IMG/VR virus record: IMGVR_UViG_3300036791_000399 | Location: 10,076-74,075 of that record | Length of the DNA: 64,000 nt | Strand: one strand, 5' to 3' | Source of the DNA: a virus | In this document: in pieces, positions 1-64,000 of the stretch | Layout of the letters: every line of letters starts with the position of its first letter | Position numbering within the stretch: the first letter of the stretch is position 1 | Translations under genes and position numbers: made by a program | Notes under the pieces: generated by a model | Told to the model about the DNA's origin: nothing | The model's input: only the letters and a program-made list of their open reading frames with translations | Database searches by the model: none

Positions 1-210
1 GTCAAAGCGATCAAGAAATCTAGCCCTGGCGTGAATCCGTGGGCTGTCGGAACGGCTAGCCTCCAACGCGCGGGTGAACTCAAAGCCGGAACTAACCAAC
101 CGACCAAGCTCGGCGTGAAGCGTGGCAAGATGAGTCGCAAAGAGCGTCACGCACATCCGCTAGCGACGGGAGGGGCGGTTAAGCCGTCGCTCGGCCGAGC
201 GGGGCGCTAA
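1..210 (+). CDS. 3' end of a small basic protein truncated by the window edge (VKAIKKSSPGVNPWAVGTAS...HPLATGGAVKPSLGRAGR*)
   Basis: Frame 1 is open from base 1 to TAA at 208-210 (manual translation); carries the LATGGAV copy of the virion GG motif. Confidence 0.6.
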   Translation, partial: VKAIKKSSPGVNPWAVGTASLQRAGELKAGTNQPTKLGVKRGKMSRKERHAHPLATGGAVKPSLGRAGR

Positions 211-437
211 GCGCCAGGACCGTTGATCCGCCGAAGGATGTCGGTGCATTCGTCGATCACATTGATCAGTTTGCCGTCGACGGTTTGGATCGAGCAGTGG
301 ACGTCGGAGTGCAGAAGGTCGCTCTGCGGCTTGCGGATTGACACGATCTCTCGCGGGTTGACGTAAATGTCCTGCCCGTCCAGGCTGTGAACCAAGATCA
401 GTATCACGGCGGCGACAAGCAGCTTCATGGCGCGCAC
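207..437 (-). CDS. small hypothetical protein resembling the FlbD/SwrD small domain
   Basis: Pattern LxxLDGxxIYVNPxxIxxI...IQTVDGKxIxVxxxxxxIxxxI; GGAGGGG upstream. Confidence 0.5.
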   Translation of the reverse strand: MRAMKLLVAAVILILVHSLDGQDIYVNPREIVSIRKPQSDLLHSDVHCSIQTVDGKLINVIDECTDILRRINGPGA

Positions 438-476
438 CGCCGCCTGGACCCCTCCGCTCGGTAGATTAGCAGATCT

Positions 477-505
477 TTGTCACGCGCGCTGGAGTGGGAT
501 AGAAC
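477..505 (+). promoter_or_regulatory. sigma70-like promoter upstream of the portal operon
   Basis: TTGTCA-17 bp-TAGAAC, followed by a purine-rich RBS region (GGAGG, GGAGA) before ATG 547. Confidence 0.45.
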
Positions 506-546
506 TTTTCGCGAGGTGAGAGGGGAGGTGCTGGAGATCTCATCCC

Positions 547-897
547 ATGGCCACGACGCCAACGACACCCCAGAAGCCTGCCGACCCGCACCCGGCCGGT
601 AAACCTGCCGACAATGCGACTAAGCCCGAGCCGCCGAAGCCGCTGAAGGTTGAAGACGCCGCCGAGCTATTCAGGAGCGGCAGTCGGCTCGCCAAAATGG
701 GCGATCCGCCGGAGAAATGGTTCTCGATGGGCCGCACCCCGGACGGAACCGCTGTCCTTCAGGAGCCGCTGAGCGACGCGAAGCTTGAGGAGGTCAAGAA
801 GGGTTCGTACTACTTGGTCGAGGATCAGGGCTCCTATCATATTCCGCCCCCGGCCCCGCCTCCAGCCTCAGAGCCAGCCCCAGCCAAAGGGACTTAA
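547..897 (+). CDS. hypothetical Pro-rich protein
   Basis: ORF with RBS; ends 3 nt before the portal start. Confidence 0.7.
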   Translation: MATTPTTPQKPADPHPAGKPADNATKPEPPKPLKVEDAAELFRSGSRLAKMGDPPEKWFSMGRTPDGTAVLQEPLSDAKLEEVKKGSYYLVEDQGSYHIPPPAPPPASEPAPAKGT

Positions 898-900
898 TCC

Positions 901-3567
901 ATGCCTGCAGGCCTTGGGGCCATCCGTCTGCCGGCGTCACCGGTCGACGGAATGGACGATATGGCGACGCCGCCATTCGGCGGCCGCCAGGGCACCGTCG
1001 TCATCGACCTGGGGGACGACGAGCCCGACATCCCCGAGGTCGATACCGACAAGGGCGTCGAGATCGAGGGCGGCGGCGTCATCGTCCGAATCGGGCCTGC
1101 GCTCGCCGACAGGAAGAACCTAAAGTTCAACGACAACCTCGCCGAGGCGATCCCGCGCAATGTTCTTGGCGGGATCGCCGACGAACTGCTGCAGCGCATC
1201 GAAGAGGACAATAACTCGCGCCGCGAATGGCTCGACACCCGAGCGCGCGGCATCGAGATCCTGGGCCTGAAGATCGAGGCTATGCGATCGAGCGGGCCCG
1301 ATGGCTCAGCGCCCCTGGAGGGCCAGTCGCAGATCCGCGCCAGCCTCTTGTGTGAGGCGGTCGTACGATTTGGGGCGAACGCCTTTTCCGAGCTTTGCCC
1401 GACCGACGGGCCGGCGAAGGTCACCGAGGACACCGCAGCCTCGACCGCCGATCTCGACGACCTCGCCGACGCTCTGGAGAAGGTGCTCAACCATTACCTG
1501 ACGACGATCGACAAGCCCTGGGTGCCAGACACCGACGCGATGCTGTTGCGGGTCGGCGTCGATGGTTGCGTGTTCAAGAAGGTCTATCACGATCCCATTC
1601 TCCGCAGACCGATCTCGCGCGCCGTGTTCGGCGAAGACGTGATCATCAACAATTCCGCGACCTCGATCTATGACGCCAAGCGCATCACGCACCGGGTGAT
1701 GATGGCGCCGTCGACCCTGCGCCGGATGCAATTGGTCGGCGCCTATCGCGACGTGCCGCTCGGCGATCCTGGCTGGAAGCAGAAGGACGCGCCCGAGATT
1801 CAGTCGGAGCAGATCGGCGGCGTACGCAGGAACGAGAGCTACGAGCGCGACGATCGCGATCACGAGATCTTCGAATGCTACTGCGAACTCGACCTGGAGG
1901 GTTTCGAGCACGAGACAGCCGGCGAACCGGACGGTCTTGCCGTGCCTTTCAAGGTGGCGATCGATCGTGAATCGAAGGAGGTGTTGGAGATCCGGAGGAA
2001 TTGGAACGAAGAAGATGACATGTGTTTGCCAAAGACGTTCTTCGTCCAGTTTCCATTCATTCGAGGCTTTGGAATTTATGCTATTGGCCTCTCGCATCTC
2101 TTGGGCAATATTACAAACGGCATCACTGCTGCTTGGCGAGAGTTCATCGATGCCGGGATGTTCGCGAACTTTCCTGGCCTATTGGCTGCAAAGGGGGCTG
2201 GGCGGCAAGACAATTCTGTAATCAGGATCCCTCCTGGCGGCGTTAAGGAGATTGAGACCGGCGGCTTGCCGATACAGCAAGTCGTGATGGGAATGCCCTA
2301 CAAATCCCCCGACGCCACCTTCGTTCAGTTCATTCAGCAGCTAAACTCAGAGGGCCAGCGCCTCGGCGGCACCGCCGACGTGATGGTGGGCGAGGGCCGT
2401 CAGGACGCGCCAGTCGGGACGACCCTCGCTCTCATCGAGCAGGCGATCAAACCGCTCCTCGCCACTCACAAACGATTGTGCGCCGCGCAATCGGATGAGC
2501 TTCAGCTTCTTGTCGAGCGGTTCCGCGAGGATCCCCAGGCGCTCTTCCGGCATCAGCGGCCGAGCGCCAACGGGTTTTCCTGGGACGAGCAACTGGTTCT
2601 CAAGGCGCTGAACACCTACCAGATCGTCACGCGCGCGGATCCGAACACCGCCTCGCACCTGCAGCGCATGTTGCGCAACGCCGCGCTCTACATGATGGCG
2701 AAGGACGACCCTGCCGCCTTCAATCTGATGACGGTGCGGCAGGTTTGCATCCGGGGCATCGGGTTCGCGAATCCGGCGCAGTTCATCAATCAGAACCCGC
2801 AGCCGCCGCCCCCGGATCCGAAGGCGATCGCCGCGCAGACGACTGCCCAGGCGGCGCTTCTCGACGCCCAGGCGAAGATGGGGCAACTGCAACTCGACGC
2901 GAAGAACGCGCCGATGGAGGCGCAGGCGCGGCAGATGGACGCGAGCGCCAAGATCCAGGCGGCTCACGCCGGGGTGCAGAAGCAGCAGCTAGCCACGCAG
3001 ACCGCCGGGATGCAGGCGCGTAACGAGCAAATGAAGCCGGCGATGGAGCAGGCTGGGCGCCAGCACGAGGCGGAGCAGAACCAAGCCGATCGGCAGACCG
3101 ACATCCTCAAGGAGCAGTTGAAACACGCGCACGAGATGCGGCTCGCGGGGATGGAGCAGCAAGGCGACATGCAGAAGGCCGGCATGGAGCAGCAGGGCCG
3201 TTTGGCCGAAGTCGGAGCTAAACACCAGACTGAAGTTGCTAAAGCCGGGATGCAGCATCAGGCGTCGATGGAGGAGGCGCATCTGCAGCATCAATCCGCC
3301 ATGGCCCAGGGCGCGCAGGCGCATCAGACCGAAATGGCGAAGGGGCAGCAGCAGCAGGCCACAGCCATGGCCACAGGCGCGCAGCAGCACGAGGGCAAGC
3401 TCGCCGAGATCAAGGCTCAGCCTAAGCCCGCGGCCGCGGCGCCGAAGCGGGCGACCGGCGGCCGGGTGACGACGCCGTTCGGCGAGGCGCGGCAGGCGCC
3501 TGACGGGCACCACTACGTCAAGCACCCGATTTCTGGGCAGTACTTCCGGGTGAAGAGGGGCGAATAA
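901..3567 (+). CDS. portal protein (P22-like podovirus type) with long Q/H/A-rich C-terminal extension
   Basis: Conserved portal blocks (FNDNLAE, SRREW, GCVFKKVYHD, FIRGFGIYAIGLSHLLG, DAPVGTTLALIEQ); size and position. Confidence 0.9.
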   Translation: MPAGLGAIRLPASPVDGMDDMATPPFGGRQGTVVIDLGDDEPDIPEVDTDKGVEIEGGGVIVRIGPALADRKNLKFNDNLAEAIPRNVLGGIADELLQRIEEDNNSRREWLDTRARGIEILGLKIEAMRSSGPDGSAPLEGQSQIRASLLCEAVVRFGANAFSELCPTDGPAKVTEDTAASTADLDDLADALEKVLNHYLTTIDKPWVPDTDAMLLRVGVDGCVFKKVYHDPILRRPISRAVFGEDVIINNSATSIYDAKRITHRVMMAPSTLRRMQLVGAYRDVPLGDPGWKQKDAPEIQSEQIGGVRRNESYERDDRDHEIFECYCELDLEGFEHETAGEPDGLAVPFKVAIDRESKEVLEIRRNWNEEDDMCLPKTFFVQFPFIRGFGIYAIGLSHLLGNITNGITAAWREFIDAGMFANFPGLLAAKGAGRQDNSVIRIPPGGVKEIETGGLPIQQVVMGMPYKSPDATFVQFIQQLNSEGQRLGGTADVMVGEGRQDAPVGTTLALIEQAIKPLLATHKRLCAAQSDELQLLVERFREDPQALFRHQRPSANGFSWDEQLVLKALNTYQIVTRADPNTASHLQRMLRNAALYMMAKDDPAAFNLMTVRQVCIRGIGFANPAQFINQNPQPPPPDPKAIAAQTTAQAALLDAQAKMGQLQLDAKNAPMEAQARQMDASAKIQAAHAGVQKQQLATQTAGMQARNEQMKPAMEQAGRQHEAEQNQADRQTDILKEQLKHAHEMRLAGMEQQGDMQKAGMEQQGRLAEVGAKHQTEVAKAGMQHQASMEEAHLQHQSAMAQGAQAHQTEMAKGQQQQATAMATGAQQHEGKLAEIKAQPKPAAAAPKRATGGRVTTPFGEARQAPDGHHYVKHPISGQYFRVKRGE

Positions 3568-6500
3568 TGCCCGTCCAGGATTTCGGCGACACTGACGGTT
3601 GGACCGCCGAGCCGGTCGATCATGATCCGTTCTCTTCTGAAACGAACCCGTTCGTTGCAGGGAATGTAGGGAACGAATCGGGACCGTTTCGGAAAACCGG
3701 ATTTGCTGGCCACATTGCGGCGACCTCGGACGCCAGCCATCCGCTCACGGCGCGCTCGCTGCCGTTCGCCGCCAGCCAGCCGCAGGAATCCGTTTCATCG
3801 TACGATCCATCCTGGGCCGAGCAGATCGAGTCCGGGGTGGGTGACACCGCTGAGAGCGCGGGGATCCCCAGGGTAGGCGCGCAACGGCTCGGGTCGACGG
3901 CGCGCACTGCGGCCGAATTTACGCCGTTCGTCGGCAACGTCCTGGCGGGCAATGAGGCTTATCGCGCTCAGCAGCGTGGCGATCCCTTTGGCGCAGTGCT
4001 GCATGGCGCGATGGCGGTGCCGATCCCTGGCGCGTCAACTGAGGAAGGCGCGGCGCGTCGTTTGACGCCGCTCGGGTTCTATTCGCATGGCGCCGATGTC
4101 GCGGCGAACCTGCCGCAGGCGAAGGGAACGGCCGAGCAAATGCTCTCCCAACTGGGCAAGCGCGGCGTCAAGCCAGAGGAAATGACACGAGCCGGGGTCA
4201 CCGAAGACAATCTTGCCCTGCCCTTATTCGCCAAGCAGCCGATCACCAGAGAGGAACTGGCCGAGCGCTTCGATCAAGCCATGCCAAAGCTTCAGGAGAC
4301 GGGCTACGGCCAGCAATACTATCGGAACGACGAGTATGGCGGCGGGACTAAATACGATCAGTACACGCTCCCTGGCGGCCAGAATTATCGCGAGTTGCTG
4401 CTGCATCTGCCGGAGGGGCAGGAAACGACGCCTCGCCAGGGCTACGCCATTTTCCACGCTAGCAATGACGACCGGACCCCGGAAAGTCCTGTATTTGCCA
4501 CCGAAGCAGAAGCGCGGCGCGAGCTTGAACGATATCCGCCCAGCCTCGCCTATGAGGTTAGAGATGCGCCGTTTAAGGGAGAGGGCGAGGGGGCAGGCGA
4601 TTACCAAAGCTCCCATTGGGACGTCCCCAATGTCGTCGCTCACTTGCGGATGTCAGATCGGAAAGGCACAGGTGGCGAAAACCTACTGCACCTTGAAGAA
4701 CTGCAAAGCGATTGGGGGCAGGAGGCGCGAAAGGAAGCGGAGGTGAATAGGGTCGCCCCTGGCCCAAGCGATACCGGCGTCCCTAACGCTCCCTTCATTG
4801 GCTCGACTCAAGGCTGGACGGATCTCGGTCTGAAGCGGGCGCTGATTGAGGCTGCGCGCGGCAATTACGATGGCTTGATTTGGACTTCGGGCGCCGATCA
4901 GGCGGCGCGCTATGACCTCTCCAAACAGATCAGCGATTTGTCGTACAGCCCTGACTTCGGTTCTTTGCAGGGGCGCACCACGCGGGGTTATCGAGGCATC
5001 AACGAATCCAACATTCCGCCCGAGAAGCTGGCGGACTACGTCGGCGCCGAGACTGCGAAGAAGCTGCTGGGTACGCCGCTTGGCCCGCATTGGAATGCTG
5101 GGGGCGGGGCTACATTCGAGGACGGCTGGCACACGCTCTCCGGCCTCGATCTCCAGACTGGCGGCGAGGGAATGAAGGGCTACTACGACCGCCTTCTTCC
5201 GAATCGGCTCGCAACGCTGACCAAAAAGCTCGACCCCGACGCTAAGGTCGGCACGACGCGGGTTCCAGGCTTCCTGGATTTGACCCCCTTTCGTGAAGGA
5301 GGCGGCCAATATTCGGTTCAGAACCGCGCAGGCGACTTCACCGATGCGGGACCGCGCTTCAACAGCAAGGCCGAGGCGCTTGACGAGATCGCGCGGCGCA
5401 AAGCCGCCGATCCTGGCAAGGAGTTCCAGCATCTCCCGATCACGCCGCTGATGCGTGAGAAGATCCTCAAGGGCCTGCCGCAGTACAAACGGGGAGGGAG
5501 AATCGCGATGGCTGACGGCGGCGCATCTGACTACGTGCCAACCGGTTCCGTCACTTTCGCTCATGGCTCCCTGGAGCCGGTCGACGGGGATCCTTTCCCC
5601 CCTGCGCCTCAAGTCCTGGACAGCGACATCAATCGCGCCAAGGGCTTTCCGGAGCCGCGCTCGCCGATGCACGATCGCATCGCCGCCGCCTCCCAGGACG
5701 ATCATGGCGACGCGCCAGCCACGGGCGTCATCTCGCCCGAAGCCATGTATCAGCAAACCCCGCACTCGACGGAAACGCTGGCGCACTACGCCGGCAACCC
5801 GGAGCACGCGATGCCGCTGCGGATCGGCGCCGCGGTGGGCGAAGAGGGCAAGCGCATGGGCCAAGCGCTGTGGAGCGCCGCTACGGCTCCTGGGGACGTG
5901 CTCACCGGCAAGGCGAGCATGGCGGATCCGGAGACGCAAAATCGGGTCATAGGGCTGGCTGCGTCGTTGCCTGGAGGAGGTCCGGAGGCGGCGCTCGGCG
6001 CTCGCGGGCCGGTCGGCGCTGCTGCCAAAGCCGCAAAGCGCGCCCCAGCGGAGCGCGAGCTTAACACCTGGAACGCAGAGACTGGCCAATGGGAGGGCCC
6101 AAAACCAAAGATGAACCCGCCGGAGGGCGTGACTTACCCGCCGCTGTTCAACCTCGACCCAGAGGTGATGAACAAGGTGCCGGATGTCCCCCAGTTCGAC
6201 TTGCCGCGCTATGACCCGCCGCGCGGCGTCTCGGAGCGGATGCGCGACTTGGTGACCAATCCGGATGTCCGGAAGCAAATGATCCAGTTGGTCCGCAACG
6301 GGATGCAGACCGTTGGGCTGAGTTGGTACAATACTGGCCAGCTACGCGCCATGTTCTTGAAGGAACTGGGTGACACTGAGGGGCAGCAGGCTTTTGAGAA
6401 GTACATGAATCTCGTGTCAGCCACGAGTCCTGAGAACAAGATCCCGCAGAACATCAGAACAGCTAGCCATTTCTATGAGAGAGACGCGCAAGGCGTGCCG

Positions 6501-7223
6501 CCGCCGGAACGAGGCGATCCAATTGCGCAGCCCTACGGCTCTAAGGCGCAGAAGCTTCACCAGCAAAACGTGAAGAACGTCCTAACCGAAGGCTATGACG
6601 TCCTGCAAAATCCGAAGCCGCCGTCTTTCGTTCAGAACCTGATGGGTAATTACGCCCCTGGCACGATGGACCGGCACGCCTTCAAGCTCCCGGCGATGCT
6701 GTCTCGTGATCCGCGCTTCCTGGAGACGTCGTTCACGCCGGAGAAAGGCGCGGCGCCGGTGCGCCCCCAAGAGATGTATCGAAACGGGAAGCTGACGATT
6801 GACGATGCGGTCAATCAGCCGACCATGTGGGCGGGTATGCCGAACAAGAACGAATATGCCGCGCTTGAGGGCTACTACAAATCGATCGCCGATGAACTCG
6901 GGATCACGCCAGCCCAGGTGCAGGCGTCGGCCTGGGTGGGCGGCGGACACGTCACGGGGCTGGCCTCAGCCGCTGACGAGACGTTCCTGCATTCTTTCCA
7001 GGGGAGAGTCTTCAACACTGCGCACCATACCGGGCAGACGCCCGCGGAAGTGGTCAGGAAGATGATTCGCGGCGAGCAGCCTTTGTTGGCGGGCGGGCCG
7101 GGAATGGCACCAGTTCTCCCGCAGGGTCAGGCTCGGAAAGAAGCTCAAACTTCGACGGCTGGGGCGGGAGCTTTGCCTCCGCAACCATCTGATCAAGAAC
7201 TTCGCGAACACCCGTTTTATTGA
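3567..7223 (+). CDS. large polyvalent virion-associated protein with two enzyme-like modules; the second is HhH-GPD/DNA-glycosylase-like
   Basis: Module 1 YRELLL..SHW..NVVAHLR..LHLEELQSDW; module 2 WY..SATSP..N..PKPPSF..TMDRH..Y..A.ELG.TPAQVQASAW; start overlaps portal stop (TAATG). Confidence 0.75.
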   Translation: MPVQDFGDTDGWTAEPVDHDPFSSETNPFVAGNVGNESGPFRKTGFAGHIAATSDASHPLTARSLPFAASQPQESVSSYDPSWAEQIESGVGDTAESAGIPRVGAQRLGSTARTAAEFTPFVGNVLAGNEAYRAQQRGDPFGAVLHGAMAVPIPGASTEEGAARRLTPLGFYSHGADVAANLPQAKGTAEQMLSQLGKRGVKPEEMTRAGVTEDNLALPLFAKQPITREELAERFDQAMPKLQETGYGQQYYRNDEYGGGTKYDQYTLPGGQNYRELLLHLPEGQETTPRQGYAIFHASNDDRTPESPVFATEAEARRELERYPPSLAYEVRDAPFKGEGEGAGDYQSSHWDVPNVVAHLRMSDRKGTGGENLLHLEELQSDWGQEARKEAEVNRVAPGPSDTGVPNAPFIGSTQGWTDLGLKRALIEAARGNYDGLIWTSGADQAARYDLSKQISDLSYSPDFGSLQGRTTRGYRGINESNIPPEKLADYVGAETAKKLLGTPLGPHWNAGGGATFEDGWHTLSGLDLQTGGEGMKGYYDRLLPNRLATLTKKLDPDAKVGTTRVPGFLDLTPFREGGGQYSVQNRAGDFTDAGPRFNSKAEALDEIARRKAADPGKEFQHLPITPLMREKILKGLPQYKRGGRIAMADGGASDYVPTGSVTFAHGSLEPVDGDPFPPAPQVLDSDINRAKGFPEPRSPMHDRIAAASQDDHGDAPATGVISPEAMYQQTPHSTETLAHYAGNPEHAMPLRIGAAVGEEGKRMGQALWSAATAPGDVLTGKASMADPETQNRVIGLAASLPGGGPEAALGARGPVGAAAKAAKRAPAERELNTWNAETGQWEGPKPKMNPPEGVTYPPLFNLDPEVMNKVPDVPQFDLPRYDPPRGVSERMRDLVTNPDVRKQMIQLVRNGMQTVGLSWYNTGQLRAMFLKELGDTEGQQAFEKYMNLVSATSPENKIPQNIRTASHFYERDAQGVPPPERGDPIAQPYGSKAQKLHQQNVKNVLTEGYDVLQNPKPPSFVQNLMGNYAPGTMDRHAFKLPAMLSRDPRFLETSFTPEKGAAPVRPQEMYRNGKLTIDDAVNQPTMWAGMPNKNEYAALEGYYKSIADELGITPAQVQASAWVGGGHVTGLASAADETFLHSFQGRVFNTAHHTGQTPAEVVRKMIRGEQPLLAGGPGMAPVLPQGQARKEAQTSTAGAGALPPQPSDQELREHPFY

Positions 7224-7332
7224 GAAACTCCTTGAGCGGGAGGCGCTCGATCACCGTCGGGCCCTCCTCTTCGAAGACTTCCAGTTCCCAGCGGTTATTC
7301 CGCCAAAGCGGCCAAGCTGTGTAGCGCATCAC
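7054..7332 (-). CDS. hypothetical protein overlapping the 3' end of the polyvalent gene in antisense
   Basis: Start overlaps the stop of the 7329-7670 ORF; 170-bp antisense overlap lowers confidence. Confidence 0.5.
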   Translation of the reverse strand: MMRYTAWPLWRNNRWELEVFEEEGPTVIERLPLKEFLNKTGVREVLDQMVAEAKLPPQPSKFELLSEPDPAGELVPFPARPPTKAARRESSS

Positions 7333-7670
7333 TGGTCACCTGCCGTAGTGTGAAGAAGCTCCATCAACTTGTTGATCTCGATCTTATGCGCCGCGACCGC
7401 CCGATCATGGTCGAGACTATCCTGAATCTGCTCCGGGGTCCGCTGATCCGCTTCCGCGGGCGTGACAGGCTCGACCGTGGGCTCGACTGGCTCGACCGCC
7501 GGCAGGGGGATTGAATCTGGCGGGATCTTCGTAATCTCGACGTAATAGGCTTTTGACGTGCGGGCGTGGATCCCGCCGCAGTGCTGCGGCCATGGGTATG
7601 ACCAAACGCTGTAGCAGTGGGCGTGCGCGGGTTGAGCGATGAGCAGTGCGGCGATAGCGAGTTTGTACAT
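7329..7670 (-). CDS. secreted protein (signal peptide), moron-like
   Basis: MYKLAIAALLIAQPAHA signal peptide with AxA site; strong AGGAGG RBS; own promoter and operator. Confidence 0.75.
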   Translation of the reverse strand: MYKLAIAALLIAQPAHAHCYSVWSYPWPQHCGGIHARTSKAYYVEITKIPPDSIPLPAVEPVEPTVEPVTPAEADQRTPEQIQDSLDHDRAVAAHKIEINKLMELLHTTAGDQ

Positions 7671-7685
7671 AGTGCCTCCTGTTGA

Positions 7686-7704
7686 TGTCGCTATTTCTGC
7701 TACA
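7686..7704. promoter_or_regulatory. 19-bp operator TGTCGC-N7-GCTACA
   Basis: Matches the palindromic consensus at 44423, 50190, 57839, 59201 and 59304; just downstream of TTGACA (7722-7717, minus strand). Confidence 0.65.
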
Positions 7705-7715
7705 AGCGAGGCACA

Positions 7716-7743
7716 TTGTCAACCGGGCGGTTTGTGCTAAAAA
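7716..7743 (+). promoter_or_regulatory. rightward promoter for the head operon
   Basis: TTGTCA-16 bp-(GC)TAAAAA; same -35 hexamer as the 477 promoter. Confidence 0.45.
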
Positions 7744-7787
7744 CAGCGACTGAGGCAGTTGTGGGATCGATGACGGGAGGGCTCCCC

Positions 7788-8342
7788 TTATGGGGAGCGC
7801 CAATAGTGAAACTGTCCTCGCTCTTTCATGGCCGCGATCTCGTAGATACGGGCCGCCTCTTCGGCGGTAGCGAAATATCCAAGATGGCGTTTTACGCCAT
7901 TGGAGCGTATCTCGGCTTGAAATTTCCTATTGCGCTGCACCACTCCACGGAACCCAGACTTGCTCTTCGTCTTTCGTTCTTGGTTCCAATTTTGCTCCGT
8001 CACTGTCGCCAACCGCAGTTGCTCCCAGCGATTATCGTTAGGCTTGCGATCCTTGTGATCGATCGTGTTCGGAGGGTCGCGGCCGGTCATCCATTTCCAA
8101 ATCACGCGATGCGCGAGATAGAGATCGCCAGCGATGCCGATTTGGCATTCACCACGCTTTTTGGGCACCCCCGCAGGTTTCCTTGCGTAGCGCGTGTTCC
8201 AAATTTTCCAAGCCCTTGTCGTGACGAAATGGTCTTGCGGTCGCTGCTTCCATGTCAGCGCGCCATTCTCCGGGTCATAATCGAAACAGGCGCGCAAGAA
8301 GTTCTGCGAAGGCAGAATTTTGTTAGGATAGGAGTTAGGCAT
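7788..8342 (-). CDS. HNH homing endonuclease with C-terminal AP2-like domain, antisense insertion
   Basis: YDPENGALTWK, AHRVIW, IDHKDRKPNDNRWEQLR, SGFRGV..HLGYF.TAEEAA; flanked by hairpins at 7781-7798 and 8368-8402. Confidence 0.9.
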   Translation of the reverse strand: MPNSYPNKILPSQNFLRACFDYDPENGALTWKQRPQDHFVTTRAWKIWNTRYARKPAGVPKKRGECQIGIAGDLYLAHRVIWKWMTGRDPPNTIDHKDRKPNDNRWEQLRLATVTEQNWNQERKTKSKSGFRGVVQRNRKFQAEIRSNGVKRHLGYFATAEEAARIYEIAAMKERGQFHYWRSP

Positions 8343-8424
8343 CGGAAGATAGCCCTTCTGATGTTCAGAGACGCCGTCGTCCTTGCCGGGAGGCGGCGTC
8401 TCGTCAGCTTAGCGGAGTTGAGCT

Positions 8425-9318
8425 ATGCCAGCTAGCCTCACGCCCAAAGATCATACCTCCGCCGTCCTCAAGCGCATGAACCTCGCCGGGTCGATTCCCG
8501 GTAATCTCGACCGGAATAACGATGCTCAAGCGGACAACTACGGTCTAGCCTCCGCCCGCTCGTCCGACGCTTCCAGTTTTAAACTCACCGGAGCCCCGAA
8601 ATCGCCTCACATGGGGCGCCCTGGCAGGCAGGCTGGCGGCCGGATCTCAGGCGATCTTGTCCGCACCCGGCGCACTCCGCGAGAAACCGCCGCCGATATC
8701 GCGGACGAAGAGAGGACTGTCCAGGCGCTCGCCAAGGACCGCGCGACCGGCGGCCGGATCGGGCGCTCGCTCGGCGGCTCGGCGACCGCCAAAGACGAAT
8801 ACACCCAAGCCGGGAGGACGATGACCAACGAGGACGCCTCCGGGAAGGATCGATTTACCGGCGGAGATTTCCCTCCCAGCCACGCTAGTGGCGGCCGGGT
8901 CGGCCGCGCGCATGGCGGCCGCACCGCCAAGGGCAAGACCACAGTCAACGTGATCATCGGGGGACAAAAGGCCAATGCGCCGACGCCTCCCATGCCGCCA
9001 CCGCCGATGGCCGCTCCCGGACCCGTCGGCCCGCCTCGTCCGCCGCCAGTGATGCCGCCTCCCGGTGGGCCTCCTGGCGGAATGCCGATGGGCGGCGCGC
9101 CTCCGGGCATGGCTGGCGCCTCACCTCCCGGCGCTCCGCCGATGCTCAGAGCGCGCGGGGGGAGGATCGAGGCCGAAACCGCCGGCAGGCACGACTTCGG
9201 CAAGGCCGGCGTCCACAGTTTCGGCAAGGGGGGCACTAGGGCCGGGGTCAGCCTCAAGCGCGAGTACGGATCTGGCAGCGGCCTCGGCCGCATGGAGATC
9301 GCGCGCAAGGAGAAATGA
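8425..9318 (+). CDS. low-complexity basic/Pro-rich putative internal head protein with six GG motifs
   Basis: RQAGGR, RATGGR, RSLGGS, HASGGR, RAHGGR, RARGGR; GGAG RBS. Confidence 0.75.
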   Translation: MPASLTPKDHTSAVLKRMNLAGSIPGNLDRNNDAQADNYGLASARSSDASSFKLTGAPKSPHMGRPGRQAGGRISGDLVRTRRTPRETAADIADEERTVQALAKDRATGGRIGRSLGGSATAKDEYTQAGRTMTNEDASGKDRFTGGDFPPSHASGGRVGRAHGGRTAKGKTTVNVIIGGQKANAPTPPMPPPPMAAPGPVGPPRPPPVMPPPGGPPGGMPMGGAPPGMAGASPPGAPPMLRARGGRIEAETAGRHDFGKAGVHSFGKGGTRAGVSLKREYGSGSGLGRMEIARKEK

Positions 9319-9536
9319 TGCTCGATGCGTCGTCGCTCTATTTCGGGCGCAGGCTCCTGGAGATGATTCAAGAGAAACAACTCGAAATGCAAAAGCCGCT
9401 CTTGTCGGGGGCGGCGCTCGATTACCCCGACTACAAGGACCGCGCCGGGTATCTGCGGGCCTTAGCCAACGTCGTTAGCTGGATGGAAAAGATCAGCCTG
9501 GAGGAGGAAAACACTCGTGGCGCAAGTAGCCTATAG
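9315..9536 (+). CDS. small helical phage protein
   Basis: Translational coupling (ATGA); DYKDRAGYLRAL; typical position before phage GroES. Confidence 0.75.
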   Translation: MMLDASSLYFGRRLLEMIQEKQLEMQKPLLSGAALDYPDYKDRAGYLRALANVVSWMEKISLEEENTRGASSL

Positions 9537-9930
9537 GGTCGTCCATAAAGAGGATCCGCGCGACGCAATCATGCGCGACCTCGGCTCGCTTGATGGCTTT
9601 GACATTGCCGCGCAAGGCGTCCTCATCGCCACCTACGAGCGCTCCGACGATATCAAAACCGAAGGCAACATCATCCTCCCCCATGCTCATCTGAAAGAGG
9701 ATGAGTTCCAGTCGCGGGTCGGCTTGGTGGTGAAGCTCGGCCGGCGCGCCTTCGTCGATGACGAGCATATCCAGTGGCACGGCTTCCGCTGCGACGTCGG
9801 TGATTGGGTCGTCTACCGGCTGTCCGAGGGCATCAAGATGCAGATCCCCGGCCCTGGCGGGGTCAAGTGTCGCTTGATGTCCGATGCCTACCTCAAGCTC
9901 AAGGTTTCTCATCCAGATGCCGTATTCTGA
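9517..9930 (+). CDS. GroES/Cpn10-like co-chaperonin
   Basis: KTEGNIILP, VGLVVKLG, CDVGDWVVY motifs; GGAGG RBS. Confidence 0.8.
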   Translation: MAQVAYRVVHKEDPRDAIMRDLGSLDGFDIAAQGVLIATYERSDDIKTEGNIILPHAHLKEDEFQSRVGLVVKLGRRAFVDDEHIQWHGFRCDVGDWVVYRLSEGIKMQIPGPGGVKCRLMSDAYLKLKVSHPDAVF

Positions 9931-9932
9931 AA

Positions 9933-10463
9933 ATGGAGCATATCTCGATCCATTTCTTATCCGAGTGCTTTGAGCATCAAGGCGACGGAGTTCTGTTGTG
10001 GAAAGCGCGCCCAAGGGCGCACTTCTTCTCAGATTCATCTTGTCTGAAGTGGAACCGCAAATACGCGGGAACGATAGCGGGAATAAGCAAACAAGGTCGT
10101 GGATATCATCAGATTGGTTTGACGTATCAAGGACAACGACGTGGTCTTTTAGTCCATCGCGTAATCTGGGCGCTGTCGAATGGCCGGTGGCCAAACGAAA
10201 TCGATCATCGCAATGGTGATCGTGGCGATAATCAGATCAGTAATCTTCGCGAGGCGGATCGATCTCAACAGATGCAAAACCAGCATCCGAAGAGGCTCAT
10301 TGGCGCGTCTGAGGATCGCCGAGATGGAAGATTCCAAGCTTACATAAACTTGCGAGGAAAGCGGACGGCGCTTGGTCGATATGAGACAGCCGAGCAAGCG
10401 CACGCTGCTTATCTCGTCGCCAAAAAACGGCTGCATTCTTTCCAGCCTGAATTTCGAGATTGA
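9933..10463 (+). CDS. HNH homing endonuclease with AP2-like C-terminus
   Basis: VHRVIW, EIDHRNGDRGDNQISNLR, LGRYETAEQAHAAY; lower GC than flanks; start re-assigned to ATG 9933. Confidence 0.88.
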   Translation: MEHISIHFLSECFEHQGDGVLLWKARPRAHFFSDSSCLKWNRKYAGTIAGISKQGRGYHQIGLTYQGQRRGLLVHRVIWALSNGRWPNEIDHRNGDRGDNQISNLREADRSQQMQNQHPKRLIGASEDRRDGRFQAYINLRGKRTALGRYETAEQAHAAYLVAKKRLHSFQPEFRD

Positions 10464-11443
10464 TGCGGGATGTACTGATGCCGATCGACGACGAAGACAC
10501 AGCCAAGGCGCAAAAGGATCACGGGAGCTACTTCGCGGCGTCGACCCAGGATGATGAAGGTCCGGAGACTCGCTACGAGCCGATCGAGGTCGACCTCAGT
10601 CAGCCGGAACCGAAGAAGGGCGAGACCGGGCGCGACACTGGCGCCGCGGCCGAAGAGCTTCGTGCGCAGCTAAGGCAGGCGCAAAACGCCGCCCAGGCGG
10701 CTCAGCGCATGGCCCAGGAGCAGAGCCAAAGGGCGGCGCTCGCCGAGCAGCGCGCCCAGGGCTCGACGGTCAGCATGATCGATTCGGCGCTTGAGGCCGC
10801 GCAGGTCACTGCCGCCAACGCCAAGGCTAAGTTCCAGGCCGCGCTCGACGCCGCGGACAGTGCAGCCGCTGCCCAGGCGCAGGAAGAATTGTCCGACGCT
10901 CGGCATAACCTGCTGCGCCTGCAGGAACACCGCGCCATGACAGCGGCGGAGGTCCGCCAGCCGCCCCCGCAGCGGCAGCAGCCGCAACTGAACTCAGTCG
11001 ACCAAATGGCGAGCAATCTCGTTGAAAGCGGTTACCCGCGATCGGCGGACTGGCTTCGCGCCCACCCGGACTGGGCGGCGCGCGGCGACTTGCTCGACCG
11101 GATTGCGACCGCCGACCGGCACCTCGTCAACAACAAGGGCTTCGTGCGCGAGACGGATGAGTATTTCGACGCCCTGGAGAATGAGCTTGGGATGAGATCA
11201 CAGCAGCAGCAACGAACCCCTGGCGCGGATTACAGCCACGTCCAGCGTCGGACGCCGCCGGCCGCGGCGCCGACCTCCAACAACGCGGTGAGCTTGCGCA
11301 CCGGTCAGCCGATGATGCGTTCGCACGTCCCGCTCACGCCAGCGATGCGCGAGGCGGCCGAGCTTAGCGGCATGTCCGAGCGCGAGTACGCCAAGGAGTT
11401 CGAAGAGGCCAGAGTGGCTGGCAAATTGATAGGTTACCGATGA
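10460..11443 (+). CDS. probable capsid scaffolding protein
   Basis: Long A/Q coiled coil, acidic N-terminus, C-terminal LTPAMREAAELSGMSEREYAK helix; upstream of capsid genes. Confidence 0.65.
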   Translation: MMRDVLMPIDDEDTAKAQKDHGSYFAASTQDDEGPETRYEPIEVDLSQPEPKKGETGRDTGAAAEELRAQLRQAQNAAQAAQRMAQEQSQRAALAEQRAQGSTVSMIDSALEAAQVTAANAKAKFQAALDAADSAAAAQAQEELSDARHNLLRLQEHRAMTAAEVRQPPPQRQQPQLNSVDQMASNLVESGYPRSADWLRAHPDWAARGDLLDRIATADRHLVNNKGFVRETDEYFDALENELGMRSQQQQRTPGADYSHVQRRTPPAAAPTSNNAVSLRTGQPMMRSHVPLTPAMREAAELSGMSEREYAKEFEEARVAGKLIGYR

Positions 11444-12003
11444 CTGACGCTCCCACTACGCACGTCCCCAACAATCGAGTCGGCAACAAAGAGACTGTCC
11501 GGAGCGCGGACGAGGTCGCCTCGGCCAAGCCGCAGATCATCGACCACGAAGCTCGGGCTCGCGCTCGCGTCGCCGAAATCAGGGCCATTCATGGTGACGA
11601 TGACTTCAGTGAGGTCTACGTCGACAAGTGGTTTGCCGAAGCGCCTCCCGGCTGGACGTATAACTGGAAGACCCACAGCGTCTGGAATAAGGAGTATCCG
11701 CAATACCTTAGTGCGCTGCAGCACACGGGCTGGAGTCCGGTTCCGGCGCATCGCGTGCGGCACCTCCTCTATCCGGAGTACGAGGGCGAGAACGTGATTC
11801 TTGACGGGATGATCCTGATGGAGCGCCCGAGGGAGTTGACAGATCGCGTAATCCAGCGTGAATATCGCCGCGCTGTGGATGTAGTGCGTAGTTCTGAGCG
11901 AAAGCTTTCGGATGCGCCGGCTGGTACGGCGCCCAGAACTGCCTTCGCAGAAACCTCGCCGCGAGTTCGCGGCCACGTCGGTCCCGTCGAAATCGACGGC
12001 TAA
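11440..12003 (+). CDS. head-module protein of unknown function
   Basis: PPGWTYNWK..GWSPVP..DGMILMERP; translationally coupled to the scaffold gene. Confidence 0.75.
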   Translation: MTDAPTTHVPNNRVGNKETVRSADEVASAKPQIIDHEARARARVAEIRAIHGDDDFSEVYVDKWFAEAPPGWTYNWKTHSVWNKEYPQYLSALQHTGWSPVPAHRVRHLLYPEYEGENVILDGMILMERPRELTDRVIQREYRRAVDVVRSSERKLSDAPAGTAPRTAFAETSPRVRGHVGPVEIDG

Positions 12004-12012
12004 CCGGCAAAA

Positions 12013-12113
12013 CGGCGGCCCCTTGGCGCTCTCGGGGTCACCGACAATCTGATGTCATCGGCGGCGCTCGCTTGATGACGAACCTTCCAACCCTCACGGG
12101 AGAAGTTCGTCAT
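12013..12113 (+). promoter_or_regulatory. structured 5' leader: two hairpins with GGCGCTC loops plus an alternative RBS-sequestering helix
   Basis: Manual pairing 12013-22/12034-43 and 12053-63/12069-80; alternative 12075-83/12105-13. Confidence 0.6.
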
Positions 12114-12747
12114 GGCGAACATATTTGCGCCCTTCGGTTTCGCGGAGTCTCACCGTCTCGGGGCCGCGCCCACCTATCAGATGTCGAAGCGCTGGATTAA
12201 CCCAGCGAGCGCCGTTCCGATCTATTTTGGCGACCCCGTCATCCAGACGTCGTCCGGTTATGTCGCCCAGGCGGCTCCGGCGGGCCAAGTCAGCGGCGTC
12301 TTCGCCGGCTGCGAGTACGTCTCGAAAGCAGCCAAGAAGATCATCTGGAGCCCCTGGTGGCCGGGGATCCCTAGCGACGTCGTGACCGGCGGCCAGGGCT
12401 TCGACGTCAACGCCAAGGTGATCGACGATCCGGCGATCGTCTTCAGGGTCCAGGCGAACGGTCAGATGACGGTGGGGATGATTGGCCTCAACGCCACGTT
12501 CACCTTCGGACTGGCCGCGGTTGCCGCCCCCGGCACCAATCCCGCGCCCAATCAGATGAGCGGCATTAGCAACATCGCTCTCGATATCACGCAGACCGTG
12601 CCGGCGGTCACCGCCACCTTGCCGTTCCGCATTGTCGACATCATCCGCGACCCGCCTGGGGTGAACGGGACAGATATCACAACGCCTTACAGTTGGGCGT
12701 TCGTGACCTTCAACAACCAGGACTTCAAGATCACAACCGGTATCTGA
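12112..12747 (+). CDS. probable capsid decoration/minor capsid protein
   Basis: MAN..APFGF, IYFGDPV, GVFAGCEY, VIDDP motifs; immediately upstream of the major capsid gene. Confidence 0.7.
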   Translation: MANIFAPFGFAESHRLGAAPTYQMSKRWINPASAVPIYFGDPVIQTSSGYVAQAAPAGQVSGVFAGCEYVSKAAKKIIWSPWWPGIPSDVVTGGQGFDVNAKVIDDPAIVFRVQANGQMTVGMIGLNATFTFGLAAVAAPGTNPAPNQMSGISNIALDITQTVPAVTATLPFRIVDIIRDPPGVNGTDITTPYSWAFVTFNNQDFKITTGI

Positions 12748-12792
12748 CGCACTGACGGAGCAGGCTAACCGTCATAGGATTGGAGAAGTAAC

Positions 12793-13707
12793 ATGGCCGT
12801 CTCCGTCGCCCAGGCGTACGATCTAATGTTTCCTGGCCTGCGCAAGGTCGCAGGGGAATATAAGGATATCGACCGGATCTATCCAAAGATCTATGCGGTC
12901 GATAAGTCCTACATGGCTGTCGAACGTACAGCGTCGATGCGCTTTCTAAGTCTTGCAGGCTTGAAGAATGAAGGCGCACCGACGATCTTCGATAATCAAG
13001 CCGGTGAACGGTATATCTACAATCAATACCACAAGGAGATTGGATTAGGATATGCGTTCACCAGAAGGATGGTGGACGACAACTTATATAAGAGACAATG
13101 GCGTCCATCTAATCTTGGTCTACAGAAGTCATTTAACCAGACCAAGGAGATTTACGGCGCAACTCCACTGAACACCGCGACGACCTACGACCCGTCGGTG
13201 CTCGGCGATCAGCAGCCGCTCTGCTCCCTCAACCATCCGATCGACGGCGCGGTTGTTCCTAACCGGTTCACCCTCGATATGGATCTCAACGAGGCCTCGC
13301 TGCTTAACGCCCAGGCCTCGATCCGCGGCCAGTTCCGCGACAATGCCGGTCTGCGTATGCAGGCGCGAGCGAAACGCCTAGTCGTTCCCATCGCTCTTGA
13401 GCCTATAGCCATTCGGCTCCTCAAGACTGTCCTAAGACCAGGAACCTCAGACAACGACGTCAACGCGATCCTTGAGACGTCAGGCGGCATTCCGGACGGG
13501 TATCTTGTTCACGATTACCTGACCTCGCCGACTTTCTGGTTCATCCTTACCGATCAGGAAGGCTTGCTGTACTTGCAGCGCGTACCGTTCGAAATGTCAA
13601 TGCAGGTCGACTTCACGACAGACAATCTACTTGTGAAGGGCTACGAGCGGTATAGTTTCGGGTACTTCGACTTTAGAGCAATCTGGGGCTCATTCCCGAC
13701 GCAGTAA
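12793..13707 (+). CDS. major capsid protein (HK97 fold, Mu gpT-like group)
   Basis: PGL..V..EY, KNEGAP, YH..IGLGY..T..MVDDNLY, GDQQPLCSLNHP, DLNEASL, WFILTD, ERYSFGY.D.R; GGAG RBS. Confidence 0.88.
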   Translation: MAVSVAQAYDLMFPGLRKVAGEYKDIDRIYPKIYAVDKSYMAVERTASMRFLSLAGLKNEGAPTIFDNQAGERYIYNQYHKEIGLGYAFTRRMVDDNLYKRQWRPSNLGLQKSFNQTKEIYGATPLNTATTYDPSVLGDQQPLCSLNHPIDGAVVPNRFTLDMDLNEASLLNAQASIRGQFRDNAGLRMQARAKRLVVPIALEPIAIRLLKTVLRPGTSDNDVNAILETSGGIPDGYLVHDYLTSPTFWFILTDQEGLLYLQRVPFEMSMQVDFTTDNLLVKGYERYSFGYFDFRAIWGSFPTQ

Positions 13708-13731
13708 CTGTAGCGGGAAGGAGTAAGACTT

Positions 13732-14268
13732 ATGGATATCACTCCTGGACTTGGTAATCTCCAACTAGTCGGGCAACCGACGTATGCCGCTGGCAACACG
13801 TTCAGCGGCCCGGTGATCGCTGGGTCGATCAAGAATAGCTCGGGCCCAAGCTCGCTTCCGGCTGGAGCCGGCGGAATGCAAGGCCTCGCCAACGCCGGCT
13901 ATGCCGAGATGGGCCAGTCGGCGGCTATCACCCAGGCGGCTGGCGCCGTTGGCACGCCAATCGTCATTCCTGGGCAAAGCCAGATCCTCTCGATCACCCT
14001 GATGGTGACGGCGGCCTGGACCGGCGGGGCGACCACCGTGTCGGTCGGGCGCACGGGCGGCGGTGTTGCTGATCTGGTCGCGCTGACGGCGGCTGCGGCG
14101 CTCGGGCAGCTTGCGCTCCTGCCCGGTACGGTCGCAGCGGCGGTTGCGCTCTGGAACGACGTCGGCAACGCCGACATGCAGATCACGGTGAACTCGGCCA
14201 ACGCTGGCGCCGGCGCCGGCATCTTGACCGTCCGCTATCTGCAAGGGATCAACATGACCGCCGGATAA
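13732..14268 (+). CDS. putative virion structural protein (beta-rich)
   Basis: Post-capsid position; TFSGPVIAG and G.LTVRY.Q pattern; AAGGAG RBS. Confidence 0.7.
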   Translation: MDITPGLGNLQLVGQPTYAAGNTFSGPVIAGSIKNSSGPSSLPAGAGGMQGLANAGYAEMGQSAAITQAAGAVGTPIVIPGQSQILSITLMVTAAWTGGATTVSVGRTGGGVADLVALTAAAALGQLALLPGTVAAAVALWNDVGNADMQITVNSANAGAGAGILTVRYLQGINMTAG

Positions 14269-14287
14269 CCGGTGTAAGGAGGTTTCC

Positions 14288-14683
14288 ATGAGCGGTGGTG
14301 AAGAAGGTCGAGCATACCGGGCGAGAGGCGGCGTAGTCTTCGCCGGCAAGGGCTCGCAGCCGCTGAAGCGCTTTAAATCCACGAGCCATCCATCCATCGC
14401 GGTCGATGCTTCGACGAAGCGCGGCGCAGGGCCGCTGTTCCGAAAGCGCGGCGGACGGCTCCCCGAGGCCTTTAAGGAGCACGAGGGGGATCCGGAGGAG
14501 GGTCGCGAGGAGAAGGCGACGGGCGGCGGGATCTCAGGCGGCGCTGCGAAGCCGAGCATGGGGCGCGCGGGGCGCAAGGTCGGAGGCGGCGTCGGCGCCG
14601 ACTGTTCCCCGCTGACGCACGCGCAGACCCCTTCGAAGCCGAAGGGCCGAAAGCTCATGGGCGAAGGCGAGAAGACTCCGTAG
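14288..14683 (+). CDS. small basic protein with four GG motifs
   Basis: AAGGAGG RBS; RARGGV, RKRGGR, KATGGG, RKVGGG. Confidence 0.75.
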   Translation: MSGGEEGRAYRARGGVVFAGKGSQPLKRFKSTSHPSIAVDASTKRGAGPLFRKRGGRLPEAFKEHEGDPEEGREEKATGGGISGGAAKPSMGRAGRKVGGGVGADCSPLTHAQTPSKPKGRKLMGEGEKTP

Positions 14684-14749
14684 TCATTTGGTTGACCCTT
14701 CCCCTCTGCCTCAAACAGGAGCGGGGTCGTTTCGCTGGAAACCATCAGG

Positions 14750-14788
14750 CGCCGCTGTCTTCTCCGCATGAGGGCAGCGGCGATTTTC
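14750..14788 (+). terminator. Rho-independent terminator after the capsid cluster
   Basis: CGCCGCTGTC...GGCAGCGGCG stem followed by ATTTT. Confidence 0.6.
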
Positions 14789-14802
14789 GTAGGAGACGGC
14801 AA

Positions 14803-15150
14803 ATGCGCCCAATTAGCGTCACCGTCGGCCCCGGCACCACCCCGCTTACGAGCGCTCCGATCAGGCTCGACGAGTGGGCGGATGCGCAACTCGGCGTCCA
14901 GGTAGCGCCGATCGGCACGGCCAATTTCACCGTCCAGACGAGCTTCGACGAAGGGCCGGATTCGCTTGTCAATCCGATCCCGGTGGGCTCGATGGTCTGG
15001 GATTCGACCTTGCTCCCGGCAGGGGCTGTAGCCGGTTCGGCCGCGATTTCGTTCACGCTCCTGGCCTCGCCGCTGTGGATCAGGCTCGTGCTGAATAGCG
15101 GCACGGGCTCGGCGCGGATGAATGTCGTTCAGTACGACAACGGGGCGTGA
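14803..15150 (+). CDS. putative virion structural protein
   Basis: AGGAGA RBS before ATG 14803 (MRPISVTVGP); beta-sandwich pattern ending WIRLVLNSGTG. Confidence 0.7.
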   Translation: MRPISVTVGPGTTPLTSAPIRLDEWADAQLGVQVAPIGTANFTVQTSFDEGPDSLVNPIPVGSMVWDSTLLPAGAVAGSAAISFTLLASPLWIRLVLNSGTGSARMNVVQYDNGA

Positions 15151-15449
15151 TGATGAATAATTCGACGCTTGAGATCACCGAGGGCGATCGTCAGATCAGC
15201 GAGATCGCAGGCGCCGTTGGCGCGCTCTCCGTTCACATTGCTGCCGATGATGGCGGGTGGATGGTCGCCGACTCGATCGGCCCGCCGGTTTCGGAGGCGA
15301 TTATCTGGGCGGCGCCCTACGATAGCGCTTACGTCGCGAGCGGCGCGGTAGTTCGTCTCGACTTTCCAGTTCAGAAGGGTCTTTGGCTTCGCGTGCCGCT
15401 TGGCGGAGTGTGCTCGATCTCGTGGGATGGACCGGCGACGCCCAAATGA
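15147..15449 (+). CDS. hypothetical protein
   Basis: Translationally coupled at both ends. Confidence 0.6.
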   Translation: MMMNNSTLEITEGDRQISEIAGAVGALSVHIAADDGGWMVADSIGPPVSEAIIWAAPYDSAYVASGAVVRLDFPVQKGLWLRVPLGGVCSISWDGPATPK

Positions 15450-16135
15450 GCCTCACCCTCACCAACACCTTCGACTTCGCCCCTTCGGCCGGCGAATGCG
15501 TCCTCAATGCGCTTTCGCGCATCCAGATCCGCGGCCCAATGGTGAAGACCGAAATGCTGCACATGGCGGCGATGGAGGCCAACCTGATGCAGGTCGAGTG
15601 GTCGAATCGGGGTCCGAACCTGTGGACGGTCGATGAGCAGGAGATCGAAACCGAGGCGGCGTTCGCCACCTACCCCGTCGACCCCTCGACGATCGCCGTC
15701 CTGGAGGTGACCCTCGGCCAGGGCAGTCCGCCCAACGAAACAGAGATCATGCTGACTTCGATCTCGCGCACCCAGTACATGTCTTATCCGAACAAGGCCT
15801 TGCCGGGGCGTCCGACAGTCTATTGGTTCGACATCCTGATCGCGCCGACGATCACTCTGTGGCCGGTCCCTGATCAGGTCTACAATCTGCACTTCAGCCG
15901 CTATCGCCAGCAAATGGACGCGACGTTGCGTAACGCCGGCAATTTTGAGGCGCCCTACCGGTGGCTCGATGCGGCGAGCGCGGGCTTAGCGCACCGGCTG
16001 GCGCGTCATTACGCGCCTGGATTGGAGCAGCAGCGCAAAGCGGATTACGTCGAGGCCTACGGCCATGCCGCGGCGCGCGACAAGGAGAACGCGCCGGTCT
16101 TCATCAGCCCGATGTTGGAGTTCTACAGCGCGTGA
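15446..16135 (+). CDS. head-tail adaptor / tail tubular protein A-like
   Basis: EWSNRGPNLW, ISRTQY..YPNK..GRPT.YW, TLWPVPD, PYRWLDA..GLA.RLA; start at ATG 15446. Confidence 0.75.
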   Translation: MSLTLTNTFDFAPSAGECVLNALSRIQIRGPMVKTEMLHMAAMEANLMQVEWSNRGPNLWTVDEQEIETEAAFATYPVDPSTIAVLEVTLGQGSPPNETEIMLTSISRTQYMSYPNKALPGRPTVYWFDILIAPTITLWPVPDQVYNLHFSRYRQQMDATLRNAGNFEAPYRWLDAASAGLAHRLARHYAPGLEQQRKADYVEAYGHAAARDKENAPVFISPMLEFYSA

Positions 16136-16144
16136 GGAGAGACT

Positions 16145-16519
16145 ATGGCTTGGGCTTCACGCTCTGGGAGGGCCGTCACTAATCCTGAACACCCGCGGGC
16201 GTTCGCCGTCTGCGATAATTGCCGCTTTTGGTACAACCATAACAAGCTGAAATGGCAGCGCGAGTGGCAGGGCACTCAGATCATCAACAAGGGCTTCCTG
16301 GTCTGCGAGGGATGTCTCGACAAGCCCAATCCGCAGCTTAAGGCGCGGTTGATGCCGCCGGATCCGGTGCCGATCGCCAATCCGCGGCCCGAGATCAACA
16401 TCTACCCGCTCGACGTCTTTCATGTTGGAGTCGAAACGACTCCGCGCGCCGCGGTCGCGACCGAAACGGACGCCTCTCGCAACTGGCCAGCCGGCGCGCC
16501 GATGGAAATTGAGGATTAA
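16145..16519 (+). CDS. Cys4 zinc-binding virion-module protein
   Basis: AVCDNCRFWY...VCEGCLDKPNPQ..DPVPI.NPRP; AGGAG RBS. Confidence 0.75.
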   Translation: MAWASRSGRAVTNPEHPRAFAVCDNCRFWYNHNKLKWQREWQGTQIINKGFLVCEGCLDKPNPQLKARLMPPDPVPIANPRPEINIYPLDVFHVGVETTPRAAVATETDASRNWPAGAPMEIED

Positions 16520-16520
16520 T

Positions 16521-16913
16521 ATGTCTAGTTGGAAACATGGACAAGCTCCTCAAGGAGCAGGGAAGCCTGAGACGAAGGAATATCGTGCGTGGCGCAATAT
16601 GATACGGCGCTGCACCGAAATAAATAACGCGAGCTATTCTTATTACGGCCCGCGAGGAATTTCGGTGTGCGAGCGCTGGCGGAATGATTTTATTACGTTT
16701 CTGGCGGATATTGGTAAGGCACCATCTCAACAACATTGGCTCGATCGTATTAATGGTGACGGCAATTACGAGCCGGGGAATGTACGCTGGGTAACTCCGG
16801 CAGAATCTGCCCGTAACAGGCGTGGAAATTATCACACGCCAAAGAGAGAGGAAGCGGTGAAGAAGTGGCGGGAGGCTGGGCCAAGAGCGCGCCGCAGGGA
16901 GCTTCAGCCGTGA
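16521..16913 (+). CDS. HNH-type homing endonuclease (W..M..RC / RGI.VC.RW family)
   Basis: [41 protein letters not shown]; low GC. Confidence 0.85.
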
Positions 16914-18262
16914 ACGACTTCAGCGAGAAGCCGAGCGCCTGGAAGGGCCCCTTCCAGCGGGCCTATGTCGACCTATCGACCTCGACCCGCCAGACGTCGC
17001 TCGCTGCGCAGCCCACCAAGGCACGCGCGAAGAAGCCCCTCGGCCAGTCTGCCAAGACCTCGGCCCGTCAGAACCCATTCCAACGAGCCCCTGGCGAGCC
17101 GGCCTCCCCGAAGCCGCTCGACACGCTTCCGCCGCCGATCGAGCAAGAGATCCCGATCAGTCAGCTTCCGCTCGCGGGACCAATTCTCGGCGCCGAGATG
17201 GTCCCGATTGTGCAGAATGGGATTACCTGTCGTACGACCAGTGTCGGATTGGTCGGCCCGGTGGGATCCCAGGGGCCGATGGGACCGCCTGGGCCAGTAG
17301 GTCCGAAGGGCGCTGACAGCACGGTCCCTGGCCCGACAGGTCCGCAGGGCGCGCAGGGAGCCACAGGGCCGGCTGGGCCCCAGGGCGCGGCGAGCACGGT
17401 TCCTGGCCCGCAAGGACCGCAGGGCGCAACTGGCGCGGCCGGGGCGACCGGGGCGGCTGGACCCTCTGGCGCTGTCGGGGCAACCGGCCCTGCAGGACCG
17501 CAAGGGCCCCAGGGCAATGTGGGTCCAGCGGGTCCGCAAGGTGCGCAGGGCGCTGCGAGCACCGTCCCCGGCCCGCAAGGACCGACCGGGGCGACGGGTG
17601 CGGCAAGCACGGTCCCTGGCCCTGTAGGCCCAAGCGGACCCACTGGGGCGACTGGACCCCAAGGCCCACAGGGCGTCGCTGGCCCTCCTGGCGGCCTGGG
17701 CGAAGCGCCGCAAGACGGGCACATCTACGGCCGCGAAAACGCCGCCTGGGTGCAGGTAACGGGCGGCGGCGGAGCGAGCGTCACGATCTCGGACACGGCG
17801 CCCTCATCGCCGAACGTCGGCGATCTCTGGTGGTCGTCGACGCTTCTGACGATGTTCGTCTATTACAACGACGGCACCTCGAGCCAGTGGGTCGTAGCGA
17901 GTCCGGGGATCAGCGCGTCGAGTCCCTTGGTCAATGCGCCGTTCTCGGTCGCCAATGTCGCCGCCAGCGGCGCGACTGCGCTCAACTGGACGAACGGCGA
18001 CATCCAGAAGGTCACGCTCAACGCCAATTCGACCATCGCCGTCTCGGGCTGGCCGGCTTCCGGCACGCTCGCCAAGCTCACGCTCGATATTCAGAACACC
18101 GGCGCTTTCAACATCACTGGCTGGCCCACCGGGACGAAATGGGCGGGCGGCGCGGCGCCGACGATTACTTCCGGCGCCGGAAAGCAGGACGTGATCGTTC
18201 TGATGTCGCTCGACGGCGGAACGACCGTTCTGGGCTCGGTCGCGGGGCAGAATTACTCATGA
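16910..18262 (+). CDS. collagen-like tail fibre protein 1
   Basis: Long Gly-X-Y run, [23 protein letters not shown] module, beta-rich C-terminal domain; GTG 16910 overlaps the HNH stop. Confidence 0.8.
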
Positions 18263-18280
18263 CCGGGGTAGTGTGAAAAA

Positions 18281-19741
18281 TTGGCTATTTGGTACTGGGT
18301 CGCGGCGTCCGCGGCGAACTTCGCCACCGCGAACTGGGCGACCAGTTCGGGAGGGACGGCGTCGGGCCAGCCGACGACCGGCGACACCGCCATCTTCGAC
18401 AGCAAGTCGTCGGCCTCCTGCACCCTCGCGGCAAGCGTCTCGTTGGCGTCGCTCGACTGTCAGGGCGGCGTCGGGAATTTCGCCGGCCTCCTGATCCACA
18501 ACAATGGCGTGACGGTCACGATCAGCGCGGCCGGCGCAGCGGCGTTCCGGCTGTCGCCGCAGATGAGCTACAACGGCCCGACTTCCGGGTGCCTCCTCAC
18601 CTTCACCAACACTTCCGGCGTCGCCATGCTGACCAGCGCCGGGAAGAAATTCGGCGCGATCACGATCAACGGCGCGGGTGGAACGGTGCGTCAGGCCGAC
18701 GACCTCAGCGTCAACACCGCGCTCAACAGCCCGTTCACGGTGACCGCCGGAACCTTCGACGCCAACGGATTCAACACCACCGCAATCTCTTTCCTTTGCA
18801 GCGGCGCGGGCGTTCGCACGGTCCTTCTCGGCGCGACGCTCAACCTCGGCGGCAATACCGGATCCGGCGCGACCGTCTTCACCACCGCGACGTCCACCAA
18901 CCTGACTTTCACGGTCGGCGCTTGCGTCATCAACGTGGTGAGTACGGGCGGCGCGTCCTATGTCATCATGGCGTTTAGCGCCCTCACCTACAACGCCATC
19001 AATTTTCAGACGACCAGCGCGGCGCTATACGTCTCGCTCACCGGCTCGCCGACATTCTCCAATTTCAACGTCGCTCCTGGCTGGGTTTTCTATCTTCCCG
19101 GCCAAGTGATCGGATCCCCGGTCCTTACGGTCCAGAATGCTTTCGCCCTCGTTGGATCGCCGACTCTTCCGGTCGGCTTCGTCTGCACCGCCGTTGCGAC
19201 TTTCAATTTCTGTCCGGTGTCCTGCCCTAGCGGGAACTGCTCGATCCAGTGGGGAATCTTGAGCGCCTGCACCGGAATCGGCGGGGCCAATTTCTCCGCC
19301 ACCGACACCTTGGCGGTCGGCCTGAACACCGGATGGGCGATCACGCCGCCAATCGACGCTTCCATACCAGCCGCCGTTGCTTCGGCGGTATGGGGCGACT
19401 TGCTGAGTTCCAGCGATTTCACTGTGGCCGGCAGCGCTGGCGCGCTGATGGCGGCGATGGCTAATCTGCAATACACGGTGCCGGCGATCGGCCGCGGCAC
19501 GACCGCCTCCGGCGGCACCCGGACGTCCATCCCGACTTCCGCCTTTGCGCCCGCGACATCCGCGTCGGTCGCCAATCAACTTGTCGGAAGAGCGGTGCTG
19601 TTCGATGCTGCGACGGCTACGGTCGCCTTGCGCGGTCAGGCGGCGGTGATCTCGGCCAGTTCCGCTGCCGCCGCCCCGACGCTCACCGTATCGACGCTGA
19701 CGGCTGCGCCAGCCTCCGGCGACACCTTTAGCGTCGTGTGA
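18281..19741 (+). CDS. beta-solenoid-like virion/fibre-associated protein
   Basis: WV.....F.TANWATSSGG..PTTGDTAIFD N-terminus; T/S/A/G-rich beta repeats; C-terminal APASGDTF. Confidence 0.7.
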   Translation: MAIWYWVAASAANFATANWATSSGGTASGQPTTGDTAIFDSKSSASCTLAASVSLASLDCQGGVGNFAGLLIHNNGVTVTISAAGAAAFRLSPQMSYNGPTSGCLLTFTNTSGVAMLTSAGKKFGAITINGAGGTVRQADDLSVNTALNSPFTVTAGTFDANGFNTTAISFLCSGAGVRTVLLGATLNLGGNTGSGATVFTTATSTNLTFTVGACVINVVSTGGASYVIMAFSALTYNAINFQTTSAALYVSLTGSPTFSNFNVAPGWVFYLPGQVIGSPVLTVQNAFALVGSPTLPVGFVCTAVATFNFCPVSCPSGNCSIQWGILSACTGIGGANFSATDTLAVGLNTGWAITPPIDASIPAAVASAVWGDLLSSSDFTVAGSAGALMAAMANLQYTVPAIGRGTTASGGTRTSIPTSAFAPATSASVANQLVGRAVLFDAATATVALRGQAAVISASSAAAAPTLTVSTLTAAPASGDTFSVV

Positions 19742-19744
19742 CAC

Positions 19745-19852
19745 ATGGGCATAACCAAGCTCGGTCCAGGCGGCTACTCGGTCGCGGTTAACGCCCCAGC
19801 GGCGCCCGCGGCGCCAGTCTCCGGCGCGGCTATCCTCCTGGTGGGGATGTAG
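19745..19852 (+). CDS. 35-aa small ORF ([35 protein letters not shown]) below the ORF-track cutoff
   Basis: Exactly fills the gap between the flanking fibre genes with 3- and 2-nt spacers. Confidence 0.55.
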
Positions 19853-19854
19853 CG

Positions 19855-21588
19855 ATGGCTGTTAATTTCCCTGACAGCCCGACCAACGGCGAGACCTTCA
19901 CCACCGGCGGAATCACCTATCAGTGGAACGGCTCGGCTTGGATCGTGACCGGCAGCGGCGTCGCGGGCCCTGCCGGCCCACAAGGCCCCGCTGGGCCGAC
20001 GGGGCCGACTGGCGCCACCGGAGCGCCAGGGGCGACGGGCGCGCAGGGTCCACAGGGCTTGACGGGCGCGCAAGGGGTGCAGGGACCAACCGGGTCGATG
20101 GGCGCGCAGGGGCCGGCCGGCTCTGCCGGCGCGACCGGGCCTCCTGGCGCCGATAGCACGGTCCCCGGCCCGACAGGTCCGCAGGGCCCTCCAGGGGCCG
20201 CTGGGGCGACAGGCAATACCGGAGCCACAGGACCGCCAGGGGCGACCGGCGCCCAAGGCGCAGCGGGATCTCAAGGCCCCACAGGACCGGCTGGGGCAGC
20301 GGGACCAGCGGGGCCGACCGCAGTCAGCACTGATGCCAATAACGTCGCGACGCTTGGCAGCGATCATCTGATCTTCGTGCCGCGCCCGCCGAGCGTCACT
20401 GTCTCCGATACGGCTCCGTCTTCGCCAAAAGCGGGCGATCTCTGGTGGGATTCAGTAGGCGGGCAACTTTATGTTTGGTACGTCGACGCAAATTCAAGCC
20501 AGTGGGTGGTCGCCAACAATTCCGGCGGCAATTATCTGCCGCTGACCGGCGGCGCTCTGACGGGGCCGGTTACGGCCGCCGCCGATCCGGTCGTTCCGCT
20601 CGGCCTCGCCACCAAGCAATACGTCGACGCGACGAACTCTCGCTACCGCAACCGGATCATCAACGGCGACATGTCGGTCGATCAGCGCGGGGGCAGCGGA
20701 GCTATCGCTGCAAGCGGCAGCAAATACATAATCGACCGTTGGGCCGCTGGCGTGTCGGTTGGCGGCAAGTGCAGCGTCGGCAGCATTGCCGGAGCGCCTT
20801 ATCCGTTTGCCTTGGGCTGGACGACAACCACTGCCTACACGGTGACGGCTGGCGACTATTTCAATCTCAACCAAAAAGTCGAGGCTTATAATTTTCTCGA
20901 CGCCAATTGGGGAACCGCGAACGCACAGCCGGTCGTATTGGAGTTTTGGGCCTTCTCGTCGCTTGCCGGGACGTTCGGCGGATCGTTGAGCAATGGCGCT
21001 TTCAACCGTTCTTACCCTTTCACCTATACGCTGACGGCGAATACGTGGACGAAGATCAGGCTCAACATTCCCGGCGATACGGCTGGAACGTGGTCAGTCG
21101 CCAACACCGCTAACGCCTTGACCGTGACGTTCGGCTGTGGCGTTGGCGCAACTTATTCGGCGGCTCCTGGCTCATGGCAAGCGGGAGCTTTTCTTTCAGC
21201 GACTGGCGCGGTCAGCGTCGTCGGCACGCTCAACGCGACGCTTAACATCACCGGCGTTGCGCTGATGGTCGGCGCGGCGGCGGCTAACGCCGAACCTGAG
21301 TTCCGCAAGTACAGCGACAATCTGATCGACTGTCAGCGGTATTTTTGCAGCGTGCCCTTCAATGTATCGGCCTATACTGCTGCGGGTGTGACGGTTGGTT
21401 ATGCGCAGACTTTGCCGGTTATGATGCGAGCCGCGCCAACGATCACAGTAAGCACTACGGGCAGCAGCAATTTTGGTGCTATGGCTGTGTCAGCTACCAG
21501 CGCAAATGCTGTTACGCCAAGCGCCGCCGGAACAGCGACGGGGGGCGCTTATTTCTATGGCTCCTTCAAGGCGGACGCGGATTTCTGA
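19855..21588 (+). CDS. collagen-like tail fibre protein 2 with carbohydrate-binding-like C-terminal domain
   Basis: [11 protein letters not shown], Gly-X-Y run, [39 protein letters not shown]. Confidence 0.82.
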
Positions 21589-21590
21589 CC

Positions 21591-23063
21591 ATGCTGGATT
21601 TCCCGTCATCCCCCACAACCGGCCAGATCTTCACCGCGCCCAATGGCTCGACCTGGATTTACGATGGCGTGAAATGGGCCTCGACTTCGGCCGGAACAGG
21701 CTTCCTGCCGCTGTCAGGCGGCACGCTGAGCGGCAATCTGACCATCGCTCCGGCTGGTGACGCCAACCTGATTTTGAACAAGAGCGGTTCCGGCCACTCG
21801 AACGACATTTTCTCTTACACCGCCGGCTCGCCGCGCTGGCTGTTTCAATTCGGCAATTCCACCGCTGAGGGATCTAGCAACACCGGCTCGGACTTCGTTC
21901 TCGCTCGCTATGACAACAGCGGCAATTACCTCGATGCGCCGCTGATCGTTCAGCGCGGTGACGGGCGCGCGACGGTCACGCAAGATCCGATCGTTCCGCT
22001 CGGGATCGCCACCAAGGAGTACGTGGACAACACTGGAGGGTTCAACAACGTCGGGCGCAACCTGATCAACAACTCGATGATGCGCGTCGCCCAGCGCGGC
22101 AATGGGCCGTTCACGGCGGCTGGCTATAGCCTCGATCAGTGGGTTGTTTACGTCAACGCTGACACAGTGAGCGTCGCACGGGGGGCTTTTGGAGTTGGAG
22201 GCCCGACCGGCGATGAGGCGGCGCAATATTTTCTCACCAGTAGTTTCACTGGTACGTCGGGAGCGGCGGCGGTCAACGGGATCGTCCAGAAGATCGAGAA
22301 CGTAGCGCGCCTGTCGGGCAAGACGATCATCGTCTCGTTCTGGGCTAACACAAACACAGCGCCGAAGCTCGGCGTCAATGTTTATCAGAGTTTCGGTTCA
22401 GGCGGCTCGCCATCAACGGGCGCGTATGTGCTTGCTACTGGACAGCAATTCGCTATCGGCTCGACGTGGGCGCGTTATTCGTGCGCAATCGCCATCCCGT
22501 CGATTGTCGGCAAGACGCTGGGAACCAATGGTGACGATCACACTCAGTTTATATTTTTCTATTCCAGCGGCGCGACCAACAATCAGATCGCAGGCAACAT
22601 CGGTGTGCAGAGCGGCACGATCAACATCTGGGGCGTGCAGGTCGAGATCGCCGCGCCCGGTCAGACCCAGCCGTCGCCGTTGGAGAAGCCCGACTTGGCG
22701 ACCGAACTGGTGCGCTGCCAGCGGTATTTTGAGAAATCGTACAATCAATTTATTGCTCCCGGCGCAGTGAATGGTGGTGGGCGCTGCCAAGCTTTATTGT
22801 CGCAGGGGGTTACTCCGACAGCGGTAGTCGGGCTAAGTCAAACTATACGCTATGCCGCCACCAAACGTGCCGTGCCGACAATTACTCTATACTCAGACGC
22901 CACGGGGGCGTCGGGTAAAGCCCGCGACAATCAGTCTAACGTGGATGTAACAGGCACTCTGGTCGTTAATGGCGATAGTTCATTTGGTTGGTCAGCAGTT
23001 CAGAGCGTCGCTTCTTATAACGTGAACCTTACCTGTCATTGGACCGCCAGCGCGGAGCTATGA
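21591..23063 (+). CDS. tail fibre protein 3, paralogous to fibre 2
   Basis: MLDFPSSPTTG, FLPLSGG, ATKEYVD, RNLINNS.MRVAQR, CQRYFEKSY..KRAVPT; start re-assigned to ATG 21591. Confidence 0.82.
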   Translation: MLDFPSSPTTGQIFTAPNGSTWIYDGVKWASTSAGTGFLPLSGGTLSGNLTIAPAGDANLILNKSGSGHSNDIFSYTAGSPRWLFQFGNSTAEGSSNTGSDFVLARYDNSGNYLDAPLIVQRGDGRATVTQDPIVPLGIATKEYVDNTGGFNNVGRNLINNSMMRVAQRGNGPFTAAGYSLDQWVVYVNADTVSVARGAFGVGGPTGDEAAQYFLTSSFTGTSGAAAVNGIVQKIENVARLSGKTIIVSFWANTNTAPKLGVNVYQSFGSGGSPSTGAYVLATGQQFAIGSTWARYSCAIAIPSIVGKTLGTNGDDHTQFIFFYSSGATNNQIAGNIGVQSGTINIWGVQVEIAAPGQTQPSPLEKPDLATELVRCQRYFEKSYNQFIAPGAVNGGGRCQALLSQGVTPTAVVGLSQTIRYAATKRAVPTITLYSDATGASGKARDNQSNVDVTGTLVVNGDSSFGWSAVQSVASYNVNLTCHWTASAEL

Positions 23064-23254
23064 CCATGCAGCTTGTCTACACAGACCCCGACAAAACCAC
23101 GATCAAGGTGACGCTCGATGAGGGCGAGAGCCTCGGCAACCTCAATGGGCCGGTCGAGGCGTTCGTCCCGACCGATCGGGCCAACACTGACTATGCGGCG
23201 ATTCTTAGCAAGAAACTGAAAGTCGAATCTCATAAAGCGAGCCCTCCAGGATGA
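23060..23254 (+). CDS. small tail-fibre assembly/chaperone-like protein
   Basis: FVPTD.ANTDY motif; follows a fibre gene with ATGA coupling. Confidence 0.6.
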   Translation: MTMQLVYTDPDKTTIKVTLDEGESLGNLNGPVEAFVPTDRANTDYAAILSKKLKVESHKASPPG

Positions 23255-24000
23255 GCTACACCTACATCACCTTCAAGAGCGCTCTGGCGATCGAAATGGC
23301 GGTGCCGAACAACGACCCCACCAACCCGCAGTTCATCGCCATCATCAACACCCTGGTCGATCAGGCCGAACAGCGCTGCTATCGCGATCTCGACCTTCTC
23401 AACGCCACCTCGACGCAAACGCTGCCGCTCACCGCGGGCTCTTCAAAGCTCGATTTCTCGACCCTGTCGCCGAACCTTCTCATCCTTGAGGACGTGAACA
23501 TCGTTCTGCCGGCGACGGTGACCAATCCGGAACTCGGCGAGCGGGCGCCGGTCTATCCCGTCAGCAAGGAATGGCTCCGGATGACCTACGGGGTCAGCGG
23601 AACCAAGGGTGTGCCGGTCTGGTACGCCATGAATGACGATCGTACGATCTTGCTGGGGCCCTTCCCCGACCAGGGCTACACCGTCGAACTCATCGGCAAA
23701 TATCGGCCGACGCCGCTCTATTCGGCGCCGCCTGGGGACGGAACCCAGACGACCGTGCTCACCTCGATGCTGCCGGATCTCTTCCTCGCCGCGGCAATGT
23801 GCGCCGGTAGCGCCTATCAGCATAATTGGGGCGCCCAGTCCGACGATCCGCGTCAGGCGATGTCCTGGGAGACGAACTACCAGACCTTGCTCGGGTCAGC
23901 GAAGGGCGAGGAGATGCGCAAGAAAACACATGGGTGGATGAGTATGACATCGGAGATCCCGGCAATGCCGAACCCGCCAGGAACGCCAGGACCGCCCTAA
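23251..24000 (+). CDS. tail/adaptor structural protein
   Basis: Y...K.A.., QAEQRCYRDLD, G.P.WYA, LGP.PD..Y.VE, PDLFLAA. Confidence 0.75.
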   Translation: MSYTYITFKSALAIEMAVPNNDPTNPQFIAIINTLVDQAEQRCYRDLDLLNATSTQTLPLTAGSSKLDFSTLSPNLLILEDVNIVLPATVTNPELGERAPVYPVSKEWLRMTYGVSGTKGVPVWYAMNDDRTILLGPFPDQGYTVELIGKYRPTPLYSAPPGDGTQTTVLTSMLPDLFLAAAMCAGSAYQHNWGAQSDDPRQAMSWETNYQTLLGSAKGEEMRKKTHGWMSMTSEIPAMPNPPGTPGPP

Positions 24001-24473
24001 TGCCGCCGATTAGCGCGCTGCTCTTTGGGGGTCGACCATCGGCAATTCCCAGGCTCGTAGTCGCCATTGTTGTCGATGCGATCAATGCTGTGCTTCGAAC
24101 TTGGTTTCCGACCCATGTCGGCGAGAAAGTTTTCGTAGCGGTCCCATCGATGACACACCGTAATGCCGCGACCTCCGTAGTAGTGATACTCATTGTAACT
24201 TGGAGACTGGCAGCGACGACGAAGGTTATACCAAGCCTTTAACTCTGGTGTATTAGGATGGCTTTCGCCATGCGTGCGATTCATTCGCCCAGCGCGTATA
24301 CGGAGACATCCGCAGGATCGGGTTTCGCCACTTTTCAAGTGGCAGGCGGAGACAACTGCTTCACTCCCGCAGTCGCAGCGGCAGAGCCAGTGGGCGTTGC
24401 GGTTTCGTACTTCTACAAAGGAAAGAGCAATTAGAAGATGAAAGCGCTGACCTGCTATATTGATGACGGACAT
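23997..24473 (-). CDS. HNH-type homing endonuclease, antisense insertion
   Basis: WLCRCDCG, SCGC, YGGRGITVCHRW, SIDRIDNNGDYEPGNCRW. Confidence 0.88.
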   Translation of the reverse strand: MSVINIAGQRFHLLIALSFVEVRNRNAHWLCRCDCGSEAVVSACHLKSGETRSCGCLRIRAGRMNRTHGESHPNTPELKAWYNLRRRCQSPSYNEYHYYGGRGITVCHRWDRYENFLADMGRKPSSKHSIDRIDNNGDYEPGNCRWSTPKEQRANRRH

Positions 24474-24496
24474 GCGTTGTTTCCTGGGCTGCTGTC

Positions 24497-27400
24497 ATGC
24501 CATTTATGACTGTGAAATTAATTCCGGGGGTCAGGGCTGAACAGACGCCATTGTTGCTACAGACTGGAATTACACAAAGCAACAACATTCGCTGGCGCGA
24601 TGGCCTCGCGGAGAAAATCGGCGGCTGGAAGAAGTTCTACAACGCGGCGATTGCCGGCCCGGTGCGCGAGCTATGGACGTGGGCCGACCTGGACGGCGCC
24701 AACCATCTGGCGGCCGCGGGCGGCAATAACGTCAATGTCATCACCGGCACTTCCCTAAGCCCGGTCGGCCCGCTCGCCGCAACTCGACATCCGAGCGGAT
24801 TGGCGACGACCGCCGGGTCGCCGCTCGTTGTGGTCACCGACACCGGTTCGAACGCTAGTACTTATGAAAGCGTCACCCTGCAGACCCCCTATGCCATTAG
24901 CGGTGCAGGTGGCTTCGTCATCTATCCAGGCAGCTATCCGATCGTCGCCGTCGCTGACGGTTCTCACTACACGATCAACATCGGCCAAAACGCTACTCTG
25001 ACCGCCTCCACTGGGACGCTCTGCACGATCAGCAGCACTCTGGGCTCGGCGACGTTCACGGTCGCTCTTCCGAACCACAATCTTGCCGTCGGGGCGAGCT
25101 TCTCGATCATTCTCCCGACTGCGGTTGGCGGAGTGGTGCTGTCAGGCTTCTATACGGTCGCTTCGGTTGTCGACTCCGGCCACTTCACCATCATGGGGCC
25201 GAACCAAGCAGTATCCGCCCAGACTTCGAACTACGGCAATCTCTCGACTACCCAACTCATCCAATGGGTCGTTAAAAGCCAACAGCCTCCGCCAACGCTT
25301 ACGGCCATTGCTGCATTCGCGTCTGGTTATGCGGGCATCATGATGCCGCCGAACCCCGGCAACATTACGCCAGGGATGACGGTGTACGATGAGACAACCA
25401 ACCAGACACTCGGCATCGTGCAGAGCTATGGCCCGCTGACGGCCAGTCAGACCCTGACCAATGGGTTCGCCTCTGGGGCGACGTCGATCAACATGGCGCC
25501 CAATACGAACACGCTTGGCGTGATTCCCGGCATGACCGCTACGATCAGATCATCGCTCTTGGGCACGGTTTCAGCCTATGTCGGCAGTACGCTCACCCTG
25601 GCCGCTGCTACGACTTTCCCGTCCACGTACAGCATCACAGCCTCGGCTGCGTTTACGACCGCCTACCAGGGCATCATGGTGCCGCCCAATCCAGGCTTCG
25701 CAGCCGCAGGCTTGACTGTCACCGACCTCACGACTGGCCACTCGCTCGGCACGGTCGCGACCTACAAGAATTACCCGATACTGACCGATCTTGTTCAGTT
25801 CGCTAATCACTCCTGGGTGATCGGCGCGACCTCTGTCGACATGACCCCCTACACCAATGCTGGCAATGGCGGCGGCGGTGATAATCCCATCATCCCCGGC
25901 ATGACGATTGGTGACTCCAATGTCGGGGGAGGCACGGTCGTCCTCAGCACGGTCGGCGCCTATATCGGCCATACGCTCACCTTTGCGACTCCGGCTGCAT
26001 ACAGTTCTGCTACAGGCTTTGACCGGCTTGAATTTCAGACCACCGGGACGCAAAACGTCCTCGGCCTGACAGGCAACATCGCCGCCAACAGCGCCGGATC
26101 CAACGACACTCTGGGGTTCGTAGGCGCTTCGATTTCCAATGATCCGGTGACGTTCAGCAGCGGATCCAATCACGTCCTGATTTTCACTGCGCCTCTCAGC
26201 ACCAGTAGCGCCGGGGCGAACGATGTCCTGGCGTTCATCGGGGCATCGGCGCCGCCGCCGACTGTGACAGCGCAAGCAGGGTTTACGACCGACTACTGGG
26301 GCATCGCGGTGCCAGCTAACCCAGGGCCCATTGTCAATGGCATGTCGGTTGTCGATCAGACCACCAATCAGTTTCTCGGCACGGTCGCAAGTTACGGGAC
26401 GGTGACGAACGCTCGGCAAGTAGTGGCATGGGGAATGGCGGGCGGCGAAGGCACTCCGGTCGGCATCGGCGAGACTAGCGCGGACATGACCCCCTATACG
26501 AACCATTTTCCAACACCGATCATTCCCGGCATGACGATCGTCGACCATGATCAGAGCAAGACTGTCGGCACAGTCGTCAGCTACATCGGCAACATCCTGA
26601 CCTGGACGCCTGCGATCACCTTCACTGCAGATCCTGGCGATGAGTGGCTGTTCAGCAGCGGGACACAAAACGTCCTCGGCTTGAACACCTTTCTCGATGC
26701 CAACAGCGCCGGATCCAGCGACCTCCTGTCGTTCATTGCTCCATCAGGGCCGCCACCGGCTGGCACAACGCCGATGTCGGCCGACGATTGGTGCATGTTC
26801 AATTTCGGCAGCGTCCTTCTCATCAATCCGCAAGACGGGCCGATCTTTCAGTATGACCCGACGAGCGGCCTTAGCACTGCGCAATTGGTTCCGAACGCGC
26901 CGGTCGCGGCGCATGGCATGTTCCTCGCCATGCCGCAGCAGATGGTGGTCGCCTACGGCGCCTCGGTCCAGGGCGTCCAGGATCCGATGCTGGTCGCTTG
27001 GTCCGACGCGGGCAACTACAACACCTGGAAGCTCGCCGTCGGCAATCAGGCCGGAACCTTTCGCTTGTCGCGCGGCTCGATGATCGTCGGCGGGATGCAG
27101 ATGCCGATGCAGGCGATGCTGTGGACCGACGTCGGTCTTTGGCTGATGACGTACATCGGTTATCCGGATGTCTGGGGGTTCTCCGAGATCGCCCAAGAGT
27201 GCGGGCTGATCGCCAAGAAGGCGGCGGGCGTGCTCGGCTCCCAGGTCTTCTGGATGGGCAGGGATAAGTTCTGGACATTCACCCAGGGCCAAGTTCAGCC
27301 GCTCCCGTGCGAGGTCTGGGACGCTGTCTTTCAAAACCTCAATACGGATCTCCTCCACCTCATTCGCTGCGGCACAGACACCGCCTTCGACGGCGTCGGA

Positions 27401-28006
27401 TGGTTCTATCCGTCGCTCGCGACGAAGCAGCCAGGGGCGCTGCAGGAGAACGATTCCTTCGTCAAGTTCAACCGGGTCACCGGAGAGTGGGACTATGGAA
27501 CGCCGATCGACGTCTTTGGCGACGGGAAGACCGGCGGCTCCCTGATCTCCGACTGGATCGATGCGAACGTGTACGGCAATCCGATCTCGGCGATGACCGA
27601 TTCGACCGGCACGCTCTCGCAACTCATGTGGATGGACATGGGTCAGGACGCCGATGGCGCGCCGATCGATTGGTGGTTCCGCACCGGTCTTTTCCTGCTT
27701 AGCGAGGGCGAAGATTTCCTTTTTGTCGACCGCTGCCGGCCTGACTTCAAATGGCGGAAGTTCTCAAGCCCATCGACGCCGAGCGCGCAGATCAAAATCA
27801 CCTTGTACGCCTACGAGGACAGCGACAATCCGGCGAAGCCGCCTTCCATCTATGGGCCGTTCACCGTCGCTGATGATTCGGGACCGTTTGACCCGAGAGC
27901 GCGCGGGCGTTACTTCTCGCTGAAGGTAGAAGGGAACGATCTCGGCAGCTTCGCCCGCATGGGTGCGGTGAAGTTTCGCTTTGCACCGGACGGAAGGGCC
28001 GGGTGA
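24497..28006 (+). CDS. tail tube/nozzle (stabilisation) protein, beta-propeller type, with a large nested beta-domain insertion
   Basis: IRWRDG..EKIGGW N-terminus; DPM.V.WSD..NQAG..RL..GS, CGLIA, FWMG, PRARGR C-terminal blocks. Confidence 0.8.
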   Translation: MPFMTVKLIPGVRAEQTPLLLQTGITQSNNIRWRDGLAEKIGGWKKFYNAAIAGPVRELWTWADLDGANHLAAAGGNNVNVITGTSLSPVGPLAATRHPSGLATTAGSPLVVVTDTGSNASTYESVTLQTPYAISGAGGFVIYPGSYPIVAVADGSHYTINIGQNATLTASTGTLCTISSTLGSATFTVALPNHNLAVGASFSIILPTAVGGVVLSGFYTVASVVDSGHFTIMGPNQAVSAQTSNYGNLSTTQLIQWVVKSQQPPPTLTAIAAFASGYAGIMMPPNPGNITPGMTVYDETTNQTLGIVQSYGPLTASQTLTNGFASGATSINMAPNTNTLGVIPGMTATIRSSLLGTVSAYVGSTLTLAAATTFPSTYSITASAAFTTAYQGIMVPPNPGFAAAGLTVTDLTTGHSLGTVATYKNYPILTDLVQFANHSWVIGATSVDMTPYTNAGNGGGGDNPIIPGMTIGDSNVGGGTVVLSTVGAYIGHTLTFATPAAYSSATGFDRLEFQTTGTQNVLGLTGNIAANSAGSNDTLGFVGASISNDPVTFSSGSNHVLIFTAPLSTSSAGANDVLAFIGASAPPPTVTAQAGFTTDYWGIAVPANPGPIVNGMSVVDQTTNQFLGTVASYGTVTNARQVVAWGMAGGEGTPVGIGETSADMTPYTNHFPTPIIPGMTIVDHDQSKTVGTVVSYIGNILTWTPAITFTADPGDEWLFSSGTQNVLGLNTFLDANSAGSSDLLSFIAPSGPPPAGTTPMSADDWCMFNFGSVLLINPQDGPIFQYDPTSGLSTAQLVPNAPVAAHGMFLAMPQQMVVAYGASVQGVQDPMLVAWSDAGNYNTWKLAVGNQAGTFRLSRGSMIVGGMQMPMQAMLWTDVGLWLMTYIGYPDVWGFSEIAQECGLIAKKAAGVLGSQVFWMGRDKFWTFTQGQVQPLPCEVWDAVFQNLNTDLLHLIRCGTDTAFDGVGWFYPSLATKQPGALQENDSFVKFNRVTGEWDYGTPIDVFGDGKTGGSLISDWIDANVYGNPISAMTDSTGTLSQLMWMDMGQDADGAPIDWWFRTGLFLLSEGEDFLFVDRCRPDFKWRKFSSPSTPSAQIKITLYAYEDSDNPAKPPSIYGPFTVADDSGPFDPRARGRYFSLKVEGNDLGSFARMGAVKFRFAPDGRAG
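25290..26745 (+). repeat. six homologous beta-domain units in a nested arrangement
   Basis: G(M/L)xxxD..LG(T/I)VxxY N-halves and L.....S.G..D.L.F C-halves; DNA similarity between ~26044-26108 and ~26660-26725. Confidence 0.7.
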
Positions 28007-28007
28007 T

Positions 28008-28235
28008 ATGGCTCCCCTATCGGGCTTAACGGGCGATCTGCAGACCGTCGTGACTGCTTTGCAGCAGTTGACGGTCAAGGTCGGCGATCTCATCAAGCAA
28101 ATTTCGCTCTCGGCGCCGCCGGCAAATATCGCCGGTCTCGTGAATGCGGCGAACGATAGCGCCGCAGCCACCGCAGGCGTGCCGGTCGCGGGCATGTACC
28201 GGAATGGCAGCGTACTCATGGTTAGAGTGACGTGA
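28008..28235 (+). CDS. small tail needle/plug-like protein
   Basis: Short coiled coil plus ANDSAAATAGVPVAGMYRNG; start at ATG 28008. Confidence 0.65.
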   Translation: MAPLSGLTGDLQTVVTALQQLTVKVGDLIKQISLSAPPANIAGLVNAANDSAAATAGVPVAGMYRNGSVLMVRVT

Positions 28236-28966
28236 TGCCCGGTTTCAATCCAATCCCCTCCAGCATTCAGATCTCGCGGATGTTGCGCCGGCCGCCGGCT
28301 GTCGGGGGCATCGGGTTCCACTCCGGCATTAAGCAGGCGCCGTTCCCCTTAAAGCGGGCTTTAGGTGGGTCCATCCCCGACAATCCGATGACGCCGGTCA
28401 TCGGCGCCATCAACACGGCGACCCCAGGGCGCGCCGACGCGCACCCGACGCACGTCCCGCCTGGAAGCTACGTCATGCCTGCCGACCTCGTCTCGATGAT
28501 CGGCGAAGGCAACACCGCGGCAGGGCAGGCGATGCTCGCCAAGATGTTTCTGCCGATACAGGCTCAGTCGACGAATCCGATTGCGCAGATGCGGGGCGGC
28601 CCGCCTGGAGGCGGGGGTGCGCCTTTCGGAGCCGAGATGCCGGGATTGCGATCGAAGCCGATGGGTCCGCCACGGCCGATCGAACCGACAATCGTCGGCG
28701 AACCCAAATATCCGATCTACGCTGGGCCCGGTAAGCAGGGCCCTAACTTCGTCCAGGCGCATGGCGGCGTCGTGCAAGGCTCTCCGGACCAACCGGGCAC
28801 TCCGATCAACATTAGCGGCGGCGAGTTTGTGATCCCTCCGCAGGAGGTCAAGCGTCGGGGGCGGGGGGACATCAACCGGGGGCACGAGATCCTCGACGCC
28901 TGGATGAAAGACCTCCGCCAGGAGCACATTAAGACGCTGAAGAAGCTCCCAGGGCCAGCGACGTGA
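28232..28966 (+). CDS. protein with two GG-motif-led copies of a G(S/E)(Y/F)V(M/I)P domain; candidate GG-processing or binding factor
   Basis: RALGG..PGRAD..VPPGSYVMPADLVSMIGEG and QAHGG..ISGGEFVIPPQEV..G.GD. Confidence 0.7.
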   Translation: MMPGFNPIPSSIQISRMLRRPPAVGGIGFHSGIKQAPFPLKRALGGSIPDNPMTPVIGAINTATPGRADAHPTHVPPGSYVMPADLVSMIGEGNTAAGQAMLAKMFLPIQAQSTNPIAQMRGGPPGGGGAPFGAEMPGLRSKPMGPPRPIEPTIVGEPKYPIYAGPGKQGPNFVQAHGGVVQGSPDQPGTPINISGGEFVIPPQEVKRRGRGDINRGHEILDAWMKDLRQEHIKTLKKLPGPAT

Positions 28967-29514
28967 GCAAGAAGTTCAGCCACAACAATCGGCCGCCGAA
29001 ACCGCCGACGGATCTCTCCCACATTCGGCTCGCTGGAGAAGCCGATGAGATGCAGATCTTCAACTTGTGCAGCCTGATGCACGCGGAGGTCGGGCTTCAC
29101 CCGCTGGACTGGCCGAAGATCGCTGCCATGATCCGGCTGGCGACCATGCGAACGCGGGGGATCGTCGGCGTCATTGGCGAGCCGCACGATCTCAAGGCGG
29201 CGATCTTCATGATGATCGAGCCGGTCTGGTACAGCAGCGCTTTCGTTCTTTTGGACTACTTCACTTACGTCAGGCCTGACGCTCGCCAGAGCACCTACGC
29301 CACCGACCTCATCGCCTATGGCAAGCAGTGCGCTGACGGCCTCGGCATCGATTTTGTTTGTGGCGTATTTTCAACTGTTCGTACAGAAGCAAAGTGTAAA
29401 CTCTATCGCCGCGTGATGCCGAAGGTCGGTGAGTTTTATCGCTATCAGCCGAAACCGGAGACGGCAGAGCTTAGCCATTTGTCACAAACCGCCAACCGCG
29501 TAGCCGCAGAGTAG
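28963..29514 (+). CDS. GNAT-fold acetyltransferase-like virion assembly protein
   Basis: IRLA..AD, WYS, YVRPDARQS, KLYRR pattern; position before the ejection genes. Confidence 0.7.
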   Translation: MSKKFSHNNRPPKPPTDLSHIRLAGEADEMQIFNLCSLMHAEVGLHPLDWPKIAAMIRLATMRTRGIVGVIGEPHDLKAAIFMMIEPVWYSSAFVLLDYFTYVRPDARQSTYATDLIAYGKQCADGLGIDFVCGVFSTVRTEAKCKLYRRVMPKVGEFYRYQPKPETAELSHLSQTANRVAAE

Positions 29515-29526
29515 TGGAGACTTGCG

Positions 29527-32500
29527 ATGGGCTCGGTATGCGGAGGCAGCAGCAACCAAACAACGACCAATTCGAGTTCGCCTCCGCCGCAGACGCAGGC
29601 TGACTACCAGGGCTTAATCAATCGCGCGACCGCGGTCGCGAACACGCCCTACACCCCCTATCCCGGCGAGCAGGTCGCCCCGCTCAGCAATCAGACAAAC
29701 ACCGGCCTCGCCAACCTCAACCAGTACGCCTACGCCGCTCAGCCCTATCTGCAGAAAGCGGGCCAGATGACGCAGGGCGCTGCGGCGCCGGTCACTCCGC
29801 AGGCCTTCTCCGGCTCGGCGGTCGGCCAATTTGAGAACCCGTTCACGAGCGACGTGATTCAGGCGACGCAGAACGAGTTCAACAATCAGAACGCTCAGCA
29901 GGCGCAATTCCTCAATAGCCAGAACATTGGCGCGGGCGCATTCGGCGGTGATCGGGCGGGCCTGTCGCAGGCGATCTTGGCCGGTCAACAACAGACAGCC
30001 CAGGCCCCGGTAATCGCAGGCTTGAATCAGGCGAACTACAATCAGGCGCTGGCGGAGTTCAACAATCAGCAGCAGACCGGCCTCGGCGCGCAGGAGTTCA
30101 ACAATCAGCAACTCGGCCAGATGGCCAATCAGTACGGCCAGATCGGCCAGGGGATACAGACTGGAGGCCTGCAGGGCGCAACCGGCCAAATCACCGGAGG
30201 CATGGTCCCGCAGGGCGAACAGCAAGCGATCGACACCGCGCTGCAGAACAACTGGAACCTCGGGCAGGCTTACCCGTATCAGTCGACCGGATTCCTCGGC
30301 AACATCATCGAGGGGATCGGAAGCCAGCAGGGTGGGGTCGGGCAGACGACGTCGCCGGGGCCGAGCGGGCTCAGCCAAATCCTGGGCGCCGCCACCGCGG
30401 GCACGGGCGCGCTGTCGAACCTGTTCGGCTCTGCCGCTGGGGGCACGAGCGCGGCGGCCGGGATCGGCACCGCGCTCTCTTCCCTCTTCGGCTTCTCGGA
30501 CGAGCGCCTGAAAGAGAACATCGTCCCGGTCGGCAAGACCTTCGACGGTCAGACGATCCATAAGTACAACTTCAAAGGCGACCCCAGGACCCAGATCGGG
30601 TTGCTCGCGCAGGAGGTCGAGCGGCGCCATCCTCATGCCGTCGCCGAGGGCCTGGGCGGCCTGAAGGGCGTCAACTACGACGCGGCGACGAGAGAGTCCG
30701 AGCGCGCCGGTTTCGCGGACGGCGGCGTTTCCCCCGGCTCGATCTTCGACCTCGGCGTCGGCAAGCAGGCGTCTCCGGCCGGCGCGCTGGCGTTGATGGG
30801 TGTTCCTGGCGCGAGCGCGGGGACGGGTCGGTTCGGCGCCGGCTCCCTGTCCATGACGCCAGGGGGCACGCTCTTCGGCCGCGGCGAAGCGCCGGTATCC
30901 ACCGGAGGCAATGGACCGTCGCCTTCCAATCCCCTCCAGGGCGGCCCCTGGCAGCATCCCGCTGCGCCGTATACCGCCCCGCAGCCAGGGCCGATGCTAG
31001 CGCCTCGGTCCGGAGTGCAAATGCAAGCGCCAGCGGGGCTGGCCCATGGCGGTCGCGCAGGTTTCGACATTGGCGGTCCGACCGGGCTCGGCAATGTTGA
31101 CATGACCAACATTCCGAACACGCCGTTCGTCGATTTCTCGACCCCGTTTGCGATTGCCCAGGGCACCGGGGTTCCAGGCCCCAACGCCGGTATTGCGAAT
31201 ATCGAGTTCTCCTCGGCCAGTGAGGCGGGAGGCGGGAACAAAGTCTCCGGGCAGACGATCGGCACGTCGAACCTCGCGCCGTCGCAGATCAATCTCTCGG
31301 GCGCCCCTCCTGGCACGACCTTCGCGCCGATCGACTATCAGAACCCAGGCAGCGACTTTCAGACCGCAGGCGCAGAGGCGAGCCTCGGCCCGCATTATTT
31401 CACCGTCGGCAAGAATGGTGAATTGGTCTACGGCGGCGAAGGCACGGGCCCGAGCGGCAGCGTCAATCAGGGGGAGTTGCTCCCTCGTCCCGGCGGGAAC
31501 CTGCCTACCGACACGCCGAAGACTGAGAACGCGCCGCCCGTCGCCGCGCCTGCGGCTGGTCCTGCTGCTCCTGCGGCTGGTCCCGCTACGCCCGTTATCC
31601 CAGCGGGGGGTCGCTCAACGGGGTACAGCGCGAGGGCCATAGCCAACAACCCGTGGCTGGCGAATATGTCTATTCCGGGTGATGCGTTGACTGCTCCCCA
31701 GGCCCATGGCGGCCCTGGCGCAGGCGCGAGCGGCGGTGGGGCGGGCGCGGGCGCGTGGACTGGCGGCAGAATGCCCTTCCAAGGCGGTGGAGGCCTCGAT
31801 GACCCCCGCTACAGCTTCTATACGCCGACGACCGGCAACGCGCGCGGGGCGACCTATCATCCGCCAATCCCGACGCCGCCCACTCCGCAACCGATATATA
31901 CGCCGCGTCATGTCGTGCGTCAGCGTGCGCCGGTCGCTCCGCCGCCGCCCAGGAACTACCCATTGCCTCCGCCTCGGCCGCAGGATCCGCCGCCGCCGCC
32001 CACAGTGGCCGCCGCTCCGATGCCGCTGCCAAGGCTGGATGATTTTCCGCCTCCGCACCCGGACTTCACCGCCCCCAGGTCGGTCGTCGACCCGATGTCT
32101 GGAACGAATGCGGGAATGAACCCGCCACAGGCTGGCGGGAGCATCTTCCATTCCCTCTTGCCCGCCATGCAGGGTCCGCGTGGCTACACGGCGTCGCCGC
32201 CGTCCGACCCCGATCCAGATAGGGCCCGAGGGATCGATATCGCCAGAGGCCTCCTGGACAACCGTCCAGGCTTTTGGAACTCGGGCGGCGTGATGGGCCA
32301 GATGCCGCTCGCGGGCGCCACCGGTTACACGCCGCAGGGCCAGGGCGTGACTGGCTTTGACAGCCAGGGCGCGGCGATGGGCTCGGGCAGCGTGGCGAAG
32401 AAGGCTGCGGGCTTCGACGGTCTGTTCGGCTCCGGTCTGCGCCAGGGCGGTCGCGTGAGCTTCGCGGACGGCGGTCTGAGCGGGCTCGGGATAGATCCGT

Positions 32501-35500
32501 CTGGGGTGCCGGTCATCCAACCGATCCCCTTCGATATTCTCAAGGGTGTCCAGCCGTTGCCGGTGGGCAAGGGGCCGCCGCATCCGACCGATCCGAAGCA
32601 GCAGCAGTCGTCCAGCGACGCAGCGAATACCGGCGGGGCGCTCGGCAAGAGCATCAGTTCGCTCGCGAACGCTTTCAAGGGCAGCGGCAGCGGCGACGAT
32701 GCCCTCGACGCCGCCATTCCGTCAGATCTCTCCGGCGTCGACATGAGTGGCGATTTTGCCGCGTTGCCTGACGACACCTTCGACTTTGGCCTTGGCGGGA
32801 TCGTACGACCGCATTTTGACGATGGCGGCGGCTCTACCGGTGATGGCGGCGACGGCGATGGCGGCTCTACCGGGTTCGGCGGCGGCGACACCGGATTTGG
32901 CGGCGACACCGGATTTGGCGGGATGGGGATGAGTGTCGGTTATGCTGGTTCTCCGACCGGTCCTGGCATCGGGTCTGACGCCGTGGCGGGGGGAACGGCG
33001 GGCGATACTGGCGGCGTCGCAGCAGGGGCCGGTCCTCACGGCACCGCAGGTGCTGTCGGTTACGGCGGCGGGAGCGTCGGCTATGGCGGGACGCATGGCG
33101 GCGGGACGGCAGCGGGCAGCGCAGGAAGCGCAGGTGCTGGTGCGGCTGGCCCAGGCGGGGCGGGCCCTGGCGGAGGCACGGGCGGCGGCGGACATGGAGT
33201 GGGTGCAAGTGCAGGAGCGCCAGGAAACGTCGTAGCAGGCGATTCGCCTCGCGCAATATCTACGGCACTCGAAAATGCGCTGCATCAACAGGCGCTAGAC
33301 GCGCTTTACGGGATGCAGCACAGCAGCCCAATCGGCAACCCGCTTACGGAATTTGGAGTGCAGAGGGCCGGTGGGGTTAGCACAACTGGCGTTCCAGGCC
33401 TCAATTCACAGTCAATCGCTGATCTCTCTGGACAGAATGGTCCAGCTGCACAAGTTGCGGCTCGTCAGGCAAGGGCGGGGGTCGGTGCCCCTAGCCCAGG
33501 GCTGAGCCCTGCTGTCATTTCGGCGATAAATAACGGAATGCGTACAAACGCATTTAACACTCGTCCGACAGGAGCGGAAAGCGTAAGCACGGCCGGTTTG
33601 AGCGCGCCCAGGGCGGCTCCGGCTGTGAGCACGTCGGTGAGCCCGTCAGTAAGTAAGCCGCCTAGCTTTGAGATTGCGCCGACTTATTCGTTTGCGCCGC
33701 GAGGCACGCCTGTTTCCTCGCCCGCGAATACGCCGACAGCGTTCGCGCCCCGAAACACGCCGACGGTCATCGCTAATCCTGGCGACACCACCCCAGGCCT
33801 CGGAGGGCTGACCACAGACCCTGGAAGCACCCAGCCAGCCGGGGGACGGATACCGGGCCTCGCCGTCGCAGGCGACCAGTATGCGCAGCAGGTGGGGCAT
33901 GGCGGCCGCTGGGGCGGCGGCAGAATTTCCTTCGGCCTCGGAGGAATTGCACGATCTGGTTATGCTGATGGCGGCACGCTTCTCGGTCCAGGTCCGCCCG
34001 CGCCTCCGGAGCCCCCGGAGCCTGCTCCGACCGCTCCTATTGCTCCTGCCGCGCCCCTGGCGGAGGCCGCGCCTGCGCCCGCATCGTCCGCATCGTCCGC
34101 ATCTCCGTTCGTCAAGCCGACGCGCGAGCAGGTGCTCGCCTACAATGAGTCGATCGCGGCGAAGCACGGGAATAACCCGGACGTCGTGCGCAAGGTGCTC
34201 AGCGGCGAAATGGGGGGGAAGGATCCCTATCAGGTCGGCGACGCCGGATCGAGTTTCGGCCCCTGGCAACTGCACGAGGGTGGTATCAACCCGGCGATGA
34301 ACCACCCCGGCATGGGCGACGAGTATAAGGCCGCGACCGGGCACGATCCGAACGATCCGCATTACTGGCAGGAACAGAGCGACTTCGCGCAGTCGAAGAT
34401 GGCGGAGCGGGGCCTGCAGCCCTGGGCGACGACGGCTGGCAAGCTCGGCCTTGGCCGCTATGCCAACTTGAACGCCGATGCGCCCTCCGGCGGTGCGCAG
34501 CCCGTCCAGGCGGAACAGGCGCAGCAGCAGACGCAGGCAGTGATGGACGACGCCGAGCGGGCTCCGGACAGGCGGATGATCCAGCCGAGCGTTGGCGACG
34601 CCTTGATGGCGGCCGGTTTCGCGATGATGGCGGGCACCTCGCCGCACGCCATGGTCAACATAGGCCAGGGCGCGCTGGAGGGCATGAAGTACTACCAGAA
34701 CCAGCGACAACTCGATCGCGAGTGGATGAAGAACCAAGCTGAGATCGACAACTATGGCAGCGAGGCGCGCTATCGTGATGCCCAGACCTCTATCGCCACC
34801 CAGAACCTGAACATTGAAATGTACAAGGCCAAGCTCGGCCAGTGGAACGTCCAGTATCAGGGCTGGCTGGCGGCTGGCGGTCATGGCGATCCGCCTCCGA
34901 TGCCAGCGTTGCCGACGTCGTTCGGCGGGTCGGCGACCACTAAGTCAGCGGCTGCGGCTGCGCCTGCCCCAGCGCCAGACTCAGCAGCGGCTCCGGCTCC
35001 GTCACCCACTGCGGCCACTCCCGCTCCGACCTCGACTGGCCCTGGCCCGCTTGTAGCCCCTAAGAAGGCCGCTGGAGCCCCTCCAGTTGCCGCGCCTACC
35101 GCGACACCCCCGAAGGCGGCAACGCCAGCCCCTGCGGCTCCTGCGGCTCCTGCTGACACGACTGCGGCTGCTGGTGCGCCATCCGGTGCGCCTGGGCCGA
35201 CTGATCCGTTCTGGAAGAGCGTCCCTGCCGATCAGAACCCCTACGAACTGATCCGCTTGGCGAAGCTCTATCGGGCCGGGGCGGGCGTTAACCCCGAGAA
35301 CGCGAAGACGGCGGACGAGTATGAAGCCCGCGCCCATTCCATCTGGGACAGCGGCATGGCTGGCGGCGTCCAGATCCCCGGCGTCTCGCAGCAAAAGGCG
35401 ACGACGAAGTATAATGAGGAGATCGCGGGCGAGACTGGCAAGGAAGACGCCAAGCTCCCGGCGCAGATGGATAAGCGGGCTGAGATGGACACTCAGCTAA

Positions 35501-36072
35501 AGGAAATGCAGCACCTCATGCTGACTTTCCAGCCGGAGCATTACGCCGAGCAAAAGGCGGAGATCGCCGCCGCGGTAAATTCGATATTCCCCGGCGCCGT
35601 CCCGCAGGGCGCGCTCGACAACGCGGCAAGCACGCAGCGCTTCCTCAAGGATCAGATGAACGCGGTGATGAACAAGGTTCAGTCGATGGGCGGAAGAGTC
35701 CTGGTCAGCGAGATCGAGACGTTCAAGCGAGCGGTGGCTTCGCCGAACATGCAGCCAGCGGCGGCCGCGGCGATCCTCGCGCAGATGCGCGGCCTGATGA
35801 AGTGGCAAGACCAGCACGATAATGATTACCTCGATTGGCGCGACCAGAACGCCGCCGCGCCGAAGTCGCGGTTTGAAAGGCAGTGGCTCAAGGATCCGAA
35901 GAACAGCCCCGACACCTACATCACGAACGCGCGGCATAACTTCCCCTACCAGGGGCAGGTGATCCCGCCGAACGCTGAAGGGCGCGAGAAGGGCCAAGCC
36001 TACATGACGCCGAAGGGCCCACGAGTCTGGAACGGAACGGGCTGGGATCCGTTCGCAGCCCCGGCGGACTGA
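29527..36072 (+). CDS. giant internal virion/ejection protein: DNA-pilot-like N-terminus, internal peptidase S74-like domain, GG-delimited low-complexity blocks, lysozyme-like domain
   Basis: PY.G..VAPLS, NPFT..V, GAFGGDR; FSDERLKENI..IGLLAQEVE..VNYD; SGEMGG..GDAGSSFGPWQLH. Confidence 0.8.
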   Translation: MGSVCGGSSNQTTTNSSSPPPQTQADYQGLINRATAVANTPYTPYPGEQVAPLSNQTNTGLANLNQYAYAAQPYLQKAGQMTQGAAAPVTPQAFSGSAVGQFENPFTSDVIQATQNEFNNQNAQQAQFLNSQNIGAGAFGGDRAGLSQAILAGQQQTAQAPVIAGLNQANYNQALAEFNNQQQTGLGAQEFNNQQLGQMANQYGQIGQGIQTGGLQGATGQITGGMVPQGEQQAIDTALQNNWNLGQAYPYQSTGFLGNIIEGIGSQQGGVGQTTSPGPSGLSQILGAATAGTGALSNLFGSAAGGTSAAAGIGTALSSLFGFSDERLKENIVPVGKTFDGQTIHKYNFKGDPRTQIGLLAQEVERRHPHAVAEGLGGLKGVNYDAATRESERAGFADGGVSPGSIFDLGVGKQASPAGALALMGVPGASAGTGRFGAGSLSMTPGGTLFGRGEAPVSTGGNGPSPSNPLQGGPWQHPAAPYTAPQPGPMLAPRSGVQMQAPAGLAHGGRAGFDIGGPTGLGNVDMTNIPNTPFVDFSTPFAIAQGTGVPGPNAGIANIEFSSASEAGGGNKVSGQTIGTSNLAPSQINLSGAPPGTTFAPIDYQNPGSDFQTAGAEASLGPHYFTVGKNGELVYGGEGTGPSGSVNQGELLPRPGGNLPTDTPKTENAPPVAAPAAGPAAPAAGPATPVIPAGGRSTGYSARAIANNPWLANMSIPGDALTAPQAHGGPGAGASGGGAGAGAWTGGRMPFQGGGGLDDPRYSFYTPTTGNARGATYHPPIPTPPTPQPIYTPRHVVRQRAPVAPPPPRNYPLPPPRPQDPPPPPTVAAAPMPLPRLDDFPPPHPDFTAPRSVVDPMSGTNAGMNPPQAGGSIFHSLLPAMQGPRGYTASPPSDPDPDRARGIDIARGLLDNRPGFWNSGGVMGQMPLAGATGYTPQGQGVTGFDSQGAAMGSGSVAKKAAGFDGLFGSGLRQGGRVSFADGGLSGLGIDPSGVPVIQPIPFDILKGVQPLPVGKGPPHPTDPKQQQSSSDAANTGGALGKSISSLANAFKGSGSGDDALDAAIPSDLSGVDMSGDFAALPDDTFDFGLGGIVRPHFDDGGGSTGDGGDGDGGSTGFGGGDTGFGGDTGFGGMGMSVGYAGSPTGPGIGSDAVAGGTAGDTGGVAAGAGPHGTAGAVGYGGGSVGYGGTHGGGTAAGSAGSAGAGAAGPGGAGPGGGTGGGGHGVGASAGAPGNVVAGDSPRAISTALENALHQQALDALYGMQHSSPIGNPLTEFGVQRAGGVSTTGVPGLNSQSIADLSGQNGPAAQVAARQARAGVGAPSPGLSPAVISAINNGMRTNAFNTRPTGAESVSTAGLSAPRAAPAVSTSVSPSVSKPPSFEIAPTYSFAPRGTPVSSPANTPTAFAPRNTPTVIANPGDTTPGLGGLTTDPGSTQPAGGRIPGLAVAGDQYAQQVGHGGRWGGGRISFGLGGIARSGYADGGTLLGPGPPAPPEPPEPAPTAPIAPAAPLAEAAPAPASSASSASPFVKPTREQVLAYNESIAAKHGNNPDVVRKVLSGEMGGKDPYQVGDAGSSFGPWQLHEGGINPAMNHPGMGDEYKAATGHDPNDPHYWQEQSDFAQSKMAERGLQPWATTAGKLGLGRYANLNADAPSGGAQPVQAEQAQQQTQAVMDDAERAPDRRMIQPSVGDALMAAGFAMMAGTSPHAMVNIGQGALEGMKYYQNQRQLDREWMKNQAEIDNYGSEARYRDAQTSIATQNLNIEMYKAKLGQWNVQYQGWLAAGGHGDPPPMPALPTSFGGSATTKSAAAAAPAPAPDSAAAPAPSPTAATPAPTSTGPGPLVAPKKAAGAPPVAAPTATPPKAATPAPAAPAAPADTTAAAGAPSGAPGPTDPFWKSVPADQNPYELIRLAKLYRAGAGVNPENAKTADEYEARAHSIWDSGMAGGVQIPGVSQQKATTKYNEEIAGETGKEDAKLPAQMDKRAEMDTQLKEMQHLMLTFQPEHYAEQKAEIAAAVNSIFPGAVPQGALDNAASTQRFLKDQMNAVMNKVQSMGGRVLVSEIETFKRAVASPNMQPAAAAAILAQMRGLMKWQDQHDNDYLDWRDQNAAAPKSRFERQWLKDPKNSPDTYITNARHNFPYQGQVIPPNAEGREKGQAYMTPKGPRVWNGTGWDPFAAPAD

Positions 36073-36073
36073 C

Positions 36074-39046
36074 ATGGCCGAAACCGACGCGGACGTCGGC
36101 ATTGCGCCGCCTCCGGATCAGGCGGCGCCCGCTCCTGCTCCAGCCGCGCCCGACGCCGCCAACGCCCCCGCTGCAGGTTCGGAAGGGCGAACTGTCGTCG
36201 TCCATGCGCGTCCTCCGCCGAAGCCGCCGCCAGCGCCGATCAAGCCGCACGAGACGGCGCCCGTCTCCGTCCAGCCTGCGGTTGTTGCGCCATCCGCGCC
36301 GGGACAGGAGCCGCCGCCCGCGGCTCCAAAGGGAGAGTCCGACAAAGACGTTGGCATCGAACCCTATCCAGGTTTGGCGACCGACATCGGCAAGGGCGCC
36401 TGGGGCGGCTTAGCGGAGGGGACAGAGGGGCTCCTCGGACTGCCCCATGACATTCCCAAGCTCGCTGACTACGGCCTTGCCTGGGCCGGAGCGCACGTCA
36501 ATCAAGCGCTCGGGGGCGAGGACGCCCAAGAGGCTCTTCAGCGCACCCATGGCTCGCTCTTACGCGGAGCTTTGGGTGACAATGTCGTCAATGCGGCGAA
36601 GGCGTTTTTGCCCGATGCAATGCAGCATGGCGCGGCCGATTGGCAGCGCGCGTTCCAAAAGATCGGAATCGATCCTGGCTATAAGCCTCAGTCCGCGCTC
36701 GGGCGGTACGCGCACGAGATCGCCGCTTTCGCTCCTGGCGCGGTGATCCCCTTCGGCGAGGCTGGCATGGCCACACGGCTTGCCCAGACTGTCGCGCCCG
36801 CGATCGGCTCCGAGACGCTCGGAAACTTGGCCAAAGGCACTGCCTGGGAGCCCTGGGCGCGGTTGGCCGGGGCAGGCCTCGGCGGCATAACGCACACCGG
36901 GATCGCGAGCTATACAGCGCCGATGCGGGCAAGCGGTCAGGCAGATCTTGCCTCGCAAGACTTGCGAGCCGCCACTGATAATCCCGACGCGGCGTTGGCC
37001 AAGCTTCGCGCCGCCCAGGCGCAACGACAGCCGGGAATGGCGACGGGGGAGAACGTCCCAGGATCCCAGCCGACGACGGCGCAGATCACTGGCGATTACG
37101 GGCAGGTCGCGGCGGAGCGCGCCTATCAATCCGGAGAGGGTCAAGCTGCGCATGGCCAGCGGATGGCTGAGCAGAGCGCGGCGCAGACCAAGGCGGCGCG
37201 TGGCGTGCAGCCGACGGGCGAACCGCAAACCGTCGCCGACATGATCACCAAGCGGCTGCAGGACATCGACGCGCAGCATGAACTCAATGTGGGCGTGCGG
37301 CAGCAGGCTCACGCATCCACCTTGCAAAACATGGAGCAGCAGGCGCGCTCCGCCGCCGGTCAGGTCGCGCGAAAGGGCGAGCCGGAAGCCCTGGGCGAGG
37401 CTGCACGCAAGCCGCTCGCCGAATCGATGGCTCGGGCGAAGGAACAAGAAAAGCGGCTGTGGGACGCGATCGACGCGAAGAAGATCGGCGTCTGGACGAA
37501 TCAGGTCGGCGCTCGCGCACGCAACATCGCGAAGAACATTGGGCTGCAAAAGCCGCCGAGCGGCGAGGAAAAAGCGATCCTCGACACCGCCGGCAATCTG
37601 CCGCGCTGGACGAAGCTCTCGGATCTCACCGACCTCACTTCGCGCTTGAAAGCCGAGATGCGCAACGAGCGCTTCACCAACGGCAACACCCCGGCGCTGA
37701 GGCGCATGACGGAGCTTCTCAAGACCTCAGAGAACGTGATCAAAGCCGCCGCCACCCGGCAGAGCGCCGCCGAGGCGAAGGCGGAAATGGAAGGCCTGCG
37801 CCGGATGACCCCGGAGGACCGGACCAACATCATGAAGGCCAGGGCGGCGACGAAGGCGCGCGGCGACATCGAGCGCGGGCCAGCCGGGGCAATCGTACGA
37901 CAGGGTGCGACCTCCGGCACCTACCGGACGCTCGCCTCCCAGGTTCCCGGCAAGATCTTCGCTGCCGGTCCAACCGGCTATCAGAAACTCAAGGCTTACA
38001 CCGAGGCGCTCGGTAAGCCGCACATGGACCCCGTGCATGACATCGTCGCCGACTCGCTGTCTCGCGAAGCGACTACTGATGGGATGGTCGACGCTGCCAA
38101 GCTGAATCGCTGGCAGGCCAAATACAGCGACGCGCTGCGCGCCTTGCCCGACGAGATCCGCCAGAAGTTTGTCCGAGGGCCGGGAGAGGCTGGCGAAGCC
38201 CTGGCAGAAGGCGCCGCGGCGCGGCGCGAGGCGCTAATCGCCCACAGCAAGCTCGACATCGCGAAGGAGATGGGCAAGCAGGCGCCGGAGGCGGAGGCGA
38301 TACGTTCTAACCCGGCGCTCAAGGCCTTCGAAGGCGTCGACAATCCGCGAGATGTACAGAGCAAGGTCGGCGGCATCATGTCGCGACCGGACGCTGTCAC
38401 CCGACTGGGAGAGCTACGCAAGCATCTTGCTGGCACGCCAGCCGCTGACGGATTGAAGCGCGCCGCGCTCGATCATGTCTTGGAGAAAACGCTCAGCACG
38501 GCCGAAGCCGGGACGACCGGCGAAAAGATGCTGCAACCCGGCAACTTCCAGAAGTTCGTCGCCAAGAACCGGGCGGCGCTGAAGGCGGCTGGGCTCAGCG
38601 ATCAGCAACTCGGCGTTCTGGACAAGATCTCAGGCGATTTAGAGCGCCAGCAACGCTTCAATGCCACTAAGGTCAGGACAGGGTCTGACACCGGGCAGAA
38701 TATCTCTAAGACGCTCAAGCAGATTGCTAAAGGCGTTCATGAGGGTTCGGGTTTGTTGCCGATGGTTCTCGCGGGCAAGGAAATATACGAGCGCCTTCCA
38801 GAATCCCTTCATGGCGTGGCGGGTATTACGGCGGCGGCCGCCGGGTACGGCGCTCACAAGGTTCTCAGCGCCACGCGCCATAGGGGGCTCGCCAAAGCTC
38901 AAGACCTCTATCATGAGGCTGTGATGCACCCGGACGTGGCGGCTGACTTGCTAGGCCGGTCGACCCCAGGGAGGCTGGCGCGGCTCCGGCGCCACGCCAT
39001 GTACGCCGGCCTCGCAGCCGAGCGCACCGCCGCGCTGCGGCATTAG
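36074..39046 (+). CDS. large helical internal virion/ejection protein
   Basis: Last gene of the virion module; amphipathic Gly/Ala-rich N-terminal segment, PTTAQITGD, long helical body. Confidence 0.75.
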   Translation: MAETDADVGIAPPPDQAAPAPAPAAPDAANAPAAGSEGRTVVVHARPPPKPPPAPIKPHETAPVSVQPAVVAPSAPGQEPPPAAPKGESDKDVGIEPYPGLATDIGKGAWGGLAEGTEGLLGLPHDIPKLADYGLAWAGAHVNQALGGEDAQEALQRTHGSLLRGALGDNVVNAAKAFLPDAMQHGAADWQRAFQKIGIDPGYKPQSALGRYAHEIAAFAPGAVIPFGEAGMATRLAQTVAPAIGSETLGNLAKGTAWEPWARLAGAGLGGITHTGIASYTAPMRASGQADLASQDLRAATDNPDAALAKLRAAQAQRQPGMATGENVPGSQPTTAQITGDYGQVAAERAYQSGEGQAAHGQRMAEQSAAQTKAARGVQPTGEPQTVADMITKRLQDIDAQHELNVGVRQQAHASTLQNMEQQARSAAGQVARKGEPEALGEAARKPLAESMARAKEQEKRLWDAIDAKKIGVWTNQVGARARNIAKNIGLQKPPSGEEKAILDTAGNLPRWTKLSDLTDLTSRLKAEMRNERFTNGNTPALRRMTELLKTSENVIKAAATRQSAAEAKAEMEGLRRMTPEDRTNIMKARAATKARGDIERGPAGAIVRQGATSGTYRTLASQVPGKIFAAGPTGYQKLKAYTEALGKPHMDPVHDIVADSLSREATTDGMVDAAKLNRWQAKYSDALRALPDEIRQKFVRGPGEAGEALAEGAAARREALIAHSKLDIAKEMGKQAPEAEAIRSNPALKAFEGVDNPRDVQSKVGGIMSRPDAVTRLGELRKHLAGTPAADGLKRAALDHVLEKTLSTAEAGTTGEKMLQPGNFQKFVAKNRAALKAAGLSDQQLGVLDKISGDLERQQRFNATKVRTGSDTGQNISKTLKQIAKGVHEGSGLLPMVLAGKEIYERLPESLHGVAGITAAAAGYGAHKVLSATRHRGLAKAQDLYHEAVMHPDVAADLLGRSTPGRLARLRRHAMYAGLAAERTAALRH

Positions 39047-39279
39047 GCTTTGGCGATCGGCGCTGGCGGCAGAACCTCGACGTCGATCGGCCGACCCTTC
39101 TCGTCCCAGGCGTGCCACCAGCGGGCTATTTGCCGACGCTTCCAGCCCACGATGACGGTTATTACGATGAACCACTCTATGGCGTCGTGCCAACCCCAGT
39201 CGGAGCCAGACTGCGCTACTATCGTGGTCGCCACGAGTTGAAGAATGAGGTACGGGCCCCAATTTTTGATCTGCAGCAT
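39043..39279 (-). CDS. small two-TM membrane protein
   Basis: Two hydrophobic segments; GAGGAG RBS. Confidence 0.6.
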   Translation of the reverse strand: MLQIKNWGPYLILQLVATTIVAQSGSDWGWHDAIEWFIVITVIVGWKRRQIARWWHAWDEKGRPIDVEVLPPAPIAKA

Positions 39280-39659
39280 CAGGTTCGCTCCTCTTGTTGT
39301 CTTGCCAGAAGTAAGGCGCGCTGGGCGACGCGCTGATCCCGCAGCTTGGTGAAATTCCTAATTGCCTTTTCGTATTGATTGATCTCCCAATCGAGTTGCT
39401 CAAGGACGGCATCTATTTCTTGGGCCGTAGGCGGGTCGATGCTTGCCCACTGAAACAGGGTTGGCGGCGGATTAAAAAGGCGAAGAACCTGTTTCGCCAC
39501 CCGTTGCAGGCCAGCCGTTTCAAGTTCGACCGTTTCAAGCTCAGTCAGGCCTTCATCCTTAATGGCTCGGATGAGTCGTCCTTTCGTGAGCTTGCGGGAC
39601 GATCCTTGCGTCAACCGTCGTCCAACTGTGAGCATATGTTCGTAAAGGTTCGTTGCCAT
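39279..39659 (-). CDS. hypothetical protein
   Basis: Coupled to the downstream ORF; lower-GC patch. Confidence 0.55.
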   Translation of the reverse strand: MATNLYEHMLTVGRRLTQGSSRKLTKGRLIRAIKDEGLTELETVELETAGLQRVAKQVLRLFNPPPTLFQWASIDPPTAQEIDAVLEQLDWEINQYEKAIRNFTKLRDQRVAQRALLLARQQEERT

Positions 39660-39996
39660 GCGTTGCTCCGTAGGCTACCGTCTCACTGAGAGAGTAGCCC
39701 CCAAAGGAACGAAAGGCAACGCCTTGCAACACAGCGCAGAAAAGACAACCTTTGGCCGAGTGCAGGGCGCGGTTATCTCCGTGATACGCAGCCACGCGCA
39801 CGATCCCGTGGCTGCGATTCCATTGTCGACGATTGTCTTAGAAATTTTTCAAACGCCGCGAGTGGAACAAACGCGATCTCAACAGCAAACAGTGCGTCGA
39901 GCGCTTCGAACATTGGAACAACGCGGCATCGTTCGGCTCAGCAAATATATCCACCACCGGGAGCGGTGCTGGGAATTGACCGGGAAGGTCAAATAA
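39658..39996 (+). CDS. putative winged-helix protein (true start probably downstream, e.g. GTG 39760)
   Basis: TVRRALRTLEQRGIV..CWEL pattern. Confidence 0.5.
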   Translation: MRCSVGYRLTERVAPKGTKGNALQHSAEKTTFGRVQGAVISVIRSHAHDPVAAIPLSTIVLEIFQTPRVEQTRSQQQTVRRALRTLEQRGIVRLSKYIHHRERCWELTGKVK

Positions 39997-40407
39997 TTAT
40001 GCGGCTACGCCATAGGTGCCGTCGCCATTGGCCTTGACCTTGGCGCGCTTCTCCAGCCGGTTCAGCGCTGAGCCGACGCTGCTCGCAGCGAACCCGCTGG
40101 CCTTGAGGAAGTCACGCAGTTCGGATGGCGCCTTGGGGCCTCCCTCCAACGCCTCCAAGACGCGGCTGTAGATCGAGCCTGCGGGCGGCCACTCGCCGCC
40201 ATTGTTCTTCCGCGCGCGGATGATCTTCTTGTGGATCTTGGGCGCCGCGGCTGGGCGCATCGGGGGTTCGCCGACCGGCTCCGCCTTTGTCTCCCGCAGC
40301 GCCTCCAGACCGATCTCGACATCGAAGTCTCCCGAGACATGCGTCATGGCGTGAACCAGTTCGCCCAAATTCTTGTCATCGACCATAGCGGTTACACGAT
40401 ACTTCAC
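39997..40407 (-). CDS. protein with C-terminal winged HTH
   Basis: VLEAL..PSEL..SVGSALNRL..GDGTY; AGGAG RBS. Confidence 0.65.
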   Translation of the reverse strand: MKYRVTAMVDDKNLGELVHAMTHVSGDFDVEIGLEALRETKAEPVGEPPMRPAAAPKIHKKIIRARKNNGGEWPPAGSIYSRVLEALEGGPKAPSELRDFLKASGFAASSVGSALNRLEKRAKVKANGDGTYGVAA

Positions 40408-40622
40408 TTGTCATTCTCCTTTGACACCAGTGTCTCTGCCCATTTAGCTGTGACCATCATCCCTTCCAAGAGGGACTTGGCGTTATTGAGATGCCGCACC
40501 GCATCTTTCGGCCGCCTCGCTTGCATCGCTTCTTCGGCGTCGCTGACGAGTTCTTCGACCTCTCGGCGATGATCGTAAATGTCCGAGATGGCGCGAGCGT
40601 AATTCCTGCTTTGCTCGCTCAC
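40404..40622 (-). CDS. hypothetical helical protein
   Basis: GTGA coupling at both ends. Confidence 0.55.
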   Translation of the reverse strand: MSEQSRNYARAISDIYDHRREVEELVSDAEEAMQARRPKDAVRHLNNAKSLLEGMMVTAKWAETLVSKENDK

Positions 40623-41782
40623 GTCGCCACCTTCTGCGCCGTCTCCCGCCATGCTCTCTCCATCGGTACAGAGACGTGCGCGATCTCGTCGCTGTTGAGA
40701 AAGTCCAGCCATTCAGTGAGGGCGCGATCGCCCTTCGCGGCCGCGGCGTCGCCATCCGCCTGGATCCGCTCCTGGATGGAGGGCTTGCGCGGGGCCCTGG
40801 GGGCTCGCTGGGCGGCCTTGGGCGGATCCTCTATCACTGCTTCGGGCGCGAGCCTTTGCCCGTCCTGGACGAACCCCTGGCCGGTTACTGCGGCGTCTTG
40901 GATGGCTTCCTTGATCTCGCCAGTCTCAGGATCGAACCTGGAGATCGCCTTAAGCTTGTCCTCCAGCGTCTCAGGCTTCGGTCCTGGCTGCACCTCTTCA
41001 GGGAACAACTGATCGAGCGTGGCGTCGCCGCTCTTCAGCGAGGAGCGCATCCCGCCCAGGTCGACGAGGTGATCGAGGGTGATGTCGTCCAGGTGGTTGA
41101 CGCTCAGCGATTTGAGGATCCGCTCAGTCGGCACGCCCATCTTGTTGAAGTAAGAGAAGGCGGCGTCGCGCCGCTCGACCAGGGTCTTCTGGTCACCGCG
41201 GATGACGGCCTCAACCGCCTCCTGGGCGCGGCGCCAGACGGTTTTCGGAATGGCGCCGAGGATGGCGTTCCTCCTGGCGACCGAGGTCGCGGCCGCGCCG
41301 GCCAATTGAATCATGTCCGGGTCGACGCTCTTGCGCCCCCTCTTCAGTTCGATGCGGCGCCGCGCGCGGGCGACGTAGCCGACGTTGGTTTCGAGGTCAT
41401 GGACGAGCGCCTCGGCCTCGACATACCGCTCGACGCGGTCCTCGTGAGTGACGCGGGCGGCGCAGCGCACGTTCCCCCAGGCGCTGAGGACGATCTCGGC
41501 GAAGCGGATGCTCGGCCCTCGGATCTGCTTGCCGCCGCGGGGCACTGAATAGATGCACTCCTCTGCCATCTGCTCATCGAGCGTGGCGAGCCCGATCATC
41601 CGATCACGGGCCTTCGACGGTGAGCGCGGATAGGCGTGCGCGGTGGCGATCTGCTGATCGAACTCCGCTTTAGTCAGTTCTGTGGCCAAGCTCGCCGGCA
41701 CCAGCGGGTTCTCGACCTCGGGCTCCGGCCCAGGACCGGTGAGAACGGGCGTCTCCTCGTTGGGGTAGCGTTGGTCACTCAT
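40619..41782 (-). CDS. putative single-strand annealing protein partnering YqaJ
   Basis: QIATAHAYPRS, CIYSVPRGGK.IRGPSIRFAE, A.RNAIL; start ATG 41782; same operon as YqaJ (function inferred from context). Confidence 0.6.
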   Translation of the reverse strand: MSDQRYPNEETPVLTGPGPEPEVENPLVPASLATELTKAEFDQQIATAHAYPRSPSKARDRMIGLATLDEQMAEECIYSVPRGGKQIRGPSIRFAEIVLSAWGNVRCAARVTHEDRVERYVEAEALVHDLETNVGYVARARRRIELKRGRKSVDPDMIQLAGAAATSVARRNAILGAIPKTVWRRAQEAVEAVIRGDQKTLVERRDAAFSYFNKMGVPTERILKSLSVNHLDDITLDHLVDLGGMRSSLKSGDATLDQLFPEEVQPGPKPETLEDKLKAISRFDPETGEIKEAIQDAAVTGQGFVQDGQRLAPEAVIEDPPKAAQRAPRAPRKPSIQERIQADGDAAAAKGDRALTEWLDFLNSDEIAHVSVPMERAWRETAQKVAT

Positions 41783-41943
41783 CGGCTTTGTTCCTTGCGT
41801 TGCGCTGAATTGAGATAGCGCTCCGGCTTCTTGATCCGCTTCACCAGCGGCAGGTTCCTGGCGATGTATTTCATCCATCGTCGTGGGCTCACATGGCCAG
41901 TCGGCTTCGCGGCTTTCTTCTGGTCGTCTTCGTCTTCACTCAT
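41779..41943 (-). CDS. 54-aa small ORF (MSEDEDDQKK...)
   Basis: ATGA overlaps at both ends; below the track cutoff. Confidence 0.55.
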   Translation of the reverse strand: MSEDEDDQKKAAKPTGHVSPRRWMKYIARNLPLVKRIKKPERYLNSAQRKEQSR

Positions 41944-42398
41944 ATGTCGGGTTCCTCTTTCCAGATCTGGACGCCGGGAAGCTCCCGCAACCCGAGCAAG
42001 ATTCCAGTCTTAATCGCCTCGTCGACCGCGCTGGCGCGGAAGTAAGGCTTGAGCCGGTGAAACGGCACCGCCTCATAGTTGGTGATCTTGTACACCCAGC
42101 GGGCGGGCTCCTCCTGGGGCTCCGCCACCGGGATGTCTGTATGCTTCCGATAGGCGGCAATGATGCGTCGTAGCCGCTTCGACAGCGGATCGAAAAACAG
42201 ATTGTTCTGTGTCCCGCCGCGGCTCTTGCGCCATGCGTCGAGCAGCCTGACCAGAGCCACCTCGGCCGCCTCGACGATGTAGGCAGCGTGCTTCTTGGGC
42301 TCGCTGCGAGAAGCATTGGCGCGCTCGGCGACAAGCTCGATATCGGCGAGCAATTCACGGTGCTGCTCATAGAGTTTCGTCTGAAAGGCGACGTTCAT
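41940..42398 (-). CDS. phage recombination-module protein
   Basis: C-terminal W.Y.IT....P....R.LPGV.I pattern common in such modules. Confidence 0.6.
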   Translation of the reverse strand: MNVAFQTKLYEQHRELLADIELVAERANASRSEPKKHAAYIVEAAEVALVRLLDAWRKSRGGTQNNLFFDPLSKRLRRIIAAYRKHTDIPVAEPQEEPARWVYKITNYEAVPFHRLKPYFRASAVDEAIKTGILLGLRELPGVQIWKEEPDI

Positions 42399-43356
42399 AT
42401 TTCTGGTGCTGGCTCACAGTAATTTTACGGAACGAATAGGCCTTTCGCATCGCTTCTTGAACTTTGATCGTTGGCGCTTTGACCAGCGTGCCGCCGTAGC
42501 GCGCCGCCCTGGAATTGCCCATTCGGGCGATGATCTGGGCGTCGATCACCTTGCGCAGCTTTTCCGCCTTGGTCCCGGCTTCCTCGGTTCGCTTGAACTC
42601 TTCGCGCTGCCACAAGAGATTGCCGAACTCAGGGTCGCCGACAATGTCGACGGTCGAGCCGTCCTCATCGCGGTACGTCTCCAGGATGGCGGCGGCGTCT
42701 TTGCCCCAGTCCACCGGGTAGGGCTCCTTGGCCGCAACCCGGCGCCAGAAATCCTTAGCCAGTTCGCGGAATGTCTGCGCCACCCCTGGCATGATCGGGA
42801 CGTCAATGATTTCAGCGTCGAGGCCGGCGTCGCCGATGGTGATCGCTGCCACCGCGCCCCACTTTATGTCTTCCGCTCCCCAGTACGCGCCCACCATTGC
42901 CGCCTGGATGTTGACCTGGATCGCCATCCAGACCGGCAATTCGGAGTCGCCTGTGTCCTCGTCCCGCCACCTGCGAAAGGTTGCTGGGCCGACTGACTTG
43001 ACGTCGATCAGGCCATAACCTCGGACGGGACATCGCGCCCAGAGATCCGGCGTCGTGCCAATGCGCTCCTCCGGATCGCAGTAGTAGTACGGATTAGGCG
43101 TGACCTCCCAGTCTGGCCGCTCCTCCGCGATGATGTCGGGCGCGATCTTCTCGATATACTGGCCTCGGCGCGCGAGCTTCGGGTCGATCGGTTTCGCCGG
43201 CAGGAGGCCGCTCTTCAACGCCCATTGCTGATAGGCGCTCGTATAAGGATGAACCTCGGCGCCGAACAGACATGCCCCCACTGACGATGTCATGTGCTCC
43301 GCGCGCCAGCCTAGCCATTCTTCCCGATCGCCGAGGGAGCGGACTTCGACGGTCAT
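42367..43356 (-). CDS. YqaJ-like viral recombinase exonuclease (lambda-exonuclease fold)
   Basis: WLGWR..MTSS, RG..IE, TTPD, IDVK, Q..Q motifs. Confidence 0.85.
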   Translation of the reverse strand: MTVEVRSLGDREEWLGWRAEHMTSSVGACLFGAEVHPYTSAYQQWALKSGLLPAKPIDPKLARRGQYIEKIAPDIIAEERPDWEVTPNPYYYCDPEERIGTTPDLWARCPVRGYGLIDVKSVGPATFRRWRDEDTGDSELPVWMAIQVNIQAAMVGAYWGAEDIKWGAVAAITIGDAGLDAEIIDVPIMPGVAQTFRELAKDFWRRVAAKEPYPVDWGKDAAAILETYRDEDGSTVDIVGDPEFGNLLWQREEFKRTEEAGTKAEKLRKVIDAQIIARMGNSRAARYGGTLVKAPTIKVQEAMRKAYSFRKITVSQHQKYERRLSDETL

Positions 43357-43511
43357 GCCAGATGCTCAAGCCGACCGAGTTTCTCGGCGATCTGCGTGTG
43401 GCCCTGTTGCTCCAGGACATAGGCGACCATCTCCAGGAACCGCTCGACGCCGAGACGGTCGATGATCGTAGCGATCAGTTCTTCCCAGTGCTTGTTGTCG
43501 TATTCCAACAT
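43353..43511 (-). CDS. 52-aa small ORF (MLEYDNKHWEELIA...)
   Basis: GAGGGG RBS; stop overlaps the YqaJ ATG. Confidence 0.6.
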   Translation of the reverse strand: MLEYDNKHWEELIATIIDRLGVERFLEMVAYVLEQQGHTQIAEKLGRLEHLA

Positions 43512-43531
43512 TTCCACCCCTCCCTGAGATA

Positions 43532-43558
43532 AGCGAGAGGGGGCGAACCCCTCCCGCT
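43532..43558 (-). terminator. GC hairpin with UUCG loop (weak terminator or mRNA stabiliser)
   Basis: AGCGGGAGGGG-TTCG-CCCCCTCTCGCT on the minus strand, intergenic. Confidence 0.45.
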
Positions 43559-43566
43559 GTGATCAA

Positions 43567-43779
43567 TCAATCGTCGAGCGGCCTAAGACCCTCTGCCTTA
43601 TCGACAAGCAATACCTGCGCCCTGGTCGGAGTGCAGACGCAGCAGGCAAGGCGCGCCTCGCCGAGGGCGACTGCGTGCTCGTTCCGAAAGGCGGCGAGCT
43701 TTTCCTTCTTGGTCAGTTTCTTGACCTTGGGCTTCTCGATCACTTCGCCGCCAGGACTGGTGGTGTGTTCGTCGAACAT
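43567..43779 (-). CDS. small hypothetical protein
   Basis: AAGGAGG RBS. Confidence 0.6.
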   Translation of the reverse strand: MFDEHTTSPGGEVIEKPKVKKLTKKEKLAAFRNEHAVALGEARLACCVCTPTRAQVLLVDKAEGLRPLDD

Positions 43780-43855
43780 CCGTACCTCCTTCTCCGAAGA
43801 CGCAATAAAGTGCGTCGGACATAGGCGACTTAATTGCGCCTATCGCCACCGCGCT

Positions 43856-44284
43856 TCATGGCTTCTTCACCCAAGCCTTGCCATTCCACATCAGCGAGCC
43901 CGGTGGCGGTACACAGGTCATCGTGCCCTCCTCGTAAGTGAAGCCGCCGATGCCGAGGTCCGCATCGCTCAGTCCGGTGTTCGGATCAGAATGGAAAATT
44001 CCCTTACAGGCTGGTGGTGGTTTTGCTGTCAGCGCCACGCCTATGACCAATACGATGGGAATGGCGGCAACGGTCAGGATGACGTTCCTGTGGCCCCGTA
44101 CTTCTTCCCAAGGGATTAAGGTGGCGACGAACACAACGCCCCAAATGATGAGGCAAACGGTGCCGATGATCGGGTGGGCCATGAACCCGCCGATCACGAT
44201 TATGACGCCGACGAAGTTGACGACCCAGCGAAACTCGCCCCCGGATATGCGGTCTAGGATCAGCAACAGAAGTAGGTCGTCCAT
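43856..44284 (-). CDS. multi-pass membrane protein with Cys-containing C-terminal domain
   Basis: Three hydrophobic helices; GGAGAG RBS. Confidence 0.65.
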   Translation of the reverse strand: MDDLLLLLILDRISGGEFRWVVNFVGVIIVIGGFMAHPIIGTVCLIIWGVVFVATLIPWEEVRGHRNVILTVAAIPIVLVIGVALTAKPPPACKGIFHSDPNTGLSDADLGIGGFTYEEGTMTCVPPPGSLMWNGKAWVKKP

Positions 44285-44412
44285 ACTCTCTCCATTCCGT
44301 AGGGCGGAGACAGCGAGCGCCGCCGCCTCCGCCCCACTTGATCAGGCCGCTCACGACGTCGACGTCCGGATTCGCAAACGCCATCTCCCGGTCGCGGCCC
44401 GATTCATTTCCC

Positions 44413-44485
44413 TATATAAGGCTGTAGCAGCTTCCGCGACAACCGGCAAGGCCGCCGTTGACGTTGCGCAGCGGAATGTGAGACA
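44413..44485. promoter_or_regulatory. divergent promoters with two operator copies (switch region)
   Basis: TGTAGC-N7-GCGACA at 44423-41; TTGACG at 44458-63 then CGCAGC-N7-GAGACA at 44467-85; leftward TTGTCG-18-TATATA. Confidence 0.6.
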
Positions 44486-44496
44486 AAGGTGACGCC

Positions 44497-44721
44497 ATGC
44501 GTTTGGATATCTATCTCGAAAAGAGCAACACGCCGGTCAAGACGTTCGCCGGGATGATCGGCGTCCACCGGACCAGTGTTTATCGATTTATGAAGGGCTT
44601 AGCCTTCCCCCGACCACAGACGATCGAGCACATTACCCAGGTGACCCAGGGCAAGGTCACCGCCAACGACTTCATCGCGATTAACCCTAGAGAGTCACGC
44701 TCCCTTTCCGCTGTCGGCTAA
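44497..44721 (+). CDS. Cro-like XRE helix-turn-helix regulator
   Basis: MRL..YL..FA..IGV..TSVYR..G..FP...I..I...T.GKVTANDF. Confidence 0.85.
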   Translation: MRLDIYLEKSNTPVKTFAGMIGVHRTSVYRFMKGLAFPRPQTIEHITQVTQGKVTANDFIAINPRESRSLSAVG

Positions 44722-44726
44722 GTCGG

Positions 44727-45212
44727 ATGATCGTGCTTGGCATCGACATTGGCGTCAGTGGGGCTATTGCGGTCCTCTCCGACGGCGCCATCGTCCAAGT
44801 CCACGATATGCCGATCCTGCGCGACGGGCCCAAAAACCGGGCGAGCGTCAACGCGCCGCTCCTGGCCGAAATCATCGCCACAAGCCACGCGCAGACAGTG
44901 TTCATAGAGTGGGTTGGCGTCCGTCCTGGGGAGGGCGCTGTCGGGGCATTCGCCTTCGGGCGGGCGCGCGGCGTTTGTGAAGGCGTTTGTGCGGGGCTCG
45001 CGATCCCGGTGGTGTTCATCACCAGCCCGCAGTGGAAGCGCGTTCACGGCATCGCCCCCGGCAAGAACGGCGCGAAAGACGCGGCGCGCTCTAAGGCGAT
45101 TGCGCGCTGGCCCGGTAGTGCGGACCTGTTCAAACGAGCCAGAGATGACGGACGCGCGGAGTCATGTTTAATTGCCACCGCAGGCATGTTAATAAGCGAG
45201 AATACTCGATGA
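44727..45212 (+). CDS. RuvC-like Holliday junction resolvase
   Basis: LGIDIG, FIE, AFAFG, P.QWK, DDGRAES. Confidence 0.85.
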   Translation: MIVLGIDIGVSGAIAVLSDGAIVQVHDMPILRDGPKNRASVNAPLLAEIIATSHAQTVFIEWVGVRPGEGAVGAFAFGRARGVCEGVCAGLAIPVVFITSPQWKRVHGIAPGKNGAKDAARSKAIARWPGSADLFKRARDDGRAESCLIATAGMLISENTR

Positions 45213-45826
45213 GCGCGCTCGTTGACCTGACTGGACGGCGATTTTATAAATGGACGGTTCTCAATCGCCACGATGCGAAGTGTGGCCAAGCACTTCTCTG
45301 GGTATGCGTGTGTGATTGCGGCGTAAAGCGCCCAGTTCTTGGCAATTCATTACGGCGCGGCAAATCGACAAATTGTGGCTGCATACAGTACGCACAGCTT
45401 TCTATACGTCAAAGAAAGCATGGGTACTGCGAGCGAGGCCATAACAGTCGCGCGTATACACTTTGGCGGCACATCAATCAGCGTTGCTATAATCCCCGTT
45501 GCAAGGACTATCCATACTACGGCGGGCGGGGGATCGCGGTTTGCGATCGATGGCGCTCCTTTGAATCTTTTTATGCTGATGTCGGCGATCCGCCGCCAGA
45601 TCTAACTTTAGACCGCGAAGATAACGATGGCGATTATGAGCCAGGAAATTGGCGCTGGGCGACCCGGTATCAACAGGCCCACAACAGACGGAAGCCTAAG
45701 AAGACTGGGCCAATGCCATCTGAAACTCGCGCTAAACTTTCAGCGGCTCTCAAGGGCCGGATACGTTCGCCGGAGCATTGCGCGAACATAAGCGCGGCCA
45801 AGAGACAAGCAGGCAGTCGGGCATGA
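45209..45826 (+). CDS. HNH-type homing endonuclease with NUMOD3-like tail
   Basis: WVCVCDCG, YGGRGIAVCDRW, LDREDNDGDYEPGNWRW, SETRAKLSAALKG; ATGA coupling. Confidence 0.85.
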   Translation: MSALVDLTGRRFYKWTVLNRHDAKCGQALLWVCVCDCGVKRPVLGNSLRRGKSTNCGCIQYAQLSIRQRKHGYCERGHNSRAYTLWRHINQRCYNPRCKDYPYYGGRGIAVCDRWRSFESFYADVGDPPPDLTLDREDNDGDYEPGNWRWATRYQQAHNRRKPKKTGPMPSETRAKLSAALKGRIRSPEHCANISAAKRQAGSRA

Positions 45827-46134
45827 CCACGACAGCATTCGAGACGATGATCGGCGAAGCCGTCCTGGCCCATGTCAGGGACGCTGTCCTAAAAGTAATT
45901 GTGGACAAGCGCGCCTTCGCGGAGTCCTCGGCGGCGGTCGGGGGGACTCCGCTTAACGGCGAAGAGCTAAGTGAGCTTCGGGCGCTGGGCGCCGCAGCCG
46001 ATTGCATCCAGTTCGCCTTGAGCGCGGGCCAGGACGCCAAGACCAAAGGCAAGTCCGCCCCCGAATGGGTTGTTCGCATGGCGGCGCAGGCGCGCTGCGC
46101 TCTTATTGAGGAAACCGCCCAGGACGAAGCTTGA
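45823..46134 (+). CDS. hypothetical protein
   Basis: ATGA-coupled ORF. Confidence 0.55.
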   Translation: MTTTAFETMIGEAVLAHVRDAVLKVIVDKRAFAESSAAVGGTPLNGEELSELRALGAAADCIQFALSAGQDAKTKGKSAPEWVVRMAAQARCALIEETAQDEA

Positions 46135-46151
46135 TTTGACGAAGGCTGGAG

Positions 46152-47360
46152 ATGGCGGCGTTCGCGAGTCAGGGGGCATGGAACCAATGGATCGACCAGG
46201 GTCGCTCCGCCGACATCCTGGCTATCGCCCAGTCTTTCGGCGCGCGGCTCAAGAAAGCAGGCACCGCTGAATTTGTAGGGCCCTGCCCGCTCTGCAGCGG
46301 CACTGACCGGTTCTCGATCAACAGCAAGAAGAAGGTCTGCAACTGTCGGGGCTGCGGCCTCAAGGGCGACGTAATCGCCTTCGTCGAGGGGATGACGGGC
46401 GCCTCGTTCATTGAAGCCGTTGAACGCATCACCGGCACGCCCAGGCCTGACCGCTCACGCGACGAGACGCTGGAGGAGCGCAATGCGCGGCTGGCCAAGA
46501 ACGCCGCTCGTCTCTCCGACTTCCAGAAGCGCGAGGAGGCGGAGCGCGCGGCCGAGGCGGCCAAGGCCAAGCGCGACGAGGAAGTCATCACCAAAGTGCT
46601 CGACCGGGCTCAGCCGCTCGCTGAGACGCTTGGCGAGGCCTATCTGCGCGGGCGCGGCCTCACGCCGCATAAGCGGTTCACGGGCGATATCCGCTTCGTC
46701 CCGGAACTCGATTACTGGGGCGCGACCGACAATGGCACCCGGTCGATCATTCACCTCGCCACCCTGCCCGCGATCGTCGCCATCATTCGCGATTTCAGCG
46801 GCGCCATCATTGGCTTGAGCCAGACCTATCTCGACCCCCAGGAGCCCCGGAAATGGACGCCGACGGGTTCGCCGTCCAACAGCCCGACGAAGATCAGGGG
46901 CGAGAAGAAGGGCGGCATGATCAGGCTCGGGCGGATCGGCGCGACCCTGGCGATCGGCGAAGGGTGGGCGAACTGCCTCGCCTTCCATCAACTCGGCTTC
47001 GGGCCCGAGGATCTCACCCTGGCGGCCGCTGTCGACCTCGGAAACCTCGCGGGCGGCGCCACGGGCCCCTGGGGTCATCCCGTCGCCAAGGACGCCGACG
47101 GTCGGCAGGTGCGAATGAAGAACGGGATCCCAGATATGCAATCCCCAGGAATCATTCTCCCGGAGGGGATCACCTCGATTATCATCCTCGCGGATCTCGA
47201 CAGCGAGAGCTATAGCACTGCGGCGCAGTTGCGCACCGCGGGCAATCGATTCCGAAACATGGGTATTGCGGTCGAGGTCGCATGGCCAAGCGCGGGCAAG
47301 GATTGGAATGACGTTCTTATAAGTCAGGAGGGGAGCATTGGCGGCTCCGCTAACCCTTGA
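46152..47360 (+). CDS. DNA primase (zinc-binding domain plus Toprim)
   Basis: GPCPLCSGTDRF..CRGC..GD; YLRGRG; IGEG; ILADLD; GKDWND. Confidence 0.85.
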   Translation: MAAFASQGAWNQWIDQGRSADILAIAQSFGARLKKAGTAEFVGPCPLCSGTDRFSINSKKKVCNCRGCGLKGDVIAFVEGMTGASFIEAVERITGTPRPDRSRDETLEERNARLAKNAARLSDFQKREEAERAAEAAKAKRDEEVITKVLDRAQPLAETLGEAYLRGRGLTPHKRFTGDIRFVPELDYWGATDNGTRSIIHLATLPAIVAIIRDFSGAIIGLSQTYLDPQEPRKWTPTGSPSNSPTKIRGEKKGGMIRLGRIGATLAIGEGWANCLAFHQLGFGPEDLTLAAAVDLGNLAGGATGPWGHPVAKDADGRQVRMKNGIPDMQSPGIILPEGITSIIILADLDSESYSTAAQLRTAGNRFRNMGIAVEVAWPSAGKDWNDVLISQEGSIGGSANP

Positions 47361-48654
47361 GCATCCCTATCTCACCATTGAATCCTTCGACGATTTCCTC
47401 AAGCGCACCGACTGGATTTTCCAGCCAGCGGTCAAAAGCCGCTTCGGCGCCATCAGCCTCGACCAGTTAGACGACGCCGGGGTCGAGCACGACTGGCTCG
47501 TCTCGGGCTGGCTGTCGAGCCGCGACCGCTCGGTCCTGGCTGGCGATTCAAAGGCAGGCAAAAGCTTCTTCGCCCTGGAGACGGCGCTGTGCGTCGCGTT
47601 CGGCCGCGACCTGTTCGGGCTCCCCACCAAAAGAGGCGGGGTCATCTATCAGGTCGGCGAAGGCCTGGGCGGCTTCAAAAAGCGGCTGCGCGCGTGGCGG
47701 TCGTATTACGGGGTCGAGTTCACCCGTGAGATCCCGTTCCGTCTCTTCCAGCGCGGGATCGACATCTATCGCGACTTCGATCAGGTCGACGCTTTGATCG
47801 AGGAGATCCTCGCCCATGCGGCGCTGTTCGACGGGCCGCTCCGGCTGGTGGTGATCGACACCCTGGCGAAAGCCAGCATCGGCGCCGACGAGAATGCCGT
47901 GAAGGACATGGGCATCGTGATGAAAAACGTCGAGCGCATCAACGAGCGCACGGGCGCCCATGTGATGCTCGTGCATCATTTGACGAAGGGCGGCGTCGTG
48001 CGCGGCTCGACCTCCGTCTATGCCGGCGTCGATCAGGTGCTGCTGCTCACCCGCGACGAGCAAACCAAAATGCGGACGCTGAGCCTCGACAAGCAGAAAG
48101 ACGACGACGAGGGGGTCGCGCTCAATTTCGAACTGGAGAAGGTCGTCCTGGGCCAGGACGAGGACGGGCGGCAAGTGACCTCCTGCGTCTGCCTTGCGGT
48201 CAGCGAGCGCGAGCGGGTGCGGCGCGAGGAGGAACTCCGGGGGCTGAGACTCTCGACCGCGCTTGAGGTGTTCCTCAAGGCGTTTTTCGAGACGGAGCGG
48301 CGCTATGGGATGCCGGTCCCGGCCGCCCTGGACGTGCCGAGCAAAGTTCGTACGATCGTGTACTGGGAGGATTTCAAGCGCGTCTACGGCGACATCTCGC
48401 CAGCCGATACTCTGACCCGCGAGGAACTGACGACCGAGGAACAGGCGAAGGCGCTCGATCGGCATTACGAGAAAATGAAGAGCCGGGTGCGCCGATTCCG
48501 CGAGGAGACGATCGCCCAGGGCATTCTTGGGTTTGGGCAGTTTGAGGATAAGGCTGTGTGCTGGTGGACGGGAAAGCCACTGCGAGCCTTCCCGCACACG
48601 CAGCCGACGCAAGAGCGGGACAAAGACGACCCGGCGCTGGCGATCGAGTTCTAA
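47338..48654 (+). CDS. RepA/AAA_25-type replicative helicase
   Basis: Walker A GDSKAGKS, Walker B LVVIDT, VHH..K..RGS, KQKD. Confidence 0.88.
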   Translation: MAAPLTLEHPYLTIESFDDFLKRTDWIFQPAVKSRFGAISLDQLDDAGVEHDWLVSGWLSSRDRSVLAGDSKAGKSFFALETALCVAFGRDLFGLPTKRGGVIYQVGEGLGGFKKRLRAWRSYYGVEFTREIPFRLFQRGIDIYRDFDQVDALIEEILAHAALFDGPLRLVVIDTLAKASIGADENAVKDMGIVMKNVERINERTGAHVMLVHHLTKGGVVRGSTSVYAGVDQVLLLTRDEQTKMRTLSLDKQKDDDEGVALNFELEKVVLGQDEDGRQVTSCVCLAVSERERVRREEELRGLRLSTALEVFLKAFFETERRYGMPVPAALDVPSKVRTIVYWEDFKRVYGDISPADTLTREELTTEEQAKALDRHYEKMKSRVRRFREETIAQGILGFGQFEDKAVCWWTGKPLRAFPHTQPTQERDKDDPALAIEF

Positions 48655-49112
48655 AGATCACATGGGCGCAACAAGTCATCAAGCCGCTCGCCAAGGGTGA
48701 AGGTCATTTCATAGTCCGCGAATACGAGGTCGCCTTCGAAGCGGCGCATCTCGCGCCCCGCTGGCAGCACGGCCGCCTTCGACGCTTCCCATAAGCCAGC
48801 GTACGGCGAGCGTTGACCCCGTGGCTTGTAACGCTTGATCACGCGCTCGCCGCCGCCGTTCCGAGTCACATAGTCGTAGGAAAGAACGACGAGGCCAGTG
48901 GCGTTGATGCGCTCAGCCTCCCAAAGCTTGCGGGCCAGAACCTCATCGAAGCGGTGCCCCTTGCTGATCGGTTGGTGGTATTCGTCGCCGGGTTGGGGCG
49001 GTAGTGGCGGCATATAGCTCGCGGAGTAATGGAGGACCGCGATCTCGGCGCCTTCCTCAAGGCCTTCGACATCGACGTGCCATTTGCCGATATAGCCGTG
49101 AACGATTTTCAT
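48651..49112 (-). CDS. hypothetical protein
   Basis: Coupled to the upstream ORF (ATGA). Confidence 0.55.
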   Translation of the reverse strand: MKIVHGYIGKWHVDVEGLEEGAEIAVLHYSASYMPPLPPQPGDEYHQPISKGHRFDEVLARKLWEAERINATGLVVLSYDYVTRNGGGERVIKRYKPRGQRSPYAGLWEASKAAVLPAGREMRRFEGDLVFADYEMTFTLGERLDDLLRPCDL

Positions 49113-49678
49113 GACTGCTTAGTCAGTTGCAGCTTTTTGGCGTTGAACAGCCGGAAGCCCTCGGCCCGCGTTTCTGCACTGGCGGAGTTGTCCGGATGCA
49201 GGCTCATCACGATCATCTTGAACTGCTCGACAGTGAAGATGGCGCGGTGGCGATCGATCAGAGTCTCATAGTGCTGCATCTTTTCGAAGGCCTCTTTCTC
49301 CATTTGCTCCAGGCGCGCGAGATAGGCTTTGCCATCCTTGAGCACGCGCTGGCGGACCTCTTCGTCGATCTGGTGCATACGGGCGGCGAAGGCGGCTTTG
49401 ACCCGACGTTCACTTTGGCGCTTGGCGGCGTCGATATGTTCTTGCTGCGCCTTGTTGAACTTGACCGAAGCGACCTGTGCATCGTCCTTGGCCCGCGCCT
49501 GATCTTCTAACGCGCTAGCAACCTCGAATATGTAGTGGCTACCAATGTCGGGGTGCTCCTCGGCGAGCTTGCGCGCGTTGACCGGCTTTCCTTGGTCGAG
49601 CCTTTCGCGGACCTTGTCGCGCGCCTTGTCGCGCTGGGCTGATCCGCGCTTGGGCGCGCTCCGAGCCATAACGTCCAT
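49109..49678 (-). CDS. coiled-coil protein with C-terminal HPD (J-domain-like) segment
   Basis: FKMIVMSLHPDNS..AEGFRLFN; GGAG RBS. Confidence 0.6.
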   Translation of the reverse strand: MDVMARSAPKRGSAQRDKARDKVRERLDQGKPVNARKLAEEHPDIGSHYIFEVASALEDQARAKDDAQVASVKFNKAQQEHIDAAKRQSERRVKAAFAARMHQIDEEVRQRVLKDGKAYLARLEQMEKEAFEKMQHYETLIDRHRAIFTVEQFKMIVMSLHPDNSASAETRAEGFRLFNAKKLQLTKQS

Positions 49679-49699
49679 TTCGTGATTTCTCCAGGCAGC

Positions 49700-49736
49700 A
49701 AAAAGGGGCCGAGAAAGTCTAAACTTCCTCGACCCC
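49700..49736 (-). terminator. Rho-independent terminator
   Basis: GGGGTCGAGGAAG-loop-CTTTCTCGGCCCC-TTTTT on the minus strand. Confidence 0.7.
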
Positions 49737-49741
49737 GAGAT

Positions 49742-50131
49742 TTACTCAGCCGCTGTGGCTGAGATGGCGGCCTTCTGGCGAGCCTCAATGCGGCGAGCGC
49801 GGCGGCTGAGATTGCGCTCTTTCATCCAGTTGCTGATCGCTTTGGCGATCTTCGCGTAGTCATGGCGCTCAACAGTGGCGTTAACCTTATTGAGCGCCTT
49901 GACGACCTCATCGACGAGCGCCTTCTCGTCGAACGCGACTCGGCCATAGACGGACGTCTCATTGTTGACGCCGTCCATCAACTGGCGCACCTCGGGATTG
50001 GCATAAAGCCCATTCTCCAAGATGTCGCGAACACGCGGCAGCCAATGAAGCTGCTTCTTCTCGCGCGGCGGCAAAACATCCGGCAACTCGCGCAAATGCG
50101 GCCGGAGCGACACAACGCTTCCCATAGGCAT
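49742..50131 (-). CDS. hypothetical protein
   Basis: AAGGAG RBS before ATG 50131. Confidence 0.6.
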   Translation of the reverse strand: MPMGSVVSLRPHLRELPDVLPPREKKQLHWLPRVRDILENGLYANPEVRQLMDGVNNETSVYGRVAFDEKALVDEVVKALNKVNATVERHDYAKIAKAISNWMKERNLSRRARRIEARQKAAISATAAE

Positions 50132-50189
50132 ACTCCTTCCCCCCGCTTGGGGGCTTGCGAACTTGGACAGTGCCAAGTCGCGAATCGAA

Positions 50190-50216
50190 TGTCGCAAATA
50201 GTGCGACTGGCGTCAA
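50190..50216 (-). promoter_or_regulatory. leftward promoter with embedded operator
   Basis: TTGACG-cc-AGTCGC-N7-GCGACA; same geometry as 57839-65 and 59201-27. Confidence 0.65.
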
Positions 50217-50323
50217 GCGGCGTGAAGTGGCGCTTTTGTGTGGAAAGATTCTGAGTCGCCCTTGCGCGAAATCCCCCCTGGCGAGGTATTGTCATGGCGT
50301 CTCATGCCCGAGAGTGCAGCCAT

Positions 50324-50518
50324 ATGCCACGTTTGAAACCCCGCGAACCGACGCAGCGCGTCACCGTCCGAATCAGCGAGGCAGCGAGAATGCTGGACGT
50401 CAGCGTCACCACGATTCGCCGCTGGCTCGCCAACGGCACGCTGCGCGCGATCGAGATCCCCGGCGCCGAGCGCAAGGTCGACGTCGCCAGCATTGAAAAG
50501 TTGTTGAAGCCGAAATGA
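50324..50518 (+). CDS. excisionase-like HTH (MerR/HTH_17 type)
   Basis: ISEAARMLDVSVTTIRRW..G.L; near the integrase. Confidence 0.75.
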   Translation: MPRLKPREPTQRVTVRISEAARMLDVSVTTIRRWLANGTLRAIEIPGAERKVDVASIEKLLKPK

Positions 50519-50724
50519 ACGAGGAACTGAAGCTCAAGCGCTACCTTGGCGACGGGGTTTACGCGGGTTTTGACGGGTATCAGATTTGGGTCTGGGCCGA
50601 GCGCTGCGGTTTCACCCACGCCATCGCCTTTGAAGCCGAGACTTTGGCGTCGCTGGCCAAGTACACGGCTGACCTCAAGCACATGGCCCATGACGCTGAG
50701 AGTTTGAACCGAGAGCAAATATGA
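50515..50724 (+). CDS. small phage protein
   Basis: YLGDGVYA.FDGYQI; ATGA coupling. Confidence 0.65.
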   Translation: MNEELKLKRYLGDGVYAGFDGYQIWVWAERCGFTHAIAFEAETLASLAKYTADLKHMAHDAESLNREQI

Positions 50725-51013
50725 GAGGCGGCACGGTAAATTCCTGACTGGGGTATTCTCCGGGGTACAGCGCCGCGAATCCTGTACCCCGCCCTCTTTT
50801 CTCCTGACATTTCCGATAGTTCTGTGGACGTTTATCCCGTCGCCCAGGGCGTCTACATACGCCCCAGGCGGCGTATGGTGGCGCGTCATGGCGCACTAAC
50901 TCCTTGACATTGCTATTATCGGGCCGTAAACGTGTTGTCACTGAACACCACCTTACGTTACTGGACGCCACTTTCTGGGGGACAGGGCGGGGGACAGAAC
51001 CGGGAGCCGAACA
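50725..51013. other. probable attP region with arm-type repeats
   Basis: GGGGTAT/GGGGTACAG at 50750 and 50762, inverted CTGTACCCC at 50782, GGGGGACAG twice at 50977 and 50989 (12-bp spacing on both sides); directly upstream of the integrase. Confidence 0.6.
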
Positions 51014-52255
51014 ATGGATCAGAGCATCAACAGACTGACAGACCGCCAAGTGCGCGAGGCCAGCGAAGGCAGGCACGCTGATGGCGGCTACCTCTTCCTT
51101 GTCGTTCGTGGCGCTAGCAAAAGCTGGGTTGTTCGCGGCCCGCGCACCAATGGCAAGCGCATCGAGGCGGGCCTGGGGAGCGTCGATCACGTCTCCCTGG
51201 CCAACGCGCGTCGCAAGCGCGACGAGCTTCTCGGGCAGATCCGCGACGGGCTCGATCCCATCGAGGAGAAGCGCAAGGCGGTCGAGGCCCAGGCGCGTCG
51301 CAAGACCTTCGCCCAGGTCGCCCAGGACGTGATCACGAACAACGTCGGCGCGTGGAAGGTCAACGAGCTAAAGGGCGTTAAAGCAACCCTCGGCAATTGG
51401 CAGCGCGACCTCCTGGTCGTCTGCAAGCCGCTCGCGGCCAAGCCCATTGACGAGATCGGGCTCGACGATATCCGCCCGATCGTGATGCCCATCTATCAGG
51501 CTGAGCATGACGATACAGCGAGGGCATTGCTCAACCGGCTTGAAACGGTGTTCGACTATGCCGTCGTCTCCGGCTGGCGCACCGCAGCCAACCCGGCCAC
51601 GAGCAAGATCTGGAAGCTGCTTGCGCCGAAGCGTGCGAAGGTCGAGGCCGAGGACGAGCCGCATCACGCCGCAGTGCCCTGGCAGGACGCGCCCGCGGCT
51701 CTTGCCAAGGTCCGCGCCTCCGACGTCGTCTCCGCTCGCTTGGCTGAGTTCGTGATCCTCACTGCAACGCGCAGCCAGGAGGCCCGTGGCGCCCGCTGGG
51801 ACGAGATCGACCTCGACCGCAAGGTCTGGACGGTCCCCGGCTCGCGCATGAAGATGAGCCGCGACCATGAGGTGCCGCTCTCCGACGCGGCGATCGAGAT
51901 CCTGGGGCGCATTGAGCGCACGAGCGAGTTCGTGTTCGTCGGCGGCCGCGGCGAGGCTGCGCAGGCCCAGGGCGCACCGATGAGCCATCCGGGGCTGTGG
52001 GCGTTCGTCAACCGCGCGACCGGCGCGACCGTCCATGGCTGGCGGAGCGTGTTCAAGGACTGGGCCGACAATCACGGCGTCGCCGACAAGCTCAGCGAGA
52101 AATGCCTCGCCCACCTGGAGAAGGACAAAGTGAAGCGCGCCTATGCCCGCGACCAATTGACGGAACTGCGCCGGCCGGTGATGGCTGCTTGGGCTATGTT
52201 CCTCGACGGCGTCGTGGCGCCAGACAACGTCGTGCCTCTGCCGAAGGTGGCGTGA
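51014..52255 (+). CDS. int: tyrosine integrase, P4-like with arm-binding domain
   Basis: GRHADGGYLFLVV; catalytic R (ATRSQE), K, HGWR, LAH, RAY. Confidence 0.93.
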   Translation: MDQSINRLTDRQVREASEGRHADGGYLFLVVRGASKSWVVRGPRTNGKRIEAGLGSVDHVSLANARRKRDELLGQIRDGLDPIEEKRKAVEAQARRKTFAQVAQDVITNNVGAWKVNELKGVKATLGNWQRDLLVVCKPLAAKPIDEIGLDDIRPIVMPIYQAEHDDTARALLNRLETVFDYAVVSGWRTAANPATSKIWKLLAPKRAKVEAEDEPHHAAVPWQDAPAALAKVRASDVVSARLAEFVILTATRSQEARGARWDEIDLDRKVWTVPGSRMKMSRDHEVPLSDAAIEILGRIERTSEFVFVGGRGEAAQAQGAPMSHPGLWAFVNRATGATVHGWRSVFKDWADNHGVADKLSEKCLAHLEKDKVKRAYARDQLTELRRPVMAAWAMFLDGVVAPDNVVPLPKVA

Positions 52256-52765
52256 TTGGGCAAGCGCTCAGACTTCGCTCGGATCGACCGGGATCTCTAC
52301 AACACCCCTCCAGAGGCTGTTGCGCCGCTCCTACGCTGCCTTCAGCCTCAGACCCGGTTCTGGGAGCCATGCTACGGCGAAGGGTGGCTGGCGGCCGTCC
52401 TAAAGGCTGTGGGGCACCGGTTCCTCGGCGGCTTCGATCTGCCGATCGATGCGCGGTCCCACCGCTACGGCGAACTGGCCCCAGGCGAGGTCTTCATCAC
52501 CAATCCGCCCTACTGGGGGAAGCGACGCGATCTCCACCCGCTGATCAGGAACTTGAGCGATCAGGCGCCGACGTGGCTGTTGATGAACTCTGACTGGCTG
52601 TTCAACGTCTCGTCAGGACCGTTGACACGTCGCGTGCAACGCATCATCGCGGTAGGCAGGGTGAAGTGGATCCCTGACTCACGCAACACCGGCATGGAGA
52701 ACGCCGCGTGGCTCCTGTTCGACGGCAAGGCCGAGCACAGCGGCTTCTTCGTCGGTCGGCGATAA
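52256..52765 (+). CDS. DNA amino-methyltransferase (phage type)
   Basis: DLYNTP, WEPCYGEG (motif I), ITNPPY (motif IV). Confidence 0.82.
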   Translation: MGKRSDFARIDRDLYNTPPEAVAPLLRCLQPQTRFWEPCYGEGWLAAVLKAVGHRFLGGFDLPIDARSHRYGELAPGEVFITNPPYWGKRRDLHPLIRNLSDQAPTWLLMNSDWLFNVSSGPLTRRVQRIIAVGRVKWIPDSRNTGMENAAWLLFDGKAEHSGFFVGRR

Positions 52766-52986
52766 TCGCGCTCCTGGCGGCCCTGGGAGCGGGCTGCAAC
52801 GTGATCGACCGGCCGAAGGTCGTCAGCCCACCGGACAGTGACGATCAGGTTGTAGCCCTTCCTGGAGGCGGCGCGCTGATCCTCCAGCGGGCGTTGCAAA
52901 GGCCGCAGCAGTGCCTCGTGCGCGCCCGTGCCTTTCATGGCTTGATACCGGTCGACTGCGACCTCGTGCAGCAGATCCGACCATGA
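52708..52986 (+). CDS. putative lipoprotein
   Basis: GGAGA RBS before GTG; basic N-region, IIALLAAL hydrophobic core, GAG-C lipobox-like site. Confidence 0.55.
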   Translation: MAPVRRQGRAQRLLRRSAIIALLAALGAGCNVIDRPKVVSPPDSDDQVVALPGGGALILQRALQRPQQCLVRARAFHGLIPVDCDLVQQIRP

Positions 52987-53531
52987 GGGAGCCGATCTGG
53001 ATCACGCTACCCGATTGGGTCATCGAGTACGCCGACAATGTCGCGGCGCTTCGACAAGCGACGGCTTTCTTTAATGGGCGTCAGAACGCTAACGGTCTGA
53101 CTGGAAGTTTCGACGAGCTTTTGTGGTTTCACCGCCGAGGCACTCGCTGTGAAGCGGTGGGCAAACTGTACATGAACCCGATCGTCTGGCACGCCTTCGC
53201 TGAAAGGATCACAGGCCTTCCCGACCTCGGCGACTTCATCGATGTCAAGGGGCGACGCCTCTGGCGGCACAAGATGCTCGTGCAATTGGACGACGAAGAC
53301 AATTTCGCCTTTCTCTCTGTCTGCTCCGAACAGCATCCTGACTATGCGATTTGCGGCTGGCTCTGGGGACACGAAGCCAAGAACGATAAATTCCGAGACG
53401 ATCCGGTTGGCGGCCGACCCGCCTATTTCGTGCCGCAAAAAGAACTGCGCGACCCCGAAGAGCTTCGCTTGATCATTCACCCGCCATCGGTTGGCGCCCC
53501 CAGGAGCAACGCGGTGGGCTTGCCGGCGTAG
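52983..53531 (+). CDS. putative PD-(D/E)xK nuclease-like protein
   Basis: G..CE.., PDL..FIDVK, GW; ATGA coupling. Confidence 0.6.
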   Translation: MREPIWITLPDWVIEYADNVAALRQATAFFNGRQNANGLTGSFDELLWFHRRGTRCEAVGKLYMNPIVWHAFAERITGLPDLGDFIDVKGRRLWRHKMLVQLDDEDNFAFLSVCSEQHPDYAICGWLWGHEAKNDKFRDDPVGGRPAYFVPQKELRDPEELRLIIHPPSVGAPRSNAVGLPA

Positions 53532-53878
53532 CCGAGCTTGATCTGCTCGCGCGTCATCTCCCACACGGTCTTGCCGGTGTCTGGCATCACGATGTCGCCC
53601 ACGAAGGCCTCTTCGAAGGTGACCACCTTGGCGTCGACCGCTTCCAACTTGGCCTTGACCAGGAGAAGCAGCGTGCGCCAGCGCGAGCGCGCGGGCTGCG
53701 GGTGTTGCGGCACCAGGAGGGTGAAGCGGATATGCCGCTCGTGGGCGATGAAGCTCACCTGGGCGCGGTCGCCTTGCCAGCCGGCCGCGAAGCCCTTGGC
53801 GCCATATTTGCGCACGAGCTTCTCAATGTCGGCTTTCGTCTGCTCGACGGAAACCTTGGTGCTCGCGGCGTAGGTCAT
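53477..53878 (-). CDS. phage protein of unknown function
   Basis: YA..T.VS...K.DIE..V.KYGA..WR.L.L.VKAKLEAV..FEEAF. Confidence 0.7.
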   Translation of the reverse strand: MTYAASTKVSVEQTKADIEKLVRKYGAKGFAAGWQGDRAQVSFIAHERHIRFTLLVPQHPQPARSRWRTLLLLVKAKLEAVDAKVVTFEEAFVGDIVMPDTGKTVWEMTREQIKLGYAGKPTALLLGAPTDGG

Positions 53879-54096
53879 GACGCCAGCTTGGAAGGCGCCT
53901 TGATGGGCACTAGGCGGCCTTTCCAGCGGTAATTCGGCTCGTCGTCGCTTTCGACGGCGCGCGAGTCGGTCGGGATCGTCCAGCGCATCAAAAGGGACAG
54001 CCCAATGTTTTTCGCCTCCTCTTCAGTCGGAAAGCGCAACCCGTTGTCGTACCATTTGCCGCCGACTAGCATTTCTGGCTTCCAAGATTTGGGCAT
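53875..54096 (-). CDS. small phage protein
   Basis: SWKPE..W..N.LRF.T.EEA..R.VES.D.PNY; AAGGAG RBS. Confidence 0.7.
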   Translation of the reverse strand: MPKSWKPEMLVGGKWYDNGLRFPTEEEAKNIGLSLLMRWTIPTDSRAVESDDEPNYRWKGRLVPIKAPSKLAS

Positions 54097-54127
54097 TTCT
54101 TTTCTCCTTTTTGGCTTTTGGTGCATC

Positions 54128-54361
54128 TCAATCCCCGTCTTTCACGAGCGTGAGTTTGGGTCGTACGATTGCATCGCGGAGCAGTTCCCCCTCAAAGGCC
54201 GCCATCATGCCGCGCGTCTCCGAGAGGAAATCATGCACGAGCGCTCGCCGCAGATTTGCCGCGCGCCGCTGAATCTCGACCTCCAGGACTTCAACCGTGG
54301 CCATGTCGTTGCGCAACAGCGCAGCGTCGCGCTTGCCCAGGATCTCGTCGAACTCGCTCAT
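54128..54361 (-). CDS. hypothetical protein
   Basis: ATGA-coupled ORF. Confidence 0.55.
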   Translation of the reverse strand: MSEFDEILGKRDAALLRNDMATVEVLEVEIQRRAANLRRALVHDFLSETRGMMAAFEGELLRDAIVRPKLTLVKDGD

Positions 54362-54843
54362 TGCGCCCTCACCTCATCAAGCAAACTGTCAAATATCCCG
54401 CTGATCCGGTCCTCGTATTCGGTCATCAGCCTCAGTTCGGCGCACCTGCCTTTCTTGTCGCGAATGATCTCCCAGTGCCGGTGCAAGTGCTTGCCATAGC
54501 GGTTCGCCGCCATGGCGCAGACGCTTTCCTTGCGGTCTGGCCGCTCGCTCGGCGGCGGCCCGCGGTACTTGACGCCCTCCGGCGTCTGCCCCTCGGGCAC
54601 CTTCTCGTTCACGAACCAAGCTTCCACCAGAAGCGAGTAGGCATGGACTTGCTTCGCGCGCATCATGTTGCGCATGACCTCGATCGCGAGGTACTTTTCA
54701 TTGCCTCCGCCCCAGGGCGTGGCGACGATCTCGACGCCGTCGAGGCTGGCGAGCAGCCATTGCGGGATTAGCTCTTCCTTGGTGCCGAGGAGGATGCGCC
54801 GCGCCTGTTGCTCGGCGAGGTCAACCATTTTCTCCAGGTCCAT
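54358..54843 (-). CDS. hypothetical protein
   Basis: Start at ATG 54843; Y....EAW..PSERPDRKE pattern. Confidence 0.65.
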   Translation of the reverse strand: MDLEKMVDLAEQQARRILLGTKEELIPQWLLASLDGVEIVATPWGGGNEKYLAIEVMRNMMRAKQVHAYSLLVEAWFVNEKVPEGQTPEGVKYRGPPPSERPDRKESVCAMAANRYGKHLHRHWEIIRDKKGRCAELRLMTEYEDRISGIFDSLLDEVRAQ

Positions 54844-54844
54844 G

Positions 54845-55096
54845 TCAGTCGCCCCCAAGATGAACTGACGAGCCAAGATAGCCACCATCGGCGCCGTGGT
54901 AGAACGTGTCTCCGTTGCCGAGGCGGGTTGCGCTCCCTTGGTATGAACCATCTGCCCCGTGGAAGAATGTGTCTCCGTTGCTGAGTACCTCGGCTGAGCC
55001 TTGGTACGAGCCATCTGCTCCGTGGAAGAAAAGCTCATCAGCAAGTGCTGGGGTTGCGGCTGCGAGGGCTGCGGCAGTGATGAGTGTTTTAAGCAT
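54845..55096 (-). CDS. secreted peptide with three 20-aa F(F/Y)HGADG.Y.GS repeats
   Basis: Signal peptide MLKTLITAAALAAATPALA; 60-bp tandem repeat x3; AGGAG RBS. Confidence 0.75.
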   Translation of the reverse strand: MLKTLITAAALAAATPALADELFFHGADGSYQGSAEVLSNGDTFFHGADGSYQGSATRLGNGDTFYHGADGGYLGSSVHLGGD

Positions 55097-55098
55097 GT

Positions 55099-55311
55099 TC
55101 AGTCTCCTAGTATGTCCAAAAGATCTTCGATCGCAGCCTCGGGCGTGCGCCCGGTGCCGACCTTGCAGCCAAGTTCGAACTGGCCAACCCAGGCGCCCCA
55201 GCCGTAGCCGTCAGGCGCCCCTTCGTTGGGCTCGACCGTGATGTCCTCCAATCCTCGGAGCCCGAGGCTCTTGGCGATGGCGTCCAGGACGTCGTCAGGG
55301 GGCGCGCTCAT
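55099..55311 (-). CDS. small hypothetical protein
   Basis: G.GRTPEAAIEDL motif; coupled to the HNH gene. Confidence 0.6.
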   Translation of the reverse strand: MSAPPDDVLDAIAKSLGLRGLEDITVEPNEGAPDGYGWGAWVGQFELGCKVGTGRTPEAAIEDLLDILGD

Positions 55312-55772
55312 TGTGCTGCACTTTTGCGATCACGGCCGCTTTGAATGTTGGCTACGTGTCCAGCGGAGATCTGATAAGCTCGGGCCAGTTGGCGTTGGCT
55401 GATGTGGCCACGCAGTTGTCTGATCTCCCAAACTTCCTGGTCAGTAAGTTTGCCATTGCCGTTGGCCGTGCTTCTTGGCGACCTCGCCCGCCCTTTCGCC
55501 ACCATGTCCCGGATATTGTCGAGTTGCGTTCCGAGGAACAGATGATCAGGATTAACGCATAGCGCATTGTCGCATTTATGCAGAACCTGAAGACCAGCAG
55601 GGATGGGCCCTTTGTGCAATCTCCAGGACGCCCGCGCCGCCTCGTGATCTCCTTCAAATGAGAAACGGGCTTGGATATGTTTTCGTCGCCCCGCAGCAAA
55701 GGCAGTCCAGAGCCAACAACCGGAGTTGGGCTCTGGAACGTATTTCGCTTCAAAACGGGTCAAGGCACTCAA
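55308..55772 (-). CDS. HNH homing endonuclease with C-terminal HTH
   Basis: PNSGCWLW, VLHKCDN..CVNPDHL..GT..DN..DM, KLT..V.EIR. Confidence 0.88.
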   Translation of the reverse strand: MSALTRFEAKYVPEPNSGCWLWTAFAAGRRKHIQARFSFEGDHEAARASWRLHKGPIPAGLQVLHKCDNALCVNPDHLFLGTQLDNIRDMVAKGRARSPRSTANGNGKLTDQEVWEIRQLRGHISQRQLARAYQISAGHVANIQSGRDRKSAAQ

Positions 55773-57784
55773 TGAGCGCTCCCTCGGATAGTCGCCAGAA
55801 GAGATGTTGGAACTTGCCTCTGATATTTGAGCACGAGCTTACGACCAGCGATTGCCTGACGCTGGGTCAGCAATGAGCGCGCTGCGAGATCGTGGCCAAA
55901 CGAAGTATCGAGGCGATTAAACCCGGCACCGTCGAGCATCCGCGCGCCATCGCACATGCCTGCCAGCATCTTCAGAGCCTCGTGGATGGCTTCGATCTGC
56001 TCGGCGGGCATATCCTGCTCGCCATTGCCTGCAGGCCCCTGGACGGGCTTCTGCGTGGCTGTAGCGACAGGCACGACAACCGGCGGAACCGCGAGAGGCG
56101 CAGGCGCTGCCGGCAATGCGCCATCGGCGCCCTTGTCGTCGACCGCGGCGGTGATCACGTCCATCTTCTCGACCAGCAACTGCGCCATGCGGGCGTCGAG
56201 CGAACCGTCGAGCACCAGATGCTGCACCAGGACCGAATCGACCTGACCGATGCGGTGGCAACGATCCTCGGCCTGGGCCAGATTGCCGGGAACCCAGTCA
56301 AGCTCGGCGAACACAACGTGGGCGCTTGCGGTGAGGGTGATGCCGACGCCAGCCGCCATGATGCCGCCGACGAACACCCGAACGCTCTGGTCGTTCTGGA
56401 AGCGGGCGACTGACTCATCGCGAGCCTTGAGGGTCTGCCGACCGTCGAAGGTGACGACGCCGAACTCGGCCAGGGCGGCGGCGATCTCATCGATCACGTC
56501 ATGGTGGTGAGCCATCACGACGATCTTGTCCTCGCTGTCCAGGCAGTTCTTGAGGTGCGCGACGACCTGGGGAACCTTGGCCAGGGCGACCTCGTGACGA
56601 ACGGCGGACGTCTCGGTGAAGGCGGCGAACTGGGCCTGATTCAACTCCGCGACCGCCCGCTTGTAGGCGCCGGGATCGGCCCACATGCGAGCCTCGTCAA
56701 CCCGTGCGCGCAGGGCGATCAGGCGCTCCTCGGTGTCGACGACGGTCTTGGCCTCGTGCGCAATGGCGGCCTTCTCGGCTTCGCTGAGCGGCTCGAAAGC
56801 GATCACCGAACGGCGCTTCGGGGGAAGCTCGGTCAGGACGTCGGCTTTCATCCGGCGGATCATGATCGAGGAGCGGAGCTTGGCCTGGAGTTCGTCGAGA
56901 TGCGAAGCGCCGTCCGTCGTCCAGCCGTAGCGCCCCTGGTAGCCGGCGCAGTAGCGCTGGGCGAACGACTTCCAGTTGGCGCCGAGCCCCTTGCGGTCGA
57001 GCGCGTGAACGAGGGTCCACAGTTCGATCGGCCGGTTGAGGATGGGCGTGCCGGTCAGGAACAGCCGGCGGCGAGCGCGGATCGGGTTGATGGCCTTCTT
57101 GGGATCCTGGTTCCAGCGGCCGAGGACGTGCGCGGTGCGATCGGCCTTGCTGTTCTTGACGTAGTGGGCCTCGTCAACGATCAGGAGACCCCAGGCAATC
57201 GCGTCGATCTGAGCGCGGTACTTCGAAACCTGCTCGTAGTTGATGATGACGAAGCCGCCGGCCGCCGGGAACGCGCCGTTGGCGATCGAGACGCGCAGCG
57301 GACGGGTCAGCCACTTCTTGGCCTCGCGGCTCCAGTTCAGCTTCAGCGAGGCAGGGCAGATCACCAGGACGTTGGAAATCGACTTGTCGATGTTGACGAC
57401 GCCGAGCGCCTGGATGGTCTTGCCGAGGCCCATCTCGTCAGCGATCAGGGTGTCCTGGCGGGCCTGGGCGTAGGCGACGCCGGCTAGCTGATAGCCGAGG
57501 TAGGAAAGGCCCTGGGGAGCCGGAACGGCGATGTCGGCGGTGGAGGCGCGGCTGGCGATGATCGAGGCCTGGGCGCGGGCGTGAGCGGCTTCGCGCTCGG
57601 CGTTGATGGCGGCGATGGCCGCGGCGTCGCCCTGGGCGAGCTTGGCGGCGACTTCGGACTTATCCGTCCACCATGTCTTGCGGTCGGGGTTCCAGCGGGC
57701 CCCTGCGCCCTTCACGATGTCCTTGTCCGCGAACTCGGAGCGAATGATCCAGATATTGCCTTCGTTGGTGACTGAGATGGTCAT
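55769..57784 (-). CDS. SNF2-family ATPase/helicase (SMARCAL1-like)
   Basis: YQ, LIADEMGLGKT, IVDEAH, LTGTP, IRR.K, GVGITL, QAEDRCHRIGQ; GAGG RBS before ATG 57784. Confidence 0.9.
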   Translation of the reverse strand: MTISVTNEGNIWIIRSEFADKDIVKGAGARWNPDRKTWWTDKSEVAAKLAQGDAAAIAAINAEREAAHARAQASIIASRASTADIAVPAPQGLSYLGYQLAGVAYAQARQDTLIADEMGLGKTIQALGVVNIDKSISNVLVICPASLKLNWSREAKKWLTRPLRVSIANGAFPAAGGFVIINYEQVSKYRAQIDAIAWGLLIVDEAHYVKNSKADRTAHVLGRWNQDPKKAINPIRARRRLFLTGTPILNRPIELWTLVHALDRKGLGANWKSFAQRYCAGYQGRYGWTTDGASHLDELQAKLRSSIMIRRMKADVLTELPPKRRSVIAFEPLSEAEKAAIAHEAKTVVDTEERLIALRARVDEARMWADPGAYKRAVAELNQAQFAAFTETSAVRHEVALAKVPQVVAHLKNCLDSEDKIVVMAHHHDVIDEIAAALAEFGVVTFDGRQTLKARDESVARFQNDQSVRVFVGGIMAAGVGITLTASAHVVFAELDWVPGNLAQAEDRCHRIGQVDSVLVQHLVLDGSLDARMAQLLVEKMDVITAAVDDKGADGALPAAPAPLAVPPVVVPVATATQKPVQGPAGNGEQDMPAEQIEAIHEALKMLAGMCDGARMLDGAGFNRLDTSFGHDLAARSLLTQRQAIAGRKLVLKYQRQVPTSLLATIRGSAH

Positions 57785-57838
57785 TGGTTCCTCGGTGGTT
57801 GTGCCGAATGTTTGGGGGACTTGCGTCCCGGTCATCTT

Positions 57839-57865
57839 TGTAGCGAGTTCTGCGACAGAGGTCAA
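57839..57865 (-). promoter_or_regulatory. early promoter with embedded operator; overlaps a 13-bp perfect inverted repeat
   Basis: TTGACC-tc-TGTCGC-N7-GCTACA; TTCTGCGACAGAG / CTCTGTCGCAGAA. Confidence 0.7.
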
Positions 57866-57886
57866 GCACTCTGTCGCAGAAAAGTC

Positions 57887-58093
57887 TCAGCGGAAGAGGT
57901 CGAAGATGCAGGTGCCGTTGCGCGTCACGCGCACCTTGGCCACCATCTCGTCGTCGGGCTGCTCAGCCTCAATCGCGCGCACGTACTCGCGGCTCATGAA
58001 GTACTTGGCGCGCACCTTGGCGTCCTTGATCGTCTCGGCGGAGTCGACGGTCACGGTGCAACCGTCAGTGTCGAAGGCTTCAATCAGGTACAT
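57887..58093 (-). CDS. small hypothetical protein
   Basis: GGAG RBS before ATG 58093. Confidence 0.6.
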   Translation of the reverse strand: MYLIEAFDTDGCTVTVDSAETIKDAKVRAKYFMSREYVRAIEAEQPDDEMVAKVRVTRNGTCIFDLFR

Positions 58094-58162
58094 AGTCTGT
58101 CTCCCGGTTCGGCGGACTTGCCGAGCCTGCCCACCGCGAAGGATGGGCAGAATCTCCAAGTC

Positions 58163-59155
58163 TCAGTTTCCGTCGCTGTCTTCAGCCTCCATCGGCTCGT
58201 TGCAATCGCCGCAGATGAAGCTGCACTCTGGCTTAGCCCAGCAATTTATCCCGCACTCAGGGCACGAGTACTTAACCTTGAGTTTCTTCGTCGCCTTGGC
58301 CTTGCCCTCGTCGGTCCAGACCTCGACGTAATCGATCTGGACGCCCTGGCCGATAAGCTCGTCGCAGACCCGGTCGAACCACCCGCCAGGGACCACTTCG
58401 TGCGTCACCTTGTTGCCCACCATCTTGCCGGGTTGGTCGAGGCTGACCGGCTTCAGGTCGATCACGAGCATCAGGTCGCCCCACTCTTTATTGTGGTAGC
58501 CGCCCTTCCCAGGCTTGCCGAAATGGTGCTGCTGCAGGTGAACCATCTCGTGCGCCAGGGTCGACAGGATGCACTTGGTGTCGCGCTCCTTGAACGTGCT
58601 CGGGTTCAGCGCGATCTCGTCGGTCGTCCTGGCGCCGTCGCGGCTGGCGAACCGGCCGCCCGCGAAATAGCCGCGGCAATTGGCCTTGCGTTGCAGGGTC
58701 ACGAGGCACGTCGGCAGTCTGCCGGCGAACAGGTTCGCGTTGAGGTATTCGTAGGCCTGGACGAGGCTGAGATAGGTGGTCTTGGTCGGATCGGTGACGA
58801 AGACGGGAGCGGCCTTCTCCTCAATTGGGGGGGAATAAATCCCCTCCTTTTTTAGGGGGGGATTTTTCTCCGGCAGGTCGGCGTTGCGCACCCAGCTATC
58901 GCACGGCGCCACATATTTGAGACTGCCGCCAGCCGCCAGGATGCGGGCCTGCTTGACGTCGTTGAGCGCGTTGTACTCAGTCTTGGTGATCTCGACCGCC
59001 GCTAGCTGCCCAGCACCACGCTTCATGCTGAAGCCGTAACCATTGGCGCGCGGCCCGCTGACAACATGGATCCAAGCGCCGAGATAGACACGGCTGTTGG
59101 TGCCCCGAAACACAGTGACTGTGCCTTCGGTCGCTTTATAGTATCGCATAGTCAT
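58163..59155 (-). CDS. SprT-like zinc metalloprotease with N-terminal extra domain and C-terminal Zn ribbon
   Basis: N..LF.G.LP, EIALNP, LAHEMVH..Q, YHN.EW, CPEC..CGDC; AGGAG RBS. Confidence 0.85.
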   Translation of the reverse strand: MTMRYYKATEGTVTVFRGTNSRVYLGAWIHVVSGPRANGYGFSMKRGAGQLAAVEITKTEYNALNDVKQARILAAGGSLKYVAPCDSWVRNADLPEKNPPLKKEGIYSPPIEEKAAPVFVTDPTKTTYLSLVQAYEYLNANLFAGRLPTCLVTLQRKANCRGYFAGGRFASRDGARTTDEIALNPSTFKERDTKCILSTLAHEMVHLQQHHFGKPGKGGYHNKEWGDLMLVIDLKPVSLDQPGKMVGNKVTHEVVPGGWFDRVCDELIGQGVQIDYVEVWTDEGKAKATKKLKVKYSCPECGINCWAKPECSFICGDCNEPMEAEDSDGN

Positions 59156-59200
59156 TTGAGTCGCTCCTGGGGACGCAGCCTCTCTGCGTCGTACGACCCA

Positions 59201-59227
59201 TGTAGCGAGTACTGCGACACCTGTCAA
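59201..59227 (-). promoter_or_regulatory. early promoter with embedded operator (second operator at 59304-59322)
   Basis: TTGACA-gg-TGTCGC-N7-GCTACA; TGTCTC-N7-GCGACA upstream. Confidence 0.7.
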
Positions 59228-59488
59228 GCAGCGTTTGCGGCCAGAACCGACTTGTGGCTAGGACTGCGCAGGAAGGCCCAGGAGTGCCCGAAATTTTCCC
59301 CCATGTCTCAAGTACTGCGACATTAGACCCGCCTTAGCGGGCTTCCCTGGGGCTCCTGGGGCTATGCGCTGTCACAAAAAGTCGACGTTTTTGCAGAATT
59401 TTCTGCTGTCGCCGGTTCGGTGAATTGGGCATAAAACAGAAATCTCGAGCACAAGCCATTGATCGATAGTGGTAAATTGCTCTCGAGG

Positions 59489-59547
59489 ACCGAAATCGGT
59501 ATTTCGGTTATCCGAATTATCCAATTATCTCCAATTTTATCCAATTA
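59489..59547. repeat. AT-rich inverted repeat plus short TTATCC/CCAATT direct repeats
   Basis: ACCGAAAT-cggt-ATTTCGGT then TTATCCGAATTATCCAATTATCTCCAATTTTATCCAATTA. Confidence 0.6.
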
Positions 59548-59689
59548 CCTGCCGCAGCACCGTCGCGACGCCATGGAAAAACGGATCCGTCAGCCAGGGC
59601 ATCCCCGCGCCCATGAGCGCCAGCCAAACCGGCGCCACGATCGCCTTGCCCAGGACGGTTCCGAGGAAGGTTTGAACCGCGACGGTCAT
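59537..59689 (-). CDS. small hydrophobic protein (50 aa)
   Basis: ATGA coupling to the upstream HTH ORF. Confidence 0.45.
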   Translation of the reverse strand: MTVAVQTFLGTVLGKAIVAPVWLALMGAGMPWLTDPFFHGVATVLRQVIG

Positions 59690-59889
59690 CGCGAGTGCGC
59701 CTTCCGGCGCCGCCATGCCATGCCCTTCTTGTGACAGAGGGCCCGGTGAATTTGGTAGACCCGCGTCGGGGTCAGCCCGAATTTCTCCCCCGTTGCGTGC
59801 AGCGTCGCGCCTTTCTCCAACTGCGCCCAAATCGCCTCGTTGCGCTCGGCGCGCTCTTTCCGCGCCGCTTCGCCGAAGTAGCGTTTCAC
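59686..59889 (-). CDS. small HTH protein
   Basis: RNEAI..G.TL..GEKFGLT.TRVYQI. Confidence 0.7.
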   Translation of the reverse strand: MKRYFGEAARKERAERNEAIWAQLEKGATLHATGEKFGLTPTRVYQIHRALCHKKGMAWRRRKAHSR

Positions 59890-60083
59890 TTCGGCTGCAC
59901 CCCGAGCCCAAACGCGATCTCATTCAGCGTCGATTCAAGCCGGTCCATGCGCCCGTAAAATTGCGCCTCAAGCCCCGCTACCCTCTCCTTGAGGTCGGTG
60001 ATCTCCGTCTTGATCTCCCCCAGTTCGCGCACGGTCAGATCGTGCATCGTCAGCATCTGGTCGATCGATTCCGGCATGTTCAT
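59886..60083 (-). CDS. small coiled-coil protein
   Basis: Heptad pattern; GGGAGA RBS. Confidence 0.55.
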   Translation of the reverse strand: MNMPESIDQMLTMHDLTVRELGEIKTEITDLKERVAGLEAQFYGRMDRLESTLNEIAFGLGVQPK

Positions 60084-60252
60084 TCTCCCAAATCGCCCCC
60101 ATCCCCTTGTCCAGATGGTCGATCGCACTGACTAGGAAGGCCCGCGAATCGCTCAGCCGCCCCTGGTGCAGGTGGTATCGCGCGTTCTCGATTATCCGCG
60201 TCGCGAAGCCGCAGTGAAAATCAACGGTCGAGATCAGCCTCGCGCGGTCCAT
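59968..60252 (-). CDS. hypothetical protein
   Basis: ORF present; partly overlaps the next ORF. Confidence 0.4.
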   Translation of the reverse strand: MDRARLISTVDFHCGFATRIIENARYHLHQGRLSDSRAFLVSAIDHLDKGMGAIWENEHAGIDRPDADDARSDRARTGGDQDGDHRPQGEGSGA

Positions 60253-60433
60253 GCTCGCTCAGACCATTGGCTTTGCGCCAAGCTCTCTGTTTCGCACGAT
60301 CCCGCAGCCAAAGCACCATAGGAGGCGCTACAGGGCCAATGAAGTCTGGGGATGGCCGCCAGAGCGTCTCAAGCTCGGCGGCCGTCAGCGGGGCTCTATT
60401 ACGCTTGGTGACCAGGGTGATAGGGTCTTAAAA

Positions 60434-60838
60434 TCACTGCGTCACTCGCCCGAAGAGCCACTCATGCCGCGCTGGAACGCAATTGCAAAAACCCGCTGGC
60501 CCTTGCGCGCCCAACAGGTTCTGCTGCGCCATCTGCGCGTTCGCCTGCTGATGAAGAGCGTTCGCCTGCATCTGCTGCAGGTGATGAAAGTAGCTGGGAT
60601 CCACCTGTCTGACCCCGCCGGGTGGAACGGACGCCAGCATCTCCGCCTGGAGCCGCCTAGTCTCGGCGATGTCCATCCGCGTGCAACGCTCGCGCCAGGA
60701 CATCGCCAGGGCTTGCCACCGGTCGCGCTCGCCCTTCAGATCATCGACCTTCGCCTTCAACGCGGCGATCTCAGCATCACGGGGATCTGGTGGAGCAAGC
60801 TTCGCCGCAGCCGCTAATAGAAACGCTAAAAACATCAC
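60434..60838 (-). CDS. hypothetical Gln-rich coiled-coil protein
   Basis: Coupled ORF; C-terminal CNCVP. Confidence 0.55.
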   Translation of the reverse strand: MMFLAFLLAAAAKLAPPDPRDAEIAALKAKVDDLKGERDRWQALAMSWRERCTRMDIAETRRLQAEMLASVPPGGVRQVDPSYFHHLQQMQANALHQQANAQMAQQNLLGAQGPAGFCNCVPARHEWLFGRVTQ

Positions 60839-61089
60839 GCCTCTCCCTCAGTTGGCATCCGTCCGAACGCATCCTTGGCTGCGTCCTCGTTGTCGTCAGT
60901 CATAATCGCGTTCGCAACGCCTTTCATGAAATGCAGCCAGCCATCGACGTCCCAGCCGAACGTCGCCATGCAGTTGTCCTTCTCGTCCACCAGGACCGCC
61001 TTGTAAGTCCCGCAGCCGCAGGGACAGAGTCCGACCCACTGCACGCTGTCAGCCTGGGGGGTTTGGTTCGTAACGGTCTTCTTGCTCAT
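60835..61089 (-). CDS. small CPCGC protein
   Basis: Coupled ORF. Confidence 0.55.
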   Translation of the reverse strand: MSKKTVTNQTPQADSVQWVGLCPCGCGTYKAVLVDEKDNCMATFGWDVDGWLHFMKGVANAIMTDDNEDAAKDAFGRMPTEGEA

Positions 61090-61090
61090 C

Positions 61091-61453
61091 TCAAACCATC
61101 ATCGTCGGCGGCAGCGGCATATCGAAATCTTGTTTTCGCCAAATGTGGAGACAGGTGTCGGCGAACGAAATGTGCTCGACCGGCTTGACGTGAAACTGCA
61201 CCGCGACCTCGTCGTCTTTGAAAAACATCCGCTTGACGAACTCCATCTCATGCCAGTTCGGGCAGCGATTCTTCAGACTCACGCTGAGATGATCCCACCC
61301 GCCAGCCGATGATGCAATCACTAGCAGATGCGCGCCCGTCCGCGAGTAGAAGACCTGGAACACGCCGCACGTTCCATCGCCATGCGAGCCATAGAGCCGC
61401 AGCACCTCGTCGTCGGTGCGGCGATACTGGTTAAGCTCGTCCAGGTCACGCAT
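61091..61453 (-). CDS. phage protein with His-rich putative metal site
   Basis: GWDHLSVS..RCPNW.EM..VK..FF..H..H..CLHIW. Confidence 0.75.
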   Translation of the reverse strand: MRDLDELNQYRRTDDEVLRLYGSHGDGTCGVFQVFYSRTGAHLLVIASSAGGWDHLSVSLKNRCPNWHEMEFVKRMFFKDDEVAVQFHVKPVEHISFADTCLHIWRKQDFDMPLPPTMMV

Positions 61454-61793
61454 GAAGCCCAGACTTCCCGCGCAGCCGGTCGAGCGTCTCAATAATCTCC
61501 GTGCAGATCGCTCGGATCTCCGCGGGAGCCTCGTCGCTGGTCATCGCCTGACGCGCCACCATCATTGCAGCCGAGACCTTCGCCGCCTCCGGTAATTTGC
61601 CGAACTGCTCGACGAATGGATTCGCCACTTGGCTCGGGATCTCCTCGGCGACCTCCTCGATCAGTTGGTGCGAGACTCGAACGATCTTGCGCCACGTCTT
61701 CCCGCCGCCCTTCATTCTCAGCGTGATGGCGCGCAGAAACAGCGCCGTGTCGACGGCGTCCTGGCAGACCTGCAGCGTGGAGGGCTTATTCAT
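61446..61793 (-). CDS. hypothetical protein
   Basis: GGAGG RBS before ATG 61793. Confidence 0.6.
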   Translation of the reverse strand: MNKPSTLQVCQDAVDTALFLRAITLRMKGGGKTWRKIVRVSHQLIEEVAEEIPSQVANPFVEQFGKLPEAAKVSAAMMVARQAMTSDEAPAEIRAICTEIIETLDRLRGKSGLHA

Positions 61794-62016
61794 GCTTGTC
61801 CTCCTCCAGCGGGATTGGCTCGGCGTAAACGATATGATGGATCCGCGGCCCGCTCGGCAGCGTCGGCATCTTTTCATGGCAACGCCCCAGGCACTCCCAT
61901 AAGCCCAGCCCAGGGTCATGCAAGCCAACCGGCCCCTTGCAAAACACGCACCGCAAACCGGGCTCGGGCTTGCCTTCGTTAGCCACGGTCCTTGTCCTCC
62001 GCATGTTCGGGCCCAA
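61786..62016 (-). CDS. small Cys4 protein (start uncertain)
   Basis: CVFC..C..RC. Confidence 0.5.
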   Translation of the reverse strand: MGPNMRRTRTVANEGKPEPGLRCVFCKGPVGLHDPGLGLWECLGRCHEKMPTLPSGPRIHHIVYAEPIPLEEDKHE

Positions 62017-62161
62017 ACAGAATCCGCACTGTTTCCGGATCTGAAATCAACGCCCCGTTTTCGTCGCGCACGATGACGAAGGCCAGCCATTGAGCCGCCG
62101 CGGGAGAACGCCAGTAAGATCCCTCGCTGGCGTAAACGACGATCGGCTGCAGCTTAGCCAT
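61979..62161 (-). CDS. small hypothetical protein
   Basis: Tightly packed in the operon. Confidence 0.5.
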   Translation of the reverse strand: MAKLQPIVVYASEGSYWRSPAAAQWLAFVIVRDENGALISDPETVRILFGPEHAEDKDRG

Positions 62162-62381
62162 GGTTCTTGTCCTTCACCCTCGCTCCCTTGACCCCAAACT
62201 TCGCCTCTAGCCAGCGCCGCTGCTCCTCAGTGTCCAGCCCCATCCGGCGCCGCGTCTCAAGGTTCATCTCGTTCGTCTCGCGCAGCTTGCGAAAGAGCGC
62301 GATCTGGCGCGCGTAAATCACCCCCAGGACAATGAACAACAGGAAGTCGACACACGCGAGAAACACCTGGGCGACGGTCAT
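62154..62381 (-). CDS. single-TM protein
   Basis: Hydrophobic N-terminus; ATGA coupling. Confidence 0.55.
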   Translation of the reverse strand: MTVAQVFLACVDFLLFIVLGVIYARQIALFRKLRETNEMNLETRRRMGLDTEEQRRWLEAKFGVKGARVKDKNHG

Positions 62382-62638
62382 TGTCGGCTCGCGTCGTTGA
62401 AGGCTGCGTGCATCGCCAGGATCAACGGCTTCACCAATCCCGCATCCACTGGGCTCGTCGAGTTGAGACACGTAATCCGGTGCCACGCCCGTCGCTGCCG
62501 CGACGTCGCTGCGTCGTAAGCCCTGCAGGCGATCGTCGTCGCGCGCACGTCCATAGCGCCCGTCGCGGGGTCAAACACCACCGGTCGACAACCCGGACAG
62601 CCCTCGGGGTCATGGTCCCGGCTGCGAAAGTCAGTCAC
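62378..62638 (-). CDS. small Cys/His protein
   Basis: H.P.GCPGC..AWH.ITC.NS. Confidence 0.6.
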   Translation of the reverse strand: MTDFRSRDHDPEGCPGCRPVVFDPATGAMDVRATTIACRAYDAATSRQRRAWHRITCLNSTSPVDAGLVKPLILAMHAAFNDASRQ

Positions 62639-62865
62639 TGCTTCTTCTCCCCGGCTTGCACAACGCTGACGAAATAATCGAGCGCAACATCAGCAAGCCG
62701 ATCGCACAGGAACTCCATCTGCGCCCGCTCCTCGCCCTCCCACTTGCGGGCCAGACCGAACACCTTGACGAACTCGGCCGACAGCGCCGAAGTCGAAATG
62801 TTCACCACAGCATTGGCCGCCGTGATCACGGTCTTCTCGTCCCAGTCCTTGGGGTCGTCGCTCAT
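62635..62865 (-). CDS. small hypothetical protein
   Basis: GAGG RBS; coupled. Confidence 0.55.
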   Translation of the reverse strand: MSDDPKDWDEKTVITAANAVVNISTSALSAEFVKVFGLARKWEGEERAQMEFLCDRLADVALDYFVSVVQAGEKKQ

Positions 62866-63138
62866 GGCAGCACCTCACCGTTCCGTCGCTATCCCGTCGA
62901 GGCTCAACAGAGCATCAACGATCAGCCACACGAGCGCCGCCTTGGCCTCGTCAGTCCATTGCGGAAACAGCGCCGCAACGACGATCGTCGCATTGCGCAC
63001 GTACTGATCTTTGTCAGGCATCAGCCTCTCCTCATGTCCAGCCTCTTCACCCAATCGTAAAGATAAGCCCCCAGGAACGAGCCAAAGAACGCCGCGCCAA
63101 ACACCAACACCACCTGGACGAAGTCGATCATCGTCGCC

Positions 63139-63321
63139 TCACAGAAAGTCGCTCGGCTCACAGTCCTCGTGCAAGTACTGTCTCACGAGCTTCGCCAGCA
63201 CCTCCATTTGCCGGTCGGTCAAGCCGCCCTCCCAGTCGGTGATGCAGATGATGAACTCCTCCTCCCACTTGGACAGGGGCTCTTCGGCGAGCCGCTCACA
63301 GGCCTCGTGCCGGTCGATCAT
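63139..63321 (-). CDS. small phage protein
   Basis: LS.WE.EFI..LT.RQ..VL; AAGGAG RBS. Confidence 0.65.
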   Translation of the reverse strand: MIDRHEACERLAEEPLSKWEEEFIICITDWEGGLTDRQMEVLAKLVRQYLHEDCEPSDFL

Positions 63322-63656
63322 GGGGGCTCCTTGGGCTTGAAGGTGTACTTCGATTTGAACAGCCGACCGCGATCGATCTGATCCCGCATGTTGGTGCGCC
63401 TGTCGCCCTCGTAGAGGTGCGCAGGATTGCAGCAGGGCGGGTTGTCGCAGTGGTGGCATATCCATGCCCCCTTCGGGATCTCGCGGCCGTGGTGCAGGCT
63501 GAAGGCCTTCCTGTGGGCCGTCATGTTCATCCCGGCGCCATAGCCGTCGATGTTGATTGGGCCCATCCAGGGCCAGCATTCATCCGGGCCGCGCTTGTCG
63601 ACGAGCGCCCAAAACTCATCCGCCGTGTCAACCTTAACCCGACCTCTGCGCCTCAT
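63318..63656 (-). CDS. HNH endonuclease
   Basis: FW..VDK.GPDECWPW, AHR, CHHCDNPPCCNPAHL..G...N..D. Confidence 0.85.
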   Translation of the reverse strand: MRRRGRVKVDTADEFWALVDKRGPDECWPWMGPINIDGYGAGMNMTAHRKAFSLHHGREIPKGAWICHHCDNPPCCNPAHLYEGDRRTNMRDQIDRGRLFKSKYTFKPKEPP

Positions 63657-64000
63657 TCGCACCCCCTCTGCCTGTCGCGGATAATGAGAACGGAGGACCG
63701 TGCCTGTCAATCGGTGATGCGTCAAAAGCGACGCAAAACGGTAAACGCGCCAAAACCTGTCAAGCGTTTTCTCTGACGACGATAGGACGAAAAGCGGGTT
63801 ATTTGCGGGGACATCAGCGGGGTCATCGCCGGTAGAGTTGACAAGAGCCCCAGAAATGTGCGTTTTTCCGCGACCCCCCCTCGCGTACGCGCCCGCGCCC
63901 GCGTAAACGCCCACCGATCGAACGTGTGGAACCGAGCGCGTGCCGTGCGAGGCTACAAGCCGAGCCCCGGCCAAGCTCTCCGGTAAACATTAGCCTACTG

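Follow-up and report, generated by a model that had tools for sequence, protein, structure and literature searches.

Genes of the locus

The window analysed here is the whole stretch of 64,000 nt taken from the virus record IMGVR_UViG_3300036791_000399 (record positions 10,076-74,075), and coordinates refer to the window unless stated otherwise. It encodes a short di-glycine motif which recurs in proteins expected inside the capsid, namely the portal tail, a polyvalent cargo protein, a hub protein, small basic proteins and a cassette of module protein, acetyltransferase and giant protein. The copies are located at domain boundaries, near termini or in regions of predicted disorder. The genes concerned are the following:

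1..210, + strand: 3' part of the gene for a 77-aa basic protein (full ORF, genome 10052-10285), motif copy at 160-180
901..3567, + strand: portal protein, 888 aa (phrog_1216, E 1.5e-20), with a long Q/A/M-rich C-terminal extension
3567..7223, + strand: polyvalent cargo protein, 1218 aa, of two modules (DUF7178, E 1.3e-9), directly after the portal gene
8425..9318, + strand: hub protein, 297 aa, disordered, basic and Gly/Pro-rich, with four GGR[IV] copies
14288..14683, + strand: small basic Gly-rich protein, 131 aa, with RARGGVV, RKRGGRL, KATGGGI and RKVGGGV
28232..28966, + strand: module protein of two units, 244 aa, opening the ejection cassette, with AxGG before each folded unit
28963..29514, + strand: GNAT acetyltransferase (phrog_1249), conserved neighbour of the module
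29527..36072, + strand: giant ejection protein, 2181 aa (phrog_4287, E 1.4e-21; PF13884, E 3.9e-6)
58163..59227, - strand: SprT-like zincin (PF10263, E 1.4e-9), in the early region, next to an SNF2 helicase gene (55769-57865)

The basic protein at the edge of the window ends in HPLATGGAVKPSLGRAGR and has KPS[LM]GRAGR in common with the ORF at 14288; in DSL-LC04, the capsid genes are likewise followed by small basic ORFs with the motif. In the polyvalent protein, the tandem motif YKRGGRIAMADGG (5484-5522) lies between an N-terminal 'EELQSDW' domain and the DUF7178-containing half, and the orthologue in MW202675 has FKRGGRVGFAQGG at the equivalent boundary. Relatives of this protein contain M15, InPase-like and other domains. 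With 1218 residues, several domains including DUF7178 and a gene beside the head genes, it belongs with the phage polyvalent proteins, which are likewise large and multi-domain, are encoded beside the portal, contain DUF7178 and InPase domains and are expected to be packaged and injected. Processing of such proteins is established or predicted and was ascribed to an MPTase zincin (PMC5512222; Iyer et al. 2017), whereas the polyvalent protein studied here showed no MPTase. The wording 'glycine' or 'linker' does not occur in that paper, and its statements on processing are made without reference to such a motif. A published description of the motif was not found; the literature covered was the papers on polyvalent proteins, phiGT1 and A4, the phi24B preprint and search results for the pelagiphage HTVC023P.

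Recurrence of the motif in the window

The original prediction named these carriers and counted about 28 copies. All carriers and their coordinates proved correct (for example, LATGGAV at 160-180), and the total is reproduced only when both GGs of a tandem pair are scored, which gives one copy in the edge ORF, one in the portal tail, two in the polyvalent protein, six in the 8425 ORF, four in the 14288 ORF, two in the 28232 ORF and about 12 in the giant protein. Enrichment was assessed against 1000 shuffles each of the whole protein and of local 20-aa and 10-aa windows, by which the local glycine content is kept. The virion side was taken as the + strand ORFs at 1-39046 (12,278 aa), the remainder of the window amounting to 7,855 aa. 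On the virion side, GGR[IVL] occurs 12 times against 1.1-1.2 ± 1.1 expected from the composition-matched shuffles (p<0.001), as compared with 0 observed and 0.8 expected in the remainder. The broader expression derived from the original prediction, [RKHFYLM]xxGGx[IVL], gave 18 against about 6 on the virion side (p<=0.001) and 3 against 3 outside it, and the enrichment over a glycine-matched null, proposed as a check with the original prediction, is present with both expressions. A marginal excess was found for [FYMLI]xDGG (5 against 1.5, p about 0.02). One of the 12 core matches (DGGRLF, 21540) falls within a doubtful N-terminal ORF extension, and MGGRVL at residue 2055 of the giant protein, inside a C-terminal domain, may be a chance occurrence.

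The di-glycine motif recurs far beyond chance in internal-virion proteins and is restricted to them in the window: in both the enrichment test and the motif listing it was absent from the capsid, scaffold, adaptor, nozzle, fibre and replication proteins, in line with the earlier remark that the capsid, fibre and replication proteins lack convincing copies. The 10 kb of genome upstream of the window, which encode TerL and others, contain no copy in a real gene.

The hub family

In 110 homologues of the 8425 protein, 340 motif copies were counted, with 1-7 per protein and spacings of 8-315 aa. The consensus is R-A-x-G-G-R/K-V/I, often followed by G-R-A-x-G-G, and both halves co-occur under unbiased anchoring, where R is found in 77% at position -3, A/K in 89% at -2, R/K in 85% at +2 and V/I in 57-95% at +3. 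On the primed side, conservation continues for 6-9 residues beyond the GG (R/K at +2, V/I at +3, then G, R or an aromatic residue, A, x and GG), and tandem pairs with a spacing of 8 residues are frequent. In the hub protein itself the GGs lie at 8635, 8749, 8890 and 9157; two of these four copies have tandem partner GGs, and three are alignment columns conserved to at least 90%. The AF2 model of the hub (pLDDT 59.6, pTM 0.22) places the copies in coil with a pLDDT of about 50.

The motif is also present in the 47%-identity relative MW202675 and in the pelagiphage HTVC027P, the genome of which has a GC content of 35%; hence, its conservation is independent of base composition and it is not a GC artefact. 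It is short (7-13 aa) with few fixed positions, and in the hub family and at the MW202675 boundary it was found in disorder or linkers, with diverging flanks and variable copy number. A disordered hub with varying number and spacing of copies is classic short-linear-motif behaviour. PDB sequences were searched with a 20-column motif profile and with the 28232 and 8425 proteins, and only chance matches resulted.

Conservation in homologues holds for the 8425 family, MW202675 and HTVC027P; it fails for the single portal copy, KRATGGRV (3445-3468), close to the C-terminus. This copy is absent from the four related portals of MW202675, DSL-LC04, HTVC027P and RW, and as a conserved feature of portals it was rejected and regarded as lineage-specific.

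Packaged DNA is bound or condensed by adenovirus proteins VII and mu and by T4 internal proteins, and the motif could in the same manner be a basic Gly-Arg peptide that binds nucleic acid, akin to RGG boxes and AT-hooks. R/K dominate positions -3, -1, +2 and +5 in this lineage and the carriers are basic (K+R 43 against D+E 24 in the hub, 16 against 4 in the edge ORF). The first DNA coil in cyanophage A4 is gripped by basic residues of the ejection proteins (PMC12002296). However, copies at the same positions are neutral or acidic in many other phages (YADGGEV, FAEGGDV, MADGGLV), and therefore the invariant part is A-x-G-G-x-V and not the charge, which makes a DNA-binding function very unlikely.

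The module family and the ejection cassette

The 28232 protein contains RALGG (GG at 28364) and QAHGG (GG at 28763), one before each folded unit. With 1,838 cluster representatives in its family, it is, judged from sequence, a member of a very large family and not a stand-alone oddity. The AxGG peptide before each unit is an integral part of the family, conserved to at least 90%, as are G46 and G178 of the 28232 protein. AF2 predicted the two units with a pLDDT above 90. Foldseek gave no PDB fold match for the model at E<=0.001, and the best Z in a wide VIA-align search was 3.3. In BFVD only uncharacterised proteins of uncultured phages were matched, and in the ESM Atlas only viral hypothetical clusters, among them a crAss cargo protein 1 cluster at 0.82, which is below a meaningful score. 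A scan of genome contigs for host or prophage context gave no relatives.

More than 525 matches to the module were found in IMG/VR, where the order adaptor-nozzle-module-GNAT-giant forms a conserved cassette. The GNAT gene lies at +0.65 kb in 62 of 80 loci, and 2 of 124 family members are module-GNAT fusions. In long members of the family, the cargo domains InPase and DUF7178 are fused to the module, and these fusions form a Rosetta-stone link between cargo and module.

A generalised form of the motif was tested in 80 independent IMG/VR loci and gave 182 copies against 21 expected, or 116 against 19.5 when the module ORFs were left out, with an enrichment of 6-8-fold. The carriers are chiefly large proteins downstream of the module, and in hundreds of related phages internal proteins of this kind bear the peptide. 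Only 4 of the 116 copies lie within 50 aa of an N-terminus, the others being internal or C-terminal. Within genomes, co-variation of the motif flavour was not observed (98 of 183 pairs concordant, 112 ± 6.5 expected).

These counts bear on the suggestion that the motif is a chance or compositional product of Gly-rich, GC-rich ORFs. GG alone is not enriched in the window (175 observed, 179-203 expected from shuffles), nor are GG-x5-9-GG pairs in excess under the local-composition null (31 against 33-35), as this suggestion would have it. Nevertheless, it is refuted by the local shuffles for GGR[IVL], the occurrence at 35% GC, the number of copies in hub homologues and the enrichment in the 80 loci, and is hardly conceivable.

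The giant protein and the search for a protease

The giant protein begins with an N-terminal ejection-protein domain, followed by a Peptidase_S74 domain (aa 324-368, nt 30496-30630) and then by about 12 motif copies at nt 30703-33975, including ERAGFADGG, AHGGRAGFDIGG, LRQGGRVSFADGG, FGLGGIVRPHFDDGG, PAGGRIP and GGGRISFGLGGIARSGYADGG. S74 domains cut at their own N-terminal Ser. The match to PF13884 (27.5 bits, cut-off 22) is above the gathering score, and the sequence SDERLKENI fits the Ser-Lys signature S-D-x-x-x-K; the domain, of which the original prediction made no use, is thus one genuine self-processing site in the giant protein. In endosialidases and tail fibres it is C-terminal, whereas here it is internal with about 1,800 residues after it. 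It would account for one cut at about residue 324 but not for the GG motif. In 28 of 40 giant homologues a motif copy lies 60-99 aa after the S74 Ser, and the position of copies at domain boundaries, noted earlier from the sequence, was borne out both here, directly after the S74 domain, and in the polyvalent protein.

The motif could accordingly be a proteolytic site cut at or after the GG, by which the polyvalent, hub and giant proteins would be converted to smaller mature products, whether through self-cleavage assisted by the adjacent fold or through a protease of phage or host that has escaped recognition. The boundary positions would suit this, since the polyvalent site is kept in the orthologue and a second cut at the end of the S74 chaperone domain would excise the chaperone; the known or predicted processing of polyvalent proteins (PMC5512222) is also in its favour. 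Some copies lie a few residues from natural C-termini, as in ubiquitin-like precursors (proteins ending in YHARGGVAK, IIYRGGRWVLQ or LATGGAVKPSLGRAGR), and the upstream half M/L-R-A-R-G-G resembles the LRLRGG of ubiquitin-like tails, but neither a DUB or JAB domain nor an upstream beta-grasp fold was found.

Against cleavage, when about 45 proteins of the genome were scanned with Pfam and PHROGs, no protease appeared except S74 and the SprT-like gene, in agreement with the earlier statement that no prohead protease is recognisable in the window, and no protease was found among the recurrent neighbours in the 80 loci. The SprT-like zincin is the only peptidase-like domain in the genome besides S74 and is noted only as the sole candidate trans-protease. 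The same scans and neighbours gave no clan-CE or other cysteine protease, though a divergent enzyme could escape them. Adenovirus protease cuts (M/I/L)XGG|X and ASFV pS273R cuts GG|X. These enzymes had been invoked for comparison, and the likeness consists of a di-glycine in accessible linkers of core proteins. The analogy is not supported, in that P4 is not the hydrophobic M/I/L but Ala (68%) or Lys (20%) in the 340 hub-family copies, that the primed side, P1'-P7', is strongly conserved and tandem sites lie only 8 aa apart, and that no clan-CE protease was detected. Moreover, AxGG is kept as a conserved part of a folded family. Processing at the motif is, on this evidence, somewhat unlikely but a serious rival to docking.

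Comparison with phage lambda gpH

A layout like that of the 28232 family, aromatic/basic-A-x-G-G-h-x-G ... GE[FY]V, was found in lambda gpH, the last part of which is MRDGGLFSGGGR, and the pattern A-x-GG ... GE[FY]V ... G-x-G-[DN]-L is present in gpH. The hhalign comparison of unit 2 of the family with gpH 732-773 covered 38 columns at E 0.003, with a probability of only 10%. TIGR01541/PF09718 did not match any window protein at E<=1 in NCBIfam, a tape-measure family was not found by Pfam among 124 members of the 28232 family, and a search with the gpH C-terminus gave near-identical E. coli sequences only. Homology between the 28232 family and gpH is, on these comparisons, not established. Both concern internal, ejected proteins; gpH is a siphovirus tape measure, whereas the present unit has a gene of its own in a podovirus, with the short peptide spread across many proteins.

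It was reported that gpH is converted to gpH* and gpHC by a cut in a Gly-rich region beside its FHFATGG...GEFV unit, the site and catalyst being unknown (PMC12617516), which would favour cleavage at the motif. However, the last gpH copy (MRDGGLFS) lies in a segment modelled intact beside gpI in mature virions (residues 818-849; PMC10721106); it is docked next to gpI, which speaks for docking and against cleavage.

It may also be that the motif has no partner in trans and is a glycine hinge or turn, or a degenerate first strand of an ancestral 'AxGG...GE[FY]V' unit, kept for flexibility or unfolding through the tail channel. The full unit in the 28232 family and the similar gpH layout would agree with this, as would the orphan copies in disorder and the lack of within-genome co-variation. 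A hinge, though, needs no R or aromatic residue at -3, Ala at -2 or V/I at +3, yet these are conserved over hundreds of copies, and the expansion of copy number in the hub family suggests selection for valency. A purely structural role is for these reasons improbable.

A proposed docking peptide of internal proteins

The reading that we favour, tentatively, is a short linear docking motif of internal, ejected proteins. The consensus of the peptide reads [basic or aromatic]-[A/K]-x-G-G-[R/K/x]-[V/I], frequently with a second a-x-G-G 5-6 residues on; it lies in disordered linkers and tails and marks proteins carried in the capsid and ejected into the host. A beta-strand-like stretch of five residues (R-V-G-Y/R-A) between two glycine hinges may add onto a partner, and such docking would tie cargo, hub and ejection proteins to each other and to the portal-barrel tip during assembly of the internal core. 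The occurrence, restriction, conservation, disorder and positions of the motif are shown, whereas that it binds, and what it binds, is inferred. The long conservation past the GG and the frequent 8-aa tandems fit a binding strand better than a scissile site. The 28232-type module is proposed as the partner and is the best candidate because the same peptide stands in cis before both of its folded units and because the module is fused to cargo domains elsewhere. It is not a universal reader, since the motif is present in HTVC027P and no module was detectable in the 41.6 kb examined; as an obligatory partner it was therefore rejected.

In cyanophage A4, the portal barrel has ejection proteins stacked on it and intercalated into it (PMC12002296), and by analogy this would match the copy at the tip of the portal C-terminal extension.

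Some observations run against docking. AF2 leaves the module's own AxGG peptides undocked in the monomer (pLDDT about 60), the motif flavour does not co-vary and the portal copy is restricted to its lineage. The location of copies at domain boundaries and behind S74 agrees just as well with cleavage.

The capsid targeting sequence (CTS) of T4 occurs only at the N-terminus and is removed by the gp21 prohead protease, which cuts at L/I-x-E. The motif resembles it as a short peptide on otherwise unrelated internal, injected proteins, and differs in that the copies are internal, C-terminal or repeated, have A-x-G-G chemistry and come with no protease that was found; N-terminal, protease-removed peptides of the T4 type were not seen.

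Implications

Among the proteins inside the head are ejection proteins and polyvalent anti-defence cargo of very large size. To our knowledge, how podoviruses choose and arrange these proteins is poorly understood, and only the N-terminal targeting sequence of T4 is well defined. Going beyond docking in this virus, A-x-G-G-(R/K)-(V/I) might be a general 'ejectome' address label in a large podovirus clade (more than 525 IMG/VR contigs), by which cargo, hub and ejection proteins would be sorted into the capsid core and which the 28232-type module would read in trans; the logic would be shared with the C-termini of lambda-like tape measures and would account for where, and perhaps how, gpH is processed. 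This extension is speculative and, as a whole, unlikely. If it is true, a 13-mer on any protein should suffice for loading into the virion. The question of gpH cleavage is more than 50 years old, and the FHFATGG unit is a concrete place to look. A conserved, portable peptide on internal proteins would give a testable handle on cargo loading, on core assembly at the portal and on the engineering of protein-delivering phages.

Genome and virion genes

The record is 74,075 bp long, and the window covers 64 kb of it at a GC content of about 62%. The two ends of the record share 223 bp (genome 1-223 and 73852-74075); the phage genome is therefore complete at about 73.85 kb, whether assembled as a circle or terminally redundant. 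A podovirus virion module takes up the plus strand from 1 to about 39 kb, and replication, integrase and early genes fill the remaining window.

Genes of the window
901-3567, plus strand, portal (phrog_1216)
3567-7223, plus strand, polyvalent cargo protein (DUF7178)
8425-9318, plus strand, Gly-rich protein (the hub)
9517-9930, plus strand, GroES-like protein
between the GroES-like and scaffold-like genes, HNH insert
10460-11443, plus strand, scaffold-like protein
12793-13707, plus strand, capsid
between capsid and adaptor, plus strand, collagen-like fibres
23251-24000, plus strand, SU10-type adaptor
24497-28006, plus strand, nozzle
28232-28966, plus strand, 28232 protein (the module)
28963-29514, plus strand, GNAT
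29527-36072, plus strand, ejection protein of 2181 aa with internal Peptidase_S74 domain (the giant)
after the giant, plus strand, 990-aa protein
51014-52255, integrase

Portal similarity links the phage to the uncultured 'Manatee Spring' phage MW202675 (47% identity) and to HTVC023P-type pelagiphages, roseophages, Planktothrix phages, DSL-LC04 and Caulobacter phage RW. Three HNH endonuclease genes are present (7788-8342, minus; 9804-10463, plus; 63318-63974, minus), two of which interrupt the head module between the cargo and scaffold genes. The long plus-strand ORFs 19855-21588, which is collagen-like (PF01391), and 21345-23063 share about 240 nt; the latter contains one GGRL match, in an N-terminal portion that is probably not translated. 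The portal ends in an extension of about 200 residues (2820-3440), rich in Q, A and M with repeated '...AGMEQQG...' and '...HQTE/S...' blocks, which presumably forms a long barrel. Charged helical tails also close related portals, but without a GG copy.

Enrichment of the di-glycine motif

The original prediction described a di-glycine peptide, [R/K/H/F/Y/L/M]-[A/K/x]-x-G-G-[R/x]-[I/V/L], recurring in virion proteins, and this recurrence is real. Null sets were built from whole-protein shuffles and from local shuffles (20- and 10-residue windows) that kept local glycine content; the core GGR[IVL] occurred 12 times on the virion side against 1.1-1.2 expected, also under the local shuffles, and was absent from the other 7,855 residues of the window. 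The looser expression first proposed gave 18 matches against about 6. Di-glycine alone was not enriched over shuffles, nor was GG-to-GG spacing once local composition was preserved; the signal comes from the residues around the glycines rather than from an abundance of glycine. Every carrier and coordinate originally listed was correct, and the count of about 28 copies holds if both glycine pairs of each tandem copy are counted. The ORF at the window's edge, of which 1-210 is the 3' part, is a complete basic protein of 77 aa.

Three proteins that are small or Gly-rich share a second peptide, which lies beside motif copies: KPSLGRAGR in the edge ORF (181-207), SPHMGRPGR in the hub (8608-8634) and KPSMGRAGR in the small basic protein at 14288-14683 (14540-14566); a similar small basic protein of DSL-LC04 has EPSMKTGP. 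The polyvalent protein's two modules start with EPVDHDPF (3609-3632) and EPVDGDPF (5574-5597), the latter 19 residues past its tandem GG motif; PVDxDPF was not found in MW202675.

Conservation and the hub family

The motif is confirmed and extends far beyond the window, and no description of it was found in the searchable literature. Its conservation in homologous genomes is strong and independent of base composition. MW202675 carries FKRGGRVGFAQGG and AKDGGRIGYKDGG, five GGK[IV] copies in its hub homologue and further copies in an M15-containing cargo protein and in ejection proteins. HTVC027P (35% GC) carries KKADGGRIGYSIG, MAVGGRVGYADG and YKVGGRVSKMGGG in portal-adjacent large proteins and one small basic protein. 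Caulobacter phage RW lacks the motif as well as the cargo and hub genes. A DNA-binding role, ranked below docking and cleavage, is unlikely in pure form, since many phages have neutral or acidic copies at the corresponding positions.

In 110 hub homologues, 340 copies were found, one to seven each at variable spacing, with the logo G/M/L, R (77%), A/K (88%), R/K/S/T, G, G, R/K, V/I, G, R, A, x, G, G; with one half as sole anchor, the other half was recovered. Three motif copies are alignment columns at least 90% conserved. Modelling with the family alignment predicts a disordered hub (pLDDT 59.6, pTM 0.22) with all copies in coil. Two further features are conserved in the family: a GGRT-KGKTxVNVII strand that runs into a poly-Pro tract, and a C-terminal tail, YGxGSGLGRxExARRxK (window 9240-9318 and homologues); the hub may be anchored by these features instead of the GG copies.

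The module family and its cassette

The 28232 protein is the key to the motif's context. Its family (1,838 cluster representatives) has a two-unit architecture, each unit predicted as a beta-hairpin plus helices (pLDDT >90), with a conserved R/F-A-x-G-G peptide ahead of both (consensus ...RAxGG...GRTDxxPxxVPxGSYVxPADxVSxLGEGNT...AxGG...VPIxAAGGExVxxPxxV...GDxxxGHxxLDxFV...IKTLKKLPGP). The predicted fold has no PDB neighbour, its neighbours being uncharacterised viral proteins only. Long members carry an InPase or DUF7178 cargo domain fused N-terminally, with additional motif copies between domains, and two members are fused to GNAT.

The module is encoded on more than 525 IMG/VR contigs. Among the best 80 of these loci, the order adaptor (-3.5 kb), nozzle (-2.7 kb), module, GNAT (+0.65 kb) and giant ejection protein (+1.2 kb) was found, each gene in 62-79 loci; a second ejection protein (+5.5 kb) had a detectable homologue in only 5. 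The module-GNAT-giant triad (28232-36072) comes immediately after the nozzle in 62-79 of these loci. In the same 80 loci, [FYRKHMW][AK]xGGx[VIL] occurred 182 times (21.3 +/- 3.9 expected), or 116 times excluding module ORFs (19.5 +/- 3.7 expected). Its carriers are large (median 789 aa), with 81 of 93 encoded downstream of the module, and one positionally conserved copy sits about 55 residues before the second ejection protein ends. The hub-family profile matched four of five long module-bearing contigs; one of these is clearly a homologue of the hub and has five copies, and another has the poly-Pro tract and conserved tail.

The giant protein and possible cleavage after GG

The S74 chaperone domain of the giant (30496-30630) is internal, followed by about 1,800 residues, rather than C-terminal. 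Self-cleavage at about Ser324 would free a 323-aa N-terminal piece, which matches phrog_4287, a 392-aa 'DNA ejection protein' family. A motif copy lies 60-99 residues past the catalytic Ser in 28 of 40 giant homologues, and 75 residues past it in the window, coinciding exactly with the end of the chaperone domain.

Such a copy where S74 ends, others at domain boundaries or a few residues from natural C-termini, and the LRLRGG-like upstream half would suit cleavage after GG, a doubtful reading that we rank second. Against it, Pfam and PHROGs scans of about 45 proteins of the genome, and a check of the recurrent neighbours in the 80 loci, detected no protease except S74, whose cut is at its own serine, and a SprT-like zincin, whose early-region gene adjoins one for an SNF2 helicase. 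P4 is Ala or Lys, not M/I/L; residues are conserved 6-9 positions beyond the glycines; copies often come in tandem, 8 residues apart; and the peptide is retained as an integral element of a folded family. The zincin and helicase genes occupy 55769-59227 (minus strand); a SprT-like gene stands alone in MW202675 too.

Lambda gpH and proposed docking

In the lambda record, the tape-measure protein gpH terminates with motif-like segments, the last being MRDGGLFSGGGR. Profile comparison aligned unit 2 of the 28232 family with gpH 732-773 (E 0.003, probability only 10%), and curated tape-measure models did not match the window's proteins; a relationship is therefore plausible but unproven. gpH is cut in the Gly-rich region next to its FHFATGG...GEFV unit, at a site and by a catalyst that PMC12617516 describes as not known, and residues 818-849, which include the last copy, were modelled intact beside gpI in mature tails (PMC10721106). 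Hence, lambda is a precedent for both cleavage and docking.

Against docking, the module monomer model lacks cis docking, HTVC027P carries the motif with no module detectable in 41.6 kb, and motif flavour does not co-vary within genomes. A structural element that has no partner is improbable, ranking below docking and cleavage. The motif nevertheless behaves as a short linear motif in predicted disorder, its valency is expanded in the hub, whose gene lies between portal and scaffold, cargo domains are fused to the module, and one copy sits at the tip of the portal's long C-terminal extension, the place at which ejection proteins stack in cyanophage A4 (PMC12002296). We tentatively favour, as the most likely reading, a peptide by which internal, ejected proteins dock or are tethered.

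Follow-up and report, generated by a model that had tools for sequence, protein, structure and literature searches.

Post-transcriptional control of capsid genes is poorly charted in dsDNA phages, most accounts of whose late gene control deal with transcription. In phage Mu, the Shine-Dalgarno sequence (SD) and AUG of the late gene mom are locked in a stem-loop, and the small protein Com binds a hairpin just 5' and refolds the mom RNA, so that ribosomes start. Lambda boxB is a hairpin with a stem of ~5 bp and a purine-rich, GNRA-like pentaloop, and the put RNA of HK022 is a two-hairpin element. The RNA targets of the ANTAR proteins EutV, NasR and AmiR consist of two tandem hairpins with matching loops that are recognised by a protein dimer (PMC3369931, PMC8934654). 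Their loops are hexanucleotides whose first base is A and whose fourth is G (PMC3369931), and translational variants have been described in actinobacteria (10.1101/660928, PMC8164766).

Here we analysed a 64,000-nt window of a soil phage genome in which an untranslated leader of 108 nt, whose coordinates were read directly, separates the gene for a 187-aa protein from a decoration gene. The leader is intercistronic and precedes capsid-decoration and capsid genes, and a consensus scan of 7000-17000 for promoters and terminators gave none above shuffled expectation. The upstream gene (11440..12003, + strand, from the list of open reading frames) stops 10 nt before the first hairpin of the leader. 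Its 187-aa product matched no Pfam or PHROG family, and its AF2 model (pLDDT 72) yielded no informative fold match (Foldseek E >= 0.9; best VIA Z 4.0). By tblastn among the fetched loci, we found 97 distinct relatives of this protein upstream of the leader, and the gene is syntenic with the leader in most loci having enough upstream DNA.

On the downstream side, the SD GGGAG (12098-12102) and the AUG at 12112-12114 (+ strand) mark the start of the first capsid-module gene (12112..12747, +), which encodes a beta-rich protein of 211 aa. This protein matches phrog_37556, a family without functional annotation. The best PDB matches of its AF2 model (pLDDT 81) are decoration or auxiliary capsid chains of HFTV1, Sf11, T1, TW1 and Pam3 (E 0.01-0.4), and its named BFVD matches are 'head fiber', 'capsid fiber' and DUF2190. 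Together, these model-based matches suggest that it is probably a capsid decoration protein, either cement or head-fibre. The gene for the major capsid protein (12793..13707, +) starts 45 nt past the decoration gene; its product weakly matches the phrog_371 major head protein, and by blastn the gene aligns with one annotated as major capsid protein in MW202675. The phage encodes an integrase and is therefore temperate, and it also encodes very large virion proteins (2181 aa).

Two hairpins with the same apex stand upstream of the SD. In HP1 (12013..12043, +), the 5' arm CGGCGGCCCC (12013-12022) pairs with the 3' arm GGGGUCACCG (12034-12043) at nine of ten positions, with one C.A mismatch and one G.U pair, and presents GGCGCUC at 12025-12031. 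HP1 is common to both alternative folds of the leader, with a pair probability of 0.996 and an isolated energy of -16.4 kcal/mol. HP2, the anti-sequestrator (12053..12080, +; arms 12053-12063/12069-12080), carries GGCGCUC at 12063-12069, a GCGCU pentaloop closed by a G-C pair, and has an isolated energy of -13.0 kcal/mol. The first-pass annotation had described a G-[GCGCU]-C apex on both hairpins and an HP2 of 11 bp with one bulge; direct reading of the coordinates confirms the apices and gives HP2 10-11 bp with one bulged U. CGCUCU also lies inside the HP1 apex. The window contains 46 copies of the motif GGCGCTC, against an expectation of 33±5, and only three of these sit on long stable hairpins, namely those in HP1, in HP2 and at 44315-44321 on the - strand. 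In genome-wide searches for other hairpins with a GCGCU loop, such hairpins were buried in the GC-rich background, with control loops equally frequent, and the - strand hairpin alone stood out, both in this phage and in the closest relative examined.

The 3' arm of HP2 can instead take part in a sequestering helix (12068..12118, +), which RNAfold extends to 12064-12130. The perfect alternative pairing that had been proposed for this arm is present in the sequence: the core AUGACGAAC (12075-12083) is perfectly complementary to GUUCGUCAU (12105-12113). The outer part pairs UCGCU (12068-12072) with GGCGA (12114-12118). For the inner part, the proposed extension of CUUCC (12084-12088) with GGGAG (12098-12102) can form and buries the SD, but RNAfold favours UUC/GAA plus CCC/GGG instead, which buries the SD too. 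HP2 and the sequestering helix compete for 13 common nucleotides (12068-12080). In isolation, the sequestrator has an energy of -18.1 kcal/mol for the core and -27.9 kcal/mol when extended. We found that the minimum free energy structure of 12004-12135 consists of HP1 and the sequestering helix (-50.9 kcal/mol), while enforcing HP2 gives -45.7 kcal/mol, which puts the sequestered fold ahead by 5.2 kcal/mol; at equilibrium, P is 0.0016 for HP2 and 0.999 for the sequestrator. The z-score of the whole leader is only -1.94.

Burial of the SD and AUG of the 12112 gene, as first supposed, is borne out by this probability of 0.999 and by the cost of opening the region from -16 to +6, which is 19.4 kcal/mol compared to 12.9±2.6 in 10 shuffles of the upstream part and ranks third when the 73 genes predicted for the window are compared (median 9.9). 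Across the family, the mean opening cost is 14.6 versus 11.2 kcal/mol, and 48 of 110 leaders exceed all 10 of their shuffles, where ~10 would be expected. However, the SD remains in a small local hairpin when HP2 is enforced, which counts against an activation reading, and the 'ON' state is therefore only partial. HP2 ends 18 nt before the SD, and no U-tract follows the leader helix. An upstream ORF starting at the conserved AUGAUGG/AUGACG was rejected, as its distance and frame to the main AUG vary among relatives.

By protein scans, we confirmed the decoration genes of 271 relatives from IMG/VR and 393 from metagenome contigs, which gave 110 distinct leaders homologous to this one on contigs of related phages. 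These 110 leaders keep the architecture, and the twin arrangement is present in most of them. Many of the loci were sampled in a small number of soil and freshwater studies, and the rows are therefore not independent. For covariation, we used a CM alignment of 32 close relatives. HP1 and HP2 together have 93.4% of cells paired, compared to 32-46% in slid controls, and 19 pairs are changed on both sides versus 10.6 in shuffles (0/500). In HP1, 11 of 14 pairs are changed on both sides, and its arms fold to -8.9 kcal/mol with their own partners versus -2.5 kcal/mol with foreign arms. Within HP2, pairing holds in 97% of cells and five of the ten pairs are changed on both sides, with the compensatory variants GUCAUC/GAUGAC, GUCAC/GUGAC, GUCUC/GAGAC, GUCACC/GGUGAC and GUCGGC/GCUGAC; G.U pairs are frequent in the stems of the HP1/HP2 alignment. 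Clade B, whose loop is CCCGGYGY, has an outer HP2 helix with 23 distinct strand combinations, which reaches at least 5 bp in 21 of 37 own pairs versus 29% of foreign pairs and whose 3' strand partly coincides with the two tiers of the sequestering hairpin.

The sequestering helix presents a different picture. In clade A (GGCGCUC), 79% of its cells are paired versus 27-43% in slid controls, but only four pairs show compensatory change, a number equalled by 50 of 500 shuffles. Compensatory change is thus almost nil, and this helix could be conserved for another reason. On the other hand, 31 of 37 clade B leaders fold the same two-tier sequestering hairpin, four leaders (L063, L131, L152 and L165) have lost the 3' strand GUCAU together with the 5' strand AUGAUGG, and the paired UCGUCA persists in relatives whose AUG is displaced downstream by a 6-nt insertion. 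The sequestering helix is thus supported mainly by sequence conservation and correlated loss. The covariation expected among homologous leaders is strong for HP1 and HP2 and barely there for the sequestering helix. Across all clades, swap tests of the outer HP2 helix and of the sequestering helix gave only a modest difference between own and foreign strands. On an unfitted MAFFT alignment, RNAalifold drew HP1 together with a small inner hairpin, whereas HP2 and the sequestering helix were both missed, which counts against a switch. A long-range pairing that RNAalifold drew between the HP2 loop GGCGC and GCGCC at codons 6-7 was rejected for want of support, its partner being invariant coding sequence; these Ala-Pro codons read GCCCC in several relatives. 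Altogether, it is the comparative evidence that is decisive for a leader device beyond chance, and the twin loops and competing helices first noticed in one genome prove real and conserved, being kept across a large phage family.

The loops fall into at least eight classes (GGCGCUC, GGCGUUC, CCCGGYGY, CCCGUUGY, CACGAUGM, GGGCC, GCGCC and CCGGU). Within one genome, the class is repeated in both HP1 and HP2, as in L101 with GGCGUUC in both loops, while between clades the classes diverge (e.g., GGCGCUC vs CCCGGUGU). A loop word of at least 6 nt is common to HP1 and HP2 in 49 of 110 genomes, compared to 4.4% across genomes with different loops. The two loops lie 37-43 nt apart in 59 of 69 leaders, even though stem lengths are very different, and the distance from the HP2 loop to the AUG spreads over at least 39-56 nt as tabulated. 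Some clades, including the L047, L054 and L069 groups, are without twin loops, which counts against a binder. Loop identity, divergence between clades and the ~40-nt spacing nevertheless point to a sequence-specific trans-acting binder, as had been suggested for the loops from this one sequence.

The third hairpin (44299..44337, - strand) has a 16-bp stem with GGCGCUC at 44315-44321 and an energy of -36.2 kcal/mol. Within the early leftward operon's leader, it stands 14 nt upstream of the ATG at 44284, ends 6 nt before the SD of ORF 43856-44284 and adjoins a Cro/AlpA-like HTH gene (44497-44721). GGCGCUC is read in the sense of transcription at all three hairpins. The closest relative examined (G005) has an equivalent hairpin, 25 nt from the SD, whose loop is identical but whose stem differs. 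The third hairpin argues for a regulon wider than a capsid-only switch. It is missing, however, from the more distant relatives G001-G004, which have a long hairpin with different loops at the equivalent place, and from G006, where we found no extra CACGAUG hairpin; this counts against the switch favoured below.

The reading we favour, with moderate confidence, is that the leader is a cis-acting switch in which a factor on the twin loops captures HP2 and the decoration protein is translated. The unaided RNA would settle in the buried OFF fold, favoured by ~5 kcal/mol. The factor would be a sequence-specific, most likely dimeric or two-site RNA-binding protein that recognises the identical G-GCGCU-C apices ~40 nt apart; it would dock on HP1 and capture HP2, blocking downstream strand invasion. 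Capture of HP2 would free the AUG and part of the ribosome site and allow the decoration protein to be translated, and the same could hold for the capsid protein, but only on condition that the leader governs its translation as well. We infer the existence of this factor, its protein nature, the activating sign and the timing. The fold difference of 5.2 kcal/mol is within reach of a protein-RNA interaction. A closed ribosome site is odd for a virion protein expected to be highly abundant, and this counts against the switch. The first-pass annotation had also supposed that the device sets capsid/decoration stoichiometry, for which it is poorly placed because both genes lie below the same leader.

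We searched for such a factor and for known RNA families. Rfam 15 returned only sub-threshold noise for 11000-13500 at E <= 10 and no match at gathering threshold for seven related loci. No ANTAR domain (PF03861) matched at E <= 1 within the 74-kb phage record. A Pfam scan of 20 early-region proteins recognised no RNA-binding domain, no Com-like zinc-finger protein and no small arginine-rich N-like protein, N proteins being too short and divergent for such a scan to be decisive, and no separate boxA was recognised. The only conserved unpaired elements are the loops, which differ between clades, unlike what a small-molecule riboswitch would require, and neither the folds nor the alignment contain a multi-helix junction in the leader. 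Complementarity to 16S rRNA or tRNA, judged by eye, was dropped, since loops that differ by clade are not accounted for by host RNAs that are universal. In the literature, we found no description of this leader element. One catalogue of viral structured RNAs, with over 10,000 candidates, lists, without detail, five upstream of one capsid family (PMC10690425), and the leader element may overlap with these candidates.

Twin loops and fixed spacing argue for a binder but leave the sign of control free, and the hairpins could instead be an operator for a repressor, in which a late or structural gene product (the decoration, capsid or 187-aa protein) would switch translation off or limit it by feedback and, by extension, silence the early leftward operon via the third hairpin. 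Parallels are found in the MS2 coat/replicase operator, T4 RegA or gp32, P22 scaffold autoregulation and the start-overlapping actinobacterial ANTAR RNAs. The 6 nt between the third hairpin and the SD of ORF 43856-44284 suit a steric block, and the 18 nt between HP2 and its SD reach the edge of the 30S footprint. We nevertheless consider a repressor unlikely: stabilising HP2 removes the sequestering 5' strand, so that the start should open; the start is already closed without a factor (P 0.999); and the 25 nt in G005 indicate that steric overlap is not conserved. The hairpins might also be transcription-elongation signals through which polymerase would read on along the long late operon, either boxB-like sites for an N-type RNA-binding antiterminator or a put-like RNA with a direct action on RNA polymerase, with the SD-burying helix a separate matter, for which the lambda N leader offers a comparison. 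As in lambdoid boxB, the loops are alike within a genome and differ between phages while the stems covary; in many relatives, HP1 lies a few nucleotides past a terminator and a TTGACA-N17 promoter-like element; the third copy, in the early leftward leader by the Cro-like gene, has the position of nutL; and the phage, with its integrase, is temperate. However, stems of 9-16 bp with GC-rich loops are not 5-bp stems with GNRA-like pentaloops, the N-like protein and boxA went unrecognised, no terminator-like signal rose above shuffles in 7000-17000, and the leader is intercistronic here without a promoter match. Antitermination would also leave the conserved competition between HP2 and the sequestrator unexplained, and we regard it as quite unlikely.

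A dedicated factor would be superfluous if the hairpins were mRNA-stabilising or RNase III/E processing structures combined with a kinetic folding device. HP2 might fold first during transcription and leave each new transcript briefly translatable until the stable OFF fold sets in, cleavage of the long helix might free the start site, or identical loops might reflect loop-loop kissing, GGCGCU being self-complementary with G.U ends. The extended helix of ~19 bp is within the RNase III substrate range, HP1 lies close to the expected transcript start in relatives with their own promoter-like element, and five loop classes contain a GC-only 4-nt palindrome (CCGG, GGCC and GCGC cores), with GGCGCU and GGCGUU fully self-complementary. 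Yet the CACGAUGM and CCCGUUGY loops are not palindromic, loop identity reaches past the palindromic core, kissing requires complementarity and not identity, and the third hairpin stands alone. The RNAalifold pairing of the HP2 loop with codons 6-7 would fit this account, but its GCGCC partner is the Ala-Pro coding sequence already mentioned, GCCCC in several relatives, and taken together we find an explanation with no factor decidedly improbable. The elements are also inverted repeats in DNA and could act as such, as an operator, a promoter hairpin of the N4 virion polymerase type (the large virion proteins of this phage would fit) or another protein-binding repeat. Here the arms vary with complementarity kept while the centre is conserved, which is the opposite of a double-stranded DNA operator; the frequent stem G.U pairs would be mismatches on the other strand; every copy has the same orientation relative to transcription; and the elements are coupled to an SD and AUG. 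We regard action as DNA as extremely improbable.

Extending the favoured activating switch, we tentatively propose a new phage operator/reader system, in which a predicted protein would read paired loops ~40 nt apart and unlock capsid-module translation. Over a widespread family of uncultivated tailed phages, its loop code would have split into at least eight specificities without cross-activation, the reader would also have been recruited in this lineage to the early leftward operon, and the 187-aa protein would be the first candidate. The leader element is common, short, clearly covarying and absent from Rfam, and its genome-specific twin loops form a natural specificity series for finding and dissecting a new RNA-binding protein. 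It may indicate timing or insulation of capsid production in soil and freshwater temperate phages and possibly couples early shut-off to late expression. If the activator model is true, the family would offer orthogonal protein-RNA translational switches for synthetic biology.

Among known systems, riboswitch and RNA-thermometer platforms resemble the leader in that two mutually exclusive helices decide access to the SD and AUG. However, the leader lacks the conserved multi-helix ligand pocket of riboswitches, its recognition loops vary from clade to clade, thermometers are not known to have twin identical loops, and no Rfam family matches. The coat operators of RNA phages (MS2, PP7 and Qbeta) and the T4 RegA/gp32/gp43 operators likewise use a specific hairpin loop near the start, with a specificity that differs between related phages (PMC3014915), but they are single start-containing hairpins that mediate repression, whereas in this leader a helix other than the upstream hairpins buries the start. 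Lambda nutL/nutR and HK022 put share with this temperate phage short same-loop hairpins in different operon leaders. As in boxB, loops differ between related phages while stems covary, and, as in nut, one copy lies in the early leftward leader beside a cro-like gene. Unlike boxB, the GCGCU loop is GC-rich and the stems reach 9-16 bp, and unlike nut, tandem copies stand before capsid genes and are coupled to a ribosome-binding site, with no boxA or N-like protein found.

In design, the leader resembles ANTAR RNAs, which also place two tandem small hairpins with matching terminal loops upstream of a gene. Recognition of loop and closing pair by a dimer, here predicted, and the importance of inter-hairpin distance are shared, and by analogous logic the second hairpin is mutually exclusive with a downstream inhibitory structure. 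On the other hand, the loops here are a G-C-closed GCGCU pentaloop or the 8-nt CCCGGYGY, and none fits AxxGxx; stems reach 9-14 bp with loops ~40 nt apart; the competitor is an SD/AUG-burying helix and not the terminator of the defining arrangement; this phage has no ANTAR domain; and many loop specificities occur within one family. Mu Com/mom likewise has a stem-loop that locks up the SD and AUG of its target, but Mu has a single binding hairpin where this leader has twin sites at fixed spacing, and in the leader HP2, the candidate binding site, itself shares 12068-12080 with the inhibitory helix. The target here is a capsid module, and no Com-like zinc-finger was recognised among the 20 proteins scanned. 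By analogy with these two systems, the best reading of the leader is a translational switch, predicted to depend on a protein, that would be built like the ANTAR dual hairpins and work like Mu Com/mom.

The leader that precedes the gene at 12112 occupies a 108-nt gap within the structural module of a temperate phage, and reading its sequence directly we recovered every element that the first-pass annotation had described, namely twin hairpins with the same apex loop and an alternative helix over the start site. Hairpin 1 (HP1) pairs 12013-12022 with 12034-12043 (9 of 10 pairs) and carries GGCGCUC at 12025-12031, while hairpin 2 (HP2) pairs 12053-12063 with 12069-12080 (10-11 bp, one bulge) and carries GGCGCUC at 12063-12069, its apex being a GCGCU pentaloop closed by a G-C pair. 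The core of the sequestering helix is a perfect complement between AUGACGAAC (12075-12083) and GUUCGUCAU (12105-12113), extended inward over the Shine-Dalgarno (SD) GGGAG (12098-12102) and outward by UCGCU (12068-12072) with GGCGA (12114-12118). The RNAfold minimum (-50.9 kcal/mol) combines HP1 with the long sequestering helix; enforcing HP2 costs 5.2 kcal/mol, with equilibrium probabilities of 0.0016 for HP2 and 0.999 for the sequestering helix. Enforcing HP2 frees the AUG, with the SD still within a small local hairpin. Opening -16 to +6 costs 19.4 kcal/mol compared to 12.9±2.6 with shuffled upstream sequence, a ribosome-site cost that only two others of the window's 73 predicted genes (median 9.9) exceed. 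Taken alone, the whole-leader z-score (-1.94) is unconvincing, unlike the comparative data, which we find convincing.

The source virus record (IMG/VR, 74 kb, judged 99% complete) also encodes an integrase (51014-52255), a primase, an AAA_25 helicase, and a YqaJ exonuclease, and the whole stretch was present in one sequencing run only, a soil metagenome that may be its own source. The structural module begins with the portal (901-3567), followed by a 1218-aa protein, an HNH endonuclease (9804-10463, + strand; phrog_99, E 1.7e-44), a 327-aa coiled-coil protein (10460-11443), and, directly before the gap, a 187-aa protein (11440-12003); directly after it come a 211-aa protein (12112-12747) and the major capsid protein (12793-13707). 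The endonuclease lies inside the head module, with portal-proximal genes on one side and the coiled-coil protein on the other. The predicted fold of the 211-aa protein is a beta-rich domain (pLDDT 81) whose best solved look-alikes, at weak scores (E 0.01-0.4), are decoration or auxiliary capsid chains of HFTV1, Sf11, T1, TW1, and Pam3, and its named BFVD matches are 'head fiber', 'capsid fiber', and DUF2190. Since these models make it a probable decoration protein, the label 'capsid operon' is fair.

Protein scans confirmed 271 relatives of this protein in IMG/VR and 393 in metagenome contigs; we fetched 80 loci from each set and took from them 110 distinct leaders spanning -150 to +30. Across this family, ribosome-site occlusion was 14.6 kcal/mol compared to 11.2 for shuffled leaders, and 48 of the 110 were more occluded than all 10 of their shuffles. 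In clade A, where the loops read GGCGCUC, a covariance model based on the structure of the hairpins hit each genome once and recovered 32 leaders at E < 1e-15. In their alignment, which was fitted to the model and so favors the structure, HP1, HP2, and a small inner hairpin were 93.4% paired (32-46% in slid controls), with both-side changes in 19 of 28 pairs compared to 10.6 in shuffles (0/500). An unfitted swap test of HP1 agreed (own arms -8.9, foreign arms -2.5 kcal/mol), and the compensatory series of HP2 can be read directly: GUCAUC/GAUGAC, GUCAC/GUGAC, GUCUC/GAGAC, GUCACC/GGUGAC, and GUCGGC/GCUGAC. The sequestering helix was paired in 79% of cells, in an alignment with six rows off by one column, compared to 27-43% in slid controls; most of it does not vary, and its 4 doubly changed pairs are a level reached by 50/500 shuffles. 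Two details speak for the helix: UCGCU/GGCGA becomes UCGGU/GCCGA where codon 2 goes from Ala to Pro, and the paired UCGUCA is kept in relatives whose AUG is shifted downstream by a 6-nt insertion. In these insertion phages (L024, L026, L032, and L041 with GUCAUCACCAUG; L033, L035, L040, and L095 with GUCACGCCAUG), the start codon lies 6 nt downstream of UCGUCA, and the SD remains within the helix whereas the AUG now lies outside it.

Leaders with CCCGGYGY loops (clade B) come largely from freshwater contigs, and 31 of 37 fold the same two-tier sequestering hairpin, with AUGAUGG and CCGUCAU as the outer tier and anti-SD with SD as the inner one; the few without the 3' GUCAU are also without the 5' AUGAUGG. 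Their HP2 outer helix occurs in 23 distinct strand combinations (such as GGUUC/GAGCC, GUUUCC/GGAAAC, GCUUC/GGAGC, and AGUC/GGCU), and a helix of 5 bp or more forms in 21 of 37 own pairs compared to 29% of foreign pairs. Since its 3' strand overlaps both tiers, the competition is conserved although the sequences differ from the window's. A promoter-like element (TTGACA-N17-TTAAGA or TAnnnT) stands 20-60 nt upstream of HP1 in L002, L006, L007, L010, L018, and many clade B loci, where a terminator-like hairpin and U-run often precede it; the leader would there start a transcript of its own. In the window, the leader is intercistronic, without such an element.

The loop pattern is the most informative result. 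Loop sequence varies across the family (GGCGCUC, GGCGUUC, CCCGGYGY, CCCGUUGY, CACGAUGM, GGGCC, GCGCC, CCGGU/UCGGU, and a few more), yet the two hairpins of any one genome carry the same loop; in L101 (346-493), GGCGUUC replaces GGCGCUC in both, a matched single-base change. With the strongest hairpin per zone picked blind to loop sequence, the two loops had a word of 6 nt or more in common in 49 of 110 genomes, compared to 4.4% when one genome's HP1 was set against the HP2 of a differently looped genome. In 59 of 69 leaders, 37-43 nt separate the two loops (median 40), although the stem of HP1 can have anything from 5 to 14 bp; the commonest tabulated distances from HP2 loop to AUG span at least 39-56 nt. 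The L047, L054, and L069 groups have a single such hairpin or a different leader. Conserved identity, co-variation between the two sites, and fixed geometry would be expected if one factor read them both, and would not be expected of passive stabilizing hairpins. GCGCC at 12126-12130, which encodes Ala-Pro at codons 6-7, is the complement of the loop core GGYGY in the two largest clades. RNAalifold proposes a pairing between the two, but GCGCC stays invariant where the loop varies, which leaves the pairing unsupported.

Just one further GGCGCTC lies on a strong hairpin in the window (44299-44337, - strand; 16-bp stem, -36.2 kcal/mol), which again presents GGCGCUC at its apex. It belongs to the leader of the early leftward operon, which diverges from a Cro/AlpA-like HTH gene (44497-44721), and the ATG of ORF 43856-44284 follows 14 nt later. 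Such a hairpin also lies at about 11220-11260 (- strand) of L189. That ORF (- strand) encodes a 142-aa hydrophobic, membrane-like protein. G005, the closest relative examined (HTH protein identity 76%), keeps the loop in the corresponding position on a compensated stem before a different first gene; its operon is without the 142-aa ORF, and the leader directly precedes a homologue of ORF 43353-43517. The more distant G001-G004 have a long hairpin with other variable loops at the equivalent place, and a search of one CACGAUG-class genome found no extra site. The third site in the window and G005 suggests that the presumed reader has a second target in this lineage, which speaks against a purely capsid-autonomous device.

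Together, these findings fit a protein-dependent switch, in which HP1 would be a constitutive docking site and HP2 an anti-sequestrator about 5 kcal/mol weaker than the competing helix; a binder gripping both loops would keep HP2 formed and make the start accessible. Activation is the sign we infer; the same evidence allows a repressor operator of opposite sign, though this reading is unlikely. The 187-aa protein has 97 distinct relatives upstream of the leader (tblastn, fetched loci), lying there wherever tblastn matched, including clades with different loops, and this synteny keeps it, already named as a candidate by the first-pass annotation, the first candidate for the putative binder. Its conserved core reads PPGW.Y.WK...GW.PVP...LMERP, and its predicted model (pLDDT 72) gave no informative fold match. 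The annotation's further suggestion that the leader sets the decoration/capsid ratio finds no support, since one leader precedes both genes.

A signal for antitermination, N/boxB-like or put-like, would suit the copy in the early leader and the promoter-proximal position in many relatives (TTGACA-N17 elements), but it does not account for the competition with the start site, and we consider it improbable. We give rather little credence to a kinetic, processing, or kissing device that works without a factor: GC palindromes occur in several loops and GGCGCU is self-complementary, but CACGAUGM and CCCGUUGY are not. Action at the DNA level is very improbable, since the arms covary and use G.U pairs and the center alone is conserved. 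A switch held by a factor reading both loops remains our preferred account.

No Rfam family matches the element, and our literature search found no description of it, although it may be present, unnamed, in an extensive unsupervised catalogue of structured RNAs from viruses (PMC10690425). By the form of its stems and loops, the element falls outside the boxB class. The Com/mom system of Mu works by a logic like that proposed here. In ANTAR dual hairpins, a dimeric reader recognizes two matching loops, spacing matters, and the second hairpin competes with an inhibitory structure (PMC3369931). Membership of that class fails both on its defining rule of A1/G4 hexaloops, which the leader loops break, and on the ANTAR domain, a search for which found none in the phage. 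The logic is nevertheless alike, and we class the element as a putative protein-read dual-hairpin switch acting on translation.
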